Shown here in pieces: positions 1 to 43,334 of a DNA stretch of 43,334 nt (position 1 is its first letter; every line of letters begins with the position of its first letter). The notes beneath the pieces are model-generated. The model made no database searches and was not told the DNA's origin. It saw only the letters and a program-made list of their open reading frames with translations. The stretch is from positions 1 through 43,334 of the IMG/VR virus record IMGVR_UViG_3300027808_000052. One strand, written 5' to 3'. This DNA comes from a virus. Its lineage: Duplodnaviria; Caudoviricetes. The position numbers and the translations under genes were made by a program.

Positions 1-2
1 AA

Positions 3-1577
3 GCAAAATTTTTTGATGTTTTGACGTATACGGGGACAGGAGTTAACAGAACTATTGCCCACAATCTCGGCTCAGTGCCGGGTTGCATTATGGTCAAGCG
101 AACAACTACGTATGGTTATGATTGGGCTGTTTATCATCGTAGCCTTGCCAACACACAGTATCTTGTTTTAAACAGTACAGCCGCCGCCGCTACAGGCGCA
201 ACATGGTGGAACTCTACAACCCCCACATCTTCAGTTTTTAGCCTTGGTACTAACGCAAACGTTAATGATTCTGGCGCAACATACGTTGCCTACCTATTCG
301 CCCATGACGCAGGAGGCTTTGGCCTGACTGAAACAGACAATGTTATTTCGTGTGGGTCGTTTACGGGTAACGGGACAACTCAAATTACAACTCTTGGTTA
401 TGAACCTCAATGGTTATTGTGGAAAAGAACTGATGCAAGTGGTAATTGGATATTGCCCGATACTATGCGCGGTTGGGATGTTACAGGTCTGCAAAATCAA
501 TTATATCCAAATACTTCAGGTGCTGAAAATGCGGCTGGCGGCACTTTAATTCCTGTTGCAACAGGCTTTCAACAGGCTTTAAATACAGCGGTTTCTCCTG
601 CCACTTACATCTACATAGCCATACGCCGTGGCCCGATGAAAGTGCCTACAGTTGGTACTAATGTTTTTAGTCCTGTTGCAAGAACAGGTACTGGAGCAAC
701 GGCAACGGTAACCTCAGGTTTCCCCGTATCTTCAGCATGGATTAGTTCTAGAACAAATACAGTTAGTCAAGGTTTTCAAGTCTATGACAGACTACGTGGC
801 GCAAATGCAAGATTAAGCCCTCCATATGCACAACAAGAATATTCTACGCCAACAAATGAATTAACGGGCTTTGATTCAAATACTTCTGTTACTTTGGGAG
901 CGTCAACGCCTGACAGACTTACAAACTTCAGCGGCGAAACTTATATTAATTATTTTTTCCAACGCGCCCCCGGCTTCTTTGATGAGGTTTGCTATACGGG
1001 AGGTTCACCCTACAACAGAGCGCATAACTTAACTGTAGTTCCAGAGTTGATGATTGTTAAATGTAGAGACACGGCATATAACTGGGCCGTCTATTCTTCT
1101 GCGCTTGGGAATACCAAATATTTAAGATTGTCTAGTACAATCGCGGCGCAAACAGACACCGACATTTGGAGTAGCACAACCCCAACAACTACAGCGTTTT
1201 ATGGTGGGCCTCAATCTGACACTTCAGGTGGCGGCGCTCTTTATGTTGCTTACCTCTTCGCAACCTGCGCTGGTGTTTCCAAAGTAGGCTCATACACAGG
1301 CACAGGCACAACACTACAAATTAACTGTGGCTTTACAGCAGGGGCGAGGTTTGTTCTCATCAAGCGTACAGACTCAACAGGTGATTGGTATGTGTGGGAC
1401 AGCGCAAGGGGAATTGTTGCTGGCAACGACCCTTACCTGCTCTTGAACAGCACAGCGGCTGAAGTCACGGGTACTGACTACGTTGACACCGCAAATTCGG
1501 GTTTTGAAATATCCTCATCAGCCCCCGCCGCCATCAACGCAAGTGCTGGTACATTCATCTTTCTCGCAATCGCTTAA
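3..1577 (+). CDS. Tail fibre / receptor-binding-type protein, 5'-truncated
   Basis: The frame is open from nt 3 (AKFFDVLTYTG). It has internal repeats FFD.V.YTG..AHNL..VP...VK.R...WAVY..L..T.YL.L.ST.A...YVAYLFA and lies directly upstream of a fibre-chaperone-like gene. Confidence 0.7.
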   Translation, partial: AKFFDVLTYTGTGVNRTIAHNLGSVPGCIMVKRTTTYGYDWAVYHRSLANTQYLVLNSTAAAATGATWWNSTTPTSSVFSLGTNANVNDSGATYVAYLFAHDAGGFGLTETDNVISCGSFTGNGTTQITTLGYEPQWLLWKRTDASGNWILPDTMRGWDVTGLQNQLYPNTSGAENAAGGTLIPVATGFQQALNTAVSPATYIYIAIRRGPMKVPTVGTNVFSPVARTGTGATATVTSGFPVSSAWISSRTNTVSQGFQVYDRLRGANARLSPPYAQQEYSTPTNELTGFDSNTSVTLGASTPDRLTNFSGETYINYFFQRAPGFFDEVCYTGGSPYNRAHNLTVVPELMIVKCRDTAYNWAVYSSALGNTKYLRLSSTIAAQTDTDIWSSTTPTTTAFYGGPQSDTSGGGALYVAYLFATCAGVSKVGSYTGTGTTLQINCGFTAGARFVLIKRTDSTGDWYVWDSARGIVAGNDPYLLLNSTAAEVTGTDYVDTANSGFEISSSAPAAINASAGTFIFLAIA

Positions 1578-1589
1578 TAGGAGCAAATC

Positions 1590-2099
1590 ATGGAAATTCG
1601 TTTACGCTCAACTGGTGAAGTCATGTATGAGAGCGAGTTCCGTACTCGCTTTGCTCAGAACTTGCCATCCAATCCACTGACACAAGAGTGGCTCAACACC
1701 TACGTCAGTGACCCCGCTGGCGACATTGTGTTTGAAGGCCCACAAGCCTCTGGCGGCACGGTCTATCAGTACAGCCAACGCTCTGGCGTGGAACAGATTG
1801 ATGGCAAGTGGTACACCAAGTACATCCTTGGCCCAGTGTTCACAGACTGCGCCGCATCAGAAGGCCAGCCTGCCCAGACAGCCGCCGAGCAGGAAACTGC
1901 TTACAAGGCAATGAAGGACGCAGAGCAAGCCAAGTCAGTACGTGCATCACGCACCCAACTGCTCAAGGACTGCGACTGGACACAGATTGCCGACAGCACC
2001 GCAGATAAAACTGCATGGGCTACCTACCGTACTGCCTTGCGTGACCTTCCAACTCAAGCAGGCTTTCCTTGGACAATGACTTGGCCTACTCAGCCCTAA
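1590..2099 (+). CDS. Tail fibre assembly chaperone-like protein
   Basis: C-terminal R.QLLKDCDWTQ..D...WATYR.ALRDLP.Q.GFP....WP.QP motif typical of phage tail assembly chaperones; AGGAG RBS upstream. Confidence 0.75.
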   Translation: MEIRLRSTGEVMYESEFRTRFAQNLPSNPLTQEWLNTYVSDPAGDIVFEGPQASGGTVYQYSQRSGVEQIDGKWYTKYILGPVFTDCAASEGQPAQTAAEQETAYKAMKDAEQAKSVRASRTQLLKDCDWTQIADSTADKTAWATYRTALRDLPTQAGFPWTMTWPTQP

Positions 2100-2103
2100 A
2101 AAA

Positions 2104-2241
2104 ATGAACATATCTTTACCAATTGAATTAGCAAACCAAGTCCTTGGTTACCTTGGCACGCGCCCCTATCAAGAGGTGTTTCATTTGATTCAAGCCATTC
2201 AAGAGGCGGCAAAGCCTCAAGAAGAGCCGAAAGACGAATGA
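2104..2241 (+). CDS. Small hypothetical protein (45 aa, MNISLPIELANQVLGYLGTRPYQEV...), absent from the ORF track
   Basis: Translated by hand; fills the gap between the 2099 stop and the 2243 start. Confidence 0.7.
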   Translation: MNISLPIELANQVLGYLGTRPYQEVFHLIQAIQEAAKPQEEPKDE

Positions 2242-2242
2242 G

Positions 2243-2458
2243 ATGGCCGATGTGGAAGAACTTGCTACGGAAACGGATAAGCGATTGAGCATTCACGAAG
2301 CAATCTGCGCCCAACGGTACGAGGTTATTCAACAGCGTTTTGACGATGGCTCAAAGCGCATGACAAAGATTGAGTACCTCTTGTATGGCGTGATTGTTTG
2401 CGTGCTGTTTGGCCCCGGCGTGGCTGGTGAACTCATTAAGAAGGTGCTTGGCTTATGA
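2243..2458 (+). CDS. Small coiled-coil protein with C-terminal TM segment (lysis region)
   Basis: HEAICAQRYE coiled coil then hydrophobic YLLYGVIVCVLFGPG; ATGA-coupled to the next gene. Confidence 0.6.
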   Translation: MADVEELATETDKRLSIHEAICAQRYEVIQQRFDDGSKRMTKIEYLLYGVIVCVLFGPGVAGELIKKVLGL

Positions 2459-2724
2459 ATTGGGCAGATGTTCTCAAGGCGGTCATACCCATCATCGTGG
2501 CGTCCCTTGCTTGGCTTTTGGGTCAGGTCAATGACTTCTCCACTCGGCTGACACGAATTGAGGGCGCTATGCCTGCATTGATAACCAAAGAGGGCGTTCC
2601 CACAGACAGCCCAATTTCTGCGGAAAAAAGAGCCGTTATGAAAGAAAACTTGATGCAACACATCAACGAGTTGCAAGTCAAAGTCAGGTTGCTTGAAGAA
2701 CGAGAAAAGATGGTGAAAAAATGA
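2455..2724 (+). CDS. Membrane-anchored hypothetical protein (lysis region)
   Basis: N-terminal TM segment AVIPIIVASLAWLL; ATGA overlaps at both ends. Confidence 0.6.
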   Translation: MNWADVLKAVIPIIVASLAWLLGQVNDFSTRLTRIEGAMPALITKEGVPTDSPISAEKRAVMKENLMQHINELQVKVRLLEEREKMVKK

Positions 2725-3239
2725 TTCCAATAGTTGCATCACTCCTCGGTACATTGGCTCAGAACGGTCTGGGCCTTTTGTCTTCTGCAATCCAAGCAAA
2801 GGGCAAGCAAGTCGTTGAAGACGCCCTTGGCGTAAAGATTTCCGACAACCCGTCTGACGCTGAAGTTTCTAAATTGCGTCAACTGCAATATGACCACGAA
2901 GAGCGCCTGCTTGAGTTGGGCATTGAAAAGGCTCGTATTGAGCAAGAAGAGTTGACGGCGTTGCTCAGAGCGCAAGCCAACCAAGAGGACAACGTCAGCA
3001 AGCGTTGGCAGGCCGATATGTCCTCTGACTCGTGGTTGTCAAAGAATGTTCGCCCCGGCACTCTTGTGTACCTTCTGACCGCCTATTTAATATTTGCCCT
3101 GCTTGACGGCTATGGGTACAAGATAAGTGAATCCTACGTCAACCTGCTGGGCCAGTGGGGTATGCTGGTTATGACCGCCTACTTCGGTGGACGTACCGTT
3201 GAGAAGGTCATGGAAATGCGCAGAAAGGACAAAGAATGA
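2721..3239 (+). CDS. Holin (GTA 3TM-holin-like)
   Basis: SDSWLSKNVRP, two TM segments and YFGGRT.EK signature; directly upstream of the endolysin. Confidence 0.75.
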   Translation: MIPIVASLLGTLAQNGLGLLSSAIQAKGKQVVEDALGVKISDNPSDAEVSKLRQLQYDHEERLLELGIEKARIEQEELTALLRAQANQEDNVSKRWQADMSSDSWLSKNVRPGTLVYLLTAYLIFALLDGYGYKISESYVNLLGQWGMLVMTAYFGGRTVEKVMEMRRKDKE

Positions 3240-3577
3240 GCCTTAGTGACGAACAAGCCGCGTTTCTTTTAGACGCTTGCGCACTCATCAAATACGCTAC
3301 AGAACAGGGTTTTAAGGTTACAGGTGGGGAATTGGCGCGCACACCTGAACAGCAAGCAATCTACGTCAAGACAGGGCGCTCTAAGACCCTTAACTCTATC
3401 CACCTCAAACGCTGTGCCATTGACTTGAATTTCTTCAAGGAAGGGCAGATAATCTGGGACAAGGGCATCCTTGCTCCTTTGGGTACATATTGGGAGACTT
3501 TGAACCCAAAAAACCGTTGGGGAGGCAATTTCAAGTCGCTGGTGGATTGCCCGCACTTTGAGCGCAATGTCGGATAA
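3236..3577 (+). CDS. Endolysin, peptidase M15 (L-Ala-D-Glu peptidase-like)
   Basis: RT.EQQ, S.H....AIDL, WGG.F and D.PHFE zinc-peptidase motifs. Confidence 0.85.
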   Translation: MSLSDEQAAFLLDACALIKYATEQGFKVTGGELARTPEQQAIYVKTGRSKTLNSIHLKRCAIDLNFFKEGQIIWDKGILAPLGTYWETLNPKNRWGGNFKSLVDCPHFERNVG

Positions 3578-3586
3578 GGAGAACAA

Positions 3587-4222
3587 ATGACGACCGCATC
3601 GGTAATGACTTACGACTCCTTGGTCGAAAACATCCAGTCCTATCTGGAGCGAACCGACGCCGCTACGCTCGATAAAATTCCTCTTTTTATTATGCTGGCC
3701 GAACAGATCATCGCCAGCCAGATCAAGTTTTTGGGTAACCTGACAGTCAACACCAGCACGATGACGGCCACTCAGGCGGTCATTGACAAGCCTGCGCGTT
3801 GGCACAAAACCGTTTCAATGAATGTTGTGGTGGCTGGTAGTCGCCAGCCTGTCCTGCTTCGCAAGTACGAGTACCTGCGTGAGTATTGGCCTGATGCCAC
3901 AGAGACAGGCGTTCCTGCCTATTACGGCGATTACGACTACACACACTGGCTGGTGGTGCCTACACCAGCCCTCAATTACACCTTTGAGGTGTTGTACTAC
4001 GAGCGGATTCAACCGCTTGACTCTTCCAACCAAACAAACTGGTTTACCATTTACGCTCCGCAAGCGTTGCTGTATGGGTCTTTGTTGCAGTGTATGCCGT
4101 TCCTCAAGAACGACGACCGTATGCCTATGTGGCAGGCAAACTATGACCAGATCATGCAGACGCTTAAAACGGAAGATGTTCAGCGTATTGGTGACCGACA
4201 AGCCGCAGTATTGGATACCTGA
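3587..4222 (+). CDS. Head-tail adaptor / tail tubular protein A-like
   Basis: TYDSL..NIQSYLER.D...IP.FI.LAE and NW....APQALLYGSL patterns, about 210 aa, first gene of the tail block; AAGGAG RBS. Confidence 0.65.
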   Translation: MTTASVMTYDSLVENIQSYLERTDAATLDKIPLFIMLAEQIIASQIKFLGNLTVNTSTMTATQAVIDKPARWHKTVSMNVVVAGSRQPVLLRKYEYLREYWPDATETGVPAYYGDYDYTHWLVVPTPALNYTFEVLYYERIQPLDSSNQTNWFTIYAPQALLYGSLLQCMPFLKNDDRMPMWQANYDQIMQTLKTEDVQRIGDRQAAVLDT

Positions 4223-4224
4223 TC

Positions 4225-5454
4225 ATGTCATTCAATAGTCCCTTCACTGGCAACGTCATCCAACCAACTGACGTATCGTATAGCCGAATCACGCTGACGA
4301 CCGACTTGCAACTAACTTGGCCCATCAATGGGTCGGCTACTGATGACGCCGCCGCTCGTATCATGGAGGTGTCTACCGCCTCTAGCGCCAACGAGTTGTG
4401 GATGCCGCCAGCCAATCAATGCTCTGTTGGTCAAGACGCTCTAATCCGAAATGTGGGCGCTGTCAGTTTGTTGGTAAAGGACTACTCAGGGGCAAACACA
4501 ATTGTTACGGTTGCCGCTGGCGAGGCGCAGTACATCTATGTCACCACCAACGCAACCACAGCAGGCACATGGGGCATCATTGCCTATGGTATTGGCTCCT
4601 CTGGTGCTGATGCCGCCACCCTTGCTGGGTACGGTTTACTTGCAATCGGTCAGACGCTTAACCAGAGCCAGCCAGTCACAACTTTTTCCTCTGACTACAC
4701 CGCACTGGCAACAGACCGTTCAAGCACTTATGTGTGGACTGGTGGCGCCGGAACCCTGACGCTTACCCTTGCGTCTACGCTTGCCGACAACTGGTTTATG
4801 TTTGTTCGCAACAGTGGAACTGGCGCTTTGACGGTGGCTGGCAGTGGTGGCAACACAATCAATGCCTCGGCTTCGATCATCCTTCAGCCAACTGACTCTG
4901 CAATCATTGTGTGTAGTGGCACCACCTTCTATACGGTGGGCCTTGGAAAATCGACGCAGTTCAACTTTACTCAGTTGACCAAAGCAGTGACTTCTGGAAC
5001 TACCACCTTGACGGCTTCTGAGGCGTCCAACGTGATCCAGAAGTACACGGGCGCTTTGACAGGCAATGTGACCATCGTTGTACCTCCTACAGTTCAGGTG
5101 TACTACATTGTCAATGCAACAACTGGTGCATACACACTGACAATCTCAACTGGTGCGGGCGCTACAGCCGTTTTGACCGCAGGCTCTCAAGCAACACTTG
5201 TTTGCGACTCGGTTAATTTGTTTAACGCCAATACGGTTTTGGCGGGTTCATCAAGCATCAGTTTGAACAACGGCGCTGTAGGCTCTCCATCGCTAAACTT
5301 TGCAACAGAGACAACGACGGGTGTGTATCACGCCGCCGCTGGCGAATTTAACATTGCGATCCTTGGCGTGCTGAGATCAACATTGTCAGCCACTGGTCTT
5401 GCAATTGTGGGCACGGGTAACTTTACGGGTGGTATTTCTGGCGGGACTTACTGA
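4225..5454 (+). CDS. Tail structural protein (Thr/Gly/Ala-rich, beta-rich)
   Basis: Composition and position between adaptor and nozzle. Confidence 0.6.
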   Translation: MSFNSPFTGNVIQPTDVSYSRITLTTDLQLTWPINGSATDDAAARIMEVSTASSANELWMPPANQCSVGQDALIRNVGAVSLLVKDYSGANTIVTVAAGEAQYIYVTTNATTAGTWGIIAYGIGSSGADAATLAGYGLLAIGQTLNQSQPVTTFSSDYTALATDRSSTYVWTGGAGTLTLTLASTLADNWFMFVRNSGTGALTVAGSGGNTINASASIILQPTDSAIIVCSGTTFYTVGLGKSTQFNFTQLTKAVTSGTTTLTASEASNVIQKYTGALTGNVTIVVPPTVQVYYIVNATTGAYTLTISTGAGATAVLTAGSQATLVCDSVNLFNANTVLAGSSSISLNNGAVGSPSLNFATETTTGVYHAAAGEFNIAILGVLRSTLSATGLAIVGTGNFTGGISGGTY

Positions 5455-7514
5455 TGGTCAAGAAGGTTTTTGCCATCGATACGGCCCCCGGCGTTCAACG
5501 CGACGGCACCATATTCGACATGAATTTTTACACCGATGGCCGCTGGGTTCGTTTCCAGCGTGGCCGTCCTCGTAAGATCGGCGGCTTTCGGGCCATCACC
5601 CAAGAAACGCATGGCTACTCTCGCGGCATCTATGTCAACTCTGTTGACGGCGTCAACCAAGTATTCAACGGCTACAACAATGGCCTTGAGGTCATCAACA
5701 TTGACAACACTGGTATTGGTGCTGGCGTCAACCAGTTCACCTTTACGGGCTTGGTGTTGACCCTTGGCACCTTGGTGGGCGGTACGCTGTACACCAACGG
5801 CACCTACACGAATGTGACCCTGACTGGTGGCTCTGGCTCTGGCGCAAAGGCCACCATTGTGGTGGCTGGCGCAACGGTGACCACGGTGACTCTGACCACC
5901 CCCGGCAACGGGTATGTGGTCGGTAACACTTTGAGCGCCACTGCGGCCACCATTGGCGGTACTGGTAGTGGTTTCTCAATCAAGGTCGCAACAATCAATG
6001 ACGGGTTTGTAGAGAGCGATTTAAACCTGTGGCAATTTGACTCTTCGTTTGATTCGCAAGGTTCGGGCAATCAGTTGCTGTTGGCGCACCCCGGTCAGAA
6101 CTTAGCCCAGATTGACCAAACAACCGTGACTCCTGTTTTGGCTGGCAACATTGCTGGCACCGTCATGTCGCCGCTTACGGATACCTCTGGCACAGCGCCG
6201 ACAGGCGACATCATTGAAGTTGCTGGTGGTGTGGTTGTTTTACATCCGTATATTTTTGTTTATGGCGACAACGGCCTGATTAAGAATTGCGTTGCTGGCG
6301 ATCCATTTGATTGGAACGGGCCAGACTCCAACGAGACCAACGTAGCCTCTACAAAGATTGTCAAAGGCTTGCCAGTGCGAGGTGGCTCTAACGCGCCATC
6401 TGGCCTGTTCTGGGCGCTTGATTCGCTGATCCGCGTGTCCTACACCCCAACCACCATTACGGTTGCTTCAGTCCCCCAGACCTTCTTCTGGCGGTATGAC
6501 ATTATCTCTAGTCAGTCTTCTATCCTTTCGTCGCAGTGCGTGATTGAATATGACGGCATTTTTTATTGGGTTGGCGTTGACCGTTTCCTGTTGTACAACG
6601 GCGTGGTCAAGGAACTTAAAAACAACTTCAACCAGAACTACTTTTTTGACAACCTGAACTACGAGCAGAGCCAAAAGGTGTATGCGCAAAAGGTTCCTCG
6701 GTTTGGTGAGATTTGGTGGTTCTTTCCTTCTGGTACTTCGGAAGAGTGCAACGACTGCATCATCTACAACACCCGCGAAGACTGCTGGTATGACGCAGGT
6801 ACAGCCATTGGCGCACGGCGTTCTGCGGGTTACTTTTCTCAGGTGTTTCGCTTTCCCATCAACGCTGGCAACGAACTGACAACGCAAGAGTTGGTGTTTA
6901 CATCAACAATCACCACAAGCACAACGACCAGTATTGAGGTGGCAATCACCAACCAGATTGCCGTTGGTCAGTTGGTGACCGCCACTGGAATTCCTGCCAA
7001 CACATTGATCACAGCAATTGCTCCAAGCGCAACGGTTGGTTTTTTTACTGTGACGCTTTCCAACGCCGCTACAGCGTCTGCAACCGTGTCTGCTGACTTC
7101 AGCACAACGGCTGGCCGCATCACCTTGTGGCAACACGAGATAGGCACCGATGAGGTTGTTGGCGAGAATTCCAACGCCATTGAAAGTTACTTCACAACCT
7201 CAGACCTTGGTTGGGTGCAGGGCGGGCCGTCGCAAACTTTGCCTGTTGGAGATAACTTTTGGTTGCACTTGGAGCGGATAGAGCCTGACTTCGTTCAGTC
7301 TGGTGAGATGACCTTCCAAGTGACTGGCCGTCCTTTTGCGCAGGCGGAGGACACAACCTCTGCCCCCTATCCATTTGACCCAGACACACGCAAGATTGAC
7401 CTGCGTGAACAGCGCCGAGAAATCCGATTGATCTTCACAAGCAATGTTGCTGGGGGTGACTATCAATTGGGAAAAGTTCTTCTCCATGCAAGCGTTGGCG
7501 ATGTAAGGCCATAA
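5454..7514 (+). CDS. Tail nozzle / tubular protein B (P22 gp10 or T7 gp12 positional equivalent)
   Basis: PGVQRDGT...DG.WVRF..GRPRKIGG N-terminus, F.EIWWFFP...E....IIYN..E..WY propeller-type motifs, size and position. Confidence 0.7.
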   Translation: MVKKVFAIDTAPGVQRDGTIFDMNFYTDGRWVRFQRGRPRKIGGFRAITQETHGYSRGIYVNSVDGVNQVFNGYNNGLEVINIDNTGIGAGVNQFTFTGLVLTLGTLVGGTLYTNGTYTNVTLTGGSGSGAKATIVVAGATVTTVTLTTPGNGYVVGNTLSATAATIGGTGSGFSIKVATINDGFVESDLNLWQFDSSFDSQGSGNQLLLAHPGQNLAQIDQTTVTPVLAGNIAGTVMSPLTDTSGTAPTGDIIEVAGGVVVLHPYIFVYGDNGLIKNCVAGDPFDWNGPDSNETNVASTKIVKGLPVRGGSNAPSGLFWALDSLIRVSYTPTTITVASVPQTFFWRYDIISSQSSILSSQCVIEYDGIFYWVGVDRFLLYNGVVKELKNNFNQNYFFDNLNYEQSQKVYAQKVPRFGEIWWFFPSGTSEECNDCIIYNTREDCWYDAGTAIGARRSAGYFSQVFRFPINAGNELTTQELVFTSTITTSTTTSIEVAITNQIAVGQLVTATGIPANTLITAIAPSATVGFFTVTLSNAATASATVSADFSTTAGRITLWQHEIGTDEVVGENSNAIESYFTTSDLGWVQGGPSQTLPVGDNFWLHLERIEPDFVQSGEMTFQVTGRPFAQAEDTTSAPYPFDPDTRKIDLREQRREIRLIFTSNVAGGDYQLGKVLLHASVGDVRP

Positions 7515-7515
7515 A

Positions 7516-7776
7516 ATGGCACTGGCTGTTGTCTACGATCCTCGGTTTCACACCTTTGAGTCGTGGGCATCGCTGATGTGCGAGGCGTATGCGGGTCAAC
7601 AGTTGGTGATCCCAAACTCTCAAACTGACTGGAAACAATGGGCGGCTGGGTTAAAAGCAATTGATGTGTTTATGAATGAGGGCATCCCCGGCCCCTATAT
7701 CTATAACAACTGGTGGGAATGGGCGTCGGCTTTAGTCGGCGCAATAAACCAACCGACAGAAGGCGCAGATCAATGA
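7516..7776 (+). CDS. Trp-rich hypothetical protein (86 aa)
   Basis: Starts 1 nt after the nozzle stop and is ATGA-coupled to the ACP; three [FW]xxWAxx[LM] repeats. Confidence 0.7.
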   Translation: MALAVVYDPRFHTFESWASLMCEAYAGQQLVIPNSQTDWKQWAAGLKAIDVFMNEGIPGPYIYNNWWEWASALVGAINQPTEGADQ

Positions 7777-8057
7777 TAGAGTTCATCCCGATTTTTAACC
7801 ATGTTGCAAGGGTCGCTCGACCCGCTCACACCAAAGTTGCCATTGCAGAGTCAATGGAAGAAGCCTTTCAAGACCTTGGCTTGGACAGCCTTGACGGCTT
7901 GGTGATGCTCATGTACTTCGATGATATCTATGGGATTGACGACGCGGTCAGCAAGGAGTGGCACCCCACCACCGTGCTGGAGTTGCACGACCTTGTGATG
8001 GCAAATAAAACCAAAGAGCCTGCCTCAATGGAAGAAGTTGTCGAGGCGTGCAAATGA
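7773..8057 (+). CDS. Acyl carrier protein-like (94 aa)
   Basis: Small acidic protein with DLGLDSLD phosphopantetheine-attachment motif (Ser39) and a later TTV.EL.D helix motif. Start placed at the ATGA overlap at 7773 rather than 7713. Confidence 0.85.
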   Translation: MIEFIPIFNHVARVARPAHTKVAIAESMEEAFQDLGLDSLDGLVMLMYFDDIYGIDDAVSKEWHPTTVLELHDLVMANKTKEPASMEEVVEACK

Positions 8058-9163
8058 TCTATCTTACGCACTACCGCACCGCTTCTACAACCGATGTCGA
8101 GTTGTTTGACGACATTGTCTATCCCCAGAAGGCGCATTGGTTTCCAGACACCTACCACCGCGCCAAGTCTGGCTTGGTCTATCCTCCGCATAAACTTGCG
8201 GAGAAGGTGCTTGACCCTGAGTTGCTTGGCTACCTGCGCGAGAACCCTGTGGGCAAGACGGCGTTCATTCTTGCTGGTGGAAACGCACACTTTGCTGGCC
8301 TGAATCAACGAACCTATGACACTCGGCTGTCCTACACCTACAAGTTCCTGCCATTCACCCTGACGCAAGTCTACGCTGGCAGGATTGCCCAATCCTGCGG
8401 TGACATGGACATGGTGACCACCGACGCCTCTGCCTGCGCCTCCAGCCTCAAGGTGATGATGGATGTCCAAAACCTTATACAGTTTTACAACTTTGACCGT
8501 GTAATTGTGTTGACAGTTGAGGACGGCGTATCAAACGCCGTGCTGGAGTTCTTTGGTGACTCCAAGGCGGTACTTACCCAAAAACAAGAGGACGCAGGCA
8601 TAAAGCCATCCGCTTTTGACTCGGTTAACAGCGGGTTTAGGGTTGGTCAGGGCGCGGCATTTGCGGTGTTTGAGTCTAAGAACGCGGTTAACCAGCAACA
8701 TATCAAGCCCCATGCTCGACTGGTTGGTGCCTACAACGCGTCAGAACGCTCTACAAACGCAATTGGGCAGTGCGAGGATGGTGAGGGCTTTATCAGGGCA
8801 ATAGAGGGTGTATTGCACTATTCCCAAACAACGTCAGATCAGATTAAAATCGTCAAGACCCACGGAACTGGAACTGCGTCCAACAACAAGGCTGAAAAGA
8901 ACGCCTTGACCCAAACGCTACAAGACTTCATTGCAACCTCGTATAAGCAAAAGATTGGTCATACGATGGGAAGCAGTGGACTGCTTGAAACTTTATTGTT
9001 GTTGGGCGACATCAAGTCAGGATTTGTGCCAGCGATTGAGAACCGAACGGAAAGCGATTCGGTATTCCTTTCGGAATCGACAAGTCCCCCTGATGGTTTA
9101 ATAATGAGTCTGGCGGCTGGGATGGGCAACATCTATTCCGCCGCAATATTTAAGGGGATGTGA
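8054..9163 (+). CDS. Beta-ketoacyl-ACP synthase-like protein (FabF/FabB-type thiolase fold, 369 aa)
   Basis: Catalytic motifs intact: SACASS (Cys128), KTHGTGT (His270), KQKIGHTMGSSG (Lys298/His303); also SAFD...GF..GQGA and a C-terminal AGMGN. Confidence 0.9.
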   Translation: MIYLTHYRTASTTDVELFDDIVYPQKAHWFPDTYHRAKSGLVYPPHKLAEKVLDPELLGYLRENPVGKTAFILAGGNAHFAGLNQRTYDTRLSYTYKFLPFTLTQVYAGRIAQSCGDMDMVTTDASACASSLKVMMDVQNLIQFYNFDRVIVLTVEDGVSNAVLEFFGDSKAVLTQKQEDAGIKPSAFDSVNSGFRVGQGAAFAVFESKNAVNQQHIKPHARLVGAYNASERSTNAIGQCEDGEGFIRAIEGVLHYSQTTSDQIKIVKTHGTGTASNNKAEKNALTQTLQDFIATSYKQKIGHTMGSSGLLETLLLLGDIKSGFVPAIENRTESDSVFLSESTSPPDGLIMSLAAGMGNIYSAAIFKGM

Positions 9164-9606
9164 TGCTGACCGATAGCAAAAAGAAAGAACTTAGCATTGA
9201 CGCACTCTTGATGGTTGCGGCACAGCAGACAAAGTCACCGCATCCTGCTGAAGCGGTTTATGCGGCCATTGTCAAAGAGATGAACATGGAGCGCACTTCG
9301 ATTTATCGCGAAGGCAACACGCTGTTCATCATACACCCCGCACAAAAACGCATTGGAATTTTCCGCGCTTTGAACGCCGACACGGCCAGAAACTATCTGG
9401 ACAACTCTTACACGTTTATTAAAGACGCATACGACATGGGCTTTGATACGCTTGTCAGCGATTTTGACGACCCAACAATTATGAACATCTTCAAGGGGAT
9501 TTCAAGAAATCCTCCAAGAGAAGGCATGGGCTACCGCGCTGAAAAGACCAAGACTGGTTTTCGCGTGTCAGTCAAATTAGGCCCAGCGCGGCCTGATAGG
9601 GAGTAA
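9160..9606 (+). CDS. Hypothetical protein (148 aa), possible GNAT-like acyltransferase
   Basis: GTGA-coupled to the ketosynthase; alpha/beta pattern and size. The function is inferred from position only. Confidence 0.55.
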   Translation: MMLTDSKKKELSIDALLMVAAQQTKSPHPAEAVYAAIVKEMNMERTSIYREGNTLFIIHPAQKRIGIFRALNADTARNYLDNSYTFIKDAYDMGFDTLVSDFDDPTIMNIFKGISRNPPREGMGYRAEKTKTGFRVSVKLGPARPDRE

Positions 9607-9608
9607 TT

Positions 9609-11561
9609 ATGTCAGCAGTAGTTTCATTTGTAAGTAATGTTGTTGAGAGTGTCTTTGAGGCCGTCGGTGATGTTGTAGAAGCCGTTGTTGATGTTGTCAG
9701 TGATGTTGTTGAGTTTGTCGGCAATACAGTTGAAGCAATTATTGAAGACCCGCTACCAACGCTTCTTCAAATTGCTGGCGCGGCTATTGGCATTCCGCCG
9801 TATGTCACAAGTGCAGTTATTACTGCGGCGCGTGGCGGTGATATTGGGGATGTCATTCTTTCTGCTGGTACATCCTATCTTGGCGCAGAGTTAAATACTC
9901 AATTTGCATCCTCTTCTGTTGCTGATTCGATTTCAACAACGCTACTTGAAACAGGGGTTAGTTCTTCTGTTGCTGATATTGTCACCTCTGGTATTGGTAA
10001 GGGCCTTGTTGCGGGAACACTTGCGGAAATAAAAGGCGGAGAATTTGGTGACGCCTTTGCTGGCGGTTTTGTGGGAACCGTTGTTGGCGCAGGCGTAACA
10101 GAACTGACCAGCATTGTCTCTGATACCGTAATCAGCACTGCAACAACAGCAATAGACTCAGTAGGAACTGCGGCCAACACTGATTTTGTGGCTGGGTTTG
10201 ACTCTGGCTCAACTACCGCCAGCGTTAGCACAACAACTGACACGGGAACAACAGTTGACACAAGCACAACGGTTGGCGACACATTTGCCACCACTGTAAC
10301 CACTTTTAATTCTGTCGATACTTCTGGCACATCTGGCGCTTCTGATACCTCTGGGACAACAGTCACAACTGGCGCAGTAAATTTAAGTACAGACAGCGGT
10401 TCTGGCATAGGGGCAGATGTTGTTTCCGAGGTTACCGTTTCTAACATTGGTTTTGACACCGTAGGTGTTGACAGCACATTTACTGGTGACACCACTGACA
10501 CCAGTAGCACCACAGGCTCAACCAGTGTTGTTGATTCCAACTTAAACAGCGACACAACAACTGGTTCAACGACTACAGACACTGGCGGCACAAGAAGTGT
10601 TGCCGATTCAACTTTAAACAGCGGCAATACAACAGGCTCAACCTTTGTGGGTGATTCAGGTGGGCTGGATAGCGTTGCCGACATCATTGCAAGCCTCAAC
10701 ACCGATACAGGCGGCACAGCAGTAGACACGGCAGGCGCTACAGCGGCTGACACGGTACTTGGCACAACGCTTGATACAGCGGCCAACACCACGGCTAACA
10801 CAGCGGCCAATACATCGGCTGACGCCATCGTAGGTGGATTGAACACGCTGAACACTGAGTTGACTGGTGGATCGGACATTGTTTCTGCTGATGCAGATAC
10901 AGGCAATGTTGTTCTCAATGATGATGTTGTTCTCAGCGATGATGTTGTTCTCAATGATGATGTTATTCTTAATAATGATGTTGTTGGCGGCTTGACCGCA
11001 GTATCAGGCGATCAGGGCACTGCAACATTTGGCGATGATGTTGTAGTTGGAGCAGATGCCGCAGGAAATGATGTTGTTGTTCGTGCAAGCAATGTTGTTG
11101 CTGACACTGGTGACACTTCTGGCGCAACAGACACCGTTGGTGGATTGACGCAAGTCCAGACTGGAAGCGGAAATTTAAATGTTGATTCTGCCGCAGACGC
11201 AACAACGGGCGGCTTGAACCAAGCCAGCACTACTGGTTCAAAAACAGGTGATGCCTTTACCAAAATTATAAAAGGCGCAGTAACAAAGGCTGTGACTGGT
11301 GCCCTTAAAGGTCAAGTCAAGAGCGGTATCAATAAAGCCCTTGGCGTCAATACCGCCAAAAAGACTTCGCCCACAAAACAATTTGTGGGTAATGTTGCAT
11401 CTCAAATTGCAGGAAAAGTTACACCAAAATCAATGGACATATCAAAATTGATCCCAGTGACAACCGCAAAGAAAACGGCTCCGTTCAAAGCAAATGTGAG
11501 TAATTTGACACCAGTTTCTAGGATTTCTGGCCTGTCATCTTTGGTCAATCGTAAAGGATAA
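9609..11561 (+). CDS. Probable internal virion / ejection protein (650 aa, low complexity)
   Basis: Amphipathic Val-rich N-terminus, Gly/Ala hydrophobic segments, T/S/D-rich middle and Lys-rich tail; first gene of the post-nozzle block. Confidence 0.6.
   Translation: MSAVVSFVSNVVESVFEAVGDVVEAVVDVVSDVVEFVGNTVEAIIEDPLPTLLQIAGAAIGIPPYVTSAVITAARGGDIGDVILSAGTSYLGAELNTQFASSSVADSISTTLLETGVSSSVADIVTSGIGKGLVAGTLAEIKGGEFGDAFAGGFVGTVVGAGVTELTSIVSDTVISTATTAIDSVGTAANTDFVAGFDSGSTTASVSTTTDTGTTVDTSTTVGDTFATTVTTFNSVDTSGTSGASDTSGTTVTTGAVNLSTDSGSGIGADVVSEVTVSNIGFDTVGVDSTFTGDTTDTSSTTGSTSVVDSNLNSDTTTGSTTTDTGGTRSVADSTLNSGNTTGSTFVGDSGGLDSVADIIASLNTDTGGTAVDTAGATAADTVLGTTLDTAANTTANTAANTSADAIVGGLNTLNTELTGGSDIVSADADTGNVVLNDDVVLSDDVVLNDDVILNNDVVGGLTAVSGDQGTATFGDDVVVGADAAGNDVVVRASNVVADTGDTSGATDTVGGLTQVQTGSGNLNVDSAADATTGGLNQASTTGSKTGDAFTKIIKGAVTKAVTGALKGQVKSGINKALGVNTAKKTSPTKQFVGNVASQIAGKVTPKSMDISKLIPVTTAKKTAPFKANVSNLTPVSRISGLSSLVNRKG
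10905..10985 (+). repeat. In-frame 18-bp tandem repeat (about 4.5 copies, DVVLND)
   Basis: aatgttgttctcaatgat / gatgttgttctcagcgat / gatgttgttctcaatgat / gatgttattcttaataat / gatgttgtt. Confidence 0.9.
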
Positions 11562-11566
11562 GCATC

Positions 11567-14500
11567 ATGGCAATTTTAGAAAAGCGCAGAGCAGTTAATC
11601 AATTGCCAAGGTTCCAAAGGTATCAGGACACCCGCGCTGGTGACCGTGCCGCCGCTTTGCGCGGCGAGACTCCAATCACTTCAGCGATCCGCCAACTTGC
11701 TGGCTCAAGTGGCTACGGCCCAATGGGCGATTCCCAAGGCTTTAATCCAATGGGCGGTGGTATGGGTGGCCGTGGTGGGGCAGGCCCGATGGGTGGCGGC
11801 ATGGGCGGCGGTATGGGTGGCGCAGGCAAGGGCACAGTCGATAAATTTGGCAACGTGGCAGGTCAGCCTAAGACTGCTGTTACATCGGCTCTGAAGGGCG
11901 CTACTGCCGCTGAGAAGAATGCTATTGCAAGCAAGGCCGCAGGAACTGGAGCGGCTGGGACTACCTCAAAGTTACCCGGCTTGACCTCCAAGACCACAGA
12001 CGCTACTGGCAAGACCATAACCTCAACGGGTACTGGCGCTGGAAAAACGGCAGGCGTTACAGGATCAAAGACGCTGACCTCACCCGGCACTGGTACTGCC
12101 AAAACCACAGGGACTACTGGAGCCAAAACAACTGGCTCTTCTGGTTCCTCGCTCAGTAAGACTTTGACCAGCGCATTGACTGGTGCCGCTCTTGGCGCTG
12201 GAACCAAGTTTGTAATTGACAAACTAACTGGAAAGAAAACGTCAGATTCGGGAGTCTCTGGAACAGGCGCAAGCAGTGGTACGGGTCTTACAAGCAAAAC
12301 CAATCCTTTTGGTACAAAAATTGGAACGTCAATTGTTGACACTGGCGTAAAAAAGGTTGTTGACAAAGTTACAGGCACGGGCACAGCCAAGACTGCGGGA
12401 ACAGCGGGGACTGGCGTCACTTCTGTGATCAAGGGCGCTGACACAGCAGGCACCGCTGGGACTACTAAAACCACCAAGGCCGGGACAGCGGGAACTGTTG
12501 GAACAATCAAAACAGGAACCGCTGGCACCACAGGTGTTGTCAAAAAAGTGACTGATGATGTGACTAAAGGTGTGACTAAAAAAGTATCTGACACGGTTGC
12601 TAAAAAAGTAACCGATGGCGTTACTTCTGCTGTCAAACCAAAATCTCCTGTTACTCCTGCAAGCAAGACTGGAACACCCAAAACTGGAACACCTAAGACA
12701 GGTGGAGCAGGAACAAAGACTGCTGGCTCTGAAACAAAAACTAGATCACTATCGTCAACACCCACTGCTGATAAAACATCTGCGGGCACGCCTGCTGACC
12801 CATCGTTGGGGTTGCCTGAAGGCGCTATTGATAACGGCGATGGAACATACACCGTTGGCAATACAACCTACAGTATGGAAAACGACGCTGTGTTGTACAC
12901 CATCGATGCCGATGGAGCCATTACTCTTGCGGATGCAACGGAGGGTGGTGCTGGGGTTGCATACGACGACGACGGCAACTTAATGCCGGGATATGAGTTA
13001 GATGAAAACGGCGATGCCGTGTTTGTTGGCGATGCCACTTCAACCATATACGACCCTAGTGGCGGATCAATTACTAGCGACACAAAAACCATTAACTCTT
13101 TTGATACAACCACACAAGTCATGGACGACGGCACTGTTGTAACTCTTGATGCCAATGGCGACATTGTTTCTTACACCGACACCGATGGCGTTGAATACGA
13201 TGCCGATGGCAACGAAATTGTTAGTGGTGGTGGTGACGGCGGTGAAGATGGTGATGGAAGTGATGAAGGCGGTGGAGGCGAAACCACCGAGACATTAGAT
13301 GATGGCACTGTAATCACATACGACGAAGACGGTGACATTGTTTCCTACACTGACACTGATGGGGTTATATACGACGGTGACGGCAATGAAATTGTTGACG
13401 ACTCTGGTGGCGGTGATGGCTCTGACGAAGAAGAAATTGTTGCTGACGAAGAAGAGGCATACGACGGCTTGTACTCTGATGATGAGGGTAACTTGTACGA
13501 CGCTGAAGGAAACTTTGTCCAATACGCCGATGGCACTATGGCTGGCGAAGAAGAGTTTGCTGAAGGCGCGGTGGCTTACACCGATGAGTACGGCAACACC
13601 TACGATTACAACGGCGACCTTCTTGAAGAGGGCGACTACTCTGACTATGTTCAGTATGACGAGGACGGAAACTCCTACAACTTTGATGGAGAACTGATCG
13701 ACTACGCCGAAGGTTATGACCCAGCCGAAACGTACACCGCCGATGATGAATTTACCTTTGAAGACGAATACGCATCCGACGACGAGTATTCCTATGAAGA
13801 CGACTACTCATATGACGACCTTGACTACGGAAAAAAAGGTGGCTTGATTCACATGGAAAACGGCGGCGATGTCTCTGAGGAAGACGGCGAACCAATAGAA
13901 GAAGAAGAAAATGAAGACGGCACCATTACCCAATACTTTGATGATGGCTCATCAATCACTTACGGCGAAGACGGCGAAGTAAATAGCGTTACGGACACTG
14001 AAGGTGTTGAGGAGTCAGGCGGAGGTGATTCAAATAATGCGGAATTGCAAACTAGAGGCGTGAGTAGCAATGGTCAATTAACTGCCGATGAAATGCTACA
14101 GATTCTTGACGACAGGAAAATATCGCGTCAAGCAATGGAGAGGCAACAAATAGAAGATGACTTCAACGCTGAAGAATCTTTGGCTAACTATAGGGCTAGA
14201 AATGGTTTGCCGCCTCTTACAACCTCTACGTCTGTCCCTGTTTCTGAGCAGAATCTTCAGGGAAAAAAATATTTTTCTGACGGCTCTTATATTCTTTTTG
14301 ACAAATTTGGTACTCCTGTTCAAACGGCAGACGCCGATGGAAACCTATCACTTTACAGCCCCGACATAAAGCCCTCAGTAAATTCTCAAGCAACTGCCAC
14401 ACTTGCGCGTGATCCAAACTACTCAAATACCACAGAGAAAGTTCAAGATTTCCAAAATGTTGGCTACAACTTTGGTGAGTTAGACGACTCCACAATGACG

Positions 14501-16066
14501 GGTTACACAGGGGCTGGTAATCGCAACCCAGTAGGTAACACTTATACTGGTTTGTCTGATGCAGTAAACACCTCACCCCCAGAAGGCTGGCCTGAAGGGT
14601 TTGTTTCCAATGATGACGGCACAGCCACTTATGTGGACGACGACGGTAGCACCGTGACCATTGACGTTGACAGCAACATTGTGTTTGTGACGGACGCATA
14701 CGGCGATGTGGTCGCGCAAGATGGTGAGGCGGTTACTACTGGCGGCTTGGGCCAAGCAAATCAAAACATCCAATATTTTGATGACGGCTCTTACATTCAA
14801 ACTTTTGACGATGGAACATCTATCACATTTGATGCTGATGGAAATCCTTTCCGAGCAACAGACTCTGAAGGCAACTCACAACTTGCCAACACAACTTCTT
14901 ACGATGACGATGGCAACCAAACTATCTCTGACTACTATGGCAACATAGTTAAAGTTCTTGATCCGCAGGGCAATGTGATTCCTATGGGCGGAGGCAGGAT
15001 CAGCACCGCCCCGATCACCAATGTAGGTAGCACTGGCGCGGTTGGCACTGATACTGAATCAGCCGTCCAGAAAAAGATTGAAGATCAGCAAGTTAACAGA
15101 GATACCAAAAGCGCAATTGATGACTTGCTTGCAGGCTTAAACACCTACGGTGGCGCAGGCGCGGCTGGCGCTGTTCTTGGCGCGTTGCTGAGTGACACCG
15201 ATTTGTTTGGTGGCGGTGGCGGAGGCCACAGTTTTGACATGACTGGCGTTGGAGCAATTGACCCGCGCACAACAGACTTTGGCATTGGCCCAGCGAACTA
15301 TGTTGGCTACGACCAGTACGGCACGCCAGAACAGATGCCCGAGTTGTATGGCCGCGAGTTGTATCAGAACTTGAACGCCCCCGGCTTCAACGAGGTGAAC
15401 CCCGGGGACTACGCTCAGTACGACGAAGAAGAGTTTGGCTCAGACGATATGTATTTGGAAGAGCCTATGGACGAAGTTCAGCCTATGGCCGAGGGCGGTA
15501 TGCCTACGGGCGGGCTAGGTCAGACATATCCTGAGACCTACTACACCTTTGGCACCCCTGTTGATCCTTTGCAGAACCTGCGTAATCCAGCGCCGTACCA
15601 GCCACAGCAACCACAGATGCAACCTCAGATGCCTCCACAGGCCGCTCAGAACGCCCAACAAGCGCCGATGGGTATGCAACCGATGGGTATGATGCCTCAG
15701 ATGCCGCCTATGGCTCCAATGCCTCAAATGTCGCAGGGGATGCCTCCTGCTGGCATGAAGAGAGGCGGCTTGCCTGCTTTGTCAAATGTGCCAATCACCC
15801 AAGGTCGCTTGAACTTCCGCCAAGGTGCGGCAGTCCACGGCCCCGGAGATGGTCAGTCTGACGACATTCCAGCGATGCTGGCTGATGGTGAGTATGTGAT
15901 TGACGCCGATACCGTAGCCCAAATTGGCAACGGCTCTACAAAAGCAGGCGCACAGGCTCTGGACAAATTCAGGGAAAATATCAGAATGCATAAGCGGTCT
16001 GCACCCGTGAATAAGATTCCGCCTAAGACCAAGGCGCTTACTTCCTACTTGAAAGGAGCCAGATAA
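11567..16066 (+). CDS. Large probable internal virion protein (1499 aa)
   Basis: Basic K/T/G-rich N-terminal region, acidic [YF]DxDG[ND] repeats, Q/P/M-rich linker, and a C-terminal GPGDGQSDDIPAMLADGEYV domain. Confidence 0.65.
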   Translation: MAILEKRRAVNQLPRFQRYQDTRAGDRAAALRGETPITSAIRQLAGSSGYGPMGDSQGFNPMGGGMGGRGGAGPMGGGMGGGMGGAGKGTVDKFGNVAGQPKTAVTSALKGATAAEKNAIASKAAGTGAAGTTSKLPGLTSKTTDATGKTITSTGTGAGKTAGVTGSKTLTSPGTGTAKTTGTTGAKTTGSSGSSLSKTLTSALTGAALGAGTKFVIDKLTGKKTSDSGVSGTGASSGTGLTSKTNPFGTKIGTSIVDTGVKKVVDKVTGTGTAKTAGTAGTGVTSVIKGADTAGTAGTTKTTKAGTAGTVGTIKTGTAGTTGVVKKVTDDVTKGVTKKVSDTVAKKVTDGVTSAVKPKSPVTPASKTGTPKTGTPKTGGAGTKTAGSETKTRSLSSTPTADKTSAGTPADPSLGLPEGAIDNGDGTYTVGNTTYSMENDAVLYTIDADGAITLADATEGGAGVAYDDDGNLMPGYELDENGDAVFVGDATSTIYDPSGGSITSDTKTINSFDTTTQVMDDGTVVTLDANGDIVSYTDTDGVEYDADGNEIVSGGGDGGEDGDGSDEGGGGETTETLDDGTVITYDEDGDIVSYTDTDGVIYDGDGNEIVDDSGGGDGSDEEEIVADEEEAYDGLYSDDEGNLYDAEGNFVQYADGTMAGEEEFAEGAVAYTDEYGNTYDYNGDLLEEGDYSDYVQYDEDGNSYNFDGELIDYAEGYDPAETYTADDEFTFEDEYASDDEYSYEDDYSYDDLDYGKKGGLIHMENGGDVSEEDGEPIEEEENEDGTITQYFDDGSSITYGEDGEVNSVTDTEGVEESGGGDSNNAELQTRGVSSNGQLTADEMLQILDDRKISRQAMERQQIEDDFNAEESLANYRARNGLPPLTTSTSVPVSEQNLQGKKYFSDGSYILFDKFGTPVQTADADGNLSLYSPDIKPSVNSQATATLARDPNYSNTTEKVQDFQNVGYNFGELDDSTMTGYTGAGNRNPVGNTYTGLSDAVNTSPPEGWPEGFVSNDDGTATYVDDDGSTVTIDVDSNIVFVTDAYGDVVAQDGEAVTTGGLGQANQNIQYFDDGSYIQTFDDGTSITFDADGNPFRATDSEGNSQLANTTSYDDDGNQTISDYYGNIVKVLDPQGNVIPMGGGRISTAPITNVGSTGAVGTDTESAVQKKIEDQQVNRDTKSAIDDLLAGLNTYGGAGAAGAVLGALLSDTDLFGGGGGGHSFDMTGVGAIDPRTTDFGIGPANYVGYDQYGTPEQMPELYGRELYQNLNAPGFNEVNPGDYAQYDEEEFGSDDMYLEEPMDEVQPMAEGGMPTGGLGQTYPETYYTFGTPVDPLQNLRNPAPYQPQQPQMQPQMPPQAAQNAQQAPMGMQPMGMMPQMPPMAPMPQMSQGMPPAGMKRGGLPALSNVPITQGRLNFRQGAAVHGPGDGQSDDIPAMLADGEYVIDADTVAQIGNGSTKAGAQALDKFRENIRMHKRSAPVNKIPPKTKALTSYLKGAR

Positions 16067-16992
16067 TGGCTGGACTTTTTCAGGGTGATGCCCTACCAGA
16101 TGTAACGACGACGACGCAGACGCAAGCGACCGCGCCAGAGTTCTACACCAACTACCTTCAAGACATTGCCAACCTTGGTCAGAACGCCGTCCAGCAGGGC
16201 GGTGTGGCTGGGTTCAGCCCACTGCAACAACAAGCCTTCCAGATGGTGCCTGATGTGGCATTTGCTGGCGCTGGCTCGATGGGCGCGGCATCCCAGTTGA
16301 TGGGGCAGGCTGGCGCAACCACCATGCCTGATGTGGTGGCTGACTACATGAACCCCTACACCAGAGGTGTGGTGGATGAGATGGGTCGCCTGCAACAGCG
16401 AAGCATTCAAGAGAACATCCTGCCAAACCTTGGCGCGGCGGCGGCTGGCTCTGGTCAGTTTGGCTCACGCCGTCAACAACAACTCACTGGCAACTCCTTG
16501 CGTGATCTTCAGTCTGACTTGTTGGGCAAGCAGATGATGGCCCTTCAGTCTGGATATTCAGACGCTGGCAAGTTTGCACAACAGGATTTGACTCGCGCCC
16601 TACAGGCTGGTCAAGGTTTTGAGAACTTAGGCGAAGCACAGCAACGGTTGGGTCTTGGTGGTCTCAAGGCCATGAACGAGTTTGGTGGTCAGCAACAGGC
16701 TCTTGGTCAAAAGATGCTGGACTACCCAATGGCTCAGACGCAAGCCTTTTCTCAGTTGATGAAGGGTTACCAAGTCCCCGGCGGTACGGTCACTCAAGAG
16801 ACTGGCCCAAAGTCTGGCGCATACTCCAACAGCCCACTCTCTCAAATTGCAACATTACTTGCAGGTTTGGGTTCTTTTATGCCCAAAGGAAAAAGCGGTG
16901 GTGCGGTGATGATGAAGCATGGCGGCAAAGCCCACCGCTCAAAAGCCCATGCCTATTTGGCACGCGGCGGTTCAGTAAAAATGGCGAGGTAA
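16066..16992 (+). CDS. Probable ejection / DNA-transfer protein (308 aa)
   Basis: Q/G/A-rich helical protein with YMNPY...VVD and GQFGSRR motifs as seen in podoviral ejection proteins; stop and start overlap with the upstream gene. Confidence 0.65.
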   Translation: MAGLFQGDALPDVTTTTQTQATAPEFYTNYLQDIANLGQNAVQQGGVAGFSPLQQQAFQMVPDVAFAGAGSMGAASQLMGQAGATTMPDVVADYMNPYTRGVVDEMGRLQQRSIQENILPNLGAAAAGSGQFGSRRQQQLTGNSLRDLQSDLLGKQMMALQSGYSDAGKFAQQDLTRALQAGQGFENLGEAQQRLGLGGLKAMNEFGGQQQALGQKMLDYPMAQTQAFSQLMKGYQVPGGTVTQETGPKSGAYSNSPLSQIATLLAGLGSFMPKGKSGGAVMMKHGGKAHRSKAHAYLARGGSVKMAR

Positions 16993-16995
16993 TAA

Positions 16996-18918
16996 ATGGC
17001 ACAACTACCAAAAGGTGGGTTGAACGCAGTGGCTCCTGAAGCACGCGTGCCTCAACCTCCTCCCCAACAAGGTCAGCCGCCTAATCCTGCACAGGCCGCA
17101 CAACGCATCTCTGGCTTAGAGCAAGAAGTTCCTGCTGAAGAAGATTTTGAATTAAGAGTTGCACGCAATTTGCGTGAGCAACAACGGGCTTTAAATTCTC
17201 AAATGGATTTATTGAGGAAGACTGCTGAAAAACGCATGAATCCCGCATTTGATCCTGCGTTAATGGCGGCGGCGGCTGGGTTTGCCAAGCCAACTAAAAC
17301 GGGTGGATTTGGGGAGTCTCTTGGCTACGCAATGGAAAATTATGCGGCAGAGTCAGAGAAAGAATTAGCACGCAAGCAAGCAAACGACAAAGCCATGTTG
17401 GAAAGACTCCAGCAACAACAAAAGATGCAGAATCAAAGTTTGTTGTTTGAGAGCGACTTGCGCAGGGCTGGCTATAACCCTGAAGAAATTACAACGCTAT
17501 CAAGTGGCCCTGCTGGTGGTTCTCCTGCTAGTGGTTCTTCTGCTGAAGGCTCCGCCCCTGCTGGCGGCGCACAGCGTCAGCGGCGACCTCTTACTCAGCG
17601 GGACGTTGATATGGCCTTTGCGCTTGGCGACCCTGACAGAGCCAAGCAATTGATGGAACAGTTGAAGTTGGAGCAAGACAGATATTTAAGCACGGCACAA
17701 GGTCTTGTTGACAAAAGAACTGGCAAAGTAGTTGATACTGGCGTTGAGTCAACAATTAGAACATCCCTTCCTTTTGTTGGTGTGGAAGATGTTACAACCA
17801 AGCAGTTGGCGCAAATTAGGGCGCTGGATGAGAAATTTCCTGCGGCTGAAGGCGACCGTCCCGCGCACCCACAGCGTGTTGACCAATTTGTCCGCTACTA
17901 TTACGCCAACGGTATTGGTGGCGTCACTGCCCCAAGTGGCTCATCCGCTCCTTCTGCGGGGGGAAGTCCTGCTGGCGCTCCTGCGGCAGGTGGTTCCTCT
18001 GGCGCTCCTGCTGGTACTCCTTCTGCCGCTCCTTTTGCTGGAGGATTTTCATCCCCAAGCGGAGGCGGCATGAAAACCTCTGCCCAACGGGAATCTGAGC
18101 GGAGAATGCTAGAAGAGGCAGAGAGAGCAAGACTTGCAATAATACAAGCGTCTGAAATTGAAGCCGCTAAAAAACAAATTGATACTTATCAAAAGTTAAA
18201 AGACAAAATTTATTCAGATGTTGACAATGCAAGGCCAATGATTAACAACGCAGGCTTTGTATATAAATTTGCAACCGACCCCAAAACTCAAGGCGCATTT
18301 GGCGTTCTTTCTCAAGGCGATGTTGGTGGTGCAATTGGTACGCTTGTAGCCGAAGGACTTAGCACCCCCGGCGGAAGTATTAAAATTGCAGGGTTAGAAA
18401 ATGCCGTGCGATTGATAAAAGGTACGCCAACAGAAATAGCCGCCGCTCAACAACTTGCAAGCAATTATGCGGAACTTGAACTTGCATATCGAAACAAATA
18501 CTTTACAGGAACGGGTGGCGGAGCCATTTCAGACAAAGAACAAGCGGTCGTGCAAAGAATTGGCGGCAATTTGTCTGACACGGCACAAGTTGCGGCGGCT
18601 AAAGCCGAAATTATTCTAGCAAGAGCAAGATTTGATCAAGCACTGGGTAATAAATTTTATGAGTGGGAGGCGCAAAATCCTAAATCATCAATACAAGTAT
18701 TTAAACGATCAGAAGGATACAAAAAACTTGCTGATGATTACGATTTGCACATGGATAAGTTGTTTAACAAATACTACGGCGGTACTGCACCTGCTGGAAA
18801 TGCTCCTGCCGCGCCTTCAGCATCACCTGCGGCCCCGAAGCCACAAGCCCAACCACCTGCAAACGAAACTTTGTTGGAAAAGTTTAAAAGAGAAAAAGCC
18901 GCACGGGGGAATCCATAA
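16996..18918 (+). CDS. Probable ejection protein (640 aa)
   Basis: LMAAAAGF.KPTKTGGFGESLG motif, coiled coils, P/A/G linkers and a GAISDKE motif; located in the ejection block. Confidence 0.6.
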   Translation: MAQLPKGGLNAVAPEARVPQPPPQQGQPPNPAQAAQRISGLEQEVPAEEDFELRVARNLREQQRALNSQMDLLRKTAEKRMNPAFDPALMAAAAGFAKPTKTGGFGESLGYAMENYAAESEKELARKQANDKAMLERLQQQQKMQNQSLLFESDLRRAGYNPEEITTLSSGPAGGSPASGSSAEGSAPAGGAQRQRRPLTQRDVDMAFALGDPDRAKQLMEQLKLEQDRYLSTAQGLVDKRTGKVVDTGVESTIRTSLPFVGVEDVTTKQLAQIRALDEKFPAAEGDRPAHPQRVDQFVRYYYANGIGGVTAPSGSSAPSAGGSPAGAPAAGGSSGAPAGTPSAAPFAGGFSSPSGGGMKTSAQRESERRMLEEAERARLAIIQASEIEAAKKQIDTYQKLKDKIYSDVDNARPMINNAGFVYKFATDPKTQGAFGVLSQGDVGGAIGTLVAEGLSTPGGSIKIAGLENAVRLIKGTPTEIAAAQQLASNYAELELAYRNKYFTGTGGGAISDKEQAVVQRIGGNLSDTAQVAAAKAEIILARARFDQALGNKFYEWEAQNPKSSIQVFKRSEGYKKLADDYDLHMDKLFNKYYGGTAPAGNAPAAPSASPAAPKPQAQPPANETLLEKFKREKAARGNP

Positions 18919-20615
18919 TGGACTTCAGCAAACTTTCACCAGAGCAGATGAAGATTGCCGATATGGTAATCAAGGCGGCTGGCGTTCATGGCGTTGATCC
19001 AAATTTGCTGTTAGCACAGGCTTTTCAAGAATCTAAGTTTTCCCACATTCCATCAGCAGACCCAAAAAGTGATGCGTTTGGGGTAATGCAAATTCGCCCA
19101 AGCACTGCGGAGCAAAACAAACTGGGCGACATCAATGATTTGGAAACCAACATCAATGGTGGCGCAAGGCTGATGAAGCAATACCTTGACAAGTACAAGT
19201 CGCCAGAAGCGGCTTTGCTTGCATACCACCAAGGGCCGGGAGTCGCTGACTCTTATATAAAAAACAACGACCTTAAATCTGTTGGCCCCAAAGGCTTGGA
19301 CTACGTCATCAAAATTGGTGAGAACGGAGGGTTTGGGCAGACAAATGAGCCTCAAAATGCAGAAGCCCCGAACACATTTGGTGAAGTACAACCATTGCCC
19401 CCGCCCGCTCCGCCAGCAATAGACAAACGTCCCAACCTCAAGGATATGCCTGACTGGTATAAAAACTTGAGTCCGAAGATTCGCAACCGTGAAGGTGACA
19501 TCAGTGTGGGAACCGTGGGAGCCGCCGGGGCTGGTCTGGGCGTTGGGGCTTCTCTCTTTGGGAACAAGGGTTTGGCGGCAATGGAGAAGGGCGTTTTTGA
19601 CGCCAAGGCCGCATACCAAGCCGCACAGGCGGCGGCACAAGGAGCGGTAGGTGCCTCTGCTGACACAGCCCAAAAATTGGGCGCAGAGGTTCAAAGACTT
19701 GAGGCAGAGTACCGTGCTTCGTTGGCTGGCTATCAGGCGCTTGAGCGTGAGTTGGCAGAAGCAATGGCTGAGTCCAAACGCTACTTGCCGCCAGAGACTG
19801 ACGCTCGTGGCAAGGTGGCTGGAGAGTCTGGCACCAAAACTTATGCCCGCGTGATGCCGGGTCAAGTTCCCCCAGAGGCAATGCTTGCTGAAATTGAAGA
19901 CCAGACACGGGGCAAGAATCCTCGCGGTAAAGGGGCGTGGGACATTGCCGACAAAAACGCCGCCAACATTGAAAAGCAAAAGCGTTTAGGCATGGGCGGC
20001 TTTAAAATGACTGGCACTGGCGCAGATCAACTTATTTTGGGGCCAGAGGGAACCGCTCTTCGCCAAGCGCAAATGGATGCCGCTGGTCAAAGGGCAAAGC
20101 AGTTGTCTCCGCTTGCGCAAGCCGCACAAGGTGAGGCAGAGGCGGCTAGACTAGCAAGTGAAACGGCAGACAGGGTTAGACAACGAGAAGTCGCCTCCGC
20201 CCAAAAAGCGGCGCGAGAGGCTCAGACTGCGGAGCAAGTCGCCAAGACTGGTATTCAAGCGGCAACTAAGGCGGCTCCAAGTGGCCTTGGTAAAGTTGGT
20301 GCGCTTGCGCAAAAGATACCCGGCACCAATGCTATTGCTGGTTTGGGAATGGGTATGAGCGCCGCAGAGGCATTAAACCGATACGAAAAGGGTGACACCT
20401 CTGGCGCTGTTCTATCAAGCGTACAGGTCATTTTGGACGGTATGGCTATGCTACCCCCCGGCACTCCCGTTACGGCGTTCCTGAAGGGAATTGGCGTGGT
20501 TGGTGGGCTTGCCACTACGGCTTACGATATTTACCGAACTCAACAAATGGACGCCGCCGAAAAGGCAAAAAACCCACCACAAAAGGCCCGTGGCGGGTTA
20601 ACATTGATGCGGTAG
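18918..20615 (+). CDS. Virion protein with N-terminal lytic transglycosylase (SLT) domain
   Basis: GVDP.LL.A....ES.F (catalytic Glu), A.GVMQI.P.TA, NI.GGAR...YLDKY and ALLAYHQGPG motifs. Confidence 0.85.
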   Translation: MDFSKLSPEQMKIADMVIKAAGVHGVDPNLLLAQAFQESKFSHIPSADPKSDAFGVMQIRPSTAEQNKLGDINDLETNINGGARLMKQYLDKYKSPEAALLAYHQGPGVADSYIKNNDLKSVGPKGLDYVIKIGENGGFGQTNEPQNAEAPNTFGEVQPLPPPAPPAIDKRPNLKDMPDWYKNLSPKIRNREGDISVGTVGAAGAGLGVGASLFGNKGLAAMEKGVFDAKAAYQAAQAAAQGAVGASADTAQKLGAEVQRLEAEYRASLAGYQALERELAEAMAESKRYLPPETDARGKVAGESGTKTYARVMPGQVPPEAMLAEIEDQTRGKNPRGKGAWDIADKNAANIEKQKRLGMGGFKMTGTGADQLILGPEGTALRQAQMDAAGQRAKQLSPLAQAAQGEAEAARLASETADRVRQREVASAQKAAREAQTAEQVAKTGIQAATKAAPSGLGKVGALAQKIPGTNAIAGLGMGMSAAEALNRYEKGDTSGAVLSSVQVILDGMAMLPPGTPVTAFLKGIGVVGGLATTAYDIYRTQQMDAAEKAKNPPQKARGGLTLMR

Positions 20616-20640
20616 TTGCAGTTGCCACTCTCCTACCCTT

Positions 20641-20666
20641 GGCCCCCGTAACTGGGGGCTTTTTTT
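20641..20666 (+). terminator. Rho-independent terminator of the late operon
   Basis: GGCCCCC-GTAACT-GGGGGCT stem-loop followed by a T run, at the junction of convergent operons. Confidence 0.85.
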
Positions 20667-21093
20667 ATGTCTCAAGAAAATTTTGTTGGCCGATCTTGAA
20701 CGCACCGCTGTTGATGCGGTACTGTAGATTGCTCTGGTGATCTATCGTGTACATCACAAGCCACGACAGAACTTCGGACTTTAGGGTCTCGCCGCATTCC
20801 GAGACATCCCAATATTTGATGCCCTCAACATCGCGCTCGGTGACGATGGCACCAGACTTGTCTGGCCGCATCCACATGGGAAGCGTGTTCTCTCTCAGCC
20901 ACACGCACTTGTAGGACTTGCAGGGTTCCTCTGGGCGCGTCTCGTAGATACTGCAACCGTTCTGCAAGAAGTGGCAGGGCCGACCCGGCTGGAACTCATG
21001 GCCGTGGGCCTCCCCACTTAACCACCCCTCACAGCAGGCCGTGCATTCCCCACAGGCACGCTCTGGGAGTATTGGTATGACCTTGTCGGTCAT
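20665..21093 (-). CDS. CxxCxxCC cysteine-cluster protein (YkgJ-like, Zn or Fe-S binding)
   Basis: CGECTACC...C.FL..GCSIYETRP..C..YKC motif. Confidence 0.8.
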   Translation of the reverse strand: MTDKVIPILPERACGECTACCEGWLSGEAHGHEFQPGRPCHFLQNGCSIYETRPEEPCKSYKCVWLRENTLPMWMRPDKSGAIVTERDVEGIKYWDVSECGETLKSEVLSWLVMYTIDHQSNLQYRINSGAFKIGQQNFLET

Positions 21094-21203
21094 GCGCTAC
21101 CCCCAGTGTGGAACATCAAGAGTTGAGTCTGCATAAACTGTTCACGAGCCGCCTCAATGCCATCCTCATAGCCTTGGTCGTACCCGTCCATCCAACCAAT
21201 CAT
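21090..21203 (-). CDS. Small hypothetical protein (37 aa, MIGWMDGYDQGYEDG...)
   Basis: ATGA overlaps on both sides place the start at 21203. Confidence 0.55.
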   Translation of the reverse strand: MIGWMDGYDQGYEDGIEAAREQFMQTQLLMFHTGGSA

Positions 21204-21427
21204 TGACTCTTCGGTCGCTGGGTACTCAGGGCATTGCCCACTTCGGGGTTCATGTCGTTTACGATCTTCACGCATCGTTGATGCTCCTTGGCGGCAATGA
21301 TAGGCTCAACAAACGCCGCAATTTTATTGGCAAACTGAACGATATCAAGATCGTCAGCATAGATTGCGTCAGGTCGTTTTTCATCGCAATAAAAATAAAT
21401 TTGTTTGATTGTTTCTTCACTCAGCAT
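21200..21427 (-). CDS. Hypothetical protein (MLSEETIKQIYFYCDE...)
   Basis: Tightly packed within the leftward operon; start moved to the ATG at 21427. Confidence 0.6.
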   Translation of the reverse strand: MLSEETIKQIYFYCDEKRPDAIYADDLDIVQFANKIAAFVEPIIAAKEHQRCVKIVNDMNPEVGNALSTQRPKSQ

Positions 21428-21635
21428 TTTTGTTCTTCCAAAATTCCCAGTTGATGATAGTGGTTCTTGCAATTGTTCGTTGGGCTATCGCCCTGTAGGG
21501 GTTGATCTCGTTGTCGAGAAACTCTTCAACAATCATGTTTTTACTGAGGAACACTTCGTGGCGCTCGGCCTTTTCTTTGTTCTCCCACAACGAGCCATCG
21601 CTGGCCTTAAATACTTCTACTTTTTGCATGGTCAT
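21417..21635 (-). CDS. Hypothetical protein (72 aa)
   Basis: ATGA-coupled to the nuclease gene; V.VFKASDG.LW N-terminus. Confidence 0.6.
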   Translation of the reverse strand: MTMQKVEVFKASDGSLWENKEKAERHEVFLSKNMIVEEFLDNEINPYRAIAQRTIARTTIINWEFWKNKNAE

Positions 21636-22393
21636 TTGTGGTCATTCTTTAGTTGCCAGAATGCCAGAAGGTGCATGAACATCTCCCAACCCGTGGCGAG
21701 GTCTTCAAGGGGCCACTCCTTGACCACCACGAGACCCGGGACATTGCGGGACACAAACACATTGGCACACCGTGCGTTAGGGATGCCAAGTCCCACACGG
21801 TACGCGGCCAACTGCATCAAGTTCTCGTCGTATCCCCCAACCTTATCTGGGTCGGTGAACTCTTTGGTTTTGATGTCAGCCACAAAGCCGCCGTCAGTTT
21901 CACAATAGAGGTCGCATTTGCCCCCAAAGCCCGCCTCGTGCGCAAAGGCTCGTTCGCTGATCCATGTGCGCAGGCCAACCCAATTGTCAATTGCGTTAGT
22001 GCAAGCGGCAACCATTTCGGCGTGCTTGCCTGTTGTCTTTCCTTCATAGTATCCCTGTATCGATGCATGGATGTCTGTTCCAGCATCCGCCGCAGAACGA
22101 CCCTGTTCTTTGGAATCGTTGATGATTCGGTCGATGTATTCCTTTTCAGGTTCGTCTGAGCGGCGTGGAAGCGTGAGCGCCGCATACAGCACCTGCTGTT
22201 GCATCCAAGCAAGCAGGGCTGGTTTTGCGGCGATGTTGAGGACTGTCGTGACACTTGGCACCAAGTTCATCGTGCGGGCGTCGCGCAGGGTGGTGTTGCG
22301 CATCCCGCCTTTCTTTGCTTCTACGGTGTACTGAGGCACCCCGTCACGGGTGTACCAGTGATTTGACTCAGATGCTCGTGGTACTTGTAGCAT
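21632..22393 (-). CDS. PD-(D/E)XK exonuclease (phage recombination type)
   Basis: PSVTTVL, GT.IH, E...GFGGKCDL...DIKT and QLAAY motifs. Confidence 0.8.
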   Translation of the reverse strand: MLQVPRASESNHWYTRDGVPQYTVEAKKGGMRNTTLRDARTMNLVPSVTTVLNIAAKPALLAWMQQQVLYAALTLPRRSDEPEKEYIDRIINDSKEQGRSAADAGTDIHASIQGYYEGKTTGKHAEMVAACTNAIDNWVGLRTWISERAFAHEAGFGGKCDLYCETDGGFVADIKTKEFTDPDKVGGYDENLMQLAAYRVGLGIPNARCANVFVSRNVPGLVVVKEWPLEDLATGWEMFMHLLAFWQLKNDHK

Positions 22394-22405
22394 TTTGTTC
22401 TTTCA

Positions 22406-22732
22406 TTAAATTGCCTTCACAATGCGTTGAAGTTTTTTTGATCGACCTGCTCTTTTTTCTCCTGTGTCAATTACAAACCCTTTAAGAATAAGTGGCTTGA
22501 AGCGCGGTTGAATGCTGTGTTCGCGAATGTGAGGCAGGGCGGCAATAACATCATCTTGAATGCACCCGTCGGGGAACTTTTTAATGGCCTCGTAGACTAT
22601 CCCTTCCAGCCTTGTCGTGTCCACTTTTTCCCCAGCCGCATGACTGGTACTTGCGTCCTTGTTCCTGCTTTTGGCCGGGGAGCCAAACAACAAAGACAGT
22701 GACCTCTTTTCGTTAAACAGATCGTCCTGCAT
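22406..22732 (-). CDS. Putative winged-helix DNA-binding protein
   Basis: SR.KD.STSH.A N-terminal motif then HTH and wing (PRF..L...G.V.DTGEKR); GGAGGG RBS before the ATG at 22732. Confidence 0.6.
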   Translation of the reverse strand: MQDDLFNEKRSLSLLFGSPAKSRNKDASTSHAAGEKVDTTRLEGIVYEAIKKFPDGCIQDDVIAALPHIREHSIQPRFKPLILKGFVIDTGEKRAGRSKKLQRIVKAI

Positions 22733-22943
22733 CGCAAGCCCTCCATTCGCGCTCATGTCTGCGGGAGTCGGATAAGACTGTGCGCCCCGTCTGCTCCACA
22801 AGACCAGATCGCTCAAGCACGGGTAAGGCGCGTGAGCATTGATTGACCAGCAGACCCGTTTTACGCGCTATGCCATCTTTCCCAAGAGAGCCGTAGTCAC
22901 GCAAGCATTGAACAATAGTTTCGTGGTGAGATGTTTCTTTCAT
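22713..22943 (-). CDS. Putative winged-helix DNA-binding protein (76 aa)
   Basis: I...L...G.L....IARKTGL...Q.SR.L..LER.GLV..TG pattern; GAGGTG RBS before the ATG at 22943. Confidence 0.65.
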   Translation of the reverse strand: MKETSHHETIVQCLRDYGSLGKDGIARKTGLLVNQCSRALPVLERSGLVEQTGRTVLSDSRRHEREWRACDAGRSV

Positions 22944-22950
22944 GGTCACC

Positions 22951-23607
22951 TCAAAAAGGAATGTCCGAATCCATGTCGTCAAAACCACTGTTCGCAGGAT
23001 TGTTTTGTTCTTGCGCGTACCGTTCACCCTTACGGGCTTGCCACTCAGGTGACTTTGCAATCTTGGCTTGCAAGTTGTCGCTGAAGGTCTCAAACAAATC
23101 CATGTCAGGCTTCTCAATGTAGAACCCGGCGCATTTGTTGTGGCCTTCGGGTAGGTTGGCTTTCATCGCCTTGGGCACTGAGTTGATATTTGCAATGTTG
23201 GTGTAATCTTTCCCGTCTTTGCCCATTGCTTTTGTGACGGCAATCATTGCCCACTTACCCAATACGTTTTCAAGTTGGAAGCCATTACGCTCCTCTTCGG
23301 TAAATGGCCTGCCGCGCCAAGTCTCCAAGTCCTTTCGCAGTGTGGCCTTCTCGGCCAATGACAGCGTGAAGTTCTTGCTGATTGACATCGGTTCATTTTT
23401 TGCAGTGACCAATGGTTGGCCTGCGTCGTCTTCTCCATGAACCTCAAATTGCAACATGAATTTCTTCAAGTTCTTGACCTGACCTTGGTACTCGCTTTTC
23501 TGAGTTCCAAGGTCAACGATGCGGTAGCATCTTGCAAGGTACATCCCCGGCGGCACCGGGGTGAAAGTTCCTCCGCCGCCGCTTTCTCTCGCTATTAGTC
23601 CCACCAT
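22951..23607 (-). CDS. Phage single-stranded DNA-binding protein-like
   Basis: F.PVP.G.Y.ARC...VDLGTQ OB-type N-terminus and an acidic DDMDSDIPF tail; in an operon with the exonuclease. Confidence 0.7.
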   Translation of the reverse strand: MVGLIARESGGGGTFTPVPPGMYLARCYRIVDLGTQKSEYQGQVKNLKKFMLQFEVHGEDDAGQPLVTAKNEPMSISKNFTLSLAEKATLRKDLETWRGRPFTEEERNGFQLENVLGKWAMIAVTKAMGKDGKDYTNIANINSVPKAMKANLPEGHNKCAGFYIEKPDMDLFETFSDNLQAKIAKSPEWQARKGERYAQEQNNPANSGFDDMDSDIPF

Positions 23608-23783
23608 GATTCGCTCCTAATTGATACGGTTTTAAAAATTACCACAGGCTTTCTGGGCACCCCGCACTCAAAACGGATGATGTCCCAGTCGTCCCACTTT
23701 GCAACGCCTGCCTCGGCCCGTTCAAGGGCTTCCTCAAGCATCTGTTGCCTCTCTTTCATCGCTTGTTCCTCTTCGCTGTACAT
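23595..23783 (-). CDS. Hypothetical protein (62 aa), first gene of the leftward operon
   Basis: AAGGAG RBS before the ATG at 23783. Confidence 0.6.
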   Translation of the reverse strand: MYSEEEQAMKERQQMLEEALERAEAGVAKWDDWDIIRFECGVPRKPVVIFKTVSIRSESWWD

Positions 23784-23807
23784 ACGTTCTCCTTCGCTGT
23801 TGCTCGT

Positions 23808-23835
23808 ATCATACACACTTTAACTTATTTTGCAA
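23808..23835 (-). promoter_or_regulatory. Leftward sigma70-like promoter
   Basis: TTGCAA-16 nt-TATGAT on the - strand. Confidence 0.65.
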
Positions 23836-23841
23836 CCCCCC

Positions 23842-23869
23842 TTGCAGAAATGATTTTATGGTGTATGAT
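23842..23869 (+). promoter_or_regulatory. Rightward sigma70-like promoter
   Basis: TTGCAG-16 nt-TATGAT upstream of the Cro-like gene. Confidence 0.65.
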
Positions 23870-23896
23870 CAACTTTCACCAACCACTGGAGTCGAT

Positions 23897-24106
23897 ATGA
23901 CCTTAGAAGAATTTTTTGAAGACAAGCCGCGAGGATCGAAGATTGCTTTGGCTCGACATCTACGCATCACAAAGCAGTGGATGGCGGCAATCATCACAGG
24001 GCGCGGTCTGGCAAGCGCAGAGGTTTGCGCCGCGATTGAGAGGTACACACGGGGTAGGGTGTTGCGTGCAACCCTGCGGCCTGATCTTTTTGGAGAACTC
24101 AAGTGA
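23897..24106 (+). CDS. Cro/YdaS-like HTH regulator (69 aa)
   Basis: ALARHL.IT..W.....G...S...C.AIE..T.G.V....LRPDLF signature; GGAG RBS. Confidence 0.8.
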   Translation: MTLEEFFEDKPRGSKIALARHLRITKQWMAAIITGRGLASAEVCAAIERYTRGRVLRATLRPDLFGELK

Positions 24107-24768
24107 TCTGGTACAAATTTTATTTGGGCGACTACATCACGCATACCAACCACCTGTCGGATGCCGAGGACTTGGCCTACCGCAGACTGTTGGATTTGTA
24201 CTACATCAGCGAGAAGCCAATCCCACTCGAAACCGAATCGGTTGCACGCAAGATACGGCTAGATTTAGACATAACCGAATCGGTTTTGAGGGAGTTCTTT
24301 GACAAGGGTGTTGACGGCTATCGAAACAGTCGTTGTGACATCGAAATTGGGAAGTACCAGCATCAAGTTGAGACCAATCGACAGTTGGGTCTCAGAGGAG
24401 GAAGACCCAAGAAAACCGAATCGATAACCGAAACGAAACCGAAAGTTAACCCTAATCAGATACAGAAACAGAAAGAGAAAGACATAAATACCCTTTCGTC
24501 GGTTGCACCGACAACATCGCAATTTGAAGAATTTTGGAACAACTGGCCTGCATCAAAACGGAAAGTCGGTAAAACGGCCTGTAAGGCGAAATGGGAGCGT
24601 CAAGCACTAGACCCCTTGGCAAAGAAAATAAACGCAGTGGTGACCCGTTTAAAGGCTTCTGAGCAGTGGATTTCGGGGTTTGAGCCTGCCCCACTTACGT
24701 TCATCAACCAAAAGCGGTGGGAAGATGACTTAGGAACCGATTCGGTTTTGTCAAGGAGGGTAATATGA
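24103..24768 (+). CDS. YdaU/DUF1376-type replication initiator
   Basis: WYKF..GDY...T.HLS..EDLAYRRLLD.YY..E.P, GGRPKK linker and C-terminal F.EFW..WP...K.GK...P.TF.NQ.RWED; internal iteron-like repeats. Confidence 0.8.
   Translation: MIWYKFYLGDYITHTNHLSDAEDLAYRRLLDLYYISEKPIPLETESVARKIRLDLDITESVLREFFDKGVDGYRNSRCDIEIGKYQHQVETNRQLGLRGGRPKKTESITETKPKVNPNQIQKQKEKDINTLSSVAPTTSQFEEFWNNWPASKRKVGKTACKAKWERQALDPLAKKINAVVTRLKASEQWISGFEPAPLTFINQKRWEDDLGTDSVLSRRVI
24231..24455. repeat. Iteron-like repeats / putative origin within the initiator gene
   Basis: AACCGAATCGGTT at 24231 and 24273; AACC(GAA) units at 24414, 24426, 24437 and 24448, followed by an A-rich tract. Confidence 0.6.
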
Positions 24769-25001
24769 CTAAAGAAGAGCGTTTGGAATTATTTGCAATG
24801 CAGTCTGAGTTAATCAGCGAGCCATTCCACAAAGTTGGTAAACATAAAGAGGTTGATGAAGTTATCAAAAATCAAATTGTCCATTTTGCCAATTTGGTAA
24901 TTGCTCACGAGCGCGAACAGTTTTGCCTACAACTTCGTCAATTCCATGATTCAATTTCATTGGCAAGCGTATCTGAAATTGTTTTGAGGGGTGAAGAATG
25001 A
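24765..25001 (+). CDS. Hypothetical protein (78 aa)
   Basis: ATGA-coupled at both ends; AGGAGG upstream; FA.LV.A.ERE motif common in small phage ORFs. Confidence 0.6.
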   Translation: MTKEERLELFAMQSELISEPFHKVGKHKEVDEVIKNQIVHFANLVIAHEREQFCLQLRQFHDSISLASVSEIVLRGEE

Positions 25002-25432
25002 CCCCCGCCGAAAAGTTTGTTCAACGCCTTGGCAGGGTGAAGGGCCGTAACGGTTCATGGACTGCACAGTGCCCAGCACATGAGGACAAGTCACCATCGC
25101 TGTCAGTTCGGGAGACCGAAGATGGCCGCGTGCTGGTGCATTGTTTTGGTGGTTGCGCGGTGCATGATGTTGTTGGTGCCGTTGGCATGGACATGAACGA
25201 CTTGTTCCCACCAGACAGCAAACGCAAGGACTGGCCTGAAGCAGGTAAGCCAAGCATGAAGCCAGCGTTCTACGCCAGTGACCTCCTGCGCATTGCGTCG
25301 TTTGAATGCTTGGTGGTGATGATTGCGGCATACGACATTCGGCAAGGCAAGAAGTTAACCGAATCGGATATGAATCGGTTGCAAGTCGCTCAACAGCGAA
25401 TAGAAGAGGTGGTTCAGTATGCAAACGTCTGA
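24998..25432 (+). CDS. Stand-alone CHC2-type primase zinc-binding domain protein
   Basis: CPAHEDKSPSLS...VHCFGGC; no TOPRIM domain follows. Confidence 0.8.
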   Translation: MTPAEKFVQRLGRVKGRNGSWTAQCPAHEDKSPSLSVRETEDGRVLVHCFGGCAVHDVVGAVGMDMNDLFPPDSKRKDWPEAGKPSMKPAFYASDLLRIASFECLVVMIAAYDIRQGKKLTESDMNRLQVAQQRIEEVVQYANV

Positions 25433-26420
25433 GATACAAGAGCGGGCCAAAGCCCTTGATGATGCGCGGCGTATCCGTATTGTCAAACCAGATCAGGTGG
25501 ACTTTGATAAGTACCTGAAGGCCCACGACCTCGGCCAGAAGATACGCGATGCCGAAGGATTTCTTGAGGAGATGCGGTCTGACTTGATTAACCCAGAGAC
25601 CAAAGTTTGCCAGACCATGCCGTGGACAAAGACCCATGCGGGATTCCAGTTCCGACCCGGCGAGGTGACGGTCTACGCAGGCGGGAATGGTGGGGGCAAG
25701 TCAATGATCACGGGTCAGATTGCATTAGGGCTTGTCAAGCAAAACCAGAAGGTGATGATTGCATCGTTTGAGATGAAACCCAAGCGCACCCTGTATCGAA
25801 TGCTTCGCCAGTTTGCAGGCGAGAACATTGACTCCCCCCGCTACATAGACCGAGAGACATACATCAGAGGCTTGTTGGATCGATTCCAGATGTACAACTA
25901 TGGCAAGTTGTGGCTGTACGACCAGCAAGGAACGGTGACCAGCCAGCAGGTGATTGCTGTGGCCCGTTACAGTGCGATGGAGTTGGGTGTCGGCCACATC
26001 TTTATAGACAGCCTGATGAAGTGTGTGGCCGGGGAAGATGACTACAACGCGCAGAAGTATTTTGTTGATGAGTTGACTGCATTGGCGCGTGATCACAACG
26101 TCCACATCCACTTAGTGCATCACATTCGCAAACTAGCAAATGAAGAGGTCAAGCCAAGCAAGTCAGACCTCAAGGGTAGTGGCTCGATCAGTGATCAGGT
26201 GGACAACGTCCTGCTAGTGTGGCGCAACAAGAAAAAAGAACACGACGCACAGTTGGGTCAAGTCGATCCGATGATTCCTGACGCGATGATGATGTGCGAG
26301 AAGCAAAGGAATGGCGAGTCCGAAGACTGGTACTCGTTTTGGTATCACAAGGACAGCCAGCAGTTTATGGAATTTGACACAAGCGTACCGATGTCGTTTG
26401 ACGCAGGGGGGAGATTTTGA
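25419..26420 (+). CDS. SF4 (DnaB / T7 gp4-like) helicase
   Basis: Walker A GGNGGGKS, SFEM, IFIDSL, HIHLVHH.RK, DLKGSGSI...DNV and KQRNG motifs. Confidence 0.9.
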   Translation: MQTSEIQERAKALDDARRIRIVKPDQVDFDKYLKAHDLGQKIRDAEGFLEEMRSDLINPETKVCQTMPWTKTHAGFQFRPGEVTVYAGGNGGGKSMITGQIALGLVKQNQKVMIASFEMKPKRTLYRMLRQFAGENIDSPRYIDRETYIRGLLDRFQMYNYGKLWLYDQQGTVTSQQVIAVARYSAMELGVGHIFIDSLMKCVAGEDDYNAQKYFVDELTALARDHNVHIHLVHHIRKLANEEVKPSKSDLKGSGSISDQVDNVLLVWRNKKKEHDAQLGQVDPMIPDAMMMCEKQRNGESEDWYSFWYHKDSQQFMEFDTSVPMSFDAGGRF

Positions 26421-26653
26421 ATGAAGAAGGCAAAGGAGAAGATGAGCATCGCCATCGCTGTCTCGTTCGGTGGGTCATTAAAAAAAGACTACAAGATCGT
26501 GACGGTGCTTACAAGTGGCTCAACGGCCGCCGTGACCACTTGGGGCAATACAAAAAGGGATGGAACGAACTACATCCCAAGTCGCGTCTTGAGGCAGATG
26601 TTCGAGAACAGTGGACAAAGGGTAATCGAGGAAACGAAGGAGAGTGGAAATGA
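26417..26653 (+). CDS. Hypothetical phage protein (78 aa)
   Basis: Overlaps the helicase stop; EHRHRCLVRW...LE.DV.EQW.KGNRG. Confidence 0.6.
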   Translation: MNEEGKGEDEHRHRCLVRWVIKKRLQDRDGAYKWLNGRRDHLGQYKKGWNELHPKSRLEADVREQWTKGNRGNEGEWK

Positions 26654-26859
26654 ATATATTTGAGCAGGGCAAGACCCTCTACACACAGAATGAATTCAAT
26701 GATGCGTTGACCGAAGCGAAAGCGGAGATCATGGCGGTTGCAATTCAGACCACAAAGCAGGCGCTTGTTATTGAGCGCAATGCCTGTGCTGACCTTGCGT
26801 TGCAGTGGAGCCAAGAAGAATTGTCAGAGGCCATACGCCATCGCATGAGGCCACAATGA
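26650..26859 (+). CDS. Hypothetical protein
   Basis: ATGA-coupled at both ends; ER.ACA.L motif. Confidence 0.6.
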   Translation: MNIFEQGKTLYTQNEFNDALTEAKAEIMAVAIQTTKQALVIERNACADLALQWSQEELSEAIRHRMRPQ

Positions 26860-27203
26860 TTGAGATCACACTACCTTGGCCTCCTACGGTCAACAGTTAT
26901 TGGCGCAACTTCAATGGTCGCACCATCATCAGTGCAAAGGGGCGCGAGTACCGCAAGGCAGTCGCTGACCAAGTGCTGATACAACGAGCCGCCAAGCACA
27001 TCGACCACGCAGTCAAGGTGGAGATTAAAGCGTACCGCCCAGACCGCCGCCGTCGTGATCTAGACAACATTTTGAAGGCTTTGCTTGACTCCATGACCCA
27101 CGCTGGCGTGATGGAGGACGACGCCTTGATTGAAGACTTGCGCGTGTTTTGGGCAAAAGAAGTTGGCGGCATGGTCAAAGTAACGATAGAGGGATTGGAA
27201 TGA
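26856..27203 (+). CDS. rusA: RusA-like Holliday junction resolvase
   Basis: LPWPPTVNSYWR, PDRRRRDLDNILKALLDSM and DD..I motifs. Confidence 0.92.
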   Translation: MIEITLPWPPTVNSYWRNFNGRTIISAKGREYRKAVADQVLIQRAAKHIDHAVKVEIKAYRPDRRRRDLDNILKALLDSMTHAGVMEDDALIEDLRVFWAKEVGGMVKVTIEGLE

Positions 27204-27358
27204 AAACAGAACCAGAACTGATTGACATCTTTGCGTTGTTTGCCATGCAGGCAATTTTGGAGACAGCAAAGAAGGGCGTGTTCCCGCATGACATTGCGCG
27301 ATCCGCATACGAGTTTGCAGAAGCAATGATGGAGGAAAGGGACAACTATGTTGAGTGA
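27200..27358 (+). CDS. Small hypothetical protein (52 aa)
   Basis: D.FA..AMQA....IA..AY..A.AM..ER motif common in phages; ATGA overlap. Confidence 0.65.
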   Translation: MKTEPELIDIFALFAMQAILETAKKGVFPHDIARSAYEFAEAMMEERDNYVE

Positions 27359-27470
27359 TCTTTTTAATATTTTGATGATTGCGTTGATGCTAACTGGCGC
27401 GTTGTGTTGGGTCAGCGCAATTTTGTTGGGTTGTTATTTTTGGGCTTGTAAACCGAAAAGGATGAAATAA
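27348..27470 (+). CDS. Small membrane peptide (40 aa), absent from the ORF track
   Basis: MLSDLFNILMIALMLTGALCWVSAILLGCYFWACKPKRMK; hydrophobic with a basic tail. Confidence 0.55.
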   Translation: MLSDLFNILMIALMLTGALCWVSAILLGCYFWACKPKRMK

Positions 27471-27608
27471 ATGTTTGAATCATTTGAAGATTTCTTCTGG
27501 ACATTCATGGCAATGAGTGGCTTCATGTTTTGGATTTGCTTTGTGGTGTTCGTAATTTTGGTCATCAAGCGCAAGCGTAAAAAACAAGGGGGCATTTATG
27601 AGTTATGA
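27471..27608 (+). CDS. Small membrane peptide (45 aa), absent from the ORF track
   Basis: MFESFEDFFWTFMAMSGFMFWICFVVFVILVIKRKRKKQGGIYEL; abuts the upstream stop. Confidence 0.6.
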   Translation: MFESFEDFFWTFMAMSGFMFWICFVVFVILVIKRKRKKQGGIYEL

Positions 27609-27933
27609 GGAGAGAGACCCGCACAAGGCGGTGGACTACATTCTAAAAAACGCCGCGCTCTTTGCTCGTGCGAAGGCCGAGCGCACATACATCGAGCATT
27701 ACCGTAAGAGTCTGAAGGGAATACTTATGAAGCGGTCGATGGAGACTGCCATCGGAGCGCAGGAGCGCGAAGCATATGCCCACCCAGAGATGATTGCCCT
27801 GCTGGATGGATTGAAGGCGGCAACCGAAGTTGAGGAGCGGCTTAAATGGGACATCACTGCGGCTACTTTGCGTGTGGAAATATGGCGCACCGAGCAGGCA
27901 AACAATCGGGCTGAAGGAAAGGCCACGCTATGA
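27598..27933 (+). CDS. Hypothetical coiled-coil phage protein (111 aa)
   Basis: A.AKA.R.Y.E..RKS...AQEREAYAHPE...WRT.QAN.R pattern; operon packing. Confidence 0.7.
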   Translation: MSYEERDPHKAVDYILKNAALFARAKAERTYIEHYRKSLKGILMKRSMETAIGAQEREAYAHPEMIALLDGLKAATEVEERLKWDITAATLRVEIWRTEQANNRAEGKATL

Positions 27934-28082
27934 ACCAAGGCATTGTGATGCACGCGACGGGCTGGTTCCTCGTGTTGCTGGATGGCTGGGTGATGCACAC
28001 GCACTGGGTGGCCGCACTTGGTTTTGTTCTTTTAATTTATTCAACATGGAGTATTTGCATAAAAACTGACAAAAACAAATGA
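27930..28082 (+). CDS. Small two-TM membrane protein (50 aa), absent from the ORF track
   Basis: MNQGIVMHATGWFLVLLDGWVMHTHWVAALGFVLLIYSTWSICIKTDKNK; ATGA overlaps at both ends. Confidence 0.6.
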   Translation: MNQGIVMHATGWFLVLLDGWVMHTHWVAALGFVLLIYSTWSICIKTDKNK

Positions 28083-28276
28083 AATGCCCCCATTGCAACG
28101 CGGTCACAGATGTCAAAGACACGCGCATAGTCAAGAACCAAGTCGTGCGCAAGCGCGAATGTTTCAACGGTCACAAATTTAAAACACTGGAACGACATGA
28201 CGACACTGAAGGAAAAAAAGCACATGAGCGCGGTGGCCGATTTGGGTTGCGCGGTATGCAGGAGGATGGGCTATGA
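28079..28276 (+). CDS. Zinc-ribbon protein (like the NrdR N-terminal ribbon)
   Basis: MKCPHC...T.V.DTR......R.REC..GH.F.T.E. Confidence 0.7.
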   Translation: MKCPHCNAVTDVKDTRIVKNQVVRKRECFNGHKFKTLERHDDTEGKKAHERGGRFGLRGMQEDGL

Positions 28277-28487
28277 GGGCACGCCAGCAGAACTGCATCA
28301 TCCAAGGCGATTGGCGGGGGGCTGGGGGCGTTCCAGCCACTTCAGTGTCATACCGCTATGCCCAGAGCATCATCGCGGCTCTACGGGCCTCCACGGCCTT
28401 GGTACGCGGGGTTTTGAGAAGCACTACGGCTACGACGAGGCGGCTCTGCTGGCCGACACCCTCAAATTGCTTGGTGTTGTTAAATAG
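28197..28487 (+). CDS. Ref/DUF968-like HNH-type zinc nuclease
   Basis: CAVC...ELHH...VIPLC.EHHRG..G.HG.G...FE..YG. Confidence 0.7.
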   Translation: MTTLKEKKHMSAVADLGCAVCRRMGYEGTPAELHHPRRLAGGWGRSSHFSVIPLCPEHHRGSTGLHGLGTRGFEKHYGYDEAALLADTLKLLGVVK

Positions 28488-28493
28488 CAACAT

Positions 28494-28556
28494 TAGGGTA
28501 TGTCCCTATAAAAATAAGTTGCAAAGGTGAAATTTGGAGTTACACTACCATCACTG
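28494..28556 (+). promoter_or_regulatory. Promoter copy 1 with upstream inverted repeat
   Basis: TAGGG-TATGT-CCCTA, 10 nt, TTGCAA-16-TACACT, then ACCATCACTG. Confidence 0.7.
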
Positions 28557-28601
28557 ACCAAGCAATACCGCAAGTCAGAACCAGCGAACAGAAAGCGAAT
28601 T

Positions 28602-28886
28602 ATGAACAACGATCTCAACCTCAACAACATTGACACTCTTGGTTCTTTGTTGGCTCAAATCAAAGACCTCACAACCCAAGCCGAGGCCATCAAAGATGCC
28701 ATCAAAGAGTCCGCCAGCGCAGGCGGTGCCAAGGTCGTAGAGGGTGCGCTCTTTAAGGCCACCTACATCGAGAGCAATCGCTCTGTGTTCGACAAGGACG
28801 CATTCATCAAAGTACACGGCGCAGAAGCATATGCCGCCTTCACCAAGGTCTCCGCCGTGTTCTCCGTCAAGGTCACATCACGTTAA
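28602..28886 (+). CDS. Hypothetical protein (94 aa)
   Basis: First ATG downstream of promoter copy 1; phage-like codon use. Confidence 0.7.
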   Translation: MNNDLNLNNIDTLGSLLAQIKDLTTQAEAIKDAIKESASAGGAKVVEGALFKATYIESNRSVFDKDAFIKVHGAEAYAAFTKVSAVFSVKVTSR

Positions 28887-28893
28887 TCAACCC

Positions 28894-28907
28894 GCCCCTT
28901 CGGGGGC
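28894..28907 (+). other. cUUCGg tetraloop hairpin (RNA stability or processing element)
   Basis: Intergenic GCCCC-TTCG-GGGGC with no U tract. Confidence 0.6.
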
Positions 28908-28926
28908 ATAAAGCGAAGGAAAAGCG

Positions 28927-29220
28927 ATGAAATTCCAAAACACATTTTGCTCCCAGTGCGGCGGCGAGTTTGGCCCCGGTGATCATGGCTACAGCCATTG
29001 CCGCGACCACCAACGTCAGCAAACTGCAAGCATTGGAGTACACAGCATGAGCGAGACCACTATGAGCGAACACATAAAGGGCTTTGACGCTGGCTATGCG
29101 TATGTCCTTACCGAGATCGAGCAGTGGATCAAGCGTGAGGCGCACGACCCCCAGCGCATTGCCGCCGTGCTGTCCCTGCTGGCCCATCTGAAAATGGAGC
29201 AGGGTAGGGAAAACACCTAG
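28927..29220 (+). CDS. Hypothetical protein with N-terminal CxxC...HCxxH
   Basis: CSQCGGEFGPGDHGYSHCRDH; AAGGA upstream. Confidence 0.6.
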   Translation: MKFQNTFCSQCGGEFGPGDHGYSHCRDHQRQQTASIGVHSMSETTMSEHIKGFDAGYAYVLTEIEQWIKREAHDPQRIAAVLSLLAHLKMEQGRENT

Positions 29221-29267
29221 AAGAAAGTGTTGACATGGTGAAATACAGTGTTACACTATCATCACTG
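29205..29267 (+). promoter_or_regulatory. Promoter copy 2 with upstream inverted repeat
   Basis: TAGGG-AAAAC-ACCTA, 10 nt, TTGACA-16-TACACT, then ATCATCACTG; colinear with copy 1. Confidence 0.75.
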
Positions 29268-29299
29268 CAATCAAGCAGGCAACAGCGAAGGAAAGCGAA

Positions 29300-30109
29300 A
29301 TGACACACCCATTTGAAAAAGCAGGACTCGGAACAGCGCCATTCTCTTGCACGCACGTTAGCGAAAACGTGTTTGCCTTGCCAGACGGCACCAGCAAGGC
29401 TGGCGGTTGCTGTGATTATTGCGGCACCGGTATCCGTTGGGAGTTCTGGATCAAAGGCTCCATCGCTGGCGCACGCCAGTTCAAGGTGGGTTGCGATTGC
29501 GTTGCCAAGACTGGCTGGGGCATCGACCGCTTTTTGGAAGTACGCGCCGCTCACACCCGCGCACGCCGTCAGGCTGGTGCCACAAAGCGCCGCGAGGCAC
29601 GCAAAGCCCAGATCGAGGCAGAACGCGCTCAGAGAGCCGCTGACCGTCAAGAGGCTACCCAAGCATGGCGCGACGCCAACAGCGCCTTGGTGGCCCGTTT
29701 GGCCGCATACAAGGGCACCAATGAGTTCCTGCTCAGTTCTATCGCCAACCTCGCCTATTGGGGCAACTTATCCGCCCGCCAAGTTGAGGCTGTAGAGTCC
29801 TGCTTCGCGGTGATCGACCGCCTTGAGGCCGCACGGGCCAACAGCCAGCACATCGGCGCGGTGGGTGACAAGGTCACCCTGACCATTACCGTCGAGCGCA
29901 TCATTGTTTTACATTCTGAGTTCTACGGCAACAATTACATCACCATCGCCCGCGACGAGGCAGGCAATGCCATCACCTATAAGGGCAAGTCCAGCATCGG
30001 CGGCAAGGGTGACACCAACACCATCAAGGCCAGCATCAAAGAACACACCGTATACAACGGCGTGAAGCAGACCGTTATCCAGCGCCCTAAAGTTCTTGAA
30101 ACCGTTTAA
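29300..30109 (+). CDS. Hypothetical protein (269 aa): Zn-binding N-terminus, helical linker, OB-fold-like C-terminus
   Basis: CDYCG..I...F.VGCDC; S.HIG.VG.K.T....V...G....Y...D..GN...K.H..Y.G.KQT...R.K. Confidence 0.65.
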   Translation: MTHPFEKAGLGTAPFSCTHVSENVFALPDGTSKAGGCCDYCGTGIRWEFWIKGSIAGARQFKVGCDCVAKTGWGIDRFLEVRAAHTRARRQAGATKRREARKAQIEAERAQRAADRQEATQAWRDANSALVARLAAYKGTNEFLLSSIANLAYWGNLSARQVEAVESCFAVIDRLEAARANSQHIGAVGDKVTLTITVERIIVLHSEFYGNNYITIARDEAGNAITYKGKSSIGGKGDTNTIKASIKEHTVYNGVKQTVIQRPKVLETV

Positions 30110-30119
30110 GGAGATCACC

Positions 30120-30371
30120 ATGACCTACATTGCAGAAATTGAAACCCGCGTCGCAGGCATTCCCTGCGTGATCGGTGTCGTTGACTACATCAGCGTGGCT
30201 GGCTCCTACAGCCAGAACGCGGCCAGCGACTGGGACTACCACGGCTACAGCGAGATCGACTGGGTGGTGTGTGACCGCCGTGGCCGTCCTGCCCCTTGGC
30301 TGGAAAAGAAGATGACCAGTAAGGACGAGTCCCGCATTGAGCGCGAGATTGCCAAGTACATGAACGACTAA
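30120..30371 (+). CDS. Hypothetical protein (83 aa)
   Basis: AAGGAG RBS; GIPC.IGV...SD.DY.GY...DRRGR.A.WLE.K. Confidence 0.7.
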   Translation: MTYIAEIETRVAGIPCVIGVVDYISVAGSYSQNAASDWDYHGYSEIDWVVCDRRGRPAPWLEKKMTSKDESRIEREIAKYMND

Positions 30372-30404
30372 CCCAATCAATAACCAACTGAAAGCGAATC
30401 GATT

Positions 30405-30599
30405 ATGACAAACGAAATTGACATCACCATCTACACAGAAGACCAGTCCCGTGTTTCTATTGCTGAGTGGGACGACGGTGGCGCGTGGCTCAAGATTGGC
30501 GTGAAGAGCGGCGGTGCATACACAACCTTGACCCGCGAGGAAGCCCAGCAGTTGTTGGCTGGCCTGCAAGCCATCTTGGCAAAAGAGGTGACAGCATGA
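30405..30599 (+). CDS. Hypothetical protein (64 aa)
   Basis: Operon packing; ATGA-coupled downstream. Confidence 0.6.
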   Translation: MTNEIDITIYTEDQSRVSIAEWDDGGAWLKIGVKSGGAYTTLTREEAQQLLAGLQAILAKEVTA

Positions 30600-30727
30600 C
30601 TGATACACAAATTCTGGTGATGCTGGGCACCATTTGGGTTGCCCCTCATGCCCGTGGTTGGTACGGCCAAACCATCGGTTGCATCATCTTGATCGTGGCC
30701 GCTTGCAAAGGACTGGGGTGGATATGA
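30596..30727 (+). CDS. Small membrane protein (43 aa)
   Basis: GAGGTG RBS, ATGA overlaps, hydrophobic sequence. Confidence 0.55.
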   Translation: MTDTQILVMLGTIWVAPHARGWYGQTIGCIILIVAACKGLGWI

Positions 30728-30942
30728 ACAAGCAGGAGATTGACGACATGATGAAAGACCTTCCAAGCCAACAATTACCAGAGGAGACCGTGTTGCAAAA
30801 GTTTATTATTGGTATAATGATGATAGCGTTTTTGATGTTCTGGATGTGGGTGCCAGACTTCACGCTGGATGAGGAAGACTGCATGAAGCAGGAGTCCAGC
30901 GCGTATGTCAAGAACCTGTGTAAGGAATCGAAAGCGAAATAA
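30724..30942 (+). CDS. Small single-TM protein (72 aa)
   Basis: MNKQEIDD... with TM segment FIIGIMMIAFLMFWMWV; ATGA overlap. Confidence 0.55.
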   Translation: MNKQEIDDMMKDLPSQQLPEETVLQKFIIGIMMIAFLMFWMWVPDFTLDEEDCMKQESSAYVKNLCKESKAK

Positions 30943-31126
30943 AACCGAGTCGGTTCTTGGCCTCAAAGGCCGAGGCCGACAACATCATCTGGCCTTAGAG
31001 GTCGTTGATGTAGGTGAGACAAGGCAATGGCCTTGATTGGTATTCCTATGCCTAAAGCATAGACTGGCGAACCATAAGCGAATCGATTACACTGCGATCA
31101 ATTCGACACTATGGGGAATATGGGTC

Positions 31127-31738
31127 ATGCCAGAAACACCGAAGGGGCCAAAGAGGCCCGCAAAGAACACTAGAGCGGCACAGGAGGCCGCAAAAGCCAT
31201 TGGGAAGGCCAAGGTAGCCTCGAAGGCTTCAAAGGCTCCTACGCCCGCAAATAAACCCAAGCCAACACCACGCAGAGTATTCGACCAGCGTATAGCAGAC
31301 ATGATCTGCATAGGACTGAGTGAGGGAATGAGCCTGCGCCAGATACTGAAGGCTGATACGACTGGAGTGCTTCCTGCGCAGAGTACGGTGTACGACTGGT
31401 TGTTGCGCCAGCCTGCCTTCGCGGAGCAATACGCCCGCGCAAGAGAGGAGCAGGCCGACACCAACGCTGATGAAATCTTGGAGATTGCCGACGAGATGCC
31501 GCCCAAGTTCACAGACGACAAGGGGCGTGTTTACCTCGACCAAACCTACATCCTGTGGCAGAAGCAACGCATCGAGGCCCGCAAGTGGACGGCCATGAAG
31601 TTGAAGCCCAAGAAGTACGGCGACAAGTTGGCGCTGGGTGGTGATGCTGACGCCCCGCCTATCAAAACAGAGGAAACATCGTCTAGCCGCCTGTTTGACA
31701 TCATCCGCAACCTTGAGATGACCAAGCGTGCTGGCTAA
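31127..31738 (+). CDS. terS: Terminase small subunit
   Basis: IC..LSEG.SLR.I...P..STV..WL...F.EQYARARE.QAD...DEI.EIAD...RI.ARKW...KL.PKKYGDK; upstream of terL. Confidence 0.88.
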   Translation: MPETPKGPKRPAKNTRAAQEAAKAIGKAKVASKASKAPTPANKPKPTPRRVFDQRIADMICIGLSEGMSLRQILKADTTGVLPAQSTVYDWLLRQPAFAEQYARAREEQADTNADEILEIADEMPPKFTDDKGRVYLDQTYILWQKQRIEARKWTAMKLKPKKYGDKLALGGDADAPPIKTEETSSSRLFDIIRNLEMTKRAG

Positions 31739-31825
31739 AAAGCCTTCCACCACCTACGGGTTAACCCTTGCTTTCGGGCCTATTGGTGCCAGAAAACACG
31801 GGCTGAGACCAAAAGGTGCCACGTT

Positions 31826-33250
31826 ATGTTAAGTTCTCTCCTCGACGAGGAAACCGCCGCCGAGTTTGACTCATGGGAAGAGCATGACCGCATCGCCCTG
31901 ATTGCCCATGCCAACTGGGTGTCAGGTGCCCACAAGTATCAGATACCGCCACCATTAGAGCAGGACTACACCGTCTGGATGATGCTTGCGGGTAGGGGTG
32001 CCGGGAAGACCCGCAGTGCCGCCGAGGCGTTGTGGTGGTGGGCATGGACGCACCCTGACACCATGTCTATCGTGGTGGCACCCACCAGCAACGACTTGAA
32101 GTTCACCTGCTACGAGGGGCCAAGCGGCTTGCTGGCGTGCATCCCCAAGGAACTGGTGGTGGACTACAACAAGCAGGATCACCTGATCAGGCTATCGAAC
32201 GGCTCCAAGATCAGGGGGGTGTCTGCTGACAGTTACGAGCGCCTGCGGGGTATCAACTCCAGTTTCGTCTGGTGCGACGAACTGGCCGCGTTCCAGTACA
32301 TCCAAGAGGCTTGGGACATGATGGTCATGGGCCTGCGCATCAAACCAGACAAGAAGGCGCACAGCCAGCCCCGCGTCATTGTGACCACGACACCGAGGCC
32401 GAAGGACTTGATCCTCGACCTAGTCGGCAGGGAGGGTGACGACGTAGTGATCGACCGCGCCACAACATATGAGAACGCCGCCAACCTAGCCCCCACCTTC
32501 AGGCGGCAACTGGAACAGTACAAGGGGAGCAAACTCTACGAGCAGGAGGTGATGGGTGCCTTGGTCGATCTTGAGGACGGCAAGGTGGTGTCCCGCGATA
32601 TGTTCAAACTGTGGCCGGGGCACAAGCCCTTCCCCAAGTTCGAGTACATCGTCCAGTCCTATGACTGCGCCTTCTCAGAGAAGGAACACAACGACCCGAC
32701 GGCCATGACCACATGGGGCGTGTTCAAGCCCCTAGACGGGCCTATGAGCGTGCTTCTGATCGATTGCTGGGCTGAACACCTATCCTTCCCTAAACTCAAG
32801 CCCAAGGTCATTGAGGAGTGGCGTGTGTCGTATGGTGAAGGGCGCGACGCCAAGCGGCCAGACCTGATCCTCGTGGAGGACAAAGCCGCAGGCATATCCC
32901 TGATCCAAGAGTTGCGCTATGCCCACCTACCCGTGCGTGCCTACAACCCCGGCAGGGCTGACAAGATGCAGAGGCTCCAGATCACCGCGTCGATCTTCGC
33001 GACTGGCCGCGTCTGGTTGCCTGAGTCCGACACCCACAAGGGCTATGTCAGGAGTTGGGCCGAGGGCTTCCTGTCCCAGATATGCGCGTTCCCTGATGCG
33101 GCACACGACGACTATGTCGATAGCGCAACGCAAGCGATTCGGTTACTCAAAGACATGAACTGGCTCGACATCAATCCCGAACCCCCTGATAATGACGACG
33201 ATTATCTGGAGTTCACCCAACCGAAGCGGGTGAACCCGTATTCTGTTTAA
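31826..33250 (+). CDS. terL: Terminase large subunit
   Basis: AGRGAGKT Walker A, WCDELAA Walker B, TTTP, and nuclease motifs SYDCA, VEDKAAG, HDDYVDS. Confidence 0.95.
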   Translation: MLSSLLDEETAAEFDSWEEHDRIALIAHANWVSGAHKYQIPPPLEQDYTVWMMLAGRGAGKTRSAAEALWWWAWTHPDTMSIVVAPTSNDLKFTCYEGPSGLLACIPKELVVDYNKQDHLIRLSNGSKIRGVSADSYERLRGINSSFVWCDELAAFQYIQEAWDMMVMGLRIKPDKKAHSQPRVIVTTTPRPKDLILDLVGREGDDVVIDRATTYENAANLAPTFRRQLEQYKGSKLYEQEVMGALVDLEDGKVVSRDMFKLWPGHKPFPKFEYIVQSYDCAFSEKEHNDPTAMTTWGVFKPLDGPMSVLLIDCWAEHLSFPKLKPKVIEEWRVSYGEGRDAKRPDLILVEDKAAGISLIQELRYAHLPVRAYNPGRADKMQRLQITASIFATGRVWLPESDTHKGYVRSWAEGFLSQICAFPDAAHDDYVDSATQAIRLLKDMNWLDINPEPPDNDDDYLEFTQPKRVNPYSV

Positions 33251-33258
33251 GGAGCAAC

Positions 33259-36200
33259 ATGGCTGACCCAACCAAGGTGATCAAAGGCGGATTAAAGGCT
33301 ATACAGGCCGCAAGCAAGGCGGCTGATGAGCAGTTGGCCGCAGGCAAGTTGAAGGCGGCACTGGAGGCCCAGCAAGCGCCCATGACGCGCCCCCAAGGCA
33401 CTGGCTTGCCTCTGATGCCCCGAGACTATGGGATGTACACCTTGCGTGAGCAGAAAGACCTTCCCCGTATGCCAATGGTGGACAAGGCCCGCGCCGAAGG
33501 CAAATCGCCCAAGTACAACGAGCGGATGCAAGATTTGCTCGACAGTCCCAAGGCCCGCAAGAAGGTGGACAACCTGATCAACAAGGGCAAAGACCTCAAC
33601 GTACAGGAGTGGTACGGCACCGAACCCCTGCGCCAAGTTACGCTGGATGCTGGCCGCACACCAGAGCAGTTTGAGTCAATGCTGGCGCAATTGGCAAGCG
33701 CCAGCCAGCGCAACCCGGTGGACAAGCAGAATCAGATGGGTTCATACCTGTACTACCTGAGTGAGACAGGCCAACTGCCTGCCAATTCACTCTTGTTGAC
33801 GAACAAACTCAAGAAGGCGCTCAAGGAAGACCCGTCGCTGGCCCAAGGCCGCACCTTGGTAGAGTTGCCCAAGGGCTATGGATCGCTGGCGCAGGGTGAC
33901 ATCTTTAACCGCGCTGTGATGATCGGCCAAGGCGACATTGCTGGCGCTCTACCCCCAAATAAGAAGTTGGGCACCTTCTATGAAAACCTACTGGGCAACG
34001 TCAAGCCCGTGACGGTGGATGTGAACGCACTGCGTGGCCCTATCATTGAGCAAGGTGACCCGCGTTGGCTGACATCCAAGTTGGTGGAGAAGGATGAGAC
34101 TGGCAAGATCACCAACTCGTACAAGCCGCGTGAGATGTATGACAGTGGCGAGATGTCGATGAGGGAGGCTCAACAGCGCCCCGGGTTTTGGGAGGCCGCG
34201 CCCTCTGGCTCCGAGTATGCAGGCTTTGAAGAACTGTGGCAACGCGGTGCAAAGCGTCACAGCATTGAGCCAGCAGAGGCGCAGGCGCTGGGCTGGTACG
34301 GCTCTGCTGATGTGACGGCGCTGAAGACCAAGCCAGAGAACTATGTGGACAACCTTGAGAGGTTGATCAAGCACACAGCCGAGCAGACAGGTAAGTCGCC
34401 TTCTGAGGTAATGAACGACATGATTACTGGCAAGGGCTTCCTACGCAAGGAGGGCGGCGCAGTGAAGCGCGAAGAATCCAAAGAAGACATGGCCCGATTC
34501 CAAAAGCGATTCGCTATGCACAAGGCTATTGGCGGCAGAGTCAAGAAGATGGCAGGCGGTGGCCGTGTCAGCATCTTTGACGCGCCAGCAAAGCGCATGG
34601 CAAGTGGTGGTAAGGCCAGCATCTTCGACAAGCCCGTCCACATGGTTGACGGTGGCAAAATCGGCAGAGGCTTGATGAGCGTCTTTGACAAAGCCAGCAA
34701 GGCCGCTGATGCCACGCTGGCTGGCGCAAAGGCATTACCTGTGGCAGAGCGCGACGCTAACCTTGCCAAGATGCTTGAGAAGAGCAAGGTTAAGAACAAG
34801 GCGTATCACGCAACAGATCAAGATGTAAAGCGGTTTGATCCAAAAGCAGACAAGCGAACAGAGAACAAGTCCAACATTGCTGGGTGGATGACAAACGATC
34901 CAGAGTTTGCAAACGACTTTGCGTCGCAGAAGTTTAGGTATTGGAAGACCCGTGAAAGACCTTGGGAGGAAGACCCTAATGTGCCACCGGGCGTGAACAT
35001 TATGCCTGTGCATTTGTCAATTGAGAATCCTTTTTACGCCACCGACCTGATCAAGAATTTATCTGGCGAACTGAACATGGATGAGGCCAATGCCGTGGCA
35101 AAGGCGCTAGGTGTAGGCGTTGATGAGTTGCTTGGCGACATCCCCAAGGCCATTAAGTACAAATCCTCTGGTAGTGAGCGTGAGCATATGCCCAGAGGGT
35201 TTGACCTTGTGAAGTCCACCGTGGCAACCGACGCGATGAAGCGACTAGGCCATGACGGCGTGATTGCCATTGAGAACGGCTCAGAAGTCTACGCGCCCTT
35301 CAAGGAAACGCAAATCAAATCTGCCACAGGCAACCGTGGCACCTATGACCTTGGAGAGTCTGACATCACTAAAGCCCGTGGTGGCCTGCTCCACATGGAC
35401 AAGGGCGGGAATGTAAAAGATAAGAGTTGGGAAGAAAGACTCTTCAAAAAATTTGAACATCTTCCCAAAATAGGGCCTCCATCACCATTTTCTCCGTTAG
35501 ACGTTGCTTATGGGTTATACAAATATAAAACAGGAGCATTCCCAATAGAAAACTGGTATAGCGACCTTGAATTTCGTACAAGACCCCGTCAAATTGATAC
35601 AGGTTCTGTGCCTGTGGGCACGCAATTTAACTCAACTGATTTTGATTCAAATGAGTTAAACAAAAAACTTGAACCAGTTCAAAGCCGCGCCAAAGGCGGT
35701 GCCGTCGGGCAAGAGTCACCAGCAGACATGGCACGTTTTAAGAAACGGTTTGCCATGCACAAAGCAATTGGTGGCGCGGTCAAGAAGCCCCAGAAGTTTG
35801 ACGGTGGTGGCATTGCATCCCCAGAGGAAAGTTCTGGCTCTCCACCTGACCGTGAGCAAACCAAGGCTGGCCTGATGGCCGAGTTTCTTGCCAAAGCGGC
35901 AAAGGATCAAGGCAAGGAGGAATTGTCCAGCCTAAAAAAGCCACGCGCCCTCACGGATTTGCTTAACCGTGGCGTGCTGGCGAACAATCCATTAAGCGCA
36001 GGCGTTGACCTTTTCAATTTAGGTCTGAATGTTGTTGGTGCAGGGAGCGAAAAGCCATTCCTTGGGTCTGAACACATGAAGGACTTGATGAACAAGACGG
36101 GCGTGACATCAGGCGAAGAGCGCCCCATGATGGAGACTGCGTTGAGTTTTGCCAGCCCCGCAGGCATGATCAAGGGGGCTATGAAAGCAACAGACGCGGC

Positions 36201-37848
36201 AAAGAAAGCGCCTGAGTTAATCAAAAAGGCATCAGACGCATTCACTTCAAGTAAAATGTCTCCTCTGGCAACAGGGGTGAAGACTGCAACGGCAGGGAAG
36301 CCAACAGGAGCAACATATGCTACAAAACAAGAAGGGCCATTCTTCCGAGTCAGCCCAACAACACTTGACACAAGTAAGGCAAAGACGCGAGGAATTAGAG
36401 AGGGAGATGAACTACAAGGCCCAGCCCCTCTCGGAGAAGGAGCAGGATCAACTGGACGCGAAACTCCGCAACTCTTATCGTCAGAAGAGGTGGGTCGAAT
36501 AATTGCAGACCCAGTTGCAAACGAGCCACTGAACATTGCAAAGAAATACACGCAAGAGACCCAAGGCGTTGACTTTGGGGTGCCTAACATCCCTGAAAGT
36601 TCGCTTGCCAAACAGTCAGCCATTGGCCGCGCACAGCAACTTGCGGTAGAGGGATCGCCTGAGTACAAGACGGCGGTGTTTGACGCCTATGCCAAGCAGA
36701 TGCCTGATGTGCTTGAGCAGGCAGGAGCCAAGAACTACGACGACCTGATGGAGAAGGCTTATCGTCAGATGGCAAAGGAGACTGACGATCAGTTCAAAGT
36801 CCTGCCTTACAACTTTTCGTACCACCGCGCAGGTGAGGGAAACTACAACGGGGCTATGGACATGGCCTCTGATGTCCACGGCAACAAACACCTGTATGTG
36901 TACCAAGGCGGTGACAAGCACGATTTTCTAAACCGCATAGACCCAGCGTCTGGCTTGAACGAGAACGAGAAGTTCCGCGCTGTTCACGACCTGCTTGGTC
37001 ACGCCATCTACGGCAACCAGTTTGGCCCCAAGGGTGAGGAGATGGCATGGGCCGTTCACAGCCAGATGTACAGCCCGTTGGCAAGGTTGGCTATGACAGC
37101 GGAGACTCGCGGTCAGAACTCAATGGTCAACTACAGCCCGCTGAACGCAAACTTAAAGGCTGAACTGGCAAAATACGACAACATGGCAAACGAAGCCCGC
37201 AGGAAGGGCGACGAGACTCTTTTGAGCAAGATCAATGCGGCCAAGCGGCAAGCATATGCTGGCTTTGAATTTGCGCCCAACAAGGCGGTTTTACTGCCCC
37301 CTGAGTTCCTTGACCCCAAGTTTGCTGGCGGAATGCCTGCTTACCTACAAGCCGCAAACCGACCCGCCAAGGGAACCGAAACCCAATCGGTTTTGACTCA
37401 CTTTAGCAACGACCCTAATTTGCAATCAACTGATCCTCGCAGGTACGGCACTGGCATTAAGGGTGCGGAGGGTGAGCGCCTGCGCGACTATGCTGGTGGC
37501 GTGCGTGACCGCTCGTACTTCTACATGGGCGAACCCGGGACGGTGTCACCCGAATCGGGCCTCGGGGTAAACCGCTACCGTGGCGAGGCGTCCAGCCTGT
37601 ACGACATCACGCAAGACCCGTTGAATTTTCAGAAGTTAGCCCGCGAGTCAAACCGCACGCCATTTACGGCAAAAGTCAACCAAGGCGTAACCTACCCTTT
37701 ACAGGATGCCAACGACATCGAACGTTTGGTTAAAGAATACGGCTACCAAGGCATGGCAAATCCAAAGGCCACCAAGCCAACGGCTATCATGTTTAAAGAA
37801 ACACCAGTTCGCCGCCAAGCACGCGGTGGGCTTACATTGATGAGATAA
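33259..37848 (+). CDS. Large polyvalent (multi-module) protein with ADP-ribosyltransferase-like domain(s)
   Basis: Module at about 34790-35370 has YHAT...FDP...WMT..P.FA..FA...IMPV.L.I.NP...GHDGVI...E....F...QIKSA.GN.G.YD, the ART-PolyVal-like pattern. Other modules are separated by xxxGG linkers. Confidence 0.75.
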   Translation: MADPTKVIKGGLKAIQAASKAADEQLAAGKLKAALEAQQAPMTRPQGTGLPLMPRDYGMYTLREQKDLPRMPMVDKARAEGKSPKYNERMQDLLDSPKARKKVDNLINKGKDLNVQEWYGTEPLRQVTLDAGRTPEQFESMLAQLASASQRNPVDKQNQMGSYLYYLSETGQLPANSLLLTNKLKKALKEDPSLAQGRTLVELPKGYGSLAQGDIFNRAVMIGQGDIAGALPPNKKLGTFYENLLGNVKPVTVDVNALRGPIIEQGDPRWLTSKLVEKDETGKITNSYKPREMYDSGEMSMREAQQRPGFWEAAPSGSEYAGFEELWQRGAKRHSIEPAEAQALGWYGSADVTALKTKPENYVDNLERLIKHTAEQTGKSPSEVMNDMITGKGFLRKEGGAVKREESKEDMARFQKRFAMHKAIGGRVKKMAGGGRVSIFDAPAKRMASGGKASIFDKPVHMVDGGKIGRGLMSVFDKASKAADATLAGAKALPVAERDANLAKMLEKSKVKNKAYHATDQDVKRFDPKADKRTENKSNIAGWMTNDPEFANDFASQKFRYWKTRERPWEEDPNVPPGVNIMPVHLSIENPFYATDLIKNLSGELNMDEANAVAKALGVGVDELLGDIPKAIKYKSSGSEREHMPRGFDLVKSTVATDAMKRLGHDGVIAIENGSEVYAPFKETQIKSATGNRGTYDLGESDITKARGGLLHMDKGGNVKDKSWEERLFKKFEHLPKIGPPSPFSPLDVAYGLYKYKTGAFPIENWYSDLEFRTRPRQIDTGSVPVGTQFNSTDFDSNELNKKLEPVQSRAKGGAVGQESPADMARFKKRFAMHKAIGGAVKKPQKFDGGGIASPEESSGSPPDREQTKAGLMAEFLAKAAKDQGKEELSSLKKPRALTDLLNRGVLANNPLSAGVDLFNLGLNVVGAGSEKPFLGSEHMKDLMNKTGVTSGEERPMMETALSFASPAGMIKGAMKATDAAKKAPELIKKASDAFTSSKMSPLATGVKTATAGKPTGATYATKQEGPFFRVSPTTLDTSKAKTRGIREGDELQGPAPLGEGAGSTGRETPQLLSSEEVGRIIADPVANEPLNIAKKYTQETQGVDFGVPNIPESSLAKQSAIGRAQQLAVEGSPEYKTAVFDAYAKQMPDVLEQAGAKNYDDLMEKAYRQMAKETDDQFKVLPYNFSYHRAGEGNYNGAMDMASDVHGNKHLYVYQGGDKHDFLNRIDPASGLNENEKFRAVHDLLGHAIYGNQFGPKGEEMAWAVHSQMYSPLARLAMTAETRGQNSMVNYSPLNANLKAELAKYDNMANEARRKGDETLLSKINAAKRQAYAGFEFAPNKAVLLPPEFLDPKFAGGMPAYLQAANRPAKGTETQSVLTHFSNDPNLQSTDPRRYGTGIKGAEGERLRDYAGGVRDRSYFYMGEPGTVSPESGLGVNRYRGEASSLYDITQDPLNFQKLARESNRTPFTAKVNQGVTYPLQDANDIERLVKEYGYQGMANPKATKPTAIMFKETPVRRQARGGLTLMR

Positions 37849-37852
37849 CTTT

Positions 37853-40360
37853 ATGGCAACACAATTTCCAAATGACCCCAACGCAGACCGTTTTATTGAC
37901 GGTCTGAAGATGACTGACGACGGCGGTGCTGTTGCTGAAGTGCCTGAAGAGGGTCAAGATGTCGAGGAGTTGGAAGATGGCTCGGCCATCGTGACGCTAG
38001 GTGAGTTCAAAGGCCCAGAAGAGAACCCAGACTTCTACGAGAACCTTGCGGAGACCATCAACATCTTTGACCTTGAGAAGATTGGGATGCGATACCTTGA
38101 TCTGATTGAGAAGGACAAGGAGGCCCGCGAGAAGCGTGACAAGCAGTATGAAGAGGGTCTCAAGCGCACGGGCTTGGGCGATGACGCCCCCGGTGGTGCA
38201 AACTTCTTCGGTGCCTCCAAGGTTGTCCACCCCATCATGGCCGAGGCGTGCGTTGACTTTGCCGCCCGCGCCATCAAGGAAATGTTCCCACCTGACGGCC
38301 CAGTGCGTACCAAGATTTTGGGCGAGGTTACCGAAGAGAAGACCGAGACCGCAGAGCGTAAGCGCGACTACCTCAACTGGCAGTTGACCGAGCAGATGGT
38401 CGAGTTCCGCGACGAGCAAGAGCAGTTGCTCACGCAGTTGCCACTTGGCGGCTCACAGTTTATGAAGATTTGGTACGACGACAAGAAGCGCCGCCCCTGC
38501 GCTGAGTTTGTGCCCATCGACAACATCCTCCTGCCCTATGCCGCCGTGAACTTCTACACAGCCCAGCGCGTGACAGAACAGCAGGACATCACTGGCTGGG
38601 AGATGCAACAGCGCATCGACCGTGGCCTGTACCGCGACATCAGGCTGATCCGCGCTACGGCAGAGCCAGAGCAAACAGCGTCCGAGAAGGCCAACAGCAA
38701 GATTGAGGGCAAGTCGTGGGATGACAACGAGGACGGCCTGCGCCGCGTGTTCCACATCCACACATGGCTGTCAATTGACGACGACTCATTGACCAACGGT
38801 GACTCCGCCCCCTACATCCTGATGGTTGACGAGTTGGAGAGCAAAGTGCTTGGCCTCTACCGCAACTGGGAAGAGGGCGACGAGGCAATGGAAAAACTGG
38901 ACTGGATGGTCGAGTTTAAATTCATCCCTTGGAGGGGCGCATACGCTGTTGGGCTACCTCACCTCATCGGAGGTCTCAGCGCGGCCTTGACGGGCGCATT
39001 AAGGGCTTTGCTGGACACTGCGCACATCAACAACTCGGCCACGATGCTGAAGTTGAAGGGTGCCCGCATCTCTGGTCAGACTCAGCAGATCGAAGTGACG
39101 CAGGTGACGGAGATCGAAAGCGCCCCCGGTGTCGATGACATCCGCAAGATTGCCATGCCCATGCCGTTTAATCCGCCATCGCCTGTGCTGTTTCAATTGC
39201 TCGGCTTTATCACCGACGCCGCCAAAGGCGTGGTGACCACCGCTGAAGAGAAGATTGCAGACGCCAAGTCTACGATGCCAGTAGGCACCACGCAGGCTTT
39301 GATTGAGCAGGGCGCTGTGGTGTTTTCTTCCATCCACGCACGCTTGCACGAGAGCCAGCGCAGGGTGATTGGAATTATTGGCCGCTTGAACCGTTGGTAC
39401 TTGGATGAGCAAAAGCGCGGCGACATGGTGGCCGAGTTGCCCGTCAAGAAAGAAGACTTCAAGCGCAACAGCGACATCGTGCCTGTCAGTGATCCCCACA
39501 TTTTCTCTGAGACACAGCGTGTGGCCCAGATGCAATCTGTGTTGCAGTTGTCCACACAGTTCCCTGCAATCTTTGACCAGCGTGCTGTTGTGAATCGAAT
39601 GCTCAAGCAGTTGAAGATTCCCAACGTGGGCGAGTTGATTCCGAACGCCAGCAAGCCTGCGGAGATGAACGCGGCAGACGAGAACAGCGCCATGTCGCTC
39701 GGACGCCCAGCGTTTGCCTACCCGCGTCAGGATCAGTTGGCTCACATCCAAACCCACTTGGCTTTTGCGCTCGATCCCGCTTTGGGATCAAACCGCTTGA
39801 TTGCGCCCAAGTACATCCCCAATGTGCTGGAACACATCAAGCAACACATGATGCTCTGGTACACAGGCCAGATGTCCTCCTATGTGCAGGGTGAGACAGG
39901 CGTGCAGTTTGGCAAGTACGAGGACAGCAAGTTTGTCAAGCAGATTGACAACGCGGTGGCTCTGGCTTCTACGCACTTGTCAATGGACACTGAGGAGGTG
40001 TTCAAAGGCTTGTTGCCTGCACTTGAGCAACTTGGGCAACTTATGCAACAGTTCAAGCCACCAGCACCTCCGATGGACGGCGAGGCACAGGCTGTGTTGC
40101 AGGCGTCTATGGCCGAGACCCAGCGCCGCGCCGCAGAAGACCAAGCACGCCTTGCCTTCGACACGCAGAAGTTGCAAGCGGATATGGCGCAAAAAGACAA
40201 GGATCGTCAGATCAAGATCGCAATCAACTCGGAGGACAACCTCACGACAGAGCGAATGAAGACTGCCGATTTGACCTTAGACGAGGTCAAACTAAGACAA
40301 GAGCAGGAGCAGACTGCTATCAAACTGCAAAACCTTACTCAACGCAACTTAGGAGATTGA
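37853..40360 (+). CDS. Portal protein
   Basis: 835 aa in the head module; F.GAS.VVHP..AEA.V.F.ARA.KE.FP..GPV, LPL.GS.F.K, and PVGTT.AL.EQG motifs with a coiled-coil barrel tail. Confidence 0.88.
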   Translation: MATQFPNDPNADRFIDGLKMTDDGGAVAEVPEEGQDVEELEDGSAIVTLGEFKGPEENPDFYENLAETINIFDLEKIGMRYLDLIEKDKEAREKRDKQYEEGLKRTGLGDDAPGGANFFGASKVVHPIMAEACVDFAARAIKEMFPPDGPVRTKILGEVTEEKTETAERKRDYLNWQLTEQMVEFRDEQEQLLTQLPLGGSQFMKIWYDDKKRRPCAEFVPIDNILLPYAAVNFYTAQRVTEQQDITGWEMQQRIDRGLYRDIRLIRATAEPEQTASEKANSKIEGKSWDDNEDGLRRVFHIHTWLSIDDDSLTNGDSAPYILMVDELESKVLGLYRNWEEGDEAMEKLDWMVEFKFIPWRGAYAVGLPHLIGGLSAALTGALRALLDTAHINNSATMLKLKGARISGQTQQIEVTQVTEIESAPGVDDIRKIAMPMPFNPPSPVLFQLLGFITDAAKGVVTTAEEKIADAKSTMPVGTTQALIEQGAVVFSSIHARLHESQRRVIGIIGRLNRWYLDEQKRGDMVAELPVKKEDFKRNSDIVPVSDPHIFSETQRVAQMQSVLQLSTQFPAIFDQRAVVNRMLKQLKIPNVGELIPNASKPAEMNAADENSAMSLGRPAFAYPRQDQLAHIQTHLAFALDPALGSNRLIAPKYIPNVLEHIKQHMMLWYTGQMSSYVQGETGVQFGKYEDSKFVKQIDNAVALASTHLSMDTEEVFKGLLPALEQLGQLMQQFKPPAPPMDGEAQAVLQASMAETQRRAAEDQARLAFDTQKLQADMAQKDKDRQIKIAINSEDNLTTERMKTADLTLDEVKLRQEQEQTAIKLQNLTQRNLGD

Positions 40361-40361
40361 A

Positions 40362-40541
40362 ATGGCTATTACTGACAAAGACCAACAGAGCGAACTAGTC
40401 AAGCAACACCAGCGCATGGCGTCTGGCGCTTGGGTTACAGGTGAAACCTTAAAAGAGCAATCAAAAGCGACCCTACCAGAGGCTAACAGCGACCACGGGA
40501 ATTTCTCCCAAAACAAGGGCGTTGACAAGAGAAACGCATGA
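40362..40541 (+). CDS. Small hypothetical protein (59 aa, MAITDKDQQSELVKQHQRMASGAW...), absent from the ORF track
   Basis: AGGAG RBS, starts 1 nt after the portal stop, ATGA-coupled to the next gene. Confidence 0.7.
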   Translation: MAITDKDQQSELVKQHQRMASGAWVTGETLKEQSKATLPEANSDHGNFSQNKGVDKRNA

Positions 40542-40723
40542 GGTATGTATCCGACTTTATTGGCGCTGTAAAAGTGCGTAAAGAGGCGGTGGTACAGGGT
40601 TTGTCAACGGGTAATGCCGCTGACTACGCCTCGTACCAGCGTCTGGTCGGACATATCGCAGGACTTGATGAAGCCCTTGAAATCCTTAACAACCTTTTAA
40701 AGGAAGATGACGATGACAGATAG
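40538..40723 (+). CDS. Small head-module hypothetical protein (61 aa)
   Basis: L..G...DY..Y..LVG.I.GL..A...L..L pattern, directly before the GroES-like gene. Confidence 0.7.
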   Translation: MRYVSDFIGAVKVRKEAVVQGLSTGNAADYASYQRLVGHIAGLDEALEILNNLLKEDDDDR

Positions 40724-41147
40724 CACGGTGGCTGGTAATTCAGCCGATTTGCGGGAAGCCTTTCCTGCTGTAGACCCCGGTGCGATACCCCTTGGCGCAA
40801 GAGTTTTAGTACAACTGCGCCGAACGAAGAAGACGGTAACGAGTGCCGGGATTATTTTGGTCTCCGAGACCAAAGAAACCGAGAAGTGGCAGAACATGGT
40901 CGCAAAAGTAATCTCTCTTGGCCCATTGGCGTTTAAGAAGCGCGACACGATGGAGTCATGGGTAGAGGGAACTTGGTGCGAGGTTGGTGATTTCATCCGC
41001 GTCCCTAAGTGGGGCGGTGATCGTTGGGAGGTTCCAGTCCCCGGCGAGACCCGTGATGATGACCCCGCCCTCTTTATGGTTTTGAACGACCATGAAGTGA
41101 TTGCCAAACTTACTGGTGACCCACTCGCAATGAAGGCATTCCTATGA
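40707..41147 (+). CDS. GroES/Cpn10-like co-chaperonin
   Basis: PLGARVLV, T.AGIIL mobile loop, AKV..LGP, ..VGD.. and LNDHEVIA motifs. Confidence 0.82.
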   Translation: MTMTDSTVAGNSADLREAFPAVDPGAIPLGARVLVQLRRTKKTVTSAGIILVSETKETEKWQNMVAKVISLGPLAFKKRDTMESWVEGTWCEVGDFIRVPKWGGDRWEVPVPGETRDDDPALFMVLNDHEVIAKLTGDPLAMKAFL

Positions 41148-42127
41148 GTACCGAAAACGAACAAGAAGTGATTGTGATTCAAGAGGAAAAAGACGGTTCT
41201 GCAACCATCGATTTACCTCCAAGTATCCCCTCACCAACAAGAAACGAGAACGAAGACTCCGACGAGGCCGATGAACGTGCCAGACAAGCCGAAATGGCGG
41301 TTGGTGGCGGTGTTGACCCCCAAGCAGAGGCCCTGAGAGCGCAAAAACGCCTTAAACGGGTCAAGCGCAAGGAGTATCACAAGCAAGTCTCAACCGAAAA
41401 AGACCACAAACTGGACTTTTTGAGCCGCCAAAACCAAGAGTTGATCGAAAGACTGTCGGTTTTAGAGAAAAAGGCGCAGGGAAGTGACCTTGCACGCTTG
41501 AATGCGGCCAGACAGGAGAAGCACAACAAGATTTTGTTTGCCAAAGAGAAAATGGCCGAGGCAACCCAAACTGGCAACGGAAAAATGCAGACTGCGGCGC
41601 AGGAATTGTGGTTTGACGCCCGTCGGGAGTATGAAGCCCTCGACAATGTGATCAAAAAGGCCACCGCGCCCCAGCGTGAACGCACAATTCGCGCCCCTGA
41701 CCCTCAACTACAGCGTCATGCCAACAATTGGATGCAAAACAACCAGTGGTACGACCCAAATGGCAAAGACCCTGACTCAAAGGTCGCTTTAACCATCGAT
41801 CAGGCGATGGCTGAAGAGGGATGGAACCCAAAAACGCCCCAATATTGGGAAGAACTTGACAACCGCTTGCTAAAGTATTTGCCTCACCGTTATACTGGCG
41901 ATACCGATGAGAAACCGATTCGGAATTCTAGACCAAGGAATGTTGTGACGAGTTCAGGCCGCGAAAGTTCTTCGAGTAGTGCGATTGGAAAAAACCAGTT
42001 TGCGTTAACACGCGATCAAGTCCAAGCCATGAAAGATGCTGGAATGTGGGATGACGCCGATAAACGAGCGAAGATGATTCGACGCTACGCATTGGAAGCC
42101 AAACAAAATCAAGGTTATAGGAGTTAA
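41144..42127 (+). CDS. Capsid scaffolding protein-like
   Basis: Acidic N-terminus, long coiled coil, W...N.W and Y..ELD.R motifs and a C-terminal LT..Q...M...G helix; head-module position. Confidence 0.7.
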   Translation: MSTENEQEVIVIQEEKDGSATIDLPPSIPSPTRNENEDSDEADERARQAEMAVGGGVDPQAEALRAQKRLKRVKRKEYHKQVSTEKDHKLDFLSRQNQELIERLSVLEKKAQGSDLARLNAARQEKHNKILFAKEKMAEATQTGNGKMQTAAQELWFDARREYEALDNVIKKATAPQRERTIRAPDPQLQRHANNWMQNNQWYDPNGKDPDSKVALTIDQAMAEEGWNPKTPQYWEELDNRLLKYLPHRYTGDTDEKPIRNSRPRNVVTSSGRESSSSSAIGKNQFALTRDQVQAMKDAGMWDDADKRAKMIRRYALEAKQNQGYRS

Positions 42128-42131
42128 GAAA

Positions 42132-42665
42132 ATGGATTCTCGTTTAAAAAAATCTCTATCCGCTGGTGGACGCGAAAATCGCGCAAGTCTTGACAAAAGT
42201 CGAGAGGCCCCAGAGGATAATTTCGTGTCAGCCGATGAGCGTCGCAAGATGTGGAAGGATGAATGGACACAAAGTGCATTGCCGTCTGTCCCTGAGATGA
42301 AGGGATGGCACCTTTGCTGGTTATCTACGACCAACAGTTATGACAGTATTGACAAGCGTATTCGCCTTGGCTACGTCCCCGTGAAAGCGGAAGAATTGCC
42401 GAGCATGGATAACAACAAAGTCAAGGCTGGGGAACACGCTGGATTTATTTCGTGTAATGAGATGCTCTTGTATAAAATTCCAATGGAACTTTATCAGGAT
42501 GTTATGGCTCATTTCCACCACGAAGCGCCTCTTGAGGAAGCGAACAAGATTCGCCTTCAGGCAGAGCAAGTAGTGGGCCGAGATAGTTCTGGGCGGAAGT
42601 TGGGACAGGTCGAGGGCGAAGGTTTGGAAGATTCAAGTAGACAGTTACCCGCACCAATTTTTTGA
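42132..42665 (+). CDS. Head-module hypothetical protein (177 aa)
   Basis: Between scaffold and decoration genes; LP.VP...GW..CW.S...R...GY.PV...E. Confidence 0.65.
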   Translation: MDSRLKKSLSAGGRENRASLDKSREAPEDNFVSADERRKMWKDEWTQSALPSVPEMKGWHLCWLSTTNSYDSIDKRIRLGYVPVKAEELPSMDNNKVKAGEHAGFISCNEMLLYKIPMELYQDVMAHFHHEAPLEEANKIRLQAEQVVGRDSSGRKLGQVEGEGLEDSSRQLPAPIF

Positions 42666-42698
42666 GCGGGTGAATTTAACCAAACAAGGAGTAAGACT

Positions 42699-43271
42699 AT
42701 GTCTTCATTGAACCAACCGTTTGGCCTGCGACCTTCGTTCCACCCCACGGGTCTGGATCGTGCCGTCGCATTGCCTAACGGTATTGCTTCGGCCTACAAC
42801 ACTGGCATTTTAAAAGGCCAGCCTGTAGCGTTGAACACAAGCGGTAACATCGTCGCGGCCACAGCAGGCTCTGCCTACCAAGGCGCTTTTGCTGGTCACG
42901 AGTTTACCGACCTCACAGGTCGTCGTCTTGTCAGCAACCAATGGGTGGCAAACACTGCCTACCAAACTGGTTCGCAAGTGACTTACTACTACTCTGACCC
43001 GAATATCGTTTACGACATTCAGGCCAACGGTAGTCTGGCTCAGACCTCCATTGGAGATCAAGCAAACTTTGCAAGCATTACCGCTGGTTCCACAACCACT
43101 GGTTTGTCGCAATGCATGATTTCCACCTCGTTAGTAGGCTCAAGTGCTGTTGGTGATATGCGTATCATCGGCCTCACGCCTGCTGTTGACAACGATTGGG
43201 GCGATGCTTACACAGTAGTGCAAGTACAAGTCTCTCGTAGTCAGTTTGTTGCAACCATTAACGCCATCTAA
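42699..43271 (+). CDS. Capsid decoration / auxiliary protein-like
   Basis: PFGLRP...I.S.Y...I..G.PV...DPN.VY.IQ...GS.TTG.S; immediately before the major capsid gene; AAGGAG RBS. Confidence 0.65.
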   Translation: MSSLNQPFGLRPSFHPTGLDRAVALPNGIASAYNTGILKGQPVALNTSGNIVAATAGSAYQGAFAGHEFTDLTGRRLVSNQWVANTAYQTGSQVTYYYSDPNIVYDIQANGSLAQTSIGDQANFASITAGSTTTGLSQCMISTSLVGSSAVGDMRIIGLTPAVDNDWGDAYTVVQVQVSRSQFVATINAI

Positions 43272-43282
43272 GGAGTCCAATC

Positions 43283-43334
43283 ATGGCCGCACCAATGCGC
43301 AGTACGGACTTTAGAAGTATCGTCGAGCCTATCC
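43283..43334 (+). CDS. Probable major capsid protein, 3'-truncated (MAAPMRSTDFRSIVEPI...)
   Basis: AAGGAG RBS and the expected position after scaffold and decoration genes; only 17 codons visible. Confidence 0.6.
   Translation, partial: MAAPMRSTDFRSIVEPI

Follow-up and report, generated by a model that had tools for sequence, protein, structure and literature searches.

Four proteins that are probably carried inside the head of a tailed phage share one short peptide code, [MFYLKR]-[AK]-x-G-G, which stands at module borders and at C-termini. A shared peptide code of this kind is what the first-pass annotation had proposed, and enrichment, the module map and homology breakpoints all bear it out. 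The explanation that we favor, tentatively and with some doubt, draws on a mapped cut in phage T5: the motif may mark a virion maturation cut just before A/K-x-G-G, which would free modules for injection. No published description of the motif was found in the literature.

The DNA analyzed (the window) is a 43,334-nt stretch, IMG/VR record IMGVR_UViG_3300027808_000052, assigned to Caudoviricetes. The phage is short-tailed (a podophage) and probably packs the motif-bearing proteins in its head. The head-to-tail stretch is absent from the window and was read instead from the relatives L082, L086, L088 and L104. The genes and domains considered here are as follows:

11567..16066, + strand: 1499-aa probable internal (ejection/cargo) protein, from the ORF call and composition
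15815..16063, + strand: GExV module at the end of the 1499-aa protein (PHROG 6090/5448)
16066..16992, + strand: 308-aa probable ejection protein, homologue of Caulobacter phage RW gp65c
18918..20615, + strand: 565-aa probable ejection protein with an N-terminal lytic transglycosylase (SLT) domain (Pfam PF01464, E 1.6e-16)
33259..37848, + strand: 1529-aa polyvalent protein between the large terminase and portal genes (ART-PolyVal, E 3.7e-13)
34801..35343, + strand: ADP-ribosyltransferase-like domain (ART-PolyVal) of the 1529-aa protein, flanked by motif clusters 1 and 2
36985..37069, + strand: HDLLGH...GEE zincin-like signature (aa 1243 of the same protein), with Asp for the catalytic Glu (PHROG 3170)
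37853..40360, + strand: portal protein, taken as context and as a motif-free control (PHROG 1216)
41144-42127: probable scaffolding protein

The 1499-aa protein consists of a basic Thr/Gly-rich N-terminal part, a long acidic middle, a Pro/Gln/Met stretch and the C-terminal GExV module; its place 3' of the tail and gp13-like genes suggests an internal role. All 19 motif copies named in the first-pass annotation are in frame and their coordinates are exact; they are listed here with one possible addition:

13829..13867, + strand: tandem GKKGG-LIH-MENGG, 1499-aa protein; homologues have single or tandem copies at the equivalent place
15485..15499, + strand: MAEGG, 1499-aa protein
15755..15769, + strand: MKRGG preceding the GExV module, 1499-aa protein
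16888..16992, + strand: C-terminal tail of the 308-aa protein with three copies, GKSGG-AVM-MKHGG and LARGG-SVKMAR-stop
20583..20615, + strand: C-terminal KARGG-LTLMR-stop of the 565-aa protein, optional among homologues
34444..34656, + strand: cluster 1 of the 1529-aa protein (RKEGG, KAIGG, MAGGG, MASGG, MVDGG), between module A (aa 1-396) and the ART module
35371..35409, + strand: cluster 2, KARGG-LLH-MDKGG
35686..35811, + strand: cluster 3 (RAKGG, KAIGG, FDGGG)
37816..37848, + strand: C-terminal QARGG-LTLMR-stop of the 1529-aa protein
41294..41308, + strand: MAVGG, a possible but uncertain extra site within the probable scaffolding protein; the GG form is present in 15/28 homologues

The first line of evidence is enrichment. 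The pattern [MKRF]xxGG, picked after the listed sites were known, occurs 19 times in the four proteins, against 7.6 expected from whole-protein shuffles or 8.9 from 30-residue local shuffles, and 8 times in the 45 other ORFs of the window, against 8.1 expected. An independent matrix was built from 436 GG sites in 51 small basic proteins of relatives, the genes of which are absent from the window. When the 147 GG positions were ranked with this matrix, the top 14 included 11 of the earlier-listed sites (nominal P 2e-9). Of the other three, one lies in the scaffold, one in an exonuclease and one, a second site, in the 565-aa protein. Two listed copies scored below zero, namely KARGG at 35371 and the KARGG that ends the 565-aa protein. 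Bare GG showed no enrichment relative to glycine content in three of four protein classes, and the signal resides in the residues flanking GG. Logos show a conserved M/F/Y/L three positions before the first Gly and K or A at position -2.

The second line of evidence is conservation. Among dereplicated homologues, the motif is present in 48/48 of the 1499-aa type, 37/37 of the 1529-aa type, 25/28 of the 308-aa type and 12/30 of the 565-aa type, compared with 1/28 portal homologues. The copies exceed chance, and homologues carry the motif, if unevenly. The motif works at the level of the peptide, and is not a DNA or start-codon signal; the C-terminus at 37816 repeats nine residues encoded at 20586-20612, with synonymous codon differences.

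The third line of evidence comes from the modular construction of the 1529-aa protein. Its ART-PolyVal match scores 50.9 bits against a cut-off of 31.2, and it combines this effector domain with a large multidomain build, a terminase-portal context and shuffled architectures, which are the marks of polyvalent proteins. In ART-PolyVal, genomic place and mosaic make-up it resembles the polyvalent proteins of Iyer et al. 2017 (PMC5512222), although no linker motif is named in the part of that paper that was consulted. From gene context we infer that the 1529-aa protein is packaged in the virion; phi24B gp47, found by MS, is a precedent for such packaging. Its module 1-403 sits internally in L086, L088, L093 and L126, and the MVDGG of cluster 1 starts a repeat of the N-terminal leader. 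Across 59 polyvalent proteins, 180/459 homology breakpoints fall within 15 residues of a motif, against 57 expected (motifs masked), whereas 66 fall near other GG, against 79 expected. Moreover, module starts that follow a motif match the protein's own N-terminal leader in 27/144 cases, compared with 1/849 random stretches; this leader repetition is a new observation.

A further new observation is a basic head-module protein of the relatives, found in about 630 IMG/VR stretches, that carries a median of 13 motif copies, many of them 8-13 residues apart. In a small three-module protein, the motif stands at the module joins.

In tape measures, the GExV module also begins with the motif. As judged from its sequence, the GEYV/GExV domain of the window is a tape-measure-type module, homologous to modules of Douge (gp16, PDB 8zdo, E 9.8e-9) and JBD30 (gp46, 8rk3, E 0.008); the homology spans G.G.G.SD.I.A...GE[YF]V. 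The module was found in 91 phage records and 11,964 clusters. The F/Y-A-x-G-G...GE[YF]V modules of Douge, JBD30 and lambda gpH (733-771) lie in siphophage tape measures, whereas in the window GExV ends a head-type protein and free motif copies are spread across other proteins. In the window, the module's own leading motif has decayed to FRQGA; compared directly with lambda alone, the module gives no significant match. No match to a peptidase fold was found with a low-confidence model of the module, and the JBD30 paper predicts a hook for a module of this type.

The reading of the motif as a cut site relies most on T5. The tape measure pb2 is matured to pb2* and pb2C by a cut after R1127, established by intact-mass MS (PMC10038345), with fragment masses of 9702 and 121,683 (PMC11937500). 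The sequence at the cut is R|AEGGM, two residues before GG, and the computed fragment mass is 9701.7. It should be noted that the site is contested: V1148 was assigned earlier (PMC11937520), and R1127 has been defended (PMC11937500). R-A-x-G-G is retained in 4/5 distant T5-like tape measures, and the fifth has R-A-S-S-G. Both pb2 and the window have the x-A-x-G-G register at a domain border (RAKGG and MAEGG-M in the window), and this resemblance makes it likely that the motif marks where packed proteins are cut. Unlike pb2, a siphophage tail protein with one mapped cut, the window has many sites in probable head proteins of a podophage, and Arg directly before A-x-G-G is rare (8/337 x-A-x-G-G sites in four classes; one in the window, the RAKGG of cluster 3, which is exactly of the T5 type).

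Two other phages bear on the same reading. About 14 kDa is lost from lambda gpH, at a site and by a catalyst stated to be unknown (PMC12617516); cutting at F|ATGG (733) would give a computed 12.5 kDa. Residues 818-849 of gpH were modelled as one cryo-EM stretch bound to gpI (PMC12617516), and M-R-D-G-G-L at 842 falls inside it, so this C-terminal look-alike is uncut. In crAss001 cargo protein 1 (gp45), cryo-EM resolved a portal-bound segment, 425-552 (PMC10172136; PDB 7QOG), which begins at the Ala of N-A-F-G-G and stops before the next copy at 559; that paper treats gp45 as one chain and never mentions cleavage. The likeness of this internal protein extends to x-A-x-G-G punctuation, a K-A-K-G-G C-terminal tail and a portal-bound domain with GG...GEVV. 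PF25725, the crAss cargo-1 domain, had no match in the window at E<=10, and the crAss cargo-1 domain is the nearest named Atlas cluster to the window GExV (0.86, a lead only). In hhalign, the window GExV reached a probability of 0.08 against the T5-type element (a thin, six-sequence profile) and 0.91, not significant, against gp45 (also a thin profile); the links to T5 and gp45 therefore rest on five residues.

If the motif is a maturation cut, the proteins bearing it would be packed in the prohead and then cut by an enzyme either phage-encoded and unrecognised or host-derived. Each freed effector module would begin with the leader found at the natural N-terminus. Copies at C-termini would serve as short tags, and cutting would reduce the repeat protein to small basic peptides. 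The DUF6321 module of the small three-module protein fits a cut joint better than a tag needed on every module: as a free gene it lacks the motif (L100, L105, L115, L117, L137), and the fused form has it. At the C-termini and tandems, a cut would remove nine residues, or two cuts would fall eight residues apart, freeing no domain, and this speaks against cutting.

The catalyst was sought in the window ORFs and in the missing stretch of the relatives. No cysteine, C39, JAB or other such protease was found there with Pfam, PHROG and NCBIfam, scans that a very divergent enzyme would escape, nor was a prohead protease found in either; the PHROG profiles matched by the 304-aa L082 capsid protein are fused ones, and the match covers just their capsid portion. 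The HDLLGH...GEE signature is a weak protease candidate: it has no Pfam match, the HDxxGH variant occurs in 12/64 proteins among relatives, and canonical HExxH is absent from the 1529-aa protein. Head maturation of the T4, phiKZ and SPN3US type depends on an encoded prohead protease with Glu-ended sites, and the T4 tag is N-terminal. In these phages, one short code is likewise borne by several internal head proteins, and the window motif would act in a similar way if it is either a cut site or a docking tag, but their encoded protease, Glu-ended sites and N-terminal tag were not seen in the window phage. In a proteome of the podophage phiRIO-1, neither processing nor a protease was seen, which speaks against cutting.

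This outcome of the Pfam, PHROG and NCBIfam scans would suit the main rival reading, in which the motif stays uncut and serves as a multivalent docking tag, bound by a prohead reader (GExV, the portal or the inner face of the capsid) or by itself. Binding would load and order the cargo, with the basic repeat protein and its closely spaced copies as a multivalent hub. We regard this as possible, though doubtful. Copies with only a few residues after them, in 30/40 polyvalent, 27/64 308-type, 15/36 565-type (closed ORFs) and 21/21 repeat proteins, fit a tag, as do the position of the motif at the head of the GExV module in tape measures, the portal-bound gp45 segment that starts with A-F-G-G (PMC10172136) together with the Atlas lead, and the lambda look-alike within the gpI-bound segment (PMC12617516). 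Docking does not account for the match to the T5 cut, nor for the motif-less free DUF6321 genes; moreover, the neighbouring 640-aa and 650-aa proteins, probably internal too, have the motif in only 8/33 and 2/31 cases, and proteins of the 565 type can lack it.

It is improbable that the motif is an unread relic of gene fusion, in which a start Met and leader were carried along and Gly-Gly was kept as a hinge for portal threading. Met does precede A/K more often than any other residue (38% of 1177 copies), internal modules begin with a copy of the natural N-terminus, M-K-x-G-G opens four free genes in L114-L117, and the second tandem unit tolerates Ala for the first Gly (10/35). However, F, Y, L, K and R make up the remaining 62%, and not every one of these can be a leftover start; unrelated proteins end in this very peptide, spelled in different codons; and the motif forms polymers and recurs in unrelated phage groups.

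The adenovirus protease consensus, (M/L/I)-x-G-G, places its hydrophobic residue at position -2 relative to the first Gly, and ubiquitin precursors carry a short extension after the C-terminal GG. A cut after Gly-Gly that exposes di-Gly ends or N-termini for conjugation or ACP-KAS acylation is very improbable, despite the ubiquitin-like C-termini and the ACP-like, KAS and gp13/GNAT-like genes before the ejection genes: the hydrophobic residue lies one position farther out (-3, not -2), scans with Pfam, PHROG and NCBIfam turned up no protease, ligase or ubiquitin-like family of the required kind, gp45 is resolved through A-F-G-G-W, and T5 pb2C starts A-E-G-G. The analogy that the first-pass annotation drew to adenovirus, African swine fever virus, ubiquitin/SUMO and C39 cleavage is not supported; its pair of broader readings, processing or loading, both stay live, with the mapped T5 cut two residues before GG in place of one after it.

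The motif bears on the question of how podophages choose cargo and polyvalent proteins for the head and release them. On this, Iyer et al. 2017 (PMC5512222) offers proposals only, among them that embedded metallopeptidases release the domains. A wider idea, which we consider rather unlikely, is that tailed phages share an unrecognised maturation code, hydrophobic/basic|A/K-x-G-G, read by an undescribed enzyme or reader, perhaps a dimer of the GExV module itself; it would cut the T5 and lambda (F733|A734) tape measures and would load and dice the cargo of protease-less podophages, with the basic repeat protein as a disposable head core. For cultured phages, the motif yields predictions that are both precise and cheap: lambda gpH F733|A734, crAss001 gp45 N424|A425 and Caulobacter RW gp66c. 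The motif also offers a means of parsing thousands of uncultured cargo proteins into modules. Should it act as a loading tag, it could serve to direct selected proteins into phage heads.

The motif [MFYLKR]-[AK]-x-G-G is real and widespread. All 19 copies that the first-pass annotation named in the proteins of 1499, 308, 565 and 1529 residues were found in place, and its view that these four proteins share an xxxGG signal agrees with shuffling: [MKRF]xxGG, a pattern chosen post hoc, occurs 19 times in them vs 7.6–8.9 in shuffles, and 8 times vs 8.1 in the other 45 ORFs of the window. Plain GG is not enriched in three of the four protein classes. When 147 GG positions are ranked by an independent matrix, built from proteins of relatives that the window lacks, 11 of the annotated sites fall in the top 14. 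Conservation among dereplicated homologues is complete for the 1499-type (48/48) and 1529-type (37/37) proteins, nearly so for the 308-type (25/28) and weakest for the 565-type (12/30). Homologues of the neighboring 640- and 650-residue proteins carry the motif in 8/33 and 2/31 cases, portals in 1/28 and terminases in 0/27. In the tail nozzle protein the loose pattern also picks up a single fixed RKIGG (17/24 homologues), which is probably a structural false positive. As a consensus, the motif has M/F/Y/L (or K/R) at -3, K/A at -2, any residue, GG, and then often A/V at +2. Tandem units, GG-xxx-[MLFY]xx-GG, number 39, 15 and 17 in three classes, as against 3.9, 0.6 and 0.7 expected, and 0 in other groups.

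The window, a 43.3-kb virus contig comprising the whole record, has an estimated completeness of 79% and the gene content of a short-tailed phage. First come the genes for tail and adaptor, then a block of large low-complexity genes that ends in the lytic transglycosylase (SLT) protein; a lambda-like replication block follows, and then small and large terminase, the polyvalent 1529-residue protein, the portal, GroES and a probable scaffold. The closest cultured relatives by portal are Caulobacter phage RW (49%), Roseobacter phages CRP-901/902 (33%) and Pelagibacter phages HTVC027P/HTVC023P (30–33%). Gene position, the SLT and ART-PolyVal domains, and precedent lead us to infer that the proteins carrying the motif are internal or ejected.

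Several features of this setting are recorded here in their own right. The lambda-like regulatory and replication block (23867–27203; YdaS-type, DUF1376, DnaB-like, RusA) is replaced in RW by a DNA polymerase module. The phage GroES (Cpn10; 40707–41147) adjoins the scaffold gene and is kept in RW, CRP-901 and HTVC023P. The title of one cited study points to selective host involvement in cleavage of T5 tail protein, and a chaperonin has reportedly been linked to it. Directly before the ejection block, at 7773–9606, lie genes for an ACP-like protein, a ketoacyl synthase and a 148-residue protein resembling DUF2824/GNAT clusters in Atlas (0.92 and 0.90), DUF2824 being of T7 gp13 type. All three genes recur in 40–46 of the fetched loci and possibly form a set for acylation of virion proteins. 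The middle of the 1499-residue protein (12770–14900) is very acidic, with up to 36 D/E per 100 residues and repeats of the Y-D-x-D-G-N type; a similar repeat, following the last motif, ends many 308-type homologues.

The capsid gene and its neighbors are absent from the window, and their content is taken from relatives, in which the gene for a basic repeat protein lies two genes after the capsid gene. Two examples, both in loci of relatives, are as follows.

L082:16854-17969, repeat protein of the head module, absent from the window
L105:17403-18590, repeat protein of the head module, absent from the window

The repeat protein, with a net charge of +34 to +51, is made up for the most part of motif copies in series: the median is 13 copies, and 32 dereplicated ORFs, 3 of which are small spurious ORFs, hold 369 copies vs 36 in shuffles. 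In all of the other 29, the C-terminus is GG followed by one to four residues and a Cys. By estimate, the protein is present in about 630 IMG/VR stretches; it matches nothing in Pfam, PHROG or the PDB. In a 174-residue protein encoded near it, copies of the motif link three small modules, and one of these modules, DUF6321, is a separate, motif-free gene in five loci. The scaffold has a look-alike site in 15/28 homologues; because Thr or Asn replaces its first Gly in 4, and because the site is absent from cultured relatives RW, CRP-901 and HTVC023P, it may be a helix cap. Motif copies occur in RW gp66c, where MARGG stands ahead of the GExV module, in HTVC023P gp30, gp43 and gp83, in DSL-LC04 and MinM2, and in HTVC115P gp72, the gene of which lies between portal and scaffold; CRP-901 has scattered weak matches only. 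In HTVC115P, which belongs to another pelagiphage group, gp72 (L174:2290-3297) combines the motif with a GExV module and is encoded between the portal and the gene that precedes that of the capsid, a placement that points to a prohead role. A tiny Lys-rich gene containing GG adjoins it.

The GExV module itself, the last 83 residues of the 1499-residue protein, is homologous to a siphophage tape-measure module with 11,964 clusters at E<=0.001. That module begins F/Y-A-x-G-G; the free motif is therefore the opening element of the module. A Glu in the module is invariant, and the module may be either a reader or an enzyme. Two AlphaFold runs gave mean pLDDT values of 56 and 64 and left the conserved Gly/Asp stretch unfolded, and Foldseek searches with these low-confidence models returned nothing in the PDB and only uncharacterized phage homologues in BFVD. 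Some relatives (P0083, P0107, P0146 and L181-L184) have two GExV units in tandem, a hint that single units form pairs.

The polyvalent protein shows where the motif falls with respect to modules. Its motif clusters divide it into a DUF7178-like module, one with ART-PolyVal, a short unique one and a C-terminal block; in four relatives the first of these lies inside the protein, with a motif ahead of it. When motifs were masked in 59 polyvalent proteins, 180 of 459 breakpoints in homology still fell no more than 15 residues from a motif, compared with 57 expected; around other GG pairs the count was not raised (66 vs 79 expected). Module starts that follow a motif copy a natural N-terminal leader in 27/144 cases vs 1/849 random stretches, as when natural M-A-D-P-K-K-I-L-G-G-L is matched by internal M-A-D-G-G-K-L-V-K-G-L. 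The same short tail ends unrelated last modules in 30/40 cases. A linker of about 35 residues (motif, short helix-like stretch, AMHKAIGG) is duplicated in the 1529-residue protein, at 34444–34560 and 35686–35790, and also in relatives. In four loci (L114:6075-7751, L115:8210-9688, L116:7920-9398, L117:8195-9679), a free gene located between those for the polyvalent protein and the portal begins M-K-x-G-G, and looks as if a module had split off at the motif.

The signal acts in the peptide. Codon use, Leu codons and Shine-Dalgarno (SD)-like words rule out an origin as a DNA repeat, a ribosome-binding site or an internal start. Gly codons of 1177 motif copies are those of other GG pairs, and Leu preceding the motif is not rich in TTG. 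SD-like words precede 89/440 motif Met residues vs 199/278 true starts; the small excess over other internal Met residues (764/5412) is significant (P 7e-4). The window's two ARGGLTLMR tails, identical as peptides, are encoded with synonymous codon differences.

As to mechanism, our tentative preference is for a virion maturation cut just before A/K-x-G-G. Such a cut would account for the motif's placement at joints, for the regenerated leader, for the stand-alone module that lacks the motif and for the match to T5; it explains the C-terminal tails and close tandems less well. Those two features fit a docking tag that stays uncut, a reading to which we give somewhat less credence, and the two may combine as bind-then-cut. 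That the motif is a relic and a hinge seems improbable.

The best precedent for the cut before A/K-x-G-G is T5 pb2, cleaved after R1127 (PMC10038345). The T5 genome reads R, then AEGGM, at this bond, and the computed fragment of 9701.7 Da compares with 9702 in PMC11937500; R-A-x-G-G is kept in 4/5 distant T5-like proteins. Other authors, who cite V1148, dispute this site (PMC11937520), and, unlike in T5, Arg rarely precedes A-x-G-G in this phage group (8/337). The portal-bound part of crAss001 gp45, residues 425–552, starts at the Ala of N-A-F-G-G and stops before F-A-Y-G-G; its source treats gp45 as one chain and reports no cleavage (PMC10172136). Sites in gp45 lie near residues 207, 261, 425 and 560. 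Lambda gpH loses about 14 kDa, site and catalyst being given as unknown (PMC12617516). A cut at its FATGG (733) would give 12.5 kDa, starting at A734; its MRDGG (842) lies uncut inside the resolved segment 818–849. Podophage phiRIO-1 showed no processing (PMC4819975). Homologue searches with pb2 and gp45 returned near-identical proteins only, and hhalign profile comparison to T5-type and gp45 elements was not significant; the links to both are at the level of the motif only. A 98.6% hhalign match to a mixed set of tape measures is in part circular: five of the six sequences in that set had been retrieved with the query itself.

None of the T5, crAss001 and lambda cases fits a cut after Gly-Gly, the register that the first-pass annotation drew from adenovirus, African swine fever virus, ubiquitin and C39 proteases; that reading is very improbable. 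Neither the window nor the missing stretch, as read from relatives, yielded a protease family. The zincin-like HDLLGH of the 1529-residue protein has no catalytic Glu, and the HDxxGH domain, present in 12/64 relatives, is not universal. HEXXXH variants are described, and such processing proposed, by Iyer et al. (PMC5512222).

Full-text searches that reached only a minority of subscription papers turned up no published account of this motif in phage virion proteins. Both kinds of phenomenon, codes shared among virion proteins and cleavage of tape measures, are already known. The motif makes open questions testable, and its mechanism may be a maturation cut.
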